In this document: in pieces, positions 1 to 64,000 of the stretch
Layout of the letters: every line of letters starts with the position of its first letter
Position numbering within the stretch: position 1 is the stretch's first letter
NCBI GenBank assembly: GCA_963514005.1
Contig: OY740804.1
Coordinates: 4,960,001 to 5,024,000, forward strand
Direction: 5' to 3'
Length of the DNA stretch: 64,000 nt
Source: Raja brachyura
Lineage: Eukaryota
Translations under genes and position numbers: made by a program
Notes under the pieces: generated by a model
Database searches by the model: none
Seen by the model: only the letters and a program-made list of their open reading frames with translations
Told to the model about the DNA's origin: nothing

Positions 1-275
1 TTATTAATCACTAAACTTAATCTTTGAGATGAAATTTTAGTTAATATTTTTTGATCAGTATTTAGAAGAGCAATTGCTCTATATGATCCAGGATCTTCCA
101 GACCCTTATCTACTTAAGGAATGAGAGTAATTGTGGACTCATTTAGAGCTTCTGGTAACTTTCCTTGTTCGTAAGCGTATTTATATATTGTTTGTAAACA
201 TGGGGAAATCAAATCATGAAACTTCTTATAAAATTCAATACCTAGACCATCGGGTCCAGCAGCTTTTCCATTTTT
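1..275 (-). mobile_element. L1-clade LINE ORF2 (RT region) fragment
   Basis: Encodes KNGKAAGPDGLGIEFYKKF...NESTITLIP and is nearly identical to about 970-1243. Confidence 0.85.
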
Positions 276-3200
276 CTTTCTTTTTTTTTTGTATATATTT
301 TTATTAGAGGCCATACGTATTACAAATAATATAATAATTTTTTCAGATATGCATATTACATATTTCCAAAATTATATGAGTATTACAAAGCTATATATAT
401 TAGCCTCAATTTTTTTAATAGTGAAGAGAAGAAAAAAAAGAGTAAAGAGAGAATAGATGTTTAATTTAAAAAGTGTGATTATANNNNNNNNNNNNNNNNN
501 NNNNNNNNNNNNNNNNNNNNNNNNNNNNNNNNNNNNNNNNNNNNNNNNNNNNNNNNNNNNNNNNNNNNNNNNNNNNNNNNNNNNNNNNNNNNNNNNNNNN
601 NNNNNNNNNNNNTTATTATACTTAAAGATAGAAAGACAGTATACATCTTAACAATGAATGGAACAATTTCTAATAATATATATATAGAGATAAGTATATA
701 AATCTCAGATTAAACAATTTTGTTTGATCTTACCACCGGGTACTTGTTGAGTTTCAATGTTGAGCCCAGCTACCCCTTCATATAATCAGTGAATGGAGAC
801 CATATTTGTTCAAAAAGCTCGTGTTTATCCATTAGGATAAACCTAATTCTCTCCAATTGCAACGTCTCCAACATTTCCACTGTCCACATTATGATATTGA
901 ATAGACGACTCAAGTTATAAGTGGAATAACGTTTGGGAATAAAGCCTGTTTGATCATGATGTATTAATTCATTAATCACTAAACTTAATCTTTGAGATGA
1001 AATTTTAGTTAATATTTTTTGATCAGTATTTAGAAGAGCAATTGCTCTATATGATCCAGGATCTTCCAGATCCTTATCTACTTTAGGAATGAGTGTAATT
1101 GTGGACTCATTTAGAGTTTCTGGTAACTTTCCTTGTTCGTAAGCGTATTTATATATTGTTTGTAAACATGGGGAAATCAAATCATGAAACTTCTTATAAA
1201 ATTCAATACCTAGACCATCGGGTCCAGCAGCTTTTCCATTTTTCAACGATCTGATTGATTCCTCAATGTCTTTTACTGATATTTCAGCATCTAACAAGTC
1301 TCTTCCTTCCTGATCCAAGCCTTTAATATGACATTCATGTAGGAATGTTTCCATTCTGTCAGCTTGACCCGTCAATTTAGTTGAATAAAGTTTTTGATAG
1401 TAATGCAGAAATCTGTCATTAATATCTTTTGGTAAAGTTAGTATTTCTCCTTGTTCAGATCTGATTTTACATATCATTTTTTCTTCATCTAATTTTCTAA
1501 GTTGGCGTGACAAAAGTTTTTGTGGTTTATCCCCGAATTCAAAGTATACTTGTTTAGTCTGTTGAAAAAGTTTAATAACAAAATTTGAGTATATTTTATT
1601 TAGCTTATATTTTAATATTGCAATTTTATATATAATCACCCTAGATGGGGATATTGCATTTTCAATATCAAATTGCTTTATTTTGTTTTCCAACGTTTAT
1701 TGAGTCTTTCGGTTTTCCTTATTAAAGTGTGCTTGCGCGGATATTATAGCACCACGCATAAAGGCTTTCAATGTGTCCCAAAGAAGTGACGAAGAAATTC
1801 CAGGTTTGTCATTAGTCTCAAAAAATAATTTAATCTGTTTTACCAGATAATCATAACAAGCCTTATCATTTAAAATTTGAGGGTTGAGTCTCCATTGGGA
1901 GTATTTATTAGTTCTACCCTTTAATTTAATCTTAAATGTTAATGGGGCATGATCCGAAATAATAATATTATGATATTTTGAATCATACGTGAATGGAATT
2001 AACTTTGAATCTATTAAAAATTAATCTATCCTTGAGTAGGTTCCAAATACCGGAGAGTAAAATGAATATTCCCGACCAGAGGGATTATCCGTTCTCCAGA
2101 CATCCTTAACATTTGCGGTGTTAATAAAATAATTTATGAGTTCACTTGATTTAGATATCACTTTCCTTTTAGTTGATGATCTATCTAGATAATTATCTAA
2201 AGTACAATTTAAATCACCCCCGATTATTAGATTATGTTGTGTACCTATAGGAATAGTATTAAATATTTTCTTAAAAAACAACGGATTGTTGAAGTTTGGT
2301 CCATATATGTTCATAAGAACGACTTTCTTTGAGTATAATTCACCCATAATTATTATGTGTCTACCCTCAGTATCTTCTATTATTGAGCTATGTTTAAATG
2401 GAATGCCTTTACGAATAAGTATTGCAACCCCTCTAGACTTATGTGTAAATGAAGAATGAAACACTTTAGAAATCCATTTTGCTGTTAGTCTAAGTTGCGC
2501 TTCCTTTTTAAGGTGCGTCTCTTGAAGAAAAATTATGTCTGTTTTAAGTCTATTTAATTGAGCCAAAACCTTACCTCTTTTAATTGGTTCATTAATTCCC
2601 TTTACGTTCCAACTGCAGAAGGTGATTCCATCACCCCCAGTTTTCATATTAATGTCTTGCATTTTGTTATTAAGGTGGGTTATAATGGAGTAGATGTCTC
2701 AGCATATATATCCCGATCTCATACCCATGCTTCAGATCGATGAATTGTAATACTTGTAACTTTATCTTACATACATATCTCTTCAAACCAACTGTATAAT
2801 ACCATTCATAACTATAATAATATAATACGTTATAAAAATAATATAATACGAAAAAAAAAAATGTTAGTGGTGTTAGTGGTGTGCAGAAAAAAAAGGGTGA
2901 CTACAACTATATTTAGTGTAGTTAGTGTAAGCCACACTAGATGGCTATTAATCTACTGACTTCCATTGTTAAAAAAAAAGATGTTAATGGTTCCAGCTCC
3001 ATATTTGCCTTAAGGGCTATATATAAAGGGGTGGGGGGTTAATTTAAATGCTTGATAATGCTTCATTATTTTGACTACTACTGTCGATTTTTACTATTTT
3101 AGGAGGGATGACATGCGGTTTTAAGTGATAGTTAACACTAAGCTATTTCTATTATATATTACTTTTTTTATTAGTAATCCATCAAACCATCCTTAAGGTA

Positions 3201-3790
3201 ACACCTAACATCAGGTAAGTGTTAGATATAGTTCAAGTTCACTATTCTTCATCCGTAGCTTCTTCTTCTTCCACTGCTTCTTCCTCTTCCAGTTTCTTCT
3301 CGATGTTACGAGCAAATTCAAGTGCTTCTGTATGCTTGATGAAGTGATGCTCCTTGTTATCGTAGGTTACTCTTAGTGTAGCAGGATACATCACGCCGTA
3401 TCTCAGACCCCTTACATTCTTCATGATGCCTCTTGTTTCTGTAAATAAAGCTCTTCTCTTGGCCACTTCCGCAGGGTAATCTCTGAATATGCTGATCTTA
3501 CCTCCATCGTAGTTAAGGTTTTTCTTACAAATTATTATCTTCATCATATTCCAAGACGTGATCATAAACCACTTTCACAATCAATTGTCTTGGGGGTGAG
3601 CCCTTCTTCAGGAGTCGTCTCAGTGCCCTGTGCGCTCGACCAAGCAGGGGTTCTTGATCCAAATTCAAAACTTAAAAAAAAAGTTTTGCAGCAAATTCTC
3701 GAGGATCTTGACCTCTCTGCCTTCACGCACTCCAACAATACGCAAGTTCTGGCGCCTTTTGACGTCCCTCCAAGTCAATTTTTTTTCCAT
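276..3790 (-). mobile_element. L1-clade LINE, 5'-truncated within ORF1, with internal ORF2 deletion (spans the assembly gap)
   Basis: APE endonuclease ORF 2021-2662 (SWNVKG, FLQETH, GGDLN, YSRID). RT N-terminal region 770-1693 (GPDG, YRAIALLNTDQKIL, DQTGFIPKR) is joined to the ORF2 C-terminus. ORF1 pieces at 3242-3780 (RRQNLRIVGVRE, YPATLRV). Poly-T tail with reverse AATAAA at about 276-305. Confidence 0.85.
484..612. other. Assembly gap (129 N)
   Basis: Run of N. Confidence 1.
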
Positions 3791-6700
3791 TTTTCCATTT
3801 TTTAATGGGAATATTGTTTCTTCTATTTCCTTACATTTCCTGACATTTGAGATTTGTGCTCCCAATTCCTCTTGTTCCTGCAATTCTATTTTGGGAAGAT
3901 TGCAATTATCCAGAAACTCAGTGACTTTGTTGGTGTCCGTTGACGTTTTGGATGTATACAAATTCTCATAAAATTGCACAAATCGTTTATTAATTTAATT
4001 CGGTAATGTTAATACTTCCCCTGTATCTGATTTAATCTTTGAAATCGTGTGTTCCTTTTCTCGTTTTTTTAACTGGCGTGCGAGAAGTTTATGGGGCTTA
4101 TCCCCAAATTCAAACTGTTCCTGGCTTGTAATTTGGAATAATCTTATAACTTTCTCGGATAGTAATTTATTTAATTTAAATTTTAGTATTAATATTTTAT
4201 TATGTTTATCCATGGACGGGTCTTTAGCATTATCTATATCCAGTTGTCTAATTTATTCCTCTAGCTGCCGTTGTTCATTCTTATTTTTTTTATTCTGAAA
4301 CGCTTGATATGAGATTAAAACACCTCTAATAAAAGCTTTGAAAGATTCCCATAGTAATGTTGGTGATGTGTCTGGCGTGTCATTTATTTTGAAAAAAAGA
4401 TCATTTGCTACCTTAGGTATATACTCCCTTGCAGGTCTTTTAGGATTTTTGGGGGTTATACCTCCAGAACGATGTATTCTTAGACATTCCTTCTATTTTA
4501 AAAAAAAGTTAGGGGGGAATGATCTGAAATCGTATTTGTATGGTATTTTGGATTTAGAGTATATGGAATTAATTTTGTGTCTACCAGAAAATAATCTATA
4601 CGTGAGTAGGTCTTGTGTATCGATGAATAGAACGAATATTCCTTGCCGGTCGGATTTGCAATCCTCCAAACATCGGTTATATTTGTATTTTTTATATGTG
4701 TGTTTAAACGTTCACTACTTTTAGATTTCGTATTACCTCGCTGTTTTTGACTGGATTTATCTAAATAAGGATCTAAAACACAGTTAAAGTCTCCACCAAT
4801 TATAACATTCTGGTAATTATATTCTGCGATTATATTCAGAATTTTATTTTAAAAATGCGGATTATCAAAGTTAGGCGCTTATATATTTACCAATGTGATT
4901 GGGATTGCATGGATCTCACCGGTAACTATCAAATATCTCCCATCCTTATCTGTTAAGGTATTTTTCTGTTTAAATGGTATACCTTTGCGAATAATGATGT
5001 ACGTGCCTCTGGATTTTGACGTATATGATGAATGGAAAGTTTGACCTATCCAGTTGGCCCACAATCTAACTTGATCTTGAACTTTAAGATGCGTTTCTTG
5101 GAGGAAGATAACATCTGAGTTAAATGCTTTCAGCTCTGTTAAAATTTTACCGCTTTTAATACGTTCGTTAACCCCCCTAATATTCCAACTGCAAAATGAG
5201 ATTCCTCCCGATTTATTTTGTTTAGTGTCTTGCATTTTTGCTAGATTTAGTACCTCTGTACCTTGCGGTGCATCCGTACCTCAGGTCCTTAGGTAATGCG
5301 GGAACATTCAAACTACCAAGTTCAATTTGTGGATTCCTTTAGCGATTCTCCTTGAATAAAAAACACACACATGTGATTAATTGTGATAGTATTAAAAAAA
5401 TGGTAAAAGTGAAAATACAGTGACCGAGCTTGTTGGCACTGTAATAAATGGCCCACCTGTTGGTGGGAGAAAACATTATATCGACTTCCGTTGTCGATGT
5501 TAATAAACAAATAGCTCCGCTCCCTCAATTAGTCATAACATATTCATACTAGAGCGGTGCCGGTTCAAAATCAACTATATCGTACCTAATTGCAGTATAT
5601 ATATCCATTTCATATGTATTCCCAGATATATCTAACTGTTTTTACCTCGATAATAATCAGCTATTGGTTGAAGGGGATACCTAGGGCAGGCTTCTGGATC
5701 TGAGCCAGGAGCCCGTCATCCCCCTCACACCCCGGTTATAAATCTGCTTAAAACTTATTAAGATATTAAGTTATACATGTTAGTTTGTAAATCAACCCAT
5801 TACTACCAATCTGGTTAATATTCATTACAAATTCTATGATAGTATTCTATGTTTTAAGTGTTAAAAGTGTTACTTCTATAACATTAGGTTATTCAGTTAA
5901 ATTCTTAAACCACGGTAATTGCTCTGTTCAGATTATATTGTAAAGCTCTGTATTCAGTGTTTATCTTTTTCCGCTTCACTTGGAACCCAGTATGTCCTTG
6001 AATTAACATTCCTCGATTAGCCGTTGAGTCAAAACACAAGGAGAGTTCCATCTTCTGGTAAACACATTTCATGGTGAAATAATAAACAGAAAGAATATCC
6101 ATACAGTTCAGCTTTTCAAGTTACTAATTCTCTTCCATGATGGTTAGGGAATATTTATATGCGCTCTCCGGATTTGTAAACGGTTTTAGCTGATTCTTGT
6201 AAGAAATGCGCATTCGCGTGGGAAAGTAGACTCCATATCTGACTCCCTTCATGCCTTGGAGAGCTTGCTTTACCTTAAAGAACTGATTTAGTTTCTGCAC
6301 AACTTCATAGGGAAAACCCGTAAATATTTTGAAGATTGTCAGTGGTACTCCATATTTAATATTACTCTAACCTCTTCCATGCCAGAAATGTCCCGGAATT
6401 TCACAATGATCTGACGTGTGTATTCTTAGCCTGTTTGGGATTTTTGTTTGAATCTCGGAATTTGATGTGCCACTTCAATTTTCGGAAGGTTAGGAAGATT
6501 GAGAGCTTCTTTAATTAGATCCGCAGCAAACTCCCGAGGATTATCTCCCTTGGCTTCCTCGGGTACTCCTACTAATTTACAAAATTCTTAAGGGGTTGGA
6601 CAGGCTAGATGCAGGAAGATTGGTCCCGATGTTGGGGAGGTCCAGGACAAGGGGTCACAGCTTAATGATAAGGGGGAAATCCTTTAGGACCGAGATGAGA

Positions 6701-7728
6701 AGGAATTTTTTCACACAGAGAGTGGTGGGTCTCTGGAACTCTCTGCCACAGAGGGTAGTTGAGGCCAGTTCATTGGCTATATTTAAGAGGGAGTTAGATG
6801 TGGCCCTTGTGGCTAAGGGGATCAGAGGGTATGGAGAGAAGGCATGTACGGGATACTGAGTTGGATGATCAGCCATGATCATGTTGAATGGCGGTGCAGG
6901 CTCGAAGGGCCAAATGGCCTACTCCTGCACCTAATTTCTATGTTTCTATGTTTCTAATCTTAGATTAAAGCGTCTCAAACGAGCTTCCAAGTCTAAGCAC
7001 TTAACCGAACATTTTGCCAGCTGTTTTGCAGTGAGGTCGTGATGTATCTTCATTTTCTTCATATCCTCGGCCATTCGTCCCATCTCTTCCTCCATCTCTT
7101 TCATTGTTTTCACATATGAGGAGACAGTCTCATGCAAACTTCTTAGTAGTGTCTTCTTCCCCCTTGTTCATTCTCTCCAATAGTTCAACTCTCACATCTT
7201 CAATTCTTTTATTTACGGTGCCGATCGAATCCTGCATAGACTCAATAACTTTCAAATTGCCCGTGTTCATATTCAGCATTAGCTGATCCATCATATCTTT
7301 CATCATTTTTTCCATCTGCTTTCCGTCCACCTTTTCATCTTTCAGTTCTCTAACCGTTTGCTTTAAGTCCTCCAAATCTTTCTCCTTATCTGCGTTAGCT
7401 CATGTAGACATTTCGGAAGGCAGTTTTCCTTCAAGAGCCACTTCAAAAGCCGATTCTTCAAGCACTTAAGGCTCTGTCTCAGTGCTCCAGTAAAGTTTTG
7501 AAATGTTTCTCTGAGGACTCTGAGTGGAAACAGGATTTTGCATTTAAAGGGTTAAATCCACAGTTTAATGCACAGCGCTTACTGATGATGACATCAGCAC
7601 AACACTCCGGTGAAGATTTTTTAATCGGTCTCGATCTGTAGACCCAGTTTTAATGCGAAAAATTGCACATTTTCGGGAGCGGAGCTATGTGTGGCGACAG
7701 TTACCAAAACATGGCACCACCGGAAGCC
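3791..7728 (-). mobile_element. Second, degenerate L1-clade LINE (5' UTR, ORF1, start of ORF2)
   Basis: Endonuclease ORF 4879-5235 (SWNIRG, FLQETH) and ORF2 fragments 3791-4213. Coiled-coil ORF1 fragments 6946-7375 with RRFNLRL. 5' end reads GGCTTCCGGTGG on the minus strand at about 7728, abutting sequence paralogous to 39461+. Confidence 0.8.
6577..6953 (+). mobile_element. CR1 LINE 3' fragment inserted in L1 ORF1
   Basis: RTRGHSL...FFTQRVVGLWNSLP C-terminus, (ctatgttt)n tail, ctaat duplication at both ends. Confidence 0.9.
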
Positions 7729-7759
7729 CACCGTACAAATGTGTTAAAGGACTACAAAT

Positions 7760-8078
7760 AGTGGCCACGGTGGCGCAACGGTAGAGTGGCTGCATTACAG
7801 CGCTTGCTGCGCCGGAGACTGTGGTTCGATCCCAACTACGGGAGCTGTCTGTCCGGAGTTTGTACGCTCTACCATAACCGCGAGGGTTTTCTTCAAAATC
7901 TTCCGTTTCCTCCCACTCTCCATAGACCTACAGGTACGTAGGTTAATTGGCTTGCTATAAATGGAAATTGTCCCCAGTGTGTGCAGGGTATAGTTAATGT
8001 GCGGAGATTGCTGGTCAGTGTGGAATCGGAGGGCCGAAGGGCCTGTTCCCTCACTGTATCTCCAAACTAAACTAAACT
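7760..8078 (+). mobile_element. tRNA-derived SINE
   Basis: gtggcgcaacggtaga...ggttcgatccc A/B-box-like head and (ctaaa)n tail. Related copies at about 39493, 30640, 53677, 56880, 62685 and 63045. Confidence 0.65.
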
Positions 8079-8471
8079 AAATTAGTGCAAAGTCTATTCG
8101 TGTGCAGAACACAATGGTTGAGTTGCCGCTTGCAAAGCGCAGGGTGTGAAACTGCAAATTGCTTTCCTCAGTCTGACTTGTGGCTGTAACCCCGCCCATG
8201 AAAGAACTATGAAGGGTGTTGTCCGTACAGACTGCATCCATAGTCAGGATCGAACCCTGGTCCCTGGCGCTGCACGGCAGCAACTCTACCGCTGCACCAC
8301 CGTGCCTCCTATACCTGCTTGCCATGATAATATCTCCCATTTGCTGCAAATTACACTGAAGAAGCATTAACCTGTCTGCTAAGCCTCTCTACTCCTTACC
8401 ATAATCCTGGCCAACCATACTCTCTTGCTCAACTGCAGGTGAAACTGACTTTTATTTCCTTGTGCCAACAG

Positions 8472-11062
8472 GTCATGAATATTCTTGTGAAAATTCGATA
8501 ACATGCAATTACTCTGCAAGGTGAACCACTCTTTTTCCCATTTACTGATTACTGGTGTTTTGATTGGGAATGCTTTAATTGGGAGAAGGTTGTGCCTTCC
8601 TTCTACAGCCTCACAACGCCACGACATAGGTTAATTAGGTGTGGTTTGCATGTTTTTTTTTTGGGGGGGGGGGTTGGACAGTAGTGGTAGTTGATGAAAA
8701 AATGGGGAAAATAAAAATGGGATTGACACAGGATTCATGTGAATGTAGTTGACTGTCGGCACAGACCTGAAGGGCCAAATGACCTGTTTCTATACTGTGT
8801 TTCTCTATGGTTCTTTGATCCAATGGAACCAGATATCGAAGCATAATAAAATGTTGTACTTCAGAGATGATCACAATGATTGGCCCTGCTGGCTCGAAGG
8901 GCCGAATGGCCTACTCCTGCACCTATTGTCTATTGTCTCTTGTTTTAAGCCTGACACCAAATATAAATGTATCTCTTAAATATTATTTAATTATATTATA
9001 TAACTTGCAAAATAGTTATTATTTAACTCATCAGAAGGGAAATCGCACTGGGTTTACATCTCATTCTGTTGTTTATATTCTTGGATGATAAGAACAAGTT
9101 CCTCCATTTGCTGCTTTTCAGAGAGCGCTCCATGCAGTATCAACCATGACTAACGTCATTCCATGCTGTGAGATGAGTATAGTTGCCAAACCCAAGTCTT
9201 GCAGATTAGCTTTGGTGTGACCTGCTCTGGTGTTGTGCTGCTAGGTAAATGCATTGTGAATTATGGGCTAAGACCCCCCCACCCCCGATATCACTTGTGG
9301 CAAGACCTTGCCATTGATGGTGTCATGCACCAAATATTCGCTGGTGCAGAATGTGAGAAAATAGTCTTGAATCTGACCGAATACAGCGAACTGAGTTAAC
9401 TGACGCTCTCTTACACATTGAACCTTAAAAAGAAATATCCCTGAACATTTCATCATAATATAGTCATGAAAGTGGGAACACTTTTTATTTATCTTATTAC
9501 AATTGAAATAGATGTCGCTATCATCACGATCTTGTGTTATACTTGCGTTAGGATATAACAACGTAAATAAAAGTCACGCCGATATGAGCGAACCTTTAAC
9601 CGATTTTTCGAACACGATTCCTCCATCCTCACGCCTACCGCGTTAATCCAAGTAATATCGAGGGTATGAGATTAAGCATTATCATTTTTAAATTATTTCA
9701 TGAATTCGCCTCATCTGTTTCCATTTTTATTGCCCCATCTCCCTTCCACCATTAAAATGAATCATTTTTTTATTATTCCTGTCTATCCATATGGATTTAT
9801 TATGAACTTTTGTGCAGATGCATTTTCTATCTTCCAGGGTATTACACTGTTCTTTGTTTCCTTTCACATCCCCAGTTTCCCTCTCCCGTGGCTCCCAGTC
9901 TGAAGAAGGTTCTCGACCCGGAACTTCACGCATTCCTTCTCCCCAGAGATGCTGCCTCTCCCGCTGTTTCTCCAACATTTTGTGTCTATCTACTTTGTGT
10001 GCACTGCTCCATCTCATTACTTATTTCTCTGTCTTCTCCGAATCCATTTAGCCGCGTAGTCTCTCATTCCCAGTCTTGTAGCCATGCCCCAGCAATGAGG
10101 TCAACAATTGGTGATCATAAGTTGTCCCCCCCCCCCCCCCCCCCCCCAGTCTAACACCCCTTCTTTTACCAAGATGATCTCCATTGACTCTGCTGCTTCG
10201 CCACGCTCCACTTCACCAAGATTATGAAGCAAATTCCAGGTAAATGCTTCAAAGATGAACCGTCTCGTTTCTTCCCATTGATTCTGTATCTCTTGCCCTT
10301 TGCCCAGTTACATCTCATGGAGAGTGGGGCGCTGGCTGTTCTTTCTCCTGCTTGTGATCTGGAGTATCTCAACCGCGGTGTTCACAAGAGGCTCGAAGGT
10401 AGGTTTTATTGTCATCATCTTCATAAATTATAGGAGTAGAATTAGGCCATTCAGCTCATCATATCTAATCCGCCCCCAATCACGGCTGATCTATCCTTCC
10501 CTCGCAATCCCATTCTCCTGCCTTCTCCCCATAACCCTTGACATCCTTATTTATCAAGAATATGAAGATCTCTTGCCTTACAAATATAAACTGATTTGGA
10601 TAGATACAAAAATGCTGGAGTAACACAGTGGGACCGGCAGCATCTCCGGTGTGAATTGACTTGGCCTCCACAGCCTCCTGTGGCAATGAAATCCATAGAT
10701 TCACCACCCTTTGACCAAAGCTATCACTTCTCTTCGCCGAATGTTTCCAATCGGTTTCATTAATGCTTTCAAATATCCTGTCCATTGATAGAAACACAAA
10801 ACCGTGCATGTTTTCATATCCTGAAGTCAAACCAAATCTCTATGTAGATGATATCACGAGGTTTTGTCATGTTGTACGTGTGCAGGGTGGATTTCTGTGA
10901 CCGGTGTGGATTTGTTGCAGTCCATCTTCCAGACAGTAATGTGTTGGGAGTGGTCGGGTCAAATGAAGCGTGGTTCCCAGTGTCAGTCAGTTTGTTTCAC
11001 ATTGTCTTTTGCAGAGACGCGATGATTCAGAACCTATCCACTCGACTCACGAATTACAATGA
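8472..11062 (+). pseudogene. Orphan 3' half of an activating-type receptor gene: stalk exon 8472-8520, Arg-TM exon 10308-10398, tail exon 11015-11062
   Basis: Exons are paralogous to gene A exons 6-8 with intact AG/GT sites and matching phases. Translation is GHEYSCENSITCNYSASYISWRVGRWLFFLLLVIWSISTAVFTRGSKRRDDSEPIHSTHELQ*. Twin AATAAA at 11267 and 11284. No Ig exons upstream within the window; deletion junction at about 8222. Confidence 0.75.
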
Positions 11063-11924
11063 GGACACCGAGCTTGCACCATCTTAGCTTCTGTCACCTC
11101 TTCCAAGGTTTATTTCGTCATCTTCGAACTATTGTTTTAATCTCTGCATGGTTTCTGCTGCTCCAGAGTATTATACTCTGTTAAACTATATTAGATGCAC
11201 TCAACTTCATGGAAACAAAAATGTATTTCACAGATTAGTGAATAATAATGCAACATAATAATTCTTAATAAATGGTTGTTGTCAATAAATGGTTTGTCTA
11301 ATTTGTTTTGTTTGGACTGTAACATTAGTGATGAAGAGCAGACTGCAATCAGACTGCTGGATAATCCTCCTGTTGCCAAACGTTAAAGGGGTTTAGGAAA
11401 GGCAATCAGTTCATCTTTCAGACAATGCTATCCCATCAGGACAAAATTATGCAACGAGATTGTTCAGGCGACTAGCCTTATTTTTCTCTGTACAGTTGCG
11501 ATCGTTTCGCTGAATACCTCCGCTCAATCCGCCGAAACCTACCTATCCCGGTCGCTAAACACTTTAACTCTCCCACCCATTGCCACACTGACATTTCTAT
11601 CCTGGGCATCCTCCATTGTCAGAGTGAGTCCCAGCGCAAATTGGAGGAACGGCACCTCATATTTCGCTTGGGCAGCTTATATCCTAGCGGTGTGAACACT
11701 GATTTCTCTAACTTCAAGTAACCCTTGCTTTCCCTCTCAGCCCCCCCCCCCCCCCCCTCCCCACTCCACCTCCCAGTTTCCTATTACATTTTATCTCTGT
11801 TTGCTTTGTTGTTGCCCTTTCCCAGCTAAGAATGATCCATTCTACATTTTCCGTGACCTGCATCCCCTTTGTCCAGTTTCTACACCACGGATCATTATCC
11901 AAATATCCCCCTTTCCCAGAGGAA

Positions 11925-12556
11925 TCAGAGGAATCGAATATTGTAGCAAATAGGTCCTCCTGCAGTTGTACAGAGCCCTAGTGAGACCACACCTGGAGTA
12001 TTGTGTGCAGTTTTGGTTCCCTAATTTGAGGAAGGACATTCTTGCTATTGAGGGAGTGCAGCGTAGGTTTACAGGGTCAATTCCCGGGATGGCGGGACTG
12101 TCATATGCCGAGAGAACGGAGCAGCTGGGCTTCTGCACTCTGGAGTTTAGAAGGATGAGAGGAGATCTAATTTAAACATATAAGATTGTTAAGGGCTTTG
12201 AGACGCTAGAGGCAGGAAACATGTTCCCGATGTTGGGGGAGTCCAGAACCAGGGGCCACAGTTTAAGAATAAGGAGTAAGCCATGTAGAACGGAGACGAG
12301 GAAGCACTTTTTCTCACAGAGCGTGGAATTCTGTGCCTCAGAGAGCGGTGGAGGCAGGTTGTCAGGATGCGTTCAAGAGAGAGCTGTGTAGGGCTCTTAA
12401 AAATAACGGAGTCAGGGGATATGGGGAGAATGCAGGAACGGGGTACTGATTGGGGATGATCAGCCATGATCACATCGAATGGCGGTGCTGGCTCGAAGGG
12501 CCAAATGGCCTTCTCCTGCACCTATTGTCTATTGTCTATTGTCTATTGTCTATTGC
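11925..12556 (+). mobile_element. CR1 LINE 3' fragment
   Basis: LYRALVRPHLEYCVQFW motif and (ctattgt)n tail. Confidence 0.9.
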
Positions 12557-13077
12557 ATCCCCTTTGTCCAGTTTCCACACCGCGGATCCGTATCCAAGTA
12601 TCTCCCTCTCCCCTGACTGATAAAGGGTTTCGACCGGAAACGTCACCAGTTACTTTCATCCAGAGATGCTGCCTGTCCCGCTGAGTTACTCCAGTATTTT
12701 TGCACAACTATTTGATTAAGTGATTAAAAGATACAGCACGGATACAGACCATTTGGCACAGCGAGCCCACGTCAAGCAGCAAGCAACCATTTCACACTGG
12801 TTCTATATCACCCCATTTTCTCGTCTTTTGATTACCGTAATAGTGATAAAACATTTAATGCTCCAACGAGTTATTCATTTTGTCCACCGTATAATTGAGT
12901 TAAAGTACTACAATTAGTGGCCGCGGTGGCGCAACGGTAGGGTTGCTGCATTACAACGCTTGCTGCCCCGGAGACCCGGGTTCGATACCGACGACCGGAG
13001 TTGTCTGTCCGAAGTTTGTACGTTCTACCGTGACCGCGTGGGTTTTCTTCGAGCTTTCAAAACTGCAAATACATTGT

Positions 13078-13380
13078 AACCATATAACCATATAACAATT
13101 ACAGCACGGAAACAGGCCTTCTCGGCCCTTCCAGTCCGTGCCGACCATTTATTTCCCCCTAGTCCCATCTAGTGGCCTGCACTCAGGCCATACCCCTCCA
13201 TTCCCTTCCCGTCCATATACGTGTGAACTTTACTTTTAAATGTTAAAATCGATCCTGCCTCGACCACTTCTGCTGGAAGATCATTCCACACAGCCACCAC
13301 TCTCTGAGTAAAGAAGTTCCCCCTCATGTTACCCCTAAACTTCTGCCCCTTAATTCTCATGTCACGCCCTCTTGTTTGAT
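13078..13380 (-). mobile_element. CR1 LINE 3' fragment
   Basis: RGNFFTQRVVAVWNDLP and (aaccatat)n tail. Same family as 33631+. Confidence 0.85.
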
Positions 13381-15062
13381 TGTGTTGCTTTCCTCAGTCT
13401 GACTTGTGACTGTAACCCCGCCCATAATAGAACTATGAAGGATGTTGTTTGGAAATAAGAAATTGTGACCTGCAATAATGGAGTAACCACCATCAAGTTC
13501 GGAAAGATTCAAATATCCCACTGACAACGATAAATATTATTCACACAGTATGCGGGAAGACGAGGAGTTGAGACCAGAGGCTGTTTTGAACTCACAAAAC
13601 CCCTGGTCAGGGATGTCAGAGGGGTGCTGAATAGCCAGAGATGCTTGCAGATTCTGTGGTCACACTGATGCTGGCTGGTCCGTTCAAATGGACCTTGTTA
13701 AAGTTCTAATGGGAGGAATGATCTTGAGTTGGATCATTTCCCCACTGCAAGATATCCTAAAGTGCCTCACAGATACTGAGAGATAAACGGTCGGAGATGC
13801 CACAGATAGACACAAAATATTGGAGCAACTGAGCGGGATGGGCAGCATCACTGGAGGGAAAGAATGAGTGAGATTTCAGGTCGATGCCACTGTCGTTTCT
13901 AGTGGTGGGTGTTGGCTTGCAATGAACTTCTATCTGATATGTTCAAACACTCATTTCGTTCTTTACACTGAATTGTTCTGCAGTGCTGACACTTTGCTCG
14001 CGCTGCTGAAACAAGGGTGTGTAGATTCGTATCTCTGAACCGCACCTTGCGAGCAGCTCGTTGTAACACTGTTTGTTGAGCAGTGTTTGCAGAAGTCATG
14101 GGTTAAAGGCGAATGAAGACAGAATGAAATTGTTTTGATGCATCGTCGGTTCCTCTCTGCAGTGTTTTTAGTTGGACAAGTAAACAGGAAATAGTCCCGA
14201 ACAGAAGATCCTTTACTGAGGGTCGCCAACGCTCAACTAACATCAATGGCGGACTCATCAGTGTGTTACACCCATACCACGTGATGCACAACACTGCCAC
14301 TGAAGCACACAACCCGAATAATCTGCACTGTTCCCCAGAAAGTTACACACCCAGAACGATAGCCCGCAGCAGATATTAGGCAGCAGATATTTGGTTATAT
14401 TTTAATGCAACTAGTTGCCAACTGAATGAAATTAATCTTTGCAAGCAGATGTACAAAATCATCCAATAGAATGTACATGAACACAACTCTGATCATTTAT
14501 TAGCTTTGTATGGCAAAGAAGACAAGTTAACAATTCAATTCACCGTGCATATTCTACCTTGCTTTAAATTAATTAAGTGTATCACTTCGCCCTTGTTTAA
14601 GTTACATTACACATGTCACTTACATTCCACATCCCGCTTTCCCAGCTGATCTCCATCCTGTGTTAATTCTAGACAAACTTCTTCACAGTCCACTACACCA
14701 ATGGTTGTCATTTTCAAAACGTGAATATCATCACAATGCTGTTTGAAATTTGAATTAAACAGTTGAAGCAGAGAGCAGAAGGTCAAACTCCAATTAACCT
14801 CAGCTGATTTCAGGCGAAGAGCCCCTATTGCCTTATGCAGCTTCCTGTTTTGCCCCTTGTTAACAGTAATATGCCAAAACAAAAGTTCCAATGATTATAT
14901 TTTTGATCTGCCGGTCCACTTACAAAATCCTCAAGAGGGAATGATCCGGAAGTGTACACATCTTAGACGTTTCTCCTCTTCTAATTTCATATTTTATCCA
15001 ACGTATCATTGTTTACATGAGGGGTCCTGACCCGAAACGTCACCTATCCATTTTATCCAGAG

Positions 15063-15533
15063 ATGTTGCCTGGCCCACAGAGAGGCTCCTGCCTTTTTGG
15101 CCTGTCATTATTTCCACCGCTCTCCCGTGAGTACAGAGATAACCGCTCCCTCCGTAATTCCCTGGTCAACTCGTCCTTTCCCACCCAAACTACCCCCTCC
15201 CCAGGTACCTTCCCCTTCAACTGCAGGAGATGCAACACCTGTCCCTATACCTCCTCCCTCTACTCCGTCCAAGGACTCCAACAGTCTTACAGAGTGGGGC
15301 AGAGGTTCACATGCATCTCCTCCAACCTCATCCACTATATCCGTTGTTCCAGGTGTGAATTCCTATATATCGGCGAGACCAAGCCCAGACTCGCCGAACG
15401 TTTCACTGAACAACTTGGGCCACGCTACTATGCGCACACATCATCGAATCCGCCGACATTTTCGCCATTTCCAACGGGATCGAACAACTAGCCACATCTT
15501 TCCCTCTCCACCGCAATCTGCTTTCCGAAGAGA
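15063..15533 (+). mobile_element. Penelope-like element fragment (GIY-YIG endonuclease)
   Basis: GTFPFNCRRCNTCPY...FTCISSNLIHYIRCSRCEFLYIGETK. Confidence 0.8.
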
Positions 15534-17690
15534 CTAATGCAGTGATGGCGTGTTTGAATGTTGGTATTGTAGAATTGTGGCAGAGTTGCAGATTAAAGGA
15601 AGATTTAAAAAAAATACAGATGCTGGAAATGTAAAACAAAACAGATGGTGCTGCTGTGTACTGGCACAGTGGCAGACATTGTAGTTCTGACAGCTGAGAG
15701 GATGGAGAGACACAGAGAAGTATCAATCTGGTAAATTGTGAGGAGAAGGAGCATTCTGACGGGTAATATGGCTGTCGCTCTGAAATGTGACATCTGAGTG
15801 GTTGACATTGTCCTCATCTGCACTGGCGTATATCACTGTCGATTTCCTTCATAATTGCATTCCTGCATACACAGTTTGATTTTGATTAGACAATTGGGCA
15901 GCTTCTTTGTTGCTTTAAATGTCCGACAGCTAGTTGTTCGATATAACAAAAACTCAGTAAAAAAAGAACAAACAATGTTGCGATAGTACCTGTCATAAGT
16001 ACTTCCGTCGGCAGTTTGTTTCATATACCTACCAACCTTTGTGTAAAAACGTTACTCCCCAGGTTCTTCTTAAATCATTCCCTCCTCGTCTCAAAACAAT
16101 GTCCTCTGGTTCTCGATCCCCCTGCTTTGCGCAAAAGACTCCCTCGGCCTCCTGCGCTCCAAGAAATAATGTCCTAGTCTGCTCAACCCCTCAGGCCCTC
16201 GTCATCGCAACATCCTTGTAAGCCTTCTCTGTGGCATATCCAACTTGCAGCATCTTTCTTATAACATGGTGATTACAACTGAGCATAAATCAGACAAATC
16301 ATCAGACAAATCTTGGATTATATTTTACACTTCAGGAATAGCCAGGCTGTTCTTTCTCCTGCTTGTGATATGGAGTATCTCAACCGCGGTGTTCACAGGG
16401 GGCTCTCAGGTAGGTTTTATTGTCATTATGTTAATAAAATATAGAGGCAGAATTAGGCCATTCAGCCCATCATGTCTAATCCACCCCCAATCACGGCTGA
16501 TCTATCCTTCCCTCTCGATCCCATTCTCCTCTTTCTCCCCATAACCATTGACATCCTTATTTATCAAGAGTATGAAAATCTCCGCCTTAAAAATATCAAT
16601 TGATTTGGATAGATACAAAATGCTGGAGTAGCTCAGTGGGAGAGGCTGCTTCTCTGGTGTGAATTGACTTGGCCTCCACAGCCTTAATAGTGGTGATGAA
16701 ATCCATAGATTCATCACCTTTTGACCAAAACAATCCCTTCTCTTCGCCGAATGTTTCCAAACGGTTTCCATTAATGCTTTCAAATATCCTGTCCATTCAT
16801 AGAAACAAAAAACATGCACGTTTTCATATCCTGAAGTTAAACTAAATCTCTATGCAGATGATATGACGAGTTTTCTTCATGGTGTACGTGTGCGGGGTGG
16901 ATTTATCTGCCCGGTATGGATTCGTAGAGTGTTAAAGAAGGAACTGCACATGCTGGAGAATCGAGGGTTGCACAAAAAGCTGGAGAAACTCAGCGGGTGC
17001 AGCAGCATCTTAGGAGCGAAGGAGATAGGCGATGTTTCTGGTCGATACCTGAAGAAGGGTCTCGACCCGAAACGTCGCCTATCTCCTTCGCTCCTTAGAT
17101 GCTGCTGCACCCGCTGAGTTTCTCCAGCTTTTTGTGTAACCATGGGTTCGTAGAGGCCCATCTTCCAGGCAGCAATGTGTTGGGAGTTGTCCGGTCAAAT
17201 AAAGCGTGGTTCCCACTGTCAATGAGTCTGAGGCCTTCACATTATCTTTTGCAGAGGCCCGGTGAGTCAGAACCTCGCCACTCGACCCACGAAATACAAT
17301 GAAGACTCCAAGCTTGCACCACCTTAATTTTTGTCACCTCTTCCAATGTTTCTTTCGTAAGCTTCGAACGATTGTTTTAACCGTTGCGTGGTTTCTGCTG
17401 CTCCAGATTCTTATATTCTGTTAAACTGTATTATATGCATACAGCTTCCTGGAAATATTTTTTTTCACAGATTAATGAATAATAATGTATCAGAATGCTT
17501 CTTAATAAATGGTATTTGTCAATAAATGGTTTGTCTAATATGTTTTGTTTAGACTGCAACTTTAGTGATGAAGAACAGACTGCTCAGACTGCTGGATATT
17601 CCACCTGTTGCCAAACGTTAAAGGCGTTTAGGAAAGGCAATCAATTAATCTTTCAGATCATGCTATCCTATCAGACCTCAATTGTGCATG
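15534..17690 (+). pseudogene. Rearranged relic of another activating-type gene (V2-C2 intron pieces, partly inverted; 5'-truncated TM exon ~16345-16409; tail exon 17255-17302)
   Basis: 15534-15920 matches about 28338-28720 directly, and about 15970-16345 is the reverse complement of about 28750-29190. These are followed by LFFLLLVIWSISTAVFTGGSQ|gtaggt, RPGESEPRHSTHEIQ*, and twin AATAAA at 17504/17521. Confidence 0.7.
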
Positions 17691-17719
17691 GATGAACTTA
17701 AAGAACTTAAGAACTTAAA

Positions 17720-20404
17720 GACTGCATGGATGAACTACAACAATTGTTCATGCCAGTTTGGCAAAATAATAAATCAGGGAAGGTAGTGCATCCGTGGATA
17801 ACAAGGGAAATCGGGGATAGTATCAAAACAAAAGATGAAGCACACAAATTAGCCGGAAAAAGCAATCTACCAGAGGACTGGGAGAAAGTCAGAGTCCAGC
17901 AGAGGAGGACAAAGAGCTTAATTGGGAAAGGGAAAATAGATTATGAAAGAAAAGTGGCAGGGAACATAAAATCTGACTGCAAAGGTTTTTATAGATATGT
18001 GAAGATAAAAAGATTAGTTAAAACAAATGTAGGTCCCTTGCAGTCAGAAACAGGTGAATTGATAATGGGGAACAAGGACATGGCAGACCAATTGAATAAC
18101 TACTTTGGTTCTGTCTTCACTCAGGAAGACATAAACAATCTGCTGGAAATAGCAGGGGACCGGGGGTCGAATAAGATGGAGGAACTGAGTGAAATGCAGG
18201 TTAGCCGGGAAGTGGTGTTGGGTAAATTGAATGGATTAAAGGCCGATAAACCCCCAGGGCCAGATAGGTTGCATCCCAGAGTACTCAAGGAAGTAGCCAC
18301 AGAAATATTGGATGCGTTAGTGATAATTTTTCAAAACTCTTTAGATTCTGTAGTAGTTCCTGAGGATTGGAGGGTATCTAATGTAACCCCACTTTAAAGA
18401 AAAAGGAGGGAGAGAGAAAACGGGGAATTACAGACCAGTTAGTCTAACATCGGTAGTGGGGAAACTGCTAGAGTCAGTTATTAAAAATGGGATAGCAGCA
18501 CATTTGGAAAGTGGTGAAATCATTGGATAAAGTCAGCATCACTGAGGATGCATCCCAGCTCATCTAGAAGCTGTATATTTTTCACATTGAAGTCTGGCTC
18601 AGCCAGTGGCACCTAGGAATAGACTGGGTGACAACCAAGAATAGTTTGGTGACTACTAGAGAGACAAATGATGGCATGGAAAGACGGAACCCGGGACAGG
18701 CTGGGTTAGCACCCCAGTCTGTGTTTTTCGTGAGAAAGACACCCAACAAAGCTACGGAAAGGACTAATGAACCATCGTTGCCTAAACATCCATCAGGCGA
18801 GAATGAAATGCTTGGAGAAGGAGAAAGAGGTGCAGCGCACATGTCTTGAACCTGGTGAGACACAGGAGGAACCCATCCCACAGAGCCCAGTCCCTCCACG
18901 TACTAGAGTCTCCCAACCCCTGCAGAGTAGCTATTAAGATGGCTGATCCGTGTGCGGTTGCTGCTGGGACGCAAGTCGGGGCCTGATCAACCCCGGCTGG
19001 GTCGCCTGGGCGAGGGTGTCTGATGTTGTGAGACCCGAAACACCCGATGACCCCAGGTCACATCACTGAGGATGTGTCCCAGCTCATCTAGAAGATGTAT
19101 ATTTTTCACAGCATGGATTTACGAAAGGAAAATCATGTCTGACGAATATTATAGAATTTTTCGAGGATGTAACTAGTAGAGTGGATAAGGGAGAACCAGT
19201 GGATGTGTTATATCTGGACTTTCAGAAGGCTTTCTACAAGGTCCCACATAAGAGATTAGTATACAATCTTAAAGCACATGGTATTGGGGGTTCGGTATTG
19301 ATGTGGATAGAGAACTGGCTGGCAGACAGGAAGCAAAGGGAAGGAGTAAACGGGTCCTTTTCAGAATGGCAGGCAGTGAGTAGTGGGGTACCGCAAGGCT
19401 CAGTGCTGGGACTCCAGCTATTTACAATATACATTAATGAATTGGACAAGGGAATTGAATGCAATATCTCCAAATTTTCAATGACACGAAGCTGGGGGCA
19501 GTGTTAGGTGTGAGAAGGATGCTAGGAGGCTGCAAGGTGACTAGGATAGGCTGGGTGAGTGGGAAAATGCATGGCAGATGCAGTATAATGTGGATAAATG
19601 TGAGGTTATCCACTTTGTTGGCAAAAACAGGAGGGTAGACTATTATCTGAATGGTGGCCGATTAGGAAAATCGGAGATGCAACGAGACCTGGGTGTCATG
19701 GTACACCAGTCATTGAAAGTAGGCATGCAGGTGCAGCAGGCAGTGAAGAAAGCAAATGGTATGTTAGCATTCATAGCGAAAGGATTTGAGTATAGGAGCA
19801 GGGAGGTTCTACTGCAGTTGTACAGGGTTTTGGTGAGGCCACACCTGGAGTATTGCGTACAGTTTTGGTCTCCAAATCTGAGGAAAGACATCCTTGTCAT
19901 AGAGGGGGTACAGAGAAGATTCACCAGACTGATTCCTGGGATGTCAGGACTTTCATATGAGGAAAGATTGGATAGACTCGGCTTGTACTCGCTGGAATTT
20001 AGAAGATTGAGAGGGGATCTTATAGAAACTTATAAAATTCTTAAGGGGTTGGACAAGCTAGATGCTGGAAGATTGTTCCCGATGTTGGGGGAGTCCAGAA
20101 CAAGGGGTCACAGTCTAAGGATAAGGGGGAATTCCTTTAGGACCGAGATGAGGAAAACATTCTTTACACAGAGAGTGGTGAGTCTCTGGAATTCTCTGCC
20201 ACAGAAGGTAGCTGAGGCCAGTTCATTGGCTATATTTAAGAGGGCGTTAGATGTGGCACTTGTGGCTAAAGGGATCAGGGGGTATGGAGAGAAGGCAGGT
20301 ACGGGATACTGAGTTGGATGATCAGCCATGATCACATTGAATGGCGGTGCAGGATCGAAGGGCCTACTCCTGCACCTATTTTTCCTATGTTTCTATGTTT
20401 CTAT
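17720..20404 (+). mobile_element. CR1 LINE, ORF2 (RT) with frameshifts, interrupted by a small insertion
   Basis: ORFs 17726-18397, 19181-19507 and 19578-20312 carry YLDFQKAF, SGVPQGSVLG and RPHLEYCVQFW. (ctatgttt)n tail. Confidence 0.95.
18540..19108 (+). mobile_element. Non-autonomous mini-element, probably an internally deleted HERO/RLE-clade retrotransposon, with 50-bp terminal direct repeats
   Basis: Splits the CR1 SQHGF codons with CAGCAT duplicated (18534-18539, 19109-19114). Repeats 18537-18586 and 19061-19110 match at 47/50. Peptide CLNIHQARMKC...PGETQEEP and 3' sequence gggtgtctgatgtt...gacccgaaacaccc resemble fish HERO elements from memory; not searched. Confidence 0.55.
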
Positions 20405-20592
20405 GGAAGGTTTCCGAAGATACGTGTCGAGCGTGGGCAAATTTGACTAACTTAGATGAGCATATTGGTTTAATGCTTGGGGAGAAGGGCCTGTTTCCTG
20501 CTGTATGACTCTGTGATCATCTGACCCAACCATTTGCTAAATATAACCCTGAGCCTTTCACACTACATCGTGTCGAGCTGCTGTTGGCTCGC

Positions 20593-20630
20593 TGTGGTTC
20601 ACGATCTGACGTCCTGTTCCCTTCTTCCTC
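20593..20630 (+). promoter_or_regulatory. Candidate leukocyte promoter module of gene A (RUNX TGTGGTT, CRE-like TGACGTC, ETS core TTCC)
   Basis: Motifs at 20593, 20607 and 20625, about 80-115 bp upstream of the ATG. All are conserved in gene B. Confidence 0.4.
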
Positions 20631-20706
20631 GTTGCTAGTTGAGAGACGCGGTTGTATCTGAGAGCTCAGAGCTGAGCGACAGGCAGAAAAGTGCTCGCCT
20701 TTCACT

Positions 20707-20755
20707 ATGGATAACACGATGTGGGTTCCCATTCTTCTCATCTCCTCGCTGCCCG
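20707..20755 (+). CDS. Gene A exon 1, signal peptide MDNTMWVPILLISSLP
   Basis: ATG, hydrophobic core, G|GTGAGT phase-1 donor. Joins VSGA at the start of V1. Confidence 0.85.
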
Positions 20756-23700
20756 GTGAGTGAAAGCCAGATCTTGATAATTGCAATGCTCAATGTTAGT
20801 TGGGGTCCCGTGCACCCTTTCCACAGCATAGATGGTTAAGTGTGTGTAGACATGTAATGGGGGAAATGGAACTCAGTGCATTGTGGTGATGGATCTGAAA
20901 TCACATTTGAATATCGAGACTCTGTTCGAGTCGAGTTGAAAGGCATAAAATAGCGAATTAATTTGGAGCCGATACTCCAAGACACCTGGACCGAAGAACA
21001 GGGGTTCCAACATCACCAGGAAGTTAATTCTACTCTAACAAAATGTATTTAGAACTGAGGTGGAAGTCACGATTGTGGACTCATTGTGTCAGTTCAAATA
21101 TTCCCTGTATTTGTCCAACTCAACCCTGTCGTAACCCCAACAATCCCCCAGTCTGAAACTGAACCACTGTCCTCGCTCTGTCCACCCACTCCCAACTCCC
21201 TCTCCATCCTCTCTCCAATCCGCGGCCCAGTCGTGCTGAAAGGTCCAAGGCGAGCCGGGGTCAATGGGAATAGAACATGTCCCAGATGACCAGTGGGTTG
21301 CAAATTCAGTTTAGTTTATTGTCACGTGTACCCAGGTAGAGTTTCTTTGTTGCGAGTAAACTCGCCAGCAGGATGATAATACATGATTGTTATCGATCCT
21401 CTAACAGTGCATGGATACATGTAAAGGAAATAACGTTTAGTGTAAGGTAAAGCCAGCAAAGTCCGATCATGGGTAGTCTGAGGATCATCAGAGAGGTAGA
21501 TGGGACTATACCACTGCGCTCTGTTTGTTGTAGGGTGATTCAGATGCCTGATAACAGCTGGGATGAAACTGTTCCTGAATCTGTCGGTGTGCGTTTCACG
21601 CTAGTAAAGCTCTCCAGTAAGGGACCCGCTTTATTGTAACTTGTCCGTCCTCTGTCCTCAGTCAGAGCGTTGTGAAGGCAGTGGCGGCGGTGAATGTCTA
21701 AACAAGGGTCCGGCCCAGTGTCGGTTGAGAGATGAATGTTGGCAGCGCAGCCGGCGGAAAGTGGGGTATTTCTGTGGGGTGAGAGGCCGGGCACCGCCTG
21801 GGATTGTTGAAAGGCAGCTCCTGCAACACTGCCGCGCTCCCTCAGTACCGCACTGCGATCCCAGCGCAGTTTCTGCTCAAGAAACCGGAGTGGGAAGTGA
21901 ACCCTAATTGTACTGACCCGGTGACAGAACACGGACACAACTGGTACAATAACAGCACTGCCTGCACTTCAGACCGGAGACATTGTCCGTGAAGCAATAT
22001 GACACATCATGGAACGATTTAAGTTTTCTTTCATGTAATCTTCAAAATATATATATTTCCATTAAACAGTTCATTTGCTCTCCATCTGAAAGTTTCTCCC
22101 CTCAGTTTCAGGTGCAGTGTGGGGAGAGAGGGAGGTAAGAGGAGTTGTGGGAAGAGCGATCACAATCGATTGTCACTATGCAGCAGAGTATCGCTCACAC
22201 ACAAAATACTGGTGCCGTGTGCGAAGTCTCCAATGTACAGATATGGTGGCAACAAATGGGCAACACGGACGGAGTGGAAGAGTGTCAATCACAGATAACC
22301 CGGCACGAGGAATATTTACTGTGACTGTGGGGGATCTTCACGCTGGAGATACAGGACGGTACAGCTGTGGAATTGCAACATCTGCCGGCCATCCAATGTT
22401 TAACGTATATCTCCAAGTATCTGACGGTACGTTTCGAAACGATTGACTTGACGTCTCCACTGAAATGCCTGATCCATGTTTCTCCGGGAAGGGTCAGGGC
22501 AGCACCGATATCCCGAGGCTCCGCAGCAGTGCAGAGACCTGCGGGGAGCGGGCGGGGGTCGGGAAACCCCACTCATGTTGCTCTCACCCAGTGCGGGCTC
22601 TGTCCCACTGAGCGGCCACACACTTCAACTGGGACGCTCAGCACTTTTCCCTCCCTCTGAACTATCACCCTGTCAGAGGTTTGCATTCCGACCCAAACTA
22701 ATAATCCGACAGATCAGTGAGAAACAAGTCTTGCTCTCGGTCTGAATAGCCGGGGAATCATAAACAGGGAATCAGTCCCCAGAGCTCAACAGACTGCGTT
22801 CAGTCCTCCCGGGGCAGGCCAGCCCGCTCCCCGCCCCCACCTCAGGGATCAGTCACTCCGCCCCCACCCCGCGCTCTGTCTCTGTCCCTCTGCCCCGTCA
22901 ATGTGCCCCCATCCCCAGCAGCCACTGTTCACCCACCGCCCGGCAGTCAGCCTGCCTCTCCACCCCGACATTTCCCCGGCGGTAAGCAGAATGAACTCAT
23001 CTTTCGCCCCATCAGCCGTCGCACACAACATATAATCCTCCAACATTTTCGCCTCCTTTAACGGGATCCCACAGCTAGCCACATCTTTGCATATCCGCCG
23101 TTTTCTGCATACCGAAGAGACCGTTCCCTGCACAACTCCCTGGTCAACCCACCCAATCCACCCCATTTCCCACCCAAACCACCCCGTCCCCAGGTTCCTC
23201 CCCCTACAACTGCAGGAGATGCAACACCTGTCCATATACCTCCTCCGTCCACTCCGTCCAAGGATTCCAACAGTCCTTTCGGGTGAGGCAGAGGTTCACT
23301 TGCATCTCCTTTAACCTCATGTACTACATCCGCTGTTACAGGTGAGAAAAGTAGAAACATAGAAACATAGAAAATAGGTGCAGGAGGAGGCCATTCGCCC
23401 ATTCGAGCCAGTACCGACATTCATTGCGATCATGGCTGATCATTCCCATTCAATAACCCGTGCCTGCCTTCTCCCCATATCCCTTGATTCCACTAGCCCA
23501 TAATGCTCTATCTAATTCTCTTAAATCCATCCAGTGATTTGGCCTCCACTGCCCTCTGTGGCAGGGATTTCCACAAATTCACAACTCTCTGGGTGAAAAG
23601 TGTTTTCTCACCTCTGTCTTAAATGGCCTCCCCCTTATTCTAAGACTGTGGACCCCTAGTTCTGGACTCGCCCAACATTGGGAATTTTTTTCCTGCATTT

Positions 23701-26700
23701 AGCTTGTCCAGTCCTTATATAATTTTATATGTTTCTCTAAGAGACCCCCTCATCCTTCTAAACTCCAGTGAATACAAGCCTAGTCTTTTCAATCTTTCCT
23801 CATATGACAGTCCCTCCATCCCAGGGATCAATCTCGTGAACCTACGCTGCATTGCCTCAATCACAAGGATGTCCTTCCTCAAATTAGGAGAACAAAACTG
23901 TACCAGAGCCTTACACAACTGCAGAAGAACCCCTCTACTCCAATACTGAAATCCTCTTGTTATGAAGGCCAACATTCCATTAGCTTTCTTCACTGCCTGC
24001 TGTTCCTGCACGTCAAGCATGATTTTCCTTTCATAAATCTATGCTGACTTGGACTAATCCTTTTACTGCTATCCAAATACCCCATTATTACCGCTTTAAT
24101 AATTGACTACAGCATCTTTCCCACCACCGAAGTCAGGCTAACTGGTCTGTAATTCCCCGTTTTCTCTATCGCTCCATTCTTGAAAAGTGGGATAACATTA
24201 GCTATCCTGCAATCCACAGGAACTGATCCTGAGTTTATTGAGCATTGGAAAATGATCACCAATGCATCGACTATTTCTAGAGCCACCTTCCTAAAGACCC
24301 TGTGTTGCAGTCCATCAGGCCCCGGGGACTTATCATCCTTCAGATGAACAAGTGGATAGAGTAGATGGGAGACCAAGCACAGACTTGCCGATCTTCGCTG
24401 AATAACTCTGCTCAGCCTGCCTCGGCCTACGCAACTTCTCGATTGCTGAACACTAACTCCCCCTCCCATTCCAAAACTGACCTTTCTGTCCTGGACCTCC
24501 TCCAATGTCAGAGTGAGGCCAAACGCAAATTGGTGAAACAGCACCTCATATTACGCTTGGGCATCTTACAACGCAGTCGTGTTTGAATATTTACTTCTCT
24601 AACTTCAAGTAACCCTTGCTTTACTCCTGTCTCCATCCCGCCCCGACCTAGTTTGCCATTTAGTTTCACTGTCATCCTGATTACATTTTACTGATTGTTT
24701 GCCTTGTTGTCACCTTCCCTCCAGCTGACATAGATCCATTCTACATTTTCACCTTTGATCAATTGTTTTCACACCTTACCCTTCCATTTCTCTTCTGTCT
24801 CCCTTTCCCATGATTCTCAGGCTGAAGAAGGGTCTCGACCCAAAACTTCACCCCATCCTTCTCTCGAGAGATGCTGCCTGCTCTGCTGAGTTACTCCAGC
24901 ATTTTGTGTCTATCTGAAAGAGATCGTGATTAGTTTTCGCCTTTAAATTCCAAGCCATTTAAAAGGGGTTTTGGCACGCTGGTCATAATCAGTGAGAACA
25001 TTCAGAACATAATATGAGATAATAAGCTTCAGACGTGCAGATGTTGAGTCCACACTTTGGGAATTGTGTTCAGCTTTAGATCCCCAGCTCCAAGAAAAAT
25101 GCCGTTGAGGTGCAGAAAGGTTTTAGGGTGACGCTGCCTGGACAGGATGGGATTGCCACAGGGAGCAATTGGACAAACTCAAACTTCATTCCTTGCTGTG
25201 GAAATGATTGAGCGATGAACTTAGAGAAATGTATCAATCACGAGAATCATGTTCATTTTCCCACGATGTGTGGAATGAGGAAGTGGAGGACAGAGGTAAT
25301 GGAAACTATTTAAAGAGGGGGGATTAGTAAGGTGTCATTTACCGCAGTGGCATGTTTGGTACAGATGAGTGGCTGAAGCTGAACATAATGCACCCAAGTT
25401 CGACCTGAACCACATATGCACAACTGAAACATAACATCCCAACGACTGTTCTGAGGGACAACATTTTCCACACATTGTGTAATATGTATATGGAACCTGC
25501 TGTCAGAGGAAGTTCCGGCAGTTAGAATAACATAATTTATAAAACATTTTGGACAGTTGAGTAGATTGGGATCATTACGAGTGATAAGGGAGAAACTTGG
25601 ACATATGGAAATGGCCTAGAAAGACATGTTGGTCGGCATGAATGAGCTGTTGTGATCGGCATCTTTTGGTGCTCTATAACTCTAACCTTCTTCGGTTTCT
25701 GGGCTTCGCACACTCACAGAGATGTAGATGAGCCGGTGAGATATCAACCGGACGGTTCGGGCTGAGATAAAGGGCTGCTGAGATTTAGCATGTGTTTGGT
25801 TTTGAACTGTTCATACAGGTGACTGAATGTTTGCTCCACTCCCACAGAACCCGTGTCTGCTCCTGTGCTCAGATATCTGTCACCAGCAAATGCCTCACGT
25901 CTCGGAGGCTCAGTGTCAGTGTCGTGTGAGTCTGTCCGTGGATCCCTTCCCATTAATTACACATGGTTTGAGAAGAACTGGTATGGGTCTTCAACGATCT
26001 TGTCTGGCAATCAACTGGATCTGAGTTGTGAAATCCTCGGAGGTCAGCACCAAAAATATTATTGCACAGCGTCAAATAATCGTGGGGCAAAATACAGTGA
26101 AAGTCTCGATGTGAAAGTCGTCAAAGGAGCAGGAACGTGCAGTTATGTGACAGAAATGAACAATACAGGTGCGTGTTATTTTCCCATGGGAATACTGTTT
26201 CATAATTCCACTAGAGTCCCTGAACCGGCTGCTAATCTCCTTGTGGTGATGTTCATGGGCTTCTTGGTATTTGCAGATGGCATCATTGCAGCCACCGTGA
26301 GCTCATGGTGTAAAATGCGAGTGTGTTTGGGGGACTGGCAAATAATTGCCTGTTGCTTTCATCTGGGAGGTGTTGAGCTTCGAAAGGAGAGAAAGACCTG
26401 CACTTATCACAATGCATTGAGTGCATTCCATCACGTTTCTGCCTTCTGCCTTAAAAATGATTTTCTGGCTACCACTTAAGATCTCACGGTCACTTTGAGA
26501 AAGAGAAAGCAACCAAATGTATTCTATTTGGATCCATGATCATTTATAACCAAGAATCTCAGAGGACCTCACATGGTCCACCAACACTGCTGCGCTGGTC
26601 AAAAAGGCACAGCAACGACTGTTCTTCCTAAGAACATTGAAACGGACTGGTCTGCCCCAACAGCTGCTGACGACTTTCTACCGCTGCACGACAGAGAGCA

Positions 26701-29700
26701 TACTAACGTATGGCATCTCTGTGTGGTATCTCAGCTGCACGGAGGCGGAGAGGAGAGCTCTTCAGCGCGTTGTCCACAGAGCGCAAAAGATTATTGGGAC
26801 ACCACTACCAGCCTTGGAGGGCATCTACCACACACGGTGCCTTAGGAACTCCGTCAGCGTCCATAAAGACTCCTCTCACCCTTGTAATGGACTGTTCGAA
26901 CTATTCCCTTCTGGCAGACGCTACAAGGCTACGCCCGCACCTCCAGACTCAGAACAGCTTCATTCCCAGAGCTATAGCGGCTCTGAACCGGCCCCGCTGA
27001 GTGCCCCCACCCCCATGGACTGTCTCCCTCGGATGGTCACGTCGCACAGACACATCTGCACTTTAGTCTGTTTTGGTTTTGACTGTTTTACTGTTCTAAT
27101 GTTCTTTTCACAAATCTTGTTCTCGGGGTATCTGAACCTAAATTTTATTAGTCGCTTAAGTTATGACATCGGATGGAAGTTGCAAACCAAATCTCGTTGC
27201 ACTTATGTGTAATGACAATAAAATATATTATTATTATTATGTACAATTTCATGATCATGTTCATGATTTTAACTGTTAATATGTGTGAATCACTGGAACT
27301 CCAGTAATCTCACATAATTAAAGTGGACCTACTTGGCTGTCACTCCATCAAGTATGACCCTTACATTAGTCAAAGAGAATTTAAAAATGAAACTCCCAGT
27401 AGGTGTGGAGACGCTCTGATTGGAAGTCCATAAGAGAGCGTGAATGGTTTACATCGGTGAGACCAAGCGCAGCCAAGGCCACTTCTTCTTAAAATATTTC
27501 AGTGTCATTCACACTTGAGTCTTTAGCACAAAATTTCATTCACCATTCGACTAAATTTTCTTATGTTTTGTTTGATAATTTTCATCTTATTCTCCCTTGT
27601 GTATAATTGTATATATAATTTGTATATATCATTCAGTTTCAGGAGCGCTGTGGGCAGAGAGTGAAGTAAGCGGGGTTGTGGGAAGAGCGATCACAATCGA
27701 TTGTCACTATGCAGCAGTGTACCGCTCACACACAAAATACTGGTGCCCTGGGACAAGTCGCCAGTGTACACATGTAGTGGAAACAAATGGGAAACATGGA
27801 CAGAGCGGAAGAGTGTCAATCGCAGATAACCCGGCACGAGGAATATTTACTGTGACTGTGGAGGATCTTCACTCTGGAGATACAGGATGGTACAGTTGTG
27901 GAATTACTACACCTGGCGAACCAACATTTAATGTACATCTCCAAGTATCTGAAGGTAGGTTTCTCAGTGAGTGAATTTATGTCTCCACTTTGGCATCCAC
28001 ACAAAACATTAGTTAGCTGGGTGTCTGGTGCACAGTTCTGGTCGCCGCTTTATAAAACAAAAGATGTGAAAGGTTTGGAGAGTTTGCAGAAAAGGTTCAC
28101 CCGGATATTTAGTTGTAGTTTACGAATGCAACATAGAAACTGATCCTTTGGCCCACCGAGTCCACACCGACTAGCGATCACCGGTCACACTAGTTCTATG
28201 TTATTCCACTTTCCCATTCGCTCCCTACACACAATTCTACAATACCACCATTCACGCACCTCATTAGTGCAACAGTATCACTATCAACAATGTTATACAA
28301 GGAAATTAAAAAGTTGTTGATAGTGATACTGTTGCACTAATGAAGTGTTTGAATGTTGGTATTGTAGAATTGTGGCAGAGTTTCAGATTAAAAGAAGATT
28401 ATCTGCAGATGCTGGAATTGTAAAACAAAGAGAGATGGTGCTGCTGTGTACTGGTACAGTGTCAGACATGGTAGTGCTGGCAGCTGGGAGGATGGAGAGA
28501 CGCAGAGATGTACAAATCTGGTAAATGGATTGTGAGGAGAAGCTTTCTGATGGGCAATTTGTCTGTCACTTTGAAATGTAACATCTGAGTAGCTGACATT
28601 GTCCTCATCTGCACTGGAGTGAGTCCCTGTCGATTTCCTTCATAATTGCATTTCTGCACATACAGTTTGATTTTGATTCGACAAATGGGCAGCTTCCTTG
28701 TTGCTTTGAACATCCAGCACTGTTGCATAAATGATGCTCCCCTTTCCTGCTGGTAATTCCTGAAATGTAAAAGAGAATCCAAGATTGTCTGATGATTTGT
28801 CTGATTTGTCGTCAGTTTTAAACACCATGTTATAGGAAAGATGCTGTCAAGTTAGATAGAGTGCAGAGAAGACTTACAAGGATGTTGCGATGACTTGAGG
28901 GCCAGACCTACAGATAGGGGTTGAGCAATCTAGGACTTTACTTCTTGGAGCGCAGGAGGATGAGGGATGATCTTCTGGCAGGTAAACAAAAATCATGCAA
29001 CGAATAGATGTAGTAAATGCACAGAGTCTATTGCCCAGAGTGGGGTAATCGTGAACCAGAGGACATTGTTTTAAGATGAGTGGGGAATGATTTAACAAGA
29101 ATCTGGGGAGTAACGTTTTTACAAAAAGGTTGGTAGGTATATGAAACGAACTGCTGACAGAAGTAGTTATGGCAGGTACTCTTGCAACATTTAAGAAAAA
29201 TTTGGACAGGTACATGAATAGGATACGTTTAGATGGTTAAAGGTCAAGCAAGGGCTGGTGGAACTAGTGTAGATTGGGTGTGTTGGTCAGCACGGACATG
29301 TTAGACCGAAGGGCCTGTTTCTACGCTGTATGACTCTATGTAAATGGATGGGTCAGTTTCCACCCTGGTGGCTCTGGCTAAGGTACAGAGATGGTGGATA
29401 TTGGCGAGTGTTTGATTTTCAGATGTTCACTCAGTGTCTGACTGTTTGCTCCTTTCCCACAGAACCCGTGTCTGTTCCTGTGCTTGGATTCCTGTCACCA
29501 GCCAATGTCTCCTGTCTCGGGGGCTCAGTGACAGTGTCCTGTGAGTCGATCTGGGGATCCCTTCCCATTAGCTACAGCTGGTACGAAAAGACCCCATCTG
29601 GGGATTCAAAGATCTCAGACAACAATACCCTGGATCTACATTGTCAATCCTTCCAACACCAGCACCATCACTATTATTGCATAGCCTCAAATCAACGTGG

Positions 29701-32700
29701 ATCAAAATCCAGTGAAATGGTCAATGTGTCCATCTCCAGCAGTGACGTGCCCTGCAGTTTCCTAGTGAAAATCAACGGCACTGGTAAGTAGTGGAGGGAA
29801 TGAGGACAAGAAGGGGAAGTGAGGGTGGGGTGGTTCATAAGATTACGTGATAGAAACAGAAATAGAATATTCAATCATGGCTGATCTATCTTCCCCGCTT
29901 CAACCCCCGACACCCTGAAATCCATGCACGTTATTTAATTAACTTATCAAGATCAAAATGATGGAATTATGGCCCATTTGTCATTACTTGGTTGCTGGGC
30001 TCCAGAAATAGATTTCCCAGTGCTGGTGTGGGCCAGCTTCCCGGCTAGAACTTCCTCTTATGTTCACACAGCTTTAAACTAGGTTTGCAGTGACATCAGT
30101 CCAAGCACTTTCACTTTCCATCATCTCCACATGACCGACGCTCAAATATGGGAAGGGAACAGAAATGATCCGTAAATGTGGCCACAGTTAACTCCTAGAC
30201 ACTATCAGCTTTGGTGCACTGTGTTACCATTAAGTACAATTGATACTTATCCCATTTTTACCAGCCCCTCATCCATAGTCTTCTCAGACTTGACAATTCA
30301 AGTGCCCTCACCATCTAGGTTTAAAAATATTTCTTGCTCTGATACCTTCCGAATATTCTACTCCTTAACCCAACCCAATGTTCCCCACTTCTACGCACAT
30401 CTGCTGTGTTGATTTTCCACGAAGTACCTTATCTATGTCCCTCACAGCATTGCATAACCTGTAATAGCTTCCTCGTTCCTCTCTGGTGTGGAATAAAAAT
30501 CCCATCTATCCAGTTTAGTTTAGAGATCCAGTGTGGAAGCAGCTGCCTTTAACCGGCACACCAATTCTACAACTAGGGACAATTCTAAATTAAGGGACAA
30601 TTTACAGGAGCCATTTAACCTACAAACCTGCACGTCTTTAGTTTAGAGATTCAGCGCGGAAACAAGCCCTTCTGCCCACCGGGTCCACGCCGACCAGTGA
30701 TCCCCGCACATTATTAACCATCCTACACTCACTAGGGATAATTTTTACATTTACCAAGCCATTTAACCTACAAACCTGTACGTCTTTGGGGTGTGGGGGG
30801 AAACCGAAGATCTCGGAGAAAACCCATGCAGGTCACGGGGAGAACGTACAAACTCCGTACGTGGTCAGGATCGATCCCGGGCTGCATTCGTTGTAAGGCA
30901 GCAACTCTACAACTGCGCCACTGTGCCGCCATACTGTTGGCGTCCTGAGATGTAACCAGTGCTCCAGACTTCAGAATGCAGGGGAAACTGGAGTGCTTGG
31001 AGAAAACCCACGCAATCACAAGGAGGAGGTACAAATTGCGTACAGACAGCATTCATAATCAGGATCGAACCCTTGCCTCTGGCGCTGTAAGGCAGCAACT
31101 CTGCCGCTGCGCCACCGTGCCGTCTACACCTGGCGCCAGAATTGTTACCAGCCCTCCTGCTTGTTATGATAACATCTCCCATTTTCAGGGCTGGACTTAC
31201 CTATAAGCTAAATAAGCTATAGCTTAAGGCCACACACCCTCGGGGGCCTCATTTTTTGAAATATATTTTAATGTTATCATTTTTTAACCCTAATTTTTTT
31301 AGAGAAGGGCCTCAAATTTCATACAGCTTAGGGCCTCAGCAGGTGAAAGTCCGGCACTGCCCATTTGCTGCAAATCACACTGAAGAAGCATTACCCTGTC
31401 TGTTAAGCCTATCAACATCGGAAAATCATACCTACTTGTTCAACTGCAAGTGAAAAGCAGTGAAACTGACTTTTATTTCCTTGTTCCAACAGGTCATGAA
31501 TATTCTTGTGAAAATTCGGTAACATCCAATTACACTGCAAGGTAAACCACTCTGTTTCCAATTAAAGTTACAATGTATTAATTGCTGGAGTTTTGATTGG
31601 GAATGCTTTAATTCGGAGAAAGTTATGCCTTCCTTTCACTGGCATTAAATGCTTGAGAGTATTGATCTGAATGCACAGTGGCACAGTGGAATGGGTGGGG
31701 CGGGGGAGGGAGGGTGTTGGACGGTAGTGGTAGTTGATGAGAAAGTAGGGAAAATAAAGATAGGATTGACACAGGAATCTTGTGAATGCAGTTGACTGAA
31801 CGGCCAAATGACCTATTTCTCTACTGTGTTTCTCTATGGGCCTTTGATCCAATGAACCCAAATATCCGGAAACACAATCAATTGTTGTACATGCTTCAAG
31901 CCTGACACCAAATATAAATTTATCTTTTAAATATTCTTTAATAAAATAAATATAACATGCAAACCAGTTATTAGTTAACTCATCAGAAGGGGAATCGCAC
32001 TGGGTTTACATCTCATTGTGTTGTGCACATGCTTGGATGATAAGAACATGTTCCTCCATTTGCTGCTTTTCAGAGAGTGCTCCCTGCAGTATTCACCATG
32101 ACGTCTCCATCACTAATCTCATCACATGCTGTGAGATGAATATAGTTGCCAAACCCAAGTTTTGCAGTTTAGCTTTGCTGTGACTTGCTCTGGTGTGTTG
32201 CTGATAGGAAAATGCATTGTGAATTATGGGCGAAGCCACCCCCCTTGAGATCACTTGTGGCAACGCCTTGCAATTGTTTGGGACATACACCATAAAATCG
32301 CTGCCGCAGAATGTGACAAAATAGTCTTGAATCAGACTGAATACAGCGAAATGAGAAAACTGACGCTATTTTACTCGTTGAAACTTGAAACCATTACATA
32401 TTCAATCATAGAAACAAAGAAAATAGGTGCAGGAGGAGGCCATTCAGCCCTTCGAGCCAGCACCACCATTCATTGTGATCATCGCTGAACGTCCCCTATC
32501 AATAACCCGTGCCTGCCTTCTCCCCATATCCCTCGACTCCACTAGCCCCTACAGCTCTAACTAACTCTCTCTTAAATCCATCCAGTGGTTTGGCCTCCAC
32601 TGCCCTCTGCGGCAGGGAATTCCATAAATTCAAAACTCTCTGGGTGAAAAGTTTTTCTCAACTCAGTCTTAAATGACCCCCCCTTTATTCTAAGAATGTG

Positions 32701-35700
32701 GCCCCTTATTCTGGACTCGCCCAACATTGGGAACATTTTTCCTGCATCTAGCTTGCCCAGTCCTTTAATAATTTTACATGTTTCTATAAGATCCCCCCCC
32801 CTACCCCCAATACCATGTGCTCTCATCTGCCTCAATCATAAGGATGTCTTTCCTCAAAATAGGAGACCAAAACTGTACACAATACTACAGATGTGGTCTC
32901 ACCAGAGCCCTGTACAACTGCAGAAGAACCTCTTTACTCCTATACTGAAATCCTTTTGTTATGAAGGCCAACATTCCATTAGCTTTGTTCACTGCCTGCT
33001 GTACCTGTAAGCCAACATTCAGTGAATGGTGTACAAGGATGCCCAGGTCTCGCTGCACCTCCACCTTACAATACCACATTGAGATAATAATCTGCCTCCT
33101 TTTTGCCACCAAAGTGGATAACCTCACATTTATCTATATTATACTGCATCTGCCACGCATCTGCCCACTCACTCAACCTGTCCAGGTCACCCTGCAATCT
33201 CCTAACATCCGCTTCACAGTTCACACTGCTTTGTTTCATCTGCAAACTTGCTAGTGTTGCTCCTAATTCCCTCTTCCAAATCATTAATATACATGGTAAA
33301 CAGTTGCGGCCCCAACACCGAGCCTTGTGGCACTCCACTCACCACTGCCTGCCATTCTGAAAAGGACCCGTTCACTCCTACTCTTTGGTTTCGGTCTGCC
33401 AACCAATTTTCTATCCATGTCAACACCCTACACCCAATACCATGTGTTCTAAATTTAGTCACCAGTCTCCCATGCGGGACCTTATTAGAGGCTTTCTGAA
33501 AGTCTAGATACACTACATCCACTGGCGCCCCTTCATTCATTTTACTTGTCACATCCTCAAAAAATTCCAGAAGATTAGTCAAGCATGATTTCCCTTTCAT
33601 AAATCCATGTTGACTTGGACTAATCCTTTTAACCATATAACCATATAACCATATAACAATTACAGCACGGAAACAGGCCTTCTCGGCCCTTCCAGTCCGT
33701 GCCGACCATTTATTTTCCCCTAGTCCCATCCACCTGCACTCAGACCATACCCCTCCATTCCCTTCTTGTCCATATACCTATCCACTTTACTTTTAAATGT
33801 TAAAATCAATCTTGCCTCCACCACTTCTGCTGGAAGCTCATTCCACACAGCCACCACTCTCTGAGTAAAGAAGTTCCCCCTCATGTTACCCCTAATCTTC
33901 TGTCCCTTAATTCTCATGTGATGCCCTCTTGTTTGAATCTTCCCTACCCTCAATGGGAAAAGCTTATCCACGTCAACTCTGTCTATCCCTTTCATCATTT
34001 TAAAGACCTCAATCAAGTCCCCCCTTTAACCTTCTGCACTCCAAAGAATAAAGACCTAACTTGTTCAACCTTTCTCTGTAACTTAGTTGCTGGAACCCAG
34101 GCAACATTCTAGTAAATCTCCTCTGTACTCTCTCTATTTTGTTGACATCCTTCCTATAATTAGGTGACCAAAATTGTACACCATACTCCAGAATTGGTCT
34201 CACCACTGCCTTGCACAATTTTAACATTACTTCCCTACTCCTATATTCAATGCTCTGATTTATAAAGGCCAGCACACCAAAAGCTTTCTTTACCACCCTA
34301 TCTACATGCGATTCCACCTTCAGGGAACTATGCACAGTTATTCCTAGATCCCTCTGTTCCACAGCATTCCTCAATTCCCTACCATTTACCATGTACGTCC
34401 TATTTTGATTTGTCCTGCCAAGATGTAGCACCTCACACTTATCAGCATTAAACTCCATCTGCCATTTTTCAGCCCACTCTTTCAAATGGCCCAAATCTCA
34501 CTGTAGACTTTGAAAATCTACTTCATTATCCACAGCACCACCTATCTTAGTATCATCTGCATACTTACTTATCCAATTTTCCACCCCATCATCTAGATCA
34601 TTGATGTACATGACAAACAACAGTGGACCCAACACAGATCCCTGAAGCACCCCACTGGTCACAGGCTTCCAACCTGACAAACAACCATCCACCATTACTC
34701 TCTGGCATCTCCCATTCAGCCACTGTTGAATCTATCTTGCCAATCCGCCATTAACACCCAAAGATTGAACCTTCTTAACCAACCTTCCATGGGGAACCTT
34801 GTCAAAAGCCTTACTGAAATCCATATAGACAACATCCACTGCTTTACCCTCATCAATTTCCCTAGTAACCTCTTCAAACAATTCTAGAAGGTTTGTCAAA
34901 CATGTTGACTGTTCTTGATCAGACCCTGTTTATCCTACGCCGTCGAATCCCGTCCGTACCTCTCACAATGGAGTCTCCAACTACAATGGCATTGCCTGAC
35001 GTTGGCCTCTTTGTTTTTGGCTCAACAGCCCTTTTTGCTTCGCAAGCCAGTCCGCCGCTCAGTGTGATAACATCTTCTGTCCCAACAGCTTCTAAGTGGG
35101 TGAATCTGTTCACAAAAGGCACAACACCCGGGGACCTGTGCATTCCAAGTTTCCCTCCCTTTCCCACCGTCACTAACCTTCTCTCTTCCAGTACCTTAGG
35201 TGTAACAATCTTACTGCAGGACTTGTCAAGGAATTACTCCGTTTCTCGGACAAACCTGAGGTCATCCACTTGCTTCTCCAGTTCCCCAACACGGTCCTTC
35301 AGGAGCTGTACCTGGATGCACTTCTCACATTTGTAGCAGCCAGAAGCACCAGCAGTGTCCTTGACCTCCCACATACTGCAAGCATCACACTGAATCAGTT
35401 TGCTTGACGTCTCCTTCTTTCGTCTCTCCCTCTCCAGCATTTTGCATAGCCTCCTCACCGAAGACTCTTGAGCCAAAGACTCACACTGCCGCTCCCTAAG
35501 GGCCGTCTTGCTTATATTGACTGATAAATTGCCTAATTTACCAATTTATAAAAATTAAGGGGTACAATGACTGTAATATAATACAAGGGATGTACACTAA
35601 TGTGACTTACAGTACCACTAGTAAATAAAGATATTTTTAAAAAATCTTTAATTAAACTGTTTTCCCCCTCTGACTCACTTCTAACTCTCCTCCCACCCGG

Positions 35701-37612
35701 GCAAGACACAATTAGTGTTTTCTCCTGCTTTTCTTTGTTGCTGTTGCTTCAAAATCCACAGGAGCTCTGAGTAAAGTCTGCCTGTGCTTTGCCTCTCCTT
35801 TTCAACTATTTTCTCCCTCTGACTAACTTCTAACTCTCCTCCCACTAGGGTAGAGCCATTCAATGTTTTATCCTGCTTCTCTTTGTAGCTGTTGCTTCAA
35901 AATCCACGGGAGCTCTGAGATAATATATCATACTATAGTCGTGAAAGTGAGAAACTGATGGGGTCAAACACCATAAAATCGCTGGCACAGAATATGACAA
36001 AATAGTCCTGAATCAGACCGAATACAGCAAAATGAGTTAACTGACGCTATTTTACTCGTTGAAACTTGAAACCGTTAAATATTCTATCATAATATAGTCA
36101 TGAAAGTGAGAACACTTTGTTATTTATCTTATTACAATTGAAATAGATCTGACTTTCTATCACACTCTTGCGTTGCGCTTGCGTTAGGAAACAAGGATGA
36201 TCATAAAAGCCACGCCGTTATGAGCGAACCTTTAATCGATGTTTCGAACACATTACCTCCATCCACACACCTACCGCGTTAATCCAAGAAGTAACCAGGG
36301 TGTGAAATTACGCATTATCATTTTTAATTAATTTTATTAATTGGCTTCATCTGTTTCCATATGTATTGCCACACCTCCCTTCCATCATTAGAATTGATCT
36401 GTTGTAATTATTCCTGTCTATCCATATGGATTTTATTATAATATTCCTTGCAGCTGGATTTTCTTTCTTCCAGGGTATTACACTATTCTTTGTATCCTTC
36501 CACATCCCCATTTTCCCTCTCCCGTGATTCTCGGTCTGATGAAGGGTCTCGACCCGGAACTTCACGCATTCCTTCTCTCCAGAGTTACTGCCTCTCCCGC
36601 TGTTTCTCCAACATTCTGTGTCTATCTACTCTGTATTCACTGGATTCACTGCTCCATTTCATGACTTATTTCTCTGTCTTCTCCGAATCCATTTAACCGT
36701 GCAATTTCTCATTCACAGTCTTGTAGCCATGCCCCAGCAATGAGGTCAATAATTGGTGATCATAAGTTATGAAGCAAATAACAAGTAAATGCTTCAAAGA
36801 TAAACCTGCTCGTTTCCCCCCAATGATTCTGTATCTCTTGCCCTTTACCCAGTTATATCTCATGGAAAGTGGGGCGCTGGCTGCTCTTTCTACTGCTTGT
36901 GATCTGGAGTACCTTAACCGCTGTGTTCACAAGAGGCTCTAAGGTAGGTTTTACTGTCATCATGTTCAAAAAGGAGAGGAGCAGAATTAGGCCATTCAGC
37001 CCATCAAATCTAACTCGCCTCCAATCACGGCTGATCTATCCTTCCCTCTCGATCCAAATCTCCTGCCTTCTCCCCATAACCATTTACATTATTTTTTTAA
37101 TCAAGAATATGAAAATCTCCGCCTTAAAAATATCAATTGATTTGGATAGATAAAAAAATACTGGAGTAACTCAGCGGGACAGGCAGCATCTCCGGTGTGA
37201 ATTGACTTGACATCCACAGATTCATGTGACAATGAAATCCATAGATTCACCACCATCTGACCAAAGCAATCACTTCTCTTCGCCGAATGTTTCCAAACGG
37301 TTTCCATTAATGCTTTCAAATATCCTGTCCATTGATAGAAACAAAAACCGTGCACCTTTTCAAATCCTGAAGTCAAACCAAATCTCTATGTAGATAATAG
37401 CACTAGTTTTTGTTAGGTTGTACGTGTGCAGGGTGGATTTCTGTGCCCGGTGTGGATTCGTTGGGGTCCATCTTCCAGACAGCAATGTGTTGGGAGTGGT
37501 CGGGTCAAATAAAGCGTGGTTCCCACTGCCAGTGAGACTGATTACTTCACATTGTCTTTTGCAGAGACGCGATGAATCAGAACTTCGCCACTCGGCCCAC
37601 GAATTACAATGA
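20707..37612 (+). CDS. Gene A: CD300/pIgR-related V-C2-V-C2 Ig-superfamily receptor, activating type (505 aa, 8 exons)
   Basis: join(20707-20755,22106-22426,25848-26168,27637-27954,29463-29783,31493-31541,36853-36943,37565-37612) = 1518 nt. All introns are GT-AG, phases are consistent (1,1,1,1,1,2,0), and there are no internal stops. Confidence 0.85.
22106..22426 (+). CDS. Gene A exon 2, V-set Ig domain V1 (CD300/pIgR type)
   Basis: ITIDCHY, KYWC-x6-C second disulfide, GRVSITD, FTVTV.DL..GDTG.YSCG. ctcag acceptor and G|GTACGT donor. Confidence 0.92.
22995..24915 (-). mobile_element. Penelope-like fragment (+) split by an internally deleted CR1 (-, ~23350-24340)
   Basis: CR1 ORFs 23715-24020 and part of 24107-24544 with (tagaaaca)n tail. 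Flanks resemble the Penelope GIY-YIG region and pLTR. Paralog at about 44945-47440. Confidence 0.75.
25848..26168 (+). CDS. Gene A exon 3, C2-type Ig domain C1 (FCRL/PECAM-like)
   Basis: EPVSAPVL...SVSCES.RGSLPI.YTW...YYCTASN. cccacag acceptor and G|GTGCGT donor. Confidence 0.9.
26556..27239 (+). mobile_element. Rex1/Babar-clade LINE 3' fragment
   Basis: FYRCTTESILTYGISVWY...LQRVVHRAQKIIG...LFELFPSGRRY and (att)n tail. Confidence 0.85.
27637..27954 (+). CDS. Gene A exon 4, V-set Ig domain V2
   Basis: VSGALWAES...KYWCPGTSRQC...DTGWYSCG. attcag acceptor and G|GTAGGT donor. Confidence 0.92.
28230..28374. repeat. Intronic inverted repeat (61-bp arms, 23-bp loop)
   Basis: 28230-28290 is the reverse complement of 28314-28374, with the inner 29 bp perfect. 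Paralog at 51323-51467. Confidence 0.9.
29463..29783 (+). CDS. Gene A exon 5, C2-type Ig domain C2
   Basis: EPVSVPVL...VSCESIWGSLPISYSWY...YYCIASN. cccacag acceptor and G|GTAAGT donor. Confidence 0.9.
31186..31359. mobile_element. hAT-type MITE (gene A only)
   Basis: TIRs CAGGGCTGGACTT / AAGTCCGGCACTG, 8-bp TSD cccatttt/cccatttg. Empty sites in paralogs at about 8337 and 54026. Confidence 0.75.
31493..31541 (+). CDS. Gene A exon 6, 49-nt stalk exon (G)HEYSCENSVTSNYTA(S)
   Basis: ttccaacag acceptor, AG|GTAAAC donor, phase 1 to 2. Same length in three copies. Confidence 0.8.
32408..35920 (-). mobile_element. Two abutting or nested CR1 LINEs (32408-33630; 33631-35920, the latter internally deleted but keeping ORF1 and 5' tandem repeats)
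   Basis: RT motifs in ORFs 33214-33729 and 34009-34695. ORF1 CDACSMWEV...CEKC and VVGDSIVRG. (aaccatat)n tail at 33631. About 148-bp tandem unit at 35660-35919. Confidence 0.88.
36853..36943 (+). CDS. Gene A exon 7, transmembrane exon with Arg: YISWKVGRWLLFLLLVIWSTLTAVFTRGSK
   Basis: Long polypyrimidine tract ending cccag, phase-2 start matching the stalk exon, AAG|GTAGGT donor. Conserved in the relics at 10308 and 16345. Confidence 0.82.
37565..37612 (+). CDS. Gene A exon 8, short cytoplasmic tail RRDESELRHSAHELQ*
   Basis: tcttttgcag acceptor, phase 0, stop conserved in three copies. Confidence 0.78.
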   Translation, partial: RRDESELRHSAHELQ

Positions 37613-37810
37613 AGACTCCTAATTTGCACCATCTTAATTTTTGTCACCAAGGTTTATTTCATCAGCTTCGAACTATTGTTTTAACCTTTGTGTGGTTTCT
37701 GCTGCTCCAGAGTTTTATATTCTGTTAACCTATATTATATGCATACAACTTCCTGGGAAAAAAAACTGAATTCACCGATTAATGAATAATAATGTAATAG
37801 ACCGCTTCTT

Positions 37811-37830
37811 AATAAATGGTTGTCAATAAA
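37811..37830 (+). terminator. Twin polyadenylation signals of gene A
   Basis: AATAAA at 37811 and 37825, about 200 nt after the stop. Conserved at 11267/11284 and 17504/17521. Confidence 0.65.
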
Positions 37831-38892
37831 TGGTTTGTCTAATTTGTTTTGTATAGACTGCAACTTTAGTGATGAAGAACAGACTGAAATCAGACTGCTG
37901 GATAATCCTCGTGTTGCCAAACGTTAAGGACGTTTAGGAAAGGCAATCAAATAATCTTTCAGACCATGCTATCCCATCAAAACAAAATTATGCAACGAGA
38001 TTGTTCCGACGATTAGCCTTATTTTTCTCTCCACAGACGGTGACTGGCGCGCTAAGCACATCCAACATCTGCAGATTTCATTCCCGATATGCAACAAACG
38101 TTTAGGTAGGAAGGAACTACAGATGCTGGTTTAAACTGAAGATAGGCATCAATTGCTGGGGTAACTCAGCGTGACAGGCGGCATCTGTAGATAGATCAGA
38201 TAGGTTTAGCCGGGTTGAGCGGCGGTGTTCAGCGAAACGATCGCCGAGCCTGCGCTTGTTCTCGCTTCTCGGCGATCGTTTCGCTGAACACCTCCGCTCA
38301 GTCCACCTAAACCTACCTGATATGCCGGTCACTGAACACTTTAACTCCCCATCCCATTCCTACACTGAAATTACTCTTCTAGGCATCCTCCATTGTCAGA
38401 GTGACTCCCAGAGCAAATTGAACATTGACTTCTCTAACTTCAAGTAACCCTTGCTTTCCCATTCAACCCCCCCCCCCCCCTCCCAGTTCTCTGATCAGTC
38501 TGACCGCCTCCGACTACATTTTATCTCTAATCGCTTTGTTGTTACCTTCTCCCAGCTAACAATGATCTTCTACATTTTCCTTTCATCTCCATCCCTTTTG
38601 TCCCGTTTTCAAACCACGGATCCTTATCCAAGTATCTCCCTCTCCCCTGACTTCAGTGTGAAGAAAGGTCTCGACCCGAAACGTCAACCATTACTTTCAT
38701 CCAGAGATGTTGCATTTCCCGCAGAGTTACTCCGGCATGTTGTACAACTATTTTTTGATTAAGTGATTGAAAGATACAGCATGGATCATTTGGCACAGCG
38801 AGTCCACGTGAACCAGCAATAAACCCTTTCACACTATTTCTATAACATCCCACTTTCGCGTCTGTTGAGTACCGTAATACTCAACATGCCAT

Positions 38893-39415
38893 GTTGAGTG
38901 CCATAGAGGGGGTACAGAGAAGATTCACCAGACTGATTCCTGGGATGTCAGGACTTTCATATGAGGAAAGATTGGATAGACTCGGTTTGTACTCGATGGA
39001 ATTTAGAAGATTGAGGGGGGATCTTATAGAAACCTACAAAATTCTTAAGGGGTTGGACAAGCTAGATGCTGGAAGATTGTTCCCGATGTTGGGGGAGTCC
39101 AGAACAAGGGGTCACAGTCTAAGGATAAGGGGGAATTCCTTTAGGACCGAAATGAGGAAAACATTCTTTACACAGAGAGTGGTGAGTCTCTGGAATTCTC
39201 TGCCACAGAAGGTAGTTGAGGCCAGTTCATTGGCTATATTTAAGAGGGCGTTAGATGTGGCACTTGTGGCTAAAGGGATCAGGGGGTATGGAGAGAAGGC
39301 AGGTACGGGATACTGAGTTGGATGATCAGCCATGATCACATTGAATGGCGGTGCAGGCTCGAAGGGCCGAATGGCCTACTCCTGCACCTATTTTCTATGT
39401 TTCTATGTTTCTATG
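38893..39415 (+). mobile_element. Young CR1 3' fragment
   Basis: ORF 38891-39316 is nearly identical to the 3' part of 19578-20312. (ctatgttt)n tail. Confidence 0.9.
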
Positions 39416-40760
39416 TAATATTGATAAACGTTTTAATGCTGCAACGAGTTATTCATTTTGCCACCGTACAAATGAGCTGAAGGACTATAAATAGTGGCCA
39501 CGGTTGCGCAACGGTAGAGTTGCTGCATTTACAGCGCTTGCAGCGCCGGAGACCCGAGTTCCATCCCGACTACGTGAGCTGTCTGTACGGAGTTTGTGCG
39601 TTCTATCGTGACCGCGTGGGTTTACTTCGAGATCTTCCGTTTCCGCCAAAGACGTACAAAATGTAAATTGTCCCCAGTGTGTGCAGGGTAGAGTTATTGT
39701 GCGGGGATTGCTGGTCGGTGTAGACTCGGTGGGCCGAATGGCCAGTTTCCTCGCTGGATCTCCAAACTAAACTAAACTAAACTAGTGGAAAGTCTATTCT
39801 TGTGCAGAAACAAAATGGTTGAGTTGCAGCTTGCAAAGCGCGGGGTGTGAAACTGCAAATACATTGTGTTGCTTTCCTCAGTCTGACTTGTGACTGTAAC
39901 CCCGCCCATGGAAGAGCTATGAAGGATGTTGTTTAAAAGTAAGAAATTGTGACCTGCAAATAACGGAATAACCAACATAAAGTTCGGAAAGAGTCAAGGA
40001 TTGCTCTGGGTAAATGGCCCACTGAAAAAGATAAATATTTTCCACACAGTAAGCGGGGAGACGAGGAAATAAGACCAGAGGCTGCTTTGAACTCACAAAC
40101 CCCCAGGTCAGGGATATCAGAGGGGCGTTGACCAGCTAGAGATACTTGCAGATTCTGTGGTCACACTGATGCTGCCTGGCCCGTTCAAATCGAGCTTATT
40201 AATGGTCTAATGGGAGAAATGATCTTGAATTGGAGCTTTTCACCACTGCAAGGCATCCCAAAGTGCCTCACAGTGAGAGATAAGTGGGCTGAGAATCCAC
40301 AGATAGACACAAAATACCGGAGCAACTCAGTGGGACGGGCAGCATCACTGAAGGGAATGAATGGGTGACATTTTGGGTCGATGCCACTGTTGTTTTTAGT
40401 GGTGGGTGCTGGCTTGCAATGCACTTTAATCTAATATGTTCAAACAGTAATTTCTTCCTTTACACTGAATTGTTCTGCAGTGCTGACACTTTGCTCGCGC
40501 TGCTGAAACAAGGGTGTGTAGATTCGTATCTGTGAACCGCATCTTGCGAGCAGCTCGTTGTAATACTGCTAGCTGAGCGTGTTTGCAGAAGTCATGGGTC
40601 AATGGCGAATGAAGACGTAATGTAATAGTTTTGCTGCGTCTCCTCTCTATAGTTCCTCTCTGCAGTGTTTTTAGTTGGGCAAGTAAACAGGAAATGGCTC
40701 CAAACAAAAGATCCTTTGCTGAGGGTCGCCAACACTCAGCTAACATCAGTTGCGGACACA

Positions 40761-41699
40761 GTTATTTCCCTCCGGTGGTGCGGCCCGTCCCGCTGAGTTA
40801 CATTCGCTGGATTTTGATCCACGTTTTTATTTTAATCAAAAACTTATTCAATTATTAAAAAATAATATTTACACAACAATAAAACAAACCAGAACCCACC
40901 ACTATAATACAATACAAATATATATCCATAATAAATTACTATACAACTATGATATAATCCTTATTTGAGGATACATTCAACACGCTGCAGAACCCAGCGG
41001 TCTCGGAACTCCCCCAGGGTGCCCGTGGACAGGGCGTATTCCCTTTCTAACCGCTCTCGGGCATGGACATATCCCCGGAAAAGGGGCAGGCAGCCGGCTC
41101 GGGTAGACCCCTCCACCACCTGGCACCTTGACTCGCGGATGGCCACCTTGGCCAGGACCAGGAGCAACCCAACCAGGACATCTTCAGCCCTACCTTCTCC
41201 CCTACGCACAGGGTGGCCCCATAGCAGAAGCGTCCACATCGCGGGGCTGGAAACTGGAAGTATCCCGAGCTAATTCTGGTACCACCATCATCTATTGCCA
41301 CAAGTGATGGCCACACTGATTGTCGCCGGAAGCTTGCGTCCTTTTCATGACGGACGATGACAGCGAGGTCAACATTTGTCACAAGATGGACACGAAAAGT
41401 AGAAGACGCACAGGGTGTCCAAAGATGAGGATGGTGGGTGAAAAATGCAGCCAGAAGGCAAGGAGCAGCCCCTTTAGGTATTCAAAGTGGCTGCATCCTC
41501 ATGCACTCCATGTACACGTGGTAGACAGACTCTTCCAGCCCGCAAAAGTGGCAGGCGGCTGGCGAGTCTGCAAGTGGCAGGCGGCTGAACAGCGAGAGAA
41601 ACAGGTTGCAGGGAACACCTCGGTGCAGTAGCCTCCACCCCAGGTCCCCAATGTAGAGGGGGAGAATCCCTGCGTAGAGGGACCCCCACCGGGGGCCGT
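40761..41699 (-). mobile_element. Tx1-like (L1 group) LINE 3' fragment
   Basis: C-terminal LLLVLAKVAI...RLEREYA...FRDRW. GGACACA duplicated at 40754-40760 and 41700-41706. Empty site in the paralogous region at about 14250. Confidence 0.7.
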
Positions 41700-42854
41700 G
41701 GACACATTAATGTGTTACATCAATACCACGTGATGCATAACATTGCCACAGATGTACACAACCCGAATAAACTGCTCTGTCCCCCTGAAAGTAACACACA
41801 CAGAACGATAGCCAGCACCAGATATTAGGTTATATTATAATGCAACTAGTTGCCTACAGAATGAAATCGTTGCAAGCAGATGTACAAAATCATCCAATAG
41901 AATGTACATGAACACAACTCTGCTAATTCATTAGCTTTGTATGGCAAAGAAGACAAGTTCACAAATCAATTCACCGTACATATTCTACCTTGCTTTAGTT
42001 TCACTGACTGTATCACTTCGCGCTTGTTACATTCCACATCCCGCTTTCCCAGCTGATCTCCATCCTGTGGTAATTCTAGACAAACTTCGTCACAGTCCAC
42101 TGGAACAATAATTTTTCATTTTCAAAACGTGAATATCTTGACAGTAGTGTTTCAAATTTGAAGTGAAGAGTTGAAGCAGAGAGGAGAGGGTCAAACTCCA
42201 ATTAACCTCAACTGATTTCAGGTAAAAAGCCCCTTCTTCCAAACGCCAGCTTCCTGTTTTGCCCCTTGTCAACAACAATATGCCAAAACAAAAGTTCTAA
42301 TGATTATATTTTTGATCTGGCGGTCCACTTACAAAATCATCATGAGGGAATGATCCGGAATTGTACACACCTTAGACATGTCTACTCTTCTAAATGTCAT
42401 ATTTTATCCAATGTATCATTGTTTACATGAAGGGTCCCGACCCGAAACGTCACCTATCCATTTTCTCCACAGGTGCTGCCTGGCCCGCAGAGTTGCTCCT
42501 GCATTTGTTTTGTCTATCATTATTTCCACCACTGTTCAGTGTTAACAGACTCTGAGTACAGAGATAACCGCCGCTCCACCCTGACGGATACATCACACTT
42601 GACGAAGTGATTGAAGCAACTGCAATAACAACATGTAATGGGCACTTGGACAGGTCCATGTATAGGGAAGGTTTAGGGAGATATGGGTTGAATTTGGGGA
42701 AATTTGTCTAACATATGAGCATATTGGTCTATCGAGTTGTGGAGAAGGGCCTGTTTCCGTGCTGTATGACTCTGTGATCATCTGACCCAAACCATTTGTT
42801 AAATATAACCCTGAGCCTTTCACAATCCATCGTGTCGAGCTGCTGTTGGCTCGC

Positions 42855-42892
42855 TGTGGTTCAGGATCTGACGTCCTGTTCCCTTCTTCCTC
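42855..42892 (+). promoter_or_regulatory. Candidate promoter module of gene B (RUNX / CRE-like / ETS core)
   Basis: Same motifs and spacing as 20593-20630. Confidence 0.4.
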
Positions 42893-42969
42893 ATTGCTAT
42901 TTGAGAGATGCGGTTGTATCTGAGAGCTCAGAGCTGAGCGACAAGTAGACAAGTGCTGGCATTGTCACT

Positions 42970-43018
42970 ATGGATAAAACAACGTGGATTCCCATTCTTC
43001 TCATCTCCTCGCTGCCCG
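42970..43018 (+). CDS. Gene B exon 1, signal peptide MDKTTWIPILLISSLP
   Basis: Paralog of 20707-20755. The second ATG of gene A is ACG here, so the first ATG is the shared start. Confidence 0.85.
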
Positions 43019-46000
43019 GTGAGTGAAAGCCAGATGTTGATATTCCAATGATCAATGTTAGTTGGGGTCCCGTGCACCCTTTCCACAGCAGAGATGTGTA
43101 GACATGTAATGGGGGAAATGAAACCAGTGCATTGCGGTGATGGATCTGAAATCACATTTGAATATCTAGACCATGTTCGCAGTTTAATCACTGTTTACAC
43201 GTGGTCTAACTGCATGCTGATGATAGTTTAAATTGACAATAGAACCTGTCCCGTTGAGAAGCGGGACATTTGGCTCCAAATTCAGTTTAGTTTATTGTCA
43301 CGTGGACCGAGGAACAGTGTTTTTGTGGCGTGCAGAAAGACAATACATGACCACAATCGATCCTCATACAGTGCATAGATACATGAAAAGGAAAGTTAAA
43401 GCCAGCAAATTCTGATCAAGGGTAGACCGAGGCTCATCAAAGAGGCAGATAGGCGTTCAGCACTGATCTCTGGTTGTTGTAGGATGTTTCCGATCCCTGA
43501 TAACAGCTGCGAAGAAACTGTCCCCAAATCTGGCGGTGTGCGTTTTCACGCTCGTAACGCTCTCCGGTAACGGACCCGCTTTATTGTAACCCGTCCGTCC
43601 TCTGTCCTCAGTTGTAAATGCGGTGAATGTCTAAACACGGGTCCGGCCCAGTGTCGGTTGAGAGATGAATGTTGGCAGCGCAACCGGCGGCACCGTCAAT
43701 AAAATAGCAAAGTGGGGTCTTTCTGTGGGGTGAGAGGCCGGGCACCGCCTGGGATTGTTGAAAGGCAGCTCCTGCAACACTGCCGCGCTCCCTCAGTACC
43801 GCACTGCGATCCCAGCCCAGTTTCTGCTCAGGAATCTGGAGTGGGAAGTGAGCCCTAATTGTACTGACCCGGGGACAGAACACTGACACAACTGGTACAA
43901 TAACAGCACTGCCTGCACTTCAGACCGGAGACATTGTCCGTGATGCAATATGACACATCATGGAACGATTTAAGTTTTCTTTCATGTAATCTTCAAAATA
44001 TATATATTTCCATTAAACAGTTCATTTGCTCTCCATCTGAAAGTTTCTCCCCTCAGTTTCAGGTGCAGTGTGGGGAGAGAGGGAGGTAAGAGGAGTTGTG
44101 GGAAGAGCGATCACAATCGATTGTCACTATGCAGCAGAGTACCGCTCACACACAAAATACTGGTGTGATTGCAGGTGGAATCCGTGTGGAGTTTTAGTGG
44201 CAACAAATGGGCAACACGGACGGAGTGGAAGAGTGTCAATCACAGATAACCCGGCACGAGGAATATTTACTGTGACTGTGGAGGATCTTCACTCTGGACA
44301 CACGGGATGGTACAGATGTGGAATTACAACATCTGCCGGCCATCCAATATTTAACGTACATCTCCAAGTATCTGACGGTACGTTTCGAAACGATTGACTT
44401 GACGTCTCCACTGAAATGCCTGATCCGTGTTTCTCCGGGAAGGGTCAGGGCAGCACCGATATCCCGAGGCTCCGCAGCAGTGCAGAGACCTGCGGGGAGC
44501 GGGCGGGGGTCGGGAAACCCCACTCATGTTGCTCTCACCCAGTGCGGGCTCTGTCCCACTGAGCGGCCACCCACTTCAACTGGGACGCTCAGCACATTAC
44601 CCTCCCTCTGAAATATCACCCTGTCAGAGGTTTGCATTCCGACCCAAACTAATAATCCGACAGATCAGTGAGAAACAAGTCTTGCTCGCGGTCTGAATAG
44701 CCGGGGAATCATAAACATGGAATCAGTCCCCAGAGCTCAACAGACTGCGTTCAGTCCTCCCGGGGCAGGCCAGCCCGCTCCCCGCCCCCACCTCAGGGAT
44801 CAGTCACTCCGCCCCCACCACGCGCTCTGTCTCTGTCCCTCTGCCCCGTCAATGTGCCCCAATCCCCAGCAGCCACTGTCCACCCACCGCCCGGCAGTCA
44901 GCCTGCCTCTCCACCCCGACATTTCCCCGGTGGTAAGCAGAATGAACTCATTTTACGCCCCATCAGCCGTCGCACACAGCATATAATCCTCCAACATTTT
45001 CGCCACCTTTAACGGGATCCCACAACTAGCCACATCTTTGCATATCCGTCGTTTTCTGCACACCGAAGAGACCGTTCCCTGCGCAACTCCCTGGTCAACT
45101 CACCCAAACCACCCCATTTCCCACCCAAACCACCCCGTCCCCAGGTACCTCCCCCTACAACCGCAGGAGATGCAACACCTGTCCATATACCTCCTCCGTC
45201 CACTCAGTCCAAGGATTCCAACAGTCCTTTCGGGTGAGGCAGAGGTTCACTTGCATCTCCTTTAACCTCATGTACTACATCCGCTGTTCCAGGTGAGAAA
45301 AATAGAAACATAGAAAATAGGTGCAGGAGGAGGCCATTCACCCCTTCGAGCCAGTACCGACATTCATTGCGATCATGGCTGATCGTTCCCATTCAATAAC
45401 CCGTGCCTGCCTTCTCACCATATCCATTGATTCCACTAGCCCATAATGCTCTATCTAATTATCTCTTAAATTAATCCAGTGATTTGGCCTCCACTGCCCT
45501 CTGTGGCAGGGAATTCCACAAATACACAACTCCCTGGGTGAAAAGTGTTTTCTCACCTCCGTCTTAAATGGCCTCCCCCTTATTCTAAGACTGTGGACCC
45601 TAGTTCTGGACTCGCCCAACATTGGGTATTTTTTTCCTGCATTTAGCTTGTCCAGTCCTTATATAATTTTATATGTTTCTATATGATCGCCCCTCATCCT
45701 TCTAAACTCCAGTGAATACAAGCCTAGTCTTTTCAATCTTTCCTCATATGACAGTCCCTCCATCCCAGGGATCAATCGCGTGAACCTATGCTGCACTGCC
45801 TCAATCACAAGGATGTCCTTCCTCAAATTAGGAGAACAAAACTGTACCAGAGCCTTACACAACTGCAGAACAACCTCTCTACTCCAATACTGAAATCCTC
45901 TTGTTATGAAGGCCAACATTCCATTAGCTTTCTTCACTGCCTGCTGTTCCTGCACGCCAACTTTCAGTGACCGGTGTACAAAGACACACAGGTCTCGCTG

Positions 46001-49000
46001 TACCTCCCCCTTACCTAACCTAACCCCATTGAGATAATAAGCTGCCCCCTTGTTTTTGCCACCAAAGTGGATAACCTCACATTTATCTATATTATACTGC
46101 ATGTGCCATGCATCTGCCCACTCACTTAACCTGTCCAGGTCACCCTGCAACCTCCTAACATCCTCTTCACAGTTCACACTGCCACCCAGCTTTGTGTCAT
46201 CCGCAAACTTGCTAGTGTTGCTCCTAATTCTCTCTTCCAAATCATTAATAAATATGGTAAACAGTTGTGGCCCCAACAGCGAGCCATGTGTCATTCCACT
46301 TGCCTCTGCCTGCCATTCTGAAAAGGACCCATACACTCCTACTCTCTGCTTCCTGTCTGCCAACCTATTTTCTATCCACATCAACACCCTACACCCAATA
46401 CCATGTGCTCTAATTGTAGCCACCAGTCTCCCGTGTGGGACCTTATCAAAGGCTTTCTGAAAGTCTAGATACACTATATACACTGGATCCTCTTCATCCA
46501 TTTTACTTGTCACATCCTCAAAAAATTCCAGAAGATTAGTCAAGCATGATTTTCCTTTCATAAATCTATGCTGACTTGGACTAATCCTTTTACTGCTATC
46601 CAAATACCCCATTATTACCTCTTTAATAATTGACTACAGCATCTTTCCCACCACCGAAGTCAGGCTAACTGGTCTGTAATTCCCCGTTTTCTCTCTCGCT
46701 CCATTCTTGAAAAGTGGGATAACATTAGCTATCCTGCAATCCACAGGAACTGATCCTGAGTCTATTGAACATTGGAAAATGATCACTAATGCATCGACTA
46801 TTTCTAGAGCCACCTTCCTAAAGACCCTGTGTTGCAGTCCATCAGCCCCGGGGACTTATCATCCTTCAGATGAACAAGTGGATAGAGTAGATGGGAGACC
46901 AAGCACAGACTTGCCGATCTTCGCTGAATAACTCTGCTCAGCCTGCCTCGGCCTACGCAACTTCTCGATTGCTGAACACTAACTCCCCCTCCCATTCCAA
47001 AAGTGACCTTTCTGTCCTGGACCTCCTCCAATGTCGGAGTGCGGCCAAACGCAAATTGATGAAACAGCACCTCATATTACGCTTGGGCAGCTTACAACGC
47101 AGTCGTGTTTGAATATTTACTTCTCTAACTTCAAGTAACCCTTGCTTTACTCCTGTCTCCATCCCGCCCCGACCTAGTTTGCCATTTAGTTTCACTGTCA
47201 TCCTGATTATAGTTTACTGATTGTTTGCCTCATTGTCACCTTCCCTCCAGCTGACATAGATCCATTCTACATTTTCACCTTTGATCAATTGTTTTCACAC
47301 CTTACCCTTCCATTTCACTTCTGTCTCCCTTTCCCATGACTCTCAGGCTGAAGAAGGGTCTCGACCCAAAACGTCACCCCATCCTTCTCTCGAGTGATGC
47401 TGCCTGCTCTGCTGAGTTACTCCAGCATTTTGTGTCTATCTGAAAGAGATCGTGATTAGTTTTCGCCTTTGAATTCCAAGACATTTAAAAGGGGTTTTGG
47501 CACGCTGGTCATAATCAGTGAGAACATTCAGAACATAATATGAGATAATATGCTTCATACGTGCAGATGTTGAGTCCACACTTTGGGAATTGTGTTCAGC
47601 TTTAGATTCCCAGCTCCAAGAAAAATGCCGTTGAGGTGGACAGTGTGCAGAAAGGTTTTAGGGCGACGCTGCCTGGACAGGATGGGATTGCCGCAGGGAG
47701 CGATTGGACAAACTCGGACTTCATTCCTTGCTGTGGAAATGATTGAGCGAGGAACTTGGAGAAATGTATCAATCACGAGAATCATGTTCATTTTCCCACG
47801 ATGTGTGGGATGAGGAAGTGGAGGACAGAGGTAATGGAAACTATTTAAAGAGGGGGGATTAGTAAGGTGTCATTTACCGCAGTGGCATGTTTGATACAGA
47901 TGAGTGGCCGAAGCTGAACATAATGCACCCAAGTTCGACCTGAACCACATATGTACAACTGAAACATAACATCCCAACTACTGTTCTGAGGGACAACATT
48001 TTCCACACATTGTGTAATATGTGTATGGAACCTGCTGCCAGAGGAAGTTGTTGAGGCAGTTAGAATAACAAAATTTATAAAACATTTTGGACAGTTGAGT
48101 AGATTGGGATCATTGCGAGTGATAAGGGAGAAACGTGGACATATGGAAATGGCCTAGAAAGACATGTTGGTCGGCATGAATGAGCTGTTGTGATGGGCAT
48201 CTTTTGGTGCTCTATAACTCTAACCTTCTTCGGGTTCTGGGCTTCGCTCACTCACAGAGATGTAGATGAGCCGGTGAGATATCAACCGGACGGTTCGGGC
48301 TGAGATAAAGGGCTGCTGAGATTTAGCATGTGTTTGGTTTTTAACTGTTCATACAGGTGGCTGAATGTTTGCTCCACTCCCACAGAACCCGTGTCTGCTC
48401 CTGTGCTCAGATATCTGTCACCAGCAAATGCCTCACGTCTCGGAGGCTCAGTGTCAGTGTCGTGTGAGTCTGTCCGTGGATCCCTTCCCATCCATTACAC
48501 ATGGTGTGAGAAGAACAAGTATAGGTGTTCACAGATCTCCTCTGGCAATCAACTGGATCTGAGTTGTGAAATCCTCGGAGGCCAAAACCGTCAATATTAC
48601 TGCACAGCGTCGAATAATGGTGGGACAAAACCCAGTGAAATACTCAACGTGAATGTTTTAAAAGGAGCAGGAACGTGCAGTTATGTGACAGAAATGAACA
48701 ATAAAGGTACGTGTTATTTTCCCATGGGAATACTGTTTTACAATTCCTTTGGAGTCCCTGAACCTGCTGCTAATCTCCTTGTGGTGATGTTCATGGGTTT
48801 CTTGGTATTTGCAGATGGCATCATTGCAGCCACCGTGAGCTCATGGTGTAAAATGCGAGTGTGTTTGGGGGACTGGCAAATAATTGCCTGTTGCTTTCAT
48901 CTGGGAGGTGTTGAGCTTCGAAAGGAGAGAAAAATCTGCACTTATCACAATGCATTGAGTGCATTCCATCAAGTTTCTGCCTTCTGCCTTAAAAATGATT

Positions 49001-52000
49001 TTCTGGCTACCATTTAAGATCTCACAGTCACTTTGAGAAAGAGAAAGCAACCAAATGTATTCTATTTGGATCTATGATCATTTATAACCAAGAATCTCAG
49101 AGGACCTCACATGGTCCACCAACACTGCTGCGCTGGTCAAAAAGGCACAGCAATGACTGTTCTTCCTAAGAACATTGAAACAGACTGATCTGCCCCAACA
49201 GCTGCTGACGACCTTCTACCGCTGCACGACAGAGAGCATACTAACGTATGGCATCTCTGTGTGGTATCTCAGCTGCACGGAGGCGGAGAGGAGAGCTCTT
49301 CAGCGCGTTGTCCACAGAGCGCAAAAGATTATTGGGACACCGCTACCAGCCTTGGAGGGCATCTACCACACACGGTGCCTAAGGAACTCCGTCAGCATCC
49401 ATAAAGACTCCTCTCACCCTTGTAATGGACTGTTCGAACTATTCCCTTCTGGCAGACGCTACAAGGCCTTCTACGCCCGCACCTCCAGACTCAGAACAGC
49501 TTCATTCCCAGAGCTATAGCGGCTCTGAACCGGCCCTGCTGAGTGCCCCCACCCCCATGGACTGTCTCCCTCGGATGGTCACGTCGCACAGACACATCTG
49601 CACTTTAGTCTGTTTTGGTTTTGACTGTTTTACTGTTCTAATGTTCTTTTCACAAATCTTGTTCTCGGGGTATCTGAACCTAAATTTTATTAGTCGCTTA
49701 AGTTATGACATCGGATGGAAGTTGCAAACCAAATCTCGTTGCACTTATGTGTAATGACAATAAAATATATTATTATTATTATTATGTACAATTTCATGAT
49801 CATGTTCATGATTTTAACTGTTAATATGTGTGAATCACTGAACTCCAGTAATCTCACATAATTAAAGTGAATCTACTTGGCTGTCACTCCATCAAGTATG
49901 ACCCTTAGGGGCCTGTCCTACAAGCATGCAACACTATGCGATGAACGCGATCAAACTAGAAGCGGGGGCCGTGCGGAGGTCGGGTGATCCCCTGTACAGG
50001 GCCGTTCCCACCAGCATGCGCCTGCATGCGGCAAGCGCAACCAAACCGACAACGAGGGCTGCGCGGAGGTCGGGTGAGTGGCGCAACGCGGCGCAAAGTG
50101 AGGCGAACTTGGAGCGAAGTCCTTACCTTAAAGTTCGCCAGGACAGAGAGGGGCACACAGAGAGGGGCACAGAGGCACACACACACAGAGGGCCATGGAG
50201 CCACACACATAGAGGGTCACGGAAGCACCTACAGATAGGTTCACGGAGGCATGATATCGGGGCGGTGTGTAATGCGTCGAGGCGACTGCGAGCCGACAAG
50301 CCGTTGCCGCGCGGAATTTTTGAACATAGTCAGTTTTTCGGAGCCCCGCGCGATATCGGGACGAACTCCGCACAATTCCACACGGCTCCGGCGATTGAAG
50401 TGGGACCGGCCCCGCTAATCGCATAGAATTGCATGCTTGTAGGACAGGCCCTTTACTTTTGTCAAAGAGAATTTTAAAATGAAACTCCCAGTAGGTGTGG
50501 AGACGCTCTGATTGGAAGTACATAAGAGAGCGTGAATGGTTTATATCGGTGAGACCAAGCGCAGCCAAGGCCACTTATTCTTAAACTATTTCAAGTGTCA
50601 TTCACCCTTGAGTCTTTAGCAGAAAATTTCATTCACCCTTCGACTAAATTTTCTTAAGTTTTGTTTGATAATTTTCATCTTATTCTCCCTTGTGTATAAT
50701 TGTATATATAATTTGTATATATAATTCAGTTTCAGGTGCATTGTGGGCAGAGAGCGAAGTAAGAGGGGTTGTGGGAAGAGCGATCACAATCGATTGTCAC
50801 TATGCAGCAGTTTACCGCTCAGACACAAAATACTGGTGCCGTGGGACAAGTCGCCAGTGTACACATGTAGTGGAAACAAATGGGAAACATAGACAGAGTG
50901 GAAGAGTGTCAATCACAGATAACACGGCACGAGGAATATTTACTGTGACTGTGGTGGATCTTCACTCTGGTGATACAGGATGGTACAGCTGTGGAATTAC
51001 TATACCTGGCAAACCAACATTTAATGTACATCTCCAAGTATCTGAAGGTAGGTTTCTCAGTGAGTGACTTGATGTCTCCACTTTGGCATCCACACAAAAC
51101 ATTTGTTAGGTGGGAGTCTGGTGCACAGTTCTGCTCGCCGCTTTATAAAACAAAAGATGTGAGAGGTTTGGAGAGTTTGCAGAAAAGGTTCACCTGAATA
51201 TTTAGTTGTAGTTTACGAATGCAACATAGAAACTGATCCTTTGGCCCACCAAGTCCACACCGACTAGCGATCACCGGTCACACTAGTTCTATGTTATTCC
51301 ACTTTCCCATTCGCTCCCTACACACAATTGTACAATACCACCATTCACGCACGTCATTAGTGCAACAGTATCACTATCAACAATGTTATACAAGGAAATT
51401 AAAAAGTTGTTGATAGCGATACTGTTGCACTAATGAAGTGTTTGAATGTTGGTATTGTAGAATTGTGGCAGAGATTCAGATTAAAAGATTATCTGCAGAT
51501 GCTGGAATTGTAAAACAAAGAGAGATGGTGCTGCTGTGTACTGGTACAGTGTCAGACATGGTAGTGCTGGCAGCTGGGAGGATGGAGACATGTACAAATC
51601 TGGCAAATGGATTGTGAGGAAAAACTTTCTGACGGGTAATTTGGCTATCGCTTTGAAATGTAACATCTGAGTAGCTGACATTGTCCTCATCTGTACTGGA
51701 GTGAGTCCCTGTCGATTTCCTTCATAATTGCATTTCTGCACACACAGTTTGATTTTGATTCGACAAATGGGCAGCTTCCTTGTTGCTTTGAATATCCAGC
51801 ACTGTTGCATAAATGATGCTCCCCTTTCCTGCTGGTAATTCCTGAAATGTAAAAGAGAATCCAAGATTGTCTGATGATTTGTCTGATTTGTGGTCAGTTT
51901 TAAACACCATGTTATAGGAAATGTTGTCAAGTTGGATAGGGTGCAGAGAAGACTTACAAGGATGTTGCGATGACTTGAGGGCCAGACCAACAGATAGGGG

Positions 52001-55000
52001 TTGAGCAGTCTAGGACTTTACTTAGAAACATAGAAACATAGAAAATAGGTGCAGGAGTAGGCCATTCGGCCCTTCGAGCCTGCACCGCCATTCAATGTGA
52101 TCATGGCTGATCATCCAACTCAGTATCCCGTACCTGCCTTCTCTCCATACTCCCTGATCCCTTTAGCCACAAGTGCCACATCTAACGCCCTCTTAAATAT
52201 AGCCAATGAACTGGCCTCAACTACCTTCTGTGGCAGAGAATTCCAGAGACTCACCACTCTCTGTGTAAAGAATGTTTTACTTCTTGGAGCGCAGGAGGAT
52301 GAGGGATGATCTTCTGGCAGGTAAAGAAAAATCATGCAACAAATAGATGTAGTAAATGCACAGAGTCTTTTGCCCAGAGTGGGGTAATCGTGAACCAGAG
52401 GACATTGTTTTAAGATGAGTGGGGAATGATCTAACAAGAATCTGGGGAGTAACGTTTTTACAAAAAGGTTGGTAGGTATATGAAACGAACTGCCGACAGA
52501 AGTAGTTATGGCAGGTACTCTTGCAACATTTAAGAAAAATTTGGACAGGTACATGAATAGGATAAGTTTAGAGGGTTAAGGGTCAAGCAAGGGCTGGTGG
52601 AACTAGTGTAGATTGGGTGTGTTGGTCAGCATGGGAATGTTAGACCCAAGGGCCTGTTTCTACGCTGTATGACTCTATGTAAATGGATGGGTCAGTTTCC
52701 ACCCTGGTGGCTCTGGCTAAGATGCAGAGATGGTGGATATTGGCCAGTGTTTGATTTTCAGATGTTCACTCAGTGTCTGACTGTTTGCTCCTTTCCCACA
52801 GAACCCGTGTCTGTTCCTGTGCTTGGATTCCTGTCACCAGCCAATGTCTCCTGTCTCGGGGGCTCAGTGTCAGTGTCCTGTGAGTCGATCTGGGGATCCC
52901 TTCCCATTAGCTACAGCTGGTATGAGAAGATCCCATCTGGGGATTCAAAGATCTCAGACAACAATACCCTGGATCTACATTGTCAATCCTTCCAACACCA
53001 GCACCATCAATATTATTGCACAGCCTCAAATCAACGTGGATCAAAGTCCAGTGAAATGGTCAATGTCTCCATCTCCAGCAGTGACGTGCCCTGCAGTTTC
53101 CTAGTGAAAGTCAACGGCACTGGTAAGTAGTGGAGGGAATGAGGAGGAGAAGGGGAAGTGAGGGTGGGGTGGTTCATAAGATCACGTGATAGAAACAGAA
53201 ATAGACCATTCAATCATGGCTGATCTATCTTCCCCTCTTCACCCCATTCTCCTGCCTTCTCCCCACAACCCCTGACACCCTGAAATTCATGCACGTTATT
53301 TAATTACCTTATCAAGATCAAAATGATGGAATTATGGCCCATTTGTCATTACTTGTTTGCTGGGCTCCGGAAATAGATTTCCCAGTGCTGGTGTCGGCCA
53401 GCTTCCCGGCTAGAACTTCCTCTTATGTTTACACAGCTTTAAACTAGGTTTGCAGTGACATCAGTCCAAGCACTTTCACTTTCCATCATCTCCACATGAC
53501 CGACGCTCAAATACGGGAAGGGAACAGAAATTATCCGTAAATGTGGCCACAGTTAACTCCTAACTCCTAACTGTGGAAGCAGCTGCCTTTAACCGGCACA
53601 CCAATTCTACAACTAGGGACAATTCTAAATTAAGGGACAATTTACAGAAGCCATTTAACCTACAAACCTGCACGTCTTTAGTTTAGAGATTCAGCGCGGA
53701 AACAAGCCCTTCCGCCCACCGGGTCCGCGCCGACCAGTGATCCCCGCACATTATTAACCATCCTACACTCACTAGGGATAATTTTTACATTTACCAAGCC
53801 ATTTAACCTACAAACCTGTACGTCTTTGGGGTGTGGGGGGAAACCGAAGATCTCGGAGAAAACCCACACAGGTCACGGGGAGAAGGTACAAACTCCAAAC
53901 GTGTTCAGGATCGAACCCGGGCTGCATTCGTTGTAAGGCAGCAACTCTACAACTGTGCCACTGTACCGCCATACTGTTGGCGACCTGAGTTGTAACCAGT
54001 GCTCCAGCTTATCATGACAACATCTCCCATTTGCTGTAAATTACACTGAAGAAACATTGCCTATAACTCCTTACATCGGACAAGCATGCTCTCTTGTTCA
54101 ACTGCAAGTGAAAAGCAATGAAATGATTTTTATTTCCTTGTTCCAACAGGACTTGAATATTCTTGTGAAACTTCGAAAAGATCCAAGTATACGTCAAGGT
54201 AAACTGTTCAAGAAGAAACTGCAGATGCTGGAAAATCGAAGGTAGACAAAAATGCTGGAGAAACTCCGCGGGTACGGCAGCATCTATGGAGCGAAGGAAA
54301 TAGGCAATGTATCGGGTGGAAACCCCTCTTCAGACTGATGGTGGGTCTGAAGAAGGGTTTCGGCCCAAAACGTTACCTATTTCCTTCACTCCATAGATGC
54401 TGCTGCACCCGCTGAGTTTCTGCAGCACTTTTGTCTACCTTCAAGGTTAACTACTCTGTTTCCAATGAAAGATGCCATGTACTAATTGCTGGTGTTTTGA
54501 TTGGGATTGCTTCAATTGAAAGAAAGTTGTATCTTCCGTTCACTGGCATTAAAGGCCAGTTGGAGTATTGAGTTGTATGCACAGTGGCACAGCCAGTGGG
54601 ACCACAGCCTCACAATGCCAAGACCCTGAACTTAGGTGCCGTTTATGTGTGTTCTGCATATTTTGCCTTTCATTGTGTAGGAATGAACAGCAGATGCTGG
54701 TTTAAACTGAATATAGACACAAACAACTGGAGTAACTCGTCGGGTCAGTCAGTGTCTCTGGAGAAATGGAATAGGTTGAGACCCTCCTTCAGAGTGAGAG
54801 TCAGGGGAAAGGGAAACAAGAGCGATATCAACGGTGGTATAGAAAGTTATAAAACAATGAATGAAAGATATGCAAAAAAGTAACAATGACCAAGGAAAAT
54901 ATCCATTGTTAGCTGTGGGCTAGGTGAAAACGGGTTGCACAGACAATATGACACTACAAGACAACAGTGAAATTCATACAACGACTAGGGTGGCGGAGAG

Positions 55001-58000
55001 ATGGAGAGAGAGGGGATGCAAGGGTCATTTAAAGTTAGAGAAATCGACATTTATACCATTGTGCAGTAAGTTGCCCAAGAGAAGTATGAGGTGCTGGTCC
55101 TCCAATTTGCATTTGTCCTCACTCTGACAATGTAGGAAGCCCAGGACGGAACGGTCAGTGTGGGAATGGGAGGGAGAGTTAAAGTGTTTAGCAACTGGGA
55201 GATCATATAGTGCCAGGAGGACTAAGCGTATGTGTTCAGTGAAATGGTCGCCCAGTCAACGTTTGGTCCTGCTGATGTATGAGAGTCCACACCTGATACA
55301 GTAGATGAGGTTAGAGGATGTTCAAATGAACTCTATCCCGAAAGGACAGTTGAGATCCTTTGACAGAGTCAAGGGAGGAGGTATAGGGACAGATGTTGCA
55401 TTTCCTATGGTTGAAGGGGAAGGTATTGGGGAGGGGGTGGTTTGGATGGGAGCGAATGAGATAACCAGGGAAGTATAGGTCATAATGTTATAAGGAATAG
55501 GAGTAGAATTGACCCATTCAGCAGGGTTGCAGAGGGAATGGTCTCCTGCTCTCCATCCGACACTCAACTGCACTGGGACAATCTCCAACATCCCCCTCCC
55601 CTTTCTCGATCTCATCGTCTTCACCAAAGGAGATAGACTATCGACTCATGTTTATTATAAACCTACTGACTCCCACAACTATCTAGACCACTCTTCTTCC
55701 CACAGGATTTGTGTGAATGTGGCTGATGGTCAGTGCAGACCTGAAGGACCAAATGGCCTGTTTCCATACTGTGTTTCTCTATGGATCCGATGAACCCAAA
55801 TATCAAGAAACATAACCAATGCCTTTGTACATATTTCAAGCCTGACATTAAAAGATAAATTTATCTCTCAAACATTCTTCTAAACAAGAGTTTAGAAGAA
55901 TGATGGGGGACCTCATTGAAACATACAGAATAATGAAAGGCTTGGATAGAGTGGATGTGGAGAGGATGTTTCCACCAGTTGGAGATTCTAGGACTAGAAG
56001 TTATAGCCTCAGAATGAGATGTTCTTTTATGAAGGAGATGAGGATAAATTCCTTTAGTCTGTGGGTGGTGAATCTATGGAATTCTTTGCCACAGAATTCT
56101 GTGGCGGCCAAGTCAGTGGATATTTTTAAGGCATAAGTAGCTAGATTCTTCATTAGTTCGGGTGTTAGAGGTTATGGGGAGAAGGCAGGACAATGGGGTT
56201 AGGCGGGAGAGATAGATCAGTCATGATTGAATGGCGGAGTAGACTTGATGGGCTAAATTCCCTAATTCTACTCCTATTGCTTATGACCTTATTCTATAAT
56301 AATATGTATATAACTTGCAAACCAGATATTAGTTAACTCACCAGAAGGGAAATTGCACTGGATTATATCTCATTGTGCTGTGTATATGCTTGGGTGATAA
56401 GAACAGATGACTCCATTTGTTGCCCTTCAGAGGGCATTCCCTGAGGTATTCACCAATGATATTCTCCCTTGCTAACCTCATCCCATGGTGTGAGATGAGT
56501 AAAGCTGCCAAACACAAGTATTGCTGCTTTGCCTTGCTGTGACCTGTTCTGGTGTGGTGCTGAGAGGAAAATGCACAGTGAATGTTGGTCTAAAACACCA
56601 CCTTTGATATCACGTATGGCAACACCTTGCAGAGTTGGTCAGTGTCTCAATGTCAGTCACTCCAACAGCAGGAGGTTTCTCCACCTAGAACATGACCCTA
56701 GACGCCATGGTGTTCTCCCTGCCGAGGTTGGAACAGGGTTGTAGAACCGTGTTCACAAAGTGGTGGCTTCAAGGATAGCTGCAAATATTTGGGTAAATCC
56801 CTCAGATACCACACCACTGCTGTACTGACGGGGGGCTTCATGCTGGCTGTCAGATATGAAAACTCCAACAACAGTGACATGATGGCACAGCGGTAGAGTT
56901 GCTCCCTTACTACTTGTGTTCGATCCTGACTACGGTTGCTGTCTTTAGAGTCTATTCGTTCTCTAGGTGACCACGTGAGTTTTCTCCAGGTGTCCCAGTT
57001 TTCTGCCACATTCCAAAGATGTGCAGGTTTGTAGGTTAATTGGCTTCCGTAAATTGTCTCTAATGTTTCGGGTAGATCTAGTGTATGGGGATTGCTGGCC
57101 AATGCAGACTTGGTGGGCCGAAAGGCCTGTTTCCCTGCTGTATCTCCAAACTAAACTAATCTAAACTAAACTAAACCAAACTCAGCTGAACTAAACTAAA
57201 GTAATCATCGCAATAAAAGTGTAACGGTTCCCATCCATTGTTCCTTAATATTTGGACGCAATTGCTCTTCAACCAGTTTCACGATCATTGGTCAATGTCA
57301 CCTTAATGCGAGCAGATTAGCTGCTGCATTACCCACCGAAACAGACTCTACACTTCATTTCCTTTGTTGCACACTTCAAAAAAATTATGAAAGGTGCCAT
57401 ATAAATGCTTGACTTTTGTTCTTTACTAAAGGCCAAGAATCAATGATGAGCCATATCTCACCCTTCCCTATTCTATGTCCAACAGGATCATTTACATAGT
57501 TGTGTCTGGTGTCACTGTGCTTCTCCTGATTCTCATCATTGCCTTCCTTTGGTACCGAAAGCGTAAATCCAAGGGTGAGTTTCTGATTTCCCTTAAATAA
57601 TTTCACAATACATGTCTCAGTTACTTGCAGAATGTCAAGATATTTTAATTCTGTTGTAATCAACAAATGCCCAGCATTAATGAATTAAAATGTAGGAGGA
57701 AGCATGAATGATCAATAATGCTATCATGTTTGATTCTATCATGATGACTTGGTGACAAAAACTGTTATTTTAACATCATCGTACAGAAACTGTCTGAGTG
57801 TGAAATGGCAGAGATGTGTGAGAACTAATAGGCTAGGTAGATGTAAGATTTACATATATACTCTCATCCTCCTAGCTGTTAGAATATGCTTTCTGTGATT
57901 AGCTGTTGTATTTCGAATCGGGTTAAGTCTTGTTTATTGTAACATGCACAAGCACGGTGAAGTACTGTTACAATGAAGATCACGCCTGCAGCCTCACAGA

Positions 58001-60215
58001 GACATAGACAATGTACAACATACCTGCCTCACACAGAGGGTGGTGGGTATGTGGCAGTAGCTGCCAGTGGAGGTAGTTGAGGCAGGGCAGGTCTAGACTG
58101 GACAGGTAATCCAAGATGTGAACGCCCATGAACATGAAGCTGCCAACTATCTTCACCGCCGATGAAAATGTGAAAGTTCACTGAGCTGTTTCTCAGTCAG
58201 AGAGCATTAGTGGAAAGTAAACAGTAAACATTTCAGATCCATGACCCATCATATAACAGGGTAAGAGGGAAAAGAAGGGGGGACCTCATTGAAACATCAA
58301 ATAGTGAAAGTCCTGATGGAGTGGATGTAGAATGGATGTTTCCACTCGTGGGAGAGTCTAGGGCCAGAGGTCATGACCTGTGAATTAAAGGACAACCCTT
58401 TAGGATGGAGATGAGGAAGAATTTCTTTAGTCAGAGGGTGGTGAATCTGTGGAATATTTTGCCACAGAAGGCTGTGAAGGCCGTCAATAGATATTTTTAA
58501 GGCATTGATGGATAGATAGATTCTTGATTAGTACAGGTGTCCTGGATTATGGAGAGAAGGCAAGAGAAAGAGGTAAGGAGGGAGAGATAGATCAGCCATG
58601 ATTGAATGGCGGAGTAGATGGATGGGCCGAATAGCATAATTCTGCTCCTATCACTTATGCACTTGTGAAAACCTGCTAGAGCAGATAAGGTTCAGATGAT
58701 AGACACAAAATGCTAGAGTAACTCAGCGGAACAAGCAGCATCTCTGGAAAGAAGGAATGTGTGATGTTTCGGGTCAAGACCCTTTTTCAGACTGATGTCA
58801 GGGGAGTGGGTGGTACAGAGATAAAATGTAGTCGGAGACAGTAAGAGTGGTCAAAGAACTGGGAATGGGGAGGGGATGGAGAGAGAGGGAAAGCAAGGGC
58901 TACTTGAAGTCAATGAGAAGTCAATGTTCATACCGCTGGTGTGTAAGCTGCCCAAGCAAAATATGAGATGCTGTTCCTCCAATTTGCACTGGGCCTCACT
59001 CTGACAACGGAGGAGGCCCAGGACAGATTGGTTAGTGTGAGAATGGGAGGAGTAGTTAAAGTGTTGAGCAACCGGGAGATTAGATATGTTTAGGCAGCTT
59101 TTGGGAGGGATGGGTAGAGCACAGGAAATATGATCCAATCAGAATATTACATACAGCAACTAGAACAACAGGGCAGATTCTTACTCCCTACGTGCAGTAC
59201 TTTTGGGGTTCTCCTAAATATAAGGTCTTGCACACAACACGTAGATGTTTCAATGTGTTGGAAGGAACTGCAGATGGTGGTTTACACTGAAGATAAACAC
59301 AAAATGCTCTAGCAATTCAGCGGGTCAGGGTCCATCTCTGCAGAAAAGGAATAGGTGATGTTTCGAGACCCTTCGTCAGACTGTGAGTCAGGGGAAAGGG
59401 AAATGAGAGATATAGAAGGTACATAGAACAAATGAATGAACTATATGAATGAATGATGTTTAAACCTGTTCCTGATATGGCTCTATCGACAACATATTTT
59501 CCAGAATCCAATTGCAATACATCACATGGTGAAGACAACAATGAAACCCAGGTAAAAATGTGAAATATAAATTCTCTGAGTGATGAAGAATATAGAACAT
59601 TGAATTATCTGTGTTTACACAGGTCATTCAGCAACACCAGTCCACTCCAGTTTGAGATCCAGCGCAGAAACAGGCCCTACGGCTTACTGAGTCCACAACG
59701 ACCGATGAACACTATCCTACACACACTAGGGGCAATTTGCAATCATACCAAACCAATTAACCTACAAACCTGTTGTCGGCGCTGCCAGGCAGCAACTCTA
59801 CCGCTGCTCCACCGTGCTACACTATCATTGTGTTGTAAACAGCAGCAATGGCTTGTTTGTCCACTGAACAGTTTGAGACCTATTTTGTAATAGACATCTG
59901 TTGAGGACCTTTAAAATCTATTAGGTTGTAAAATTGGATTTTGTTATATTTCAGCAAATGGCAGTGTTGGATGGGAACCGCATTGATGCAAATCTGCAGC
60001 AACTTGGAAACAACAGGGCAGCTGACCATTTGGATAACACGTATGCAGTGGTGAATTGTCAAAGGAAGTCGAGATCAAATCACCATGTGGCTGAAAACGT
60101 TGTCGTCTACGCAGATGTCAATTTTTATCGCAACTGCCCAAAGGGCAATCGGAAACCCCACTCTCCTGGGACTCCAGAGAACCCCGAGTCAATCTATGCC
60201 TCTGTTGTTTCTTAG
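42970..60215 (+). CDS. Gene B: CD300/pIgR-related V-C2-V-C2 Ig-superfamily receptor, inhibitory ITIM type (591 aa, 9 exons)
   Basis: join(42970-43018,44057-44377,48386-48706,50730-51047,52802-53122,54150-54198,57486-57574,59505-59551,59955-60215) = 1776 nt. All introns are GT-AG, phases are 1,1,1,1,1,2,1,0, and the frame is open. Confidence 0.88.
44057..44377 (+). CDS. Gene B exon 2, V1
   Basis: KYWCDCRWNPC...HTGWYRCG. Splice sites as in gene A. Confidence 0.92.
45302..46870 (-). mobile_element. CR1 LINE (RT) inside a Penelope fragment; more complete paralog of the gene A intron 2 copy
   Basis: ORF 45659-46612 with YLDFQKAFDKVPH and KFADDTKLGG. Confidence 0.92.
48386..48706 (+). CDS. Gene B exon 3, C1
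   Basis: EPVSAPVL...YTWCEKNKYRC...YYCTASN. G|GTACGT donor. Confidence 0.9.
49094..49784 (+). mobile_element. Rex1/Babar LINE 3' fragment (paralog of 26556-27239)
   Basis: ORF 49175-49519 and (att)n tail. Confidence 0.85.
49908..50452. mobile_element. PIF/Harbinger-type MITE (gene B only)
   Basis: 24-bp TIR (g/a)GGGCCTGTCCTACAAGCATGCAA with TTA TSD. Empty site gaccc-tta-catt at about 27361. Confidence 0.85.
50730..51047 (+). CDS. Gene B exon 4, V2
   Basis: VSGALWAES...KYWCRGTSRQC...DTGWYSCG. G|GTAGGT donor. Confidence 0.92.
52024..52274 (-). mobile_element. Young CR1 3' fragment (gene B only)
   Basis: Flanked by a tttactt duplication. Absent at about 28940. Confidence 0.85.
52802..53122 (+). 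CDS. Gene B exon 5, C2
   Basis: EPVSVPVL...YYCTASN...VPCSFLVKVNGT. G|GTAAGT donor. Confidence 0.9.
54150..54198 (+). CDS. Gene B exon 6, stalk (G)LEYSCETSKRSKYTS(R)
   Basis: 49 nt, phase 1 to 2. Required to connect C2 to the phase-2 TM exon. Confidence 0.82.
54680..55700 (-). mobile_element. Penelope-like element fragments
   Basis: pLTR-like sequence and endonuclease remnants on the minus strand. PFLDLIV...YYKPTDSHNYL RT remnant on + at about 55590-55690. Confidence 0.6.
57486..57574 (+). CDS. Gene B exon 7, uncharged TM: IIYIVVSGVTVLLLILIIAFLWYRKRKSK
   Basis: ccaacag acceptor, 23-aa hydrophobic run, basic stop-transfer sequence, G|GTGAGT donor. Confidence 0.9.
59505..59551 (+). CDS. Gene B exon 8, cytoplasmic ESNCNTSHGEDNNETQ
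   Basis: ttttccag acceptor and CAG|GTAAAA donor. Converts phase 1 to phase 0 as required. Confidence 0.75.
59955..60215 (+). CDS. Gene B exon 9, ITIM tail (NTYAVV, VVYADV, SIYASV)
   Basis: tttcag acceptor, phase 0, two canonical S/I/V/L-x-Y-x-x-V motifs, TAG stop. Confidence 0.88.
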   Translation, partial: QMAVLDGNRIDANLQQLGNNRAADHLDNTYAVVNCQRKSRSNHHVAENVVVYADVNFYRNCPKGNRKPHSPGTPENPESIYASVVS

Positions 60216-63200
60216 GAGAGATTTTTAATTTGGTGTGAGTTTTTAGCAATACTTGCTTTACCACTCTGTTCAGATTACACTGCGTTAATCTGCTTTATAC
60301 TTTGTCAAAGATGGACACAAAATGCTGGACTAACTCAGCAGGTCAGGCAGCATCTCTGGAGAAAATGGACAAATGCCCTTTGAGGTTGGGACCCTTCTTC
60401 AGATGGTCTGCAGAAAGGTCCTGACCTAAAATGGTAACAATCCATTTTCGCCAGAGATGTTTCTTGACCATCTGAGTCCCTCCAGCATTTTAGGTTTGTC
60501 TTTGGTATAAACCAGCATGTTTTTATAGCTATACTTTGTGAAGCTCTTTCCGAGCAGTTTTGTTCAATTCATCAGGTGTCAGGGGTGATGGAGAGGAGGC
60601 AGGAGAGTGGGGTTAGGAGGAAGATGTAGTTTCTTTCACTAATGACCTTATGACTTCCATTCCCTTCACAATCTCTTTCATCCGCCAGTGTAATGAATGT
60701 GCCTAGATCATGTATACAAATGATAAATTGGCACTGCTTCCCATTCTTGTCATACCCACCCTCATTCCCTCCACCCACAAGTTCCCCAACCCTCCCATCA
60801 TCATTCCTTGCAAAGAGTCTGTCTAAGCACACCACAACCCATTGCCTCTGGGCCTAAATATTGTGGGTTCAAGTCCGTAAAGGGGCAAGGGATCAAGCAA
60901 CAAAATGGGTTCAAGTGGATAGTGGGCTCAGGCAGATAAGCCCAAGATGTAAAATGATCCTCAAGCCTGGGTAAGGGGCCTCACTGAAACTTGGTCAAGA
61001 CTGGATTTTACCTGCCTCAGTAACCAGTTGCAAATAAAATGATCTTACGTGAGCTGATCCCTAGATAAGGCGCAGCCAAGGGGAAATGGGGAGAAGGAGG
61101 GGAGTAATTTAGCGTGGAACTGCAGAACTATTCATTGCTTTTATAGCCTATTACAGTGCAAGAAGTGAGTCAAGTGTGTTTTATTGTCTTACAGTATGTA
61201 CTTGCAGCAGCACAACAGAGCAATATACATGAATTCCTTTATCTTTTATACTCACTGAGAATTCAAGGTAGAGGTATGGGAGGAAGGTAATGTAGATGTG
61301 GTTGTGTAAAAGGCACTGAATGCTTTGTATCTGAGGGCATCTTCCCCAGGACATGTGTAACCAAAGTTGGCCAATTTGTAATTAAAATATTTTTTTCTGA
61401 AAACAAGCCCAGAGTCCACGTGAAAATTTCCCGTCTACAACGTCCCTGCCCAGTACATGAGCACATGACCTACGAGCACCTCAGTGCCAACTGGTAGAGT
61501 ACATCACTGCCTGAACTGCAAATTTCTGGGTGAGATCCGAAACCAAGAAGATTCAACCGTCATGACCACAGAAACCCCCCACAAAAAAGGCAATTTCTGT
61601 AGCAGAAGAAAGTTTGATTGGAAATGCTGGTCTTAGCAGCATTGCTACAGATGGTCTTCTCAACTCTAGATGTACTCTGTTCGAAATATGTAAAGTTCTT
61701 ACTGAGCAGGAGAGTGCAGGTGAAGGGATAGGGTTTTCCTTGGCTCAATTGTCCAGGCGCAGTGAGGAGGGGTAAGTTGGTCCGAAGGGCCTGTTTCTGC
61801 GTTGTATGACTCTATGACTCCAATACAATCTAGCCTGGGAACAATTGTTTCTTAGATATTAAAGGATCTATGGAAATAGAACTATTACTGGATATTGACA
61901 TGATGAAGGATAAGCTATGATTTTAATGCATGGTGTGGTTTTGAAGGACCGAATGGGGCCTGACATATTTGTTCATTAATTTGTTCAACCAACAATACAC
62001 ATTTATTTGTTTTGAACACATTTCCAGTCAATGTGCAAACACATCAAAGGCCAACTTGCGATGGAATGAAACATTGAGTGTGAGCTGCATCTGGCTGTGG
62101 TCAACGTGCTTCCTGTTAATACGAGCAGTTGAGCTAAACACACAAAAAAAACCTTCAGTGGATCAAACAACGTCTGGGAAAGGAAATGGACAGATGACAT
62201 TTCAGGTCACGACCCGACTTCAGACTGGTGTTACTTTTCTCAGAATATGACTGCAACAGAAACCCACAAACATACAATGTTCACAAGTACATAAGTTCTA
62301 AGTGCAGAATTAGGCCTTTCGACCCATCAAGTCCGCCATTCAATCATGGCTGATCTATCTTCTCCTGCCTTCCCCCCCGTAACCTCTGACACCCCCACTA
62401 ATTAGGAATCTGTCAATCACTGCCTAGAAAATATTCATTGACTTGGCTTCCACTGCCGTCTGTTGAAATAAATTCCACAAATTCACCACTCTTTGACTAA
62501 AGAAATTTGGCCATTATCTCTGTAAACCTATCCTGTCCAGATTCCCTCAGGTTCCTATTAAATCTTTCCACTCACCTTAAACCTATATCCTCTGGTTCTG
62601 AAGTATTCAGTAAGAACATGTATAAGAATGTTAGCTCAGGGAGAGCACCTTGCCTTGGCAGGTCAGTGGGTTTTAGGTAGAACACAATGGCACAGCGGTA
62701 GAGTTGTTGCCTTAAAGCGCCAGAGACCCAGGTTCGATGCTGACAGGTGCTGTCTGTATGGAGTTTGTACGTTCTCCCTGTGTCCGCATGGATTTTCTCT
62801 GGGTGCTCCGGTTTCCTCCCACACTCCAGGTTTGTAGGTTAATTTGCACGGTAAATTGTATATGGGGTGAACACTGGTTGGCGCGGTCTCAGTGGGCCGA
62901 AAAGCCTGTTTCCATGCTGTATGGGCCGAAAAGCCTGTTTCCATGCTTGCCAGGTTGCAAGCATGCAGCTCCCATGCTGCTAACCAGGGTTCAATCCTTG
63001 TTCATGCCAGCAAGGTAAGTTGAAGGATATGTCAGACAATCACACATTGGCACAGCAGGTAGAGCCGCTGCCTCATAGCATCCGAGTCCCGGGTTCGATC
63101 CTGACCTTGGGTGCTATCTGTGTGGAGTTAGCACGTTCTCCCTGTGACAATGTTCGTTTCTTCCGGATGCACGGATTTCCTCCCACATCCCAAAGACGTG

Positions 63201-63567
63201 TGGGTTTGTAGGTTAATTGGCCCTCTGCAAATTCACCCTCGTGTATAGGGAGCGGATGCGAAGGGCCTTTTCCATGCTGTATCGCCCCATAAATGAGTTT
63301 ACCGAGTGCAGTTTAGTGTGCATTCTGGTATTTGGATGATCTTAAATTTTTGGTGGGAGGAAGATGATACCTTACACGAGAGACCACTGGAACAGCCAAC
63401 ACACTCGATATGAATTTCAGTAACAGATGGGATGAGACGGTGTGATGAAAGAATAATACATGGAAGACTGTCTTAAATATGAGAAGGATCGTTAGCACAG
63501 GCCTTCAGCCAAGAGTTAAATATAATCCGAGCTTTATGTATAAAAAGGAACTGCAGATGATGGTTTT

Positions 63568-63915
63568 AATAGTGAGATTAAACGAGAACTTACCTGTTCG
63601 AAGTTTGATCTTTATTTTATGAGGAGTTACGATGAGGGATTACGTGAAGAAGACCCCGCCTGGCGCTGGAACGGCATACTTCAAAGCAGCGGCATGAAAA
63701 ACACAGAACCAAATAGCCGGAGTAAAATAGTAAGGCTCAAAATAGACTAGAACTACCAGATGATCATTTATATTATGAGGGTTGGGAGTGGAGGGCACGT
63801 AATCCCTCATCGTAACTCCTCATAAAATAAAGATCAAACTTCGAACAGGTAAGTTCTCGTTTAATCTCACTATTTTACTTCGGAGTCACGTGAGTGACTA
63901 CGTGAAGATTTTAAA
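63568..63915. mobile_element. Perfect 79-bp inverted repeat, probable DIRS-type retrotransposon end (ITR/ICR)
   Basis: 63568-63646 is the exact reverse complement of 63796-63874. The cttacctg/caggtaag core resembles vertebrate DIRS termini from memory. tacgtgaaga recurs at about 63899. Confidence 0.55.
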
Positions 63916-64000
63916 GCCCTGTGTTTTCCATGTCGTAAACTCATTTCATACGACTCTCTGTTTGGTCAAAACAGTAGTGAGTAAAAATATTTTAACACAT

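Follow-up and report, generated by a model that had tools for sequence, protein, structure and literature searches.

The question raised by this locus of Raja brachyura is whether the window, by which the whole analysed stretch of 64,000 nucleotides is meant, contains two separate and intact immune receptor genes, and whether these make up a pair with like ectodomains and opposite signalling ends, as the first-pass annotation, made from the letters alone, had proposed. The reading preferred here, to which a probability of roughly 0.7 is given, is that of separate, intact tandem genes of the MDIR (modular domain immune-type receptor) family, gene A being of the MDIR5 type and gene B of the MDIR3 type, with opposite signalling predicted for their products.

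Gene structure

Each gene follows the order leader, V, C2, V, C2, Cys-containing stalk and TM, and the features located in the window are as follows.

20707-37612, + strand: gene A, 8 exons, 1518 nt, 505 codons plus stop
20402-20706, + strand: gene A 5' flank, putative promoter/5'UTR, conserved with gene B flank 42663-42969
20707-20755, + strand: gene A exon 1, leader MDNTMWVPILLISSLP, from the ATG, phase 1 at its end, then GTGAGT donor
22106-22426, + strand: gene A exon 2, V1, pIgR/CD300-type V domain (Pfam V-set 9e-13), AG/GT
25848-26168, + strand: gene A exon 3, C2-1, FCRL-type C2 domain (Pfam Ig_2 1.6e-6, Ig_3), donor GTGCGT
27637-27954, + strand: gene A exon 4, V2 (Pfam V-set 1.9e-13)
29463-29783, + strand: gene A exon 5, C2-2 (PDB match to human FCRL5, 4.3e-32)
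31493-31541, + strand: gene A exon 6, stalk GHEYSCENSVTSNYTA, phase 1 to 2, one Cys, AG/GT
36853-36943, + strand: gene A exon 7, TM with Arg, SYISWKVGRWLLFLLLVIWSTLTAVFTRGSK, 93.5% identical to MDIR5 residues 456-486
37565-37612, + strand: gene A exon 8, short Tyr-free tail RRDESELRHSAHELQ and stop, 81% identical to the last 16 MDIR5 residues
42970-60215, + strand: gene B, 9 exons, 1776 nt, 591 codons plus stop
42970-43018, + strand: gene B exon 1, leader MDKTTWIPILLISSLP, 61/76 nt identical to the gene A leader, GTGAGT donor
44057-44377, + strand: gene B exon 2, V1 (Pfam V-set 4e-11), C-C' loop of type DCRWNPC
48386-48706, + strand: gene B exon 3, C2-1 (Pfam Ig_C17orf99 1e-5, Ig_3), donor GTACGT
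50730-51047, + strand: gene B exon 4, V2 (Pfam V-set 1.2e-13)
52802-53122, + strand: gene B exon 5, C2-2, searched against the whole library, with 820 proteins matched at E<=1e-3
54150-54198, + strand: gene B exon 6, stalk GLEYSCETSKRSKYTS, 100% identical to L. erinacea P0159 residues 653-670
57486-57574, + strand: gene B exon 7, neutral TM RIIYIVVSGVTVLLLILIIAFLWYRKRKSK, 82-90% identical to MDIR3 and to L. erinacea and A. radiata models
59505-59551, + strand: gene B exon 8, cytoplasmic ESNCNTSHGEDNNETQ, 87% identical to MDIR3 residues 596-610 and P0174 residues 487-502
59955-60215, + strand: gene B exon 9, ITIM tail and stop, with NTYAVV, VVYADV and SIYASV

All exons (17/17) are open, with AG/GT at the junctions and phases that chain free of stops, which agrees with the earlier description of two complete, phase-consistent genes in tandem. 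The junctions then predicted (31541>36853, 36943>37565, 54198>57486, 57574>59505 and from there >59955) were reproduced by collinear tblastn of homologous proteins, two cDNA-derived skate proteins being included among them. Exons for the leader, the stalk and the gene B TM, which the first-pass annotation could not recover from the ORF track, were all found, the gene B leader lying at 42970-43018. A conserved 5' flank, a leader, a stop and an AATAAA signal are present separately in gene A and in gene B, the signal occurring 3' of gene A at positions 37811 and 37825. A third leader considered near 60891-60971 was rejected, similarity to the leader region being absent there.

Regarding the signalling ends, the Arg in the TM of gene A and its Tyr-free tail stand as first described, while the tail, previously put at about 19 aa, comprises 20 residues from the end of the hydrophobic core. 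The gene B TM shows a hydrophobic core free of charged residues, and the 120 residues counted after that core contain the canonical ITIMs VVYADV and SIYASV, 29 residues apart, together with the degenerate NTYAVV; the neutral TM and the ITIMs ascribed to gene B are thus both present.

Counterparts among MDIR proteins

The MDIR family was described from skate in 2006, and reportedly takes in charged-TM forms as well as ITIM forms. When compared exon by exon (all searches were run per exon), both genes turned out to be exon-collinear with named MDIR proteins, so that the MDIR relationship suggested before is upheld. All eight exons of gene A are matched in order by MDIR5 of Rostroraja (Raja) eglanteria (P0190, cDNA-derived, 501 aa; Cannon et al. 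2006, Immunogenetics 58:362, PMID 16738934) with 74-93.5% identity, and all nine exons of gene B by MDIR3 of R. eglanteria (P0164, 701 aa) with 80-89% identity. Gene B is also collinear over nine exons with L. erinacea P0174, an XP protein of 593 aa named 'polymeric immunoglobulin receptor-like isoform X2'. The domain plans of MDIR5, MDIR3 and P0174 were checked by Pfam.

Gene A and MDIR5 share an identical plan, with the Cys stalk (that of MDIR5, GHEYSCENPITSSYSA, being near-identical to the gene A one), the Arg-TM and, in MDIR5, a tail exon of 15 residues. Identity reaches 93.5% in the TM exon, 81% in the tail and 74-85% in the Ig domains (80% for C2-1 against MDIR5 residues 120-226, 85% for C2-2 against residues 333-440), the initial residues VSGA of V1 match the MDIR5 cDNA, and the leader corresponds to MDIR5 residues 1-12 and to MDIR3 residues 1-16. 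An undescribed four-domain MDIR-like subfamily, as had been envisaged, must therefore be given up, MDIR5 already being a V-C2-V-C2 protein collinear with gene A.

In gene B the stalk, neutral TM, small cytoplasmic exon and ITIM tail are collinear with those of MDIR3, and its 3' exons are 75-90% identical to those of MDIR3 and the L. erinacea isoform. Against MDIR3, identity amounts to 94% for the leader (residues 1-16), 88% for the stalk (residues 548-564) and 80.6% for exon 9 (residues 609-701); for exon 9 it is 75% against P0174 and 68% against P0003 (E 4e-31). MDIR3 has an additional N-terminal V domain (V-V-C2-V-C2) that gene B does not possess, whereas the L. erinacea isoform is V-C2-V-C2 like gene B and of similar length (593 versus 591 aa). 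The motif ITYAVV is kept in MDIR3 and in the L. erinacea isoform, and reads NTYAVV in gene B after a loss of five residues (NEGGI).

As a whole, homologues display one to six or more V/C2 modules in variable order, with ectodomains assembled in variable number from a few recurring Ig subfamilies; the gene pair itself contains two V and two C2 subtypes, and consists of one charged-TM form (gene A, with Arg) and one ITIM form (gene B). By their sequence, genes A (MDIR5-type) and B (MDIR3-type) are further MDIR members and not a new receptor class. In the database search no protein exceeded 91.7% identity to any exon, the genome of the window thus being apparently unannotated in the collections searched, and when MDIR1 or short Arg-TM forms were sought with P0013, its TM and tail region serving as query, only three Rhinoraja proteins were found.

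Divergence between genes A and B

At the DNA level the two genes share a long tract:

gene A 21444-31547 versus gene B 43393-54204, + strand: near-identical tract, introns included, in collinear blastn blocks

These blocks are 93.5-96.6% identical, falling to 82% at the stalk exon, and their non-coding mismatch amounts to 3.2% over 7871 aligned nt. Between 21444 and 30971 the identity of A and B DNA, with introns counted in, is 93-97%. Weaker similarity (about 80%) continues to 32272/56631 and then ends, DNA comparison showing no similarity between the TM and tail exons of A and B. On the 5' side, the flank of gene A is 89.7% identical to 42663-43100 over 437 nt, this similarity beginning ~305 nt 5' of either ATG. 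A block of about 11 kb reaching from the promoter as far as the stalk, with about 97% identity overall, was recently copied or converted between A and B, the TM/tail cassettes having stayed distinct. In agreement with the first-pass annotation, the window contains an adjacent pair of chondrichthyan (rajid-skate-like) genes with near-identical V-C2-V-C2 ectodomains (375/423 residues, 88.7% aa identity) and opposite signalling cassettes, TM and tail being different: the layout of paired receptors.

Differences between A and B in the V1 and C2-1 exons are 2-3 times those of the introns, and significantly so. Classical positive selection was nonetheless not supported, with dN/dS for A versus B of 0.59 overall (Fisher p 0.027 towards constraint) and 0.75-0.78 in V1 and C2-1, values that do not bear out the pathogen arms race initially suggested as possible. 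The C-C' loop of gene A V1 is of the RVRSLQC type, while the loop type of gene B V1 is common to domains 1 and 2 of MDIR3 and domain 1 of MDIR5; MDIR5 V1 carries a loop (DWKWNPC type) here seen on the inhibitory-type gene B. The membrane-distal V1 and C2-1 exons appear to be kept different in A and B, partly via old trans-species loop variants.

Signalling cassettes

Skates, stingrays, mantas, sawfish and six shark lineages together supplied 45 homologues bearing the Arg-TM cassette (W.V[GIL]RW..F, followed by a tail of ~15 residues), and 45/45 of these possess the Arg. The ITIM cassette occurs in ~25 homologues, and both cassettes recur across sharks and rays; the P0174 tail also showed a weak Pfam match to SIT (SHP2-interacting adaptor), below the curated cut-off. 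The Arg-TM and ITIM cassettes are old and separately conserved, and their motifs point to an activating role for gene A and an inhibitory one for gene B.

It is unlikely, if conceivable, that gene A is not activating, its Arg serving as a juxtamembrane stop-transfer residue in a short-tailed form that does not signal and acts as a decoy or ligand sink in competition with gene B. With K-V-G before it, the Arg stands at the N-terminal border of a hydrophobic core of 17 residues, where it could snorkel rather than engage an adaptor; the tail is free of motifs; and MDIR5 was reportedly placed in 2006 by Cannon et al. among forms without characteristic signalling motifs, not as activating. In addition, no FcR-gamma homologue was found in the shark data then available (Akula et al. 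2014, PMC4016189). On the contrary, (i) the Arg is invariant among the 45 homologues with this TM type, in sharks as in rays, (ii) shark homologues show a hydrophobic V-I or V-L just before it, which argues for the Arg being inside the helix, (iii) a 17-residue core devoid of VGR is too short to span the bilayer, and the Arg, at position 3, forms part of the most hydrophobic 19-mer, and (iv) between species the TM exon keeps 93.5% identity against 74-85% for the ectodomain, which suggests a protein partner within the membrane.

Kinship of the Ig domains

All Ig exons of both genes matched either Pfam V-set, with E values of 1e-11 to 1e-13, or Ig_2, Ig_3 or Ig_C17orf99, and the V exons carry an extra C-C' Cys pair (YWC-x6-C). 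The PDB matches of gene A V2 included pIgR (2.3e-50), CD300/CLM-1 (CD300f, 8e-19) and Fc-mu-R/FAIM3 among others, while the FCRL5 match of its C2-2 extended over 6 stretches, the next best reaching just 5e-3. Of the matches of gene B C2-2, those whose records were consulted proved to be elasmobranch models, either named 'pIgR-like' or 'FCRL5-like' or uncharacterised; such automatic 'pIgR-like' or 'FCRL5-like' names are routine for the homologues.

The two genes do not, however, fall within any of these families. The pIgR ectodomain is made of V-type domains only and is followed by a long sorting/transcytosis tail, whereas genes A and B interleave FCRL-type C2 domains and end in a 20-residue stub or an ITIM tail. 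CD300 shares the V-domain type but displays a single V on a stalk against four Ig domains here, and FCRL shares the C2 type but contains C2/I-type domains only, with no pIgR-type V domains between them. The V/C2 alternation of genes A and B is found in none of pIgR, CD300, Fc-mu-R, TREM and FCRL.

This kinship has a bearing on whether A and B could be immunoglobulin receptors, that is, counterparts of pIgR, Fc-alpha/mu-R or FCRL for IgM, IgW or IgNAR, instead of paired receptors sensing pathogen or self ligands, which is considered quite improbable. Their V domains are closest to the pIgR D1 type and their C2 domains to FCRL5, a known IgG binder, and no pIgR is known to have been identified in cartilaginous fish. 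The 2014 survey likewise found neither the pIgR nor the FCRL family in sharks (Akula et al. 2014, PMC4016189). Nonetheless, the same V type is used by the lipid-binding CD300, TREM and TIM receptors, a transcytosis-type tail is absent, and the family is large and fast-evolving, unlike the single-copy pIgR. Immunoglobulin binding would in any case be compatible with paired signalling and is no strict alternative to it.

RNA and assembly

The listing of sequencing runs contained no run recorded as RNA, and reads of the listed runs placed on the window yielded contigs that were nearly all repeat-derived, with no splice joint of the gene models among them. One contig of 182 nt (run X2, its RNA status being a guess), 94% alike, lies exactly on 57484-57573, within the borders of the gene B TM exon, both its ends diverging beyond. 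In independent DNA runs this exon and the sequence flanking it are covered, with few differences.

That either gene, or the two together, should be silent, or that the tandem should be an assembly artefact of a repeated locus (perhaps a single gene, or collapsed or expanded haplotypes), is very improbable even though RNA support from this genome was absent in the runs examined, the locus is repeat-rich with LINE fragments and 97% A-B identity over 10 kb is hard to assemble, considering that (i) splice sites are intact and every exon open, (ii) A and B are not haplotype copies, because their introns differ by 3%, with large indels and wholly unrelated 3' ends, (iii) the independent DNA runs reproduce unique sequence from the 3' region of gene B, and (iv) other elasmobranch genomes contain many members, with both cassette types, on one chromosome-scale contig.

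Proposed function and meaning

With both genes taken as intact MDIR members, their proteins would bind the same or related ligands, the phosphorylated ITIMs of gene B recruiting SHP-type phosphatases to damp the cell, and the Arg of gene A pairing with an Asp-bearing ITAM adaptor, in FcR-gamma or CD3-zeta style, to activate it. Such a logic would be that of the KIR, LILR, PILR and CD300 pairs. The outer-third position of the gene A Arg, as placed by sequence, resembles that of LILRA, NKp46, OSCAR and Fc-alpha-RI, whose outer-third Arg is FcR-gamma-coupled.

Mammalian pairs (KIR2DL/2DS, LILRB/LILRA, PILR-alpha/beta, CD300a/c and Siglec-5/14) are, like A and B, adjacent genes with near-identical ectodomains kept alike by conversion, one member displaying an ITIM tail and the other a charged TM with a short tail. 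They differ from A and B in that the pair as such does not share ancestry with them and in that the V/C2 mosaic is absent from those families.

A further reading, speculative and rather unlikely as a whole, is that the A/B pair reflects selection against homogenisation: conversion would homogenise ~11 kb while the distal exons keep trans-species loops, allowing slightly different ligands to be bound in a decoy-escape arms race; the Arg-TM might in addition couple to a new adaptor where FcR-gamma is reported missing, and the mosaic could include cartilaginous-fish Ig receptors.

No new receptor family is revealed by this locus, the genes being MDIR5-like and MDIR3-like. It shows pIgR-type V and FCRL-type C2 domains coexisting in elasmobranch receptors, contrary to the 2014 survey (PMC4016189). 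It would also provide a resolved genomic example of an activating/inhibitory pair in cartilaginous fish, in which a recently shared ectodomain block is joined to two old cassettes, and would date the paired-receptor design, together with an Arg TM in FcR-gamma style, to the split of sharks and rays or earlier.

Gene structures of A and B

On the + strand, the ORF list of the window contained eight open exons of Ig size, in two sets of four, and Pfam recognised in them V-set domains (E 4e-11 to 1e-13) that alternate with Ig_2/Ig_3/Ig_C17orf99. The first-pass annotation had read them as two open, phase-consistent tandem genes with a four-Ig ectodomain, in agreement with this alternation and with the AG acceptor and GT donor read at every proposed junction. 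Ig exons of both genes are 318 or 321 nt long (phase 1 to phase 1), and the 49-nt stalk exon runs from phase 1 to 2, the frame being restored by the TM exons. Leader, stalk and gene B TM exons had been considered unrecoverable from the ORF track, but all have been placed, the gene B leader through its likeness to that of gene A.

Exons of the two genes
20707-20755, 22106-22426, 25848-26168, 27637-27954, 29463-29783, 31493-31541, 36853-36943, 37565-37612; +; gene A, 505 codons
42970-43018, 44057-44377, 48386-48706, 50730-51047, 52802-53122, 54150-54198, 57486-57574, 59505-59551, 59955-60215; +; gene B, 591 codons

Each gene carries a conserved 5' flank of ~300 nt (A vs B 89.7% identical), and plausible AATAAA signals occur at 37811/37825 (A) and 61033 (B). 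Searches were run exon by exon, the exons of A and B not being joined into full-length proteins. The proposed junctions were reproduced by collinear tblastn matches of two MDIRs (modular domain immune-type receptors) from Rostroraja eglanteria, MDIR3 and MDIR5, which we take to be cDNA-derived, so that a related skate's transcripts would validate them. Read-assembled contigs from runs not on record as RNA matched the window mostly at repeats; one of 182 nt, also from a run not on record as RNA, lies exactly at 57484-57573, the gene B TM exon (94% alike).

Family membership and domain identity

With the gene B C2-2 exon as query, a whole-library HMMER search returned 820 proteins at E<=1e-3, the ten best matches looked up being elasmobranch and named 'polymeric immunoglobulin receptor-like', 'Fc receptor-like protein 5' or 'uncharacterized'. 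Two more searches with Rhinoraja proteins each gave about 90 family members, spread over skates, stingrays, mantas, sawfish, electric ray, many sharks and Callorhinchus; they include 'Modular domain immune-type receptor 3' (P0164, 701 aa) and 'Modular domain immune-type receptor 5' (P0190, 501 aa).

By tblastn against the window, which settled the family assignment, MDIR5 follows gene A in order through leader, V1, C2-1, V2, C2-2, stalk, TM and tail exons, its residues 456-486 corresponding to the TM exon (93.5%) and 486-501 to the tail exon (81%). MDIR3 matches gene B at leader, V, C2, V, C2, stalk (88%), TM (82%), small exon (87%) and tail (80.6%), differing in one more, N-terminal V domain, while P0174, a Leucoraja erinacea 'pIgR-like' isoform of 593 aa, matches gene B one-to-one. 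The C-termini are nearly superimposable. The suspected MDIR relationship is thus borne out. The four-domain plan is not that of an undescribed subfamily, as had been proposed, since MDIR5 is collinear with gene A and Pfam finds 2 V + 2 C2 in both MDIR5 and P0174 (3 V + 2 C2 in MDIR3). A and B are a new pair within the known MDIR family, the paired-receptor logic first suggested being right and its novelty wrong.

The best database matches to A and B exons were all from Rajidae, and no protein in the collections searched exceeded 91.7% identity to any exon; the window's own genome seems unannotated there. Several automatic NCBI models from other species (P0005, P0157, P0152, P0001, P0004) fuse neighbouring family genes, examples being a new V domain and a second TM behind a first TM, an MDIR 3' half with a TRIM69-like N-terminus, and 'titin-like' names; database architectures of this family call for caution.

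Against solved structures, the V2 exon matched pIgR (2.3e-50, several domains), CD300f/CLM-1 (8e-19) and CD300a, followed by NKp44, TIM, Fc-mu-R and TREM2, and the C2-2 exon matched human FCRL5 (4.3e-32 over six stretches), with no other match better than 5e-3. An extra Cys pair (YWC-x6-C), typical of the pIgR/CD300-like V type, is present in all four V exons. Given the V2 and C2-2 matches, the ectodomain is a mosaic of pIgR/CD300-type V and FCRL-type C2 domains.

Signalling cassettes

The exon sequences agree with the earlier reading of an Arg-bearing TM and Tyr-free tail in A, and a neutral TM with ITIMs in B. The gene A TM exon encodes SYISWKVGRWLLFLLLVIWSTLTAVFTRGSK; the final exon of the gene, which lacks Tyr, encodes RRDESELRHSAHELQ-stop. 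The gene B TM exon encodes RIIYIVVSGVTVLLLILIIAFLWYRKRKSK, with no charged residue in its core. The gene B tail holds two canonical ITIMs, VVYADV and SIYASV, 29 residues apart, plus NTYAVV; the latter reflects loss of five residues, NEGGI, at 60030-60045, just before the first tail tyrosine, which turned the canonical ITYAVV into NTYAVV. MDIR3 and the homologues from Leucoraja and Rhinoraja retain NEGGI.

The gene A-type TM (W.V[G/I/L]RW[L/V]LF..., then TRxxK and ~15 residues to the stop) was found in 45 fetched proteins, all with the Arg, ranging from skates to hexanchiform, carcharhiniform, orectolobiform and lamniform sharks. The Arg of gene A stands at position 3 of the most hydrophobic 19-residue window, and shark versions place V-I or V-L directly before theirs, which puts it inside the helix. 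The gene B-type neutral TM and ITIM tail occurred in about 25 proteins of the fetched set. Between species, the gene A TM exon is more conserved than the Ig domains. Both cassettes predate the shark/ray split.

Neighbouring and embedded elements

Further elements of the window
8472-8520, 10308-10398, 11015-11062; +; 3' end (stalk, Arg-TM, short tail) of a third, upstream gene
28526-28765, 51608-51847, 15735-15929; minus; antisense pseudo-exons of another ITIM-type tail (SIIYATV, VSYSDV)
~32072-32161 (gene A intron 6), copies ~56431-56520 and ~9125-9196; alternative stalk exon, resembling Rhinoraja P0180 residues 546-575
19578-20312, 32400-34500, 38891-39316, 45659-46612; LINE-type reverse-transcriptase ORF fragments, flanking and interrupting both genes

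The upstream gene has the same stalk type, an Arg-TM (YISWRVGRWLFFLLLVIWSISTAVFTRGSK), a short tail (RRDDSEPIHSTHELQ) and AATAAA at 11267, its Ig exons being located ahead of the window; lying beside A and B, it makes the locus a cluster with the order Arg-TM (upstream), Arg-TM (A), ITIM (B). The three pseudo-exons share one in-frame stop and match residues 777-857 of a Rhinoraja 'pIgR-like' protein (P0005) at 65-69% identity; two of them sit in intron 4 of A and of B and so are older than the A/B copy event. The alternative stalk exon of gene A is open (phase 1 to 2, AG acceptor, weak GTTTTG donor); it and the 49-nt exon would be mutually exclusive. Both other copies (gene B, upstream gene) contain stops. 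LINE-type insertions enlarge the stalk-to-TM intron of gene A to 5.3 kb, that of the upstream gene being 1.8 kb long. Positions 484-612 are 129 N, an assembly gap or masked.

Origin of the pair

Blastn of A against B gave collinear blocks 93.5-96.6% identical from 21444 to 30971, introns included. At the stalk exon identity is down to 82%, from there to 32272/56631 it is ~80%, and beyond there is no similarity, the TM and tail exons being unrelated. MDIR5, MDIR3 and the proteins of other skates are all more distant from the A and B ectodomains than these are from each other (375/423 residues identical). Since the cassettes nevertheless predate the shark/ray split, a recent copy or conversion put one ectodomain block before two old cassettes.

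Difference between A and B by exon (Fisher p against aligned non-coding sequence, 3.2% different, 251/7871 nt)
V1; 7-10% (lower figure, ungapped codon alignment); 1e-3
C2-1; 10%; 5e-8
V2; 5.3%; 0.05
C2-2; 2.8%; not significant

The dN/dS is 0.75-0.78 in the distal exons (V1, C2-1), 0.33-0.36 in the proximal ones and 0.59 overall, values that do not demonstrate classical positive selection; synonymous sites are also elevated. The sole strongly divergent V1 patch is the C-C' loop (22214-22243 in A, 44165-44194 in B), for which the V-domain alignment revealed two trans-species types, DCRWNPC (gene B, both MDIR3 d1 and d2, MDIR5 d1) and RVRSLQC (gene A, Amblyraja d2 domains). That the types recur across skate species argues for the divergent patches being old variants, retained or imported via short conversions, rather than new mutations, which explains part of the distal divergence.

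What the sequence comparisons show is gene structure, membership of the MDIR family, the conservation of the cassettes and the tract that A and B share. Beyond this, established paired-receptor biology suggests that gene B would inhibit via its ITIMs and SHP recruitment, and that gene A would activate through an ITAM adaptor whose Asp would pair with its Arg. An Arg in the outer third of the TM is of the FcR-gamma/CD3-zeta style. MDIR5 was reportedly not classed as activating when described. In the shark data then available to them, Akula et al. (2014, PMC4016189) detected neither FcR-gamma nor PIGR or FcRL. Between species, loop types are shuffled relative to the signalling cassettes, and, at the genomic level, genes A and B illustrate neatly how an ectodomain is shared.
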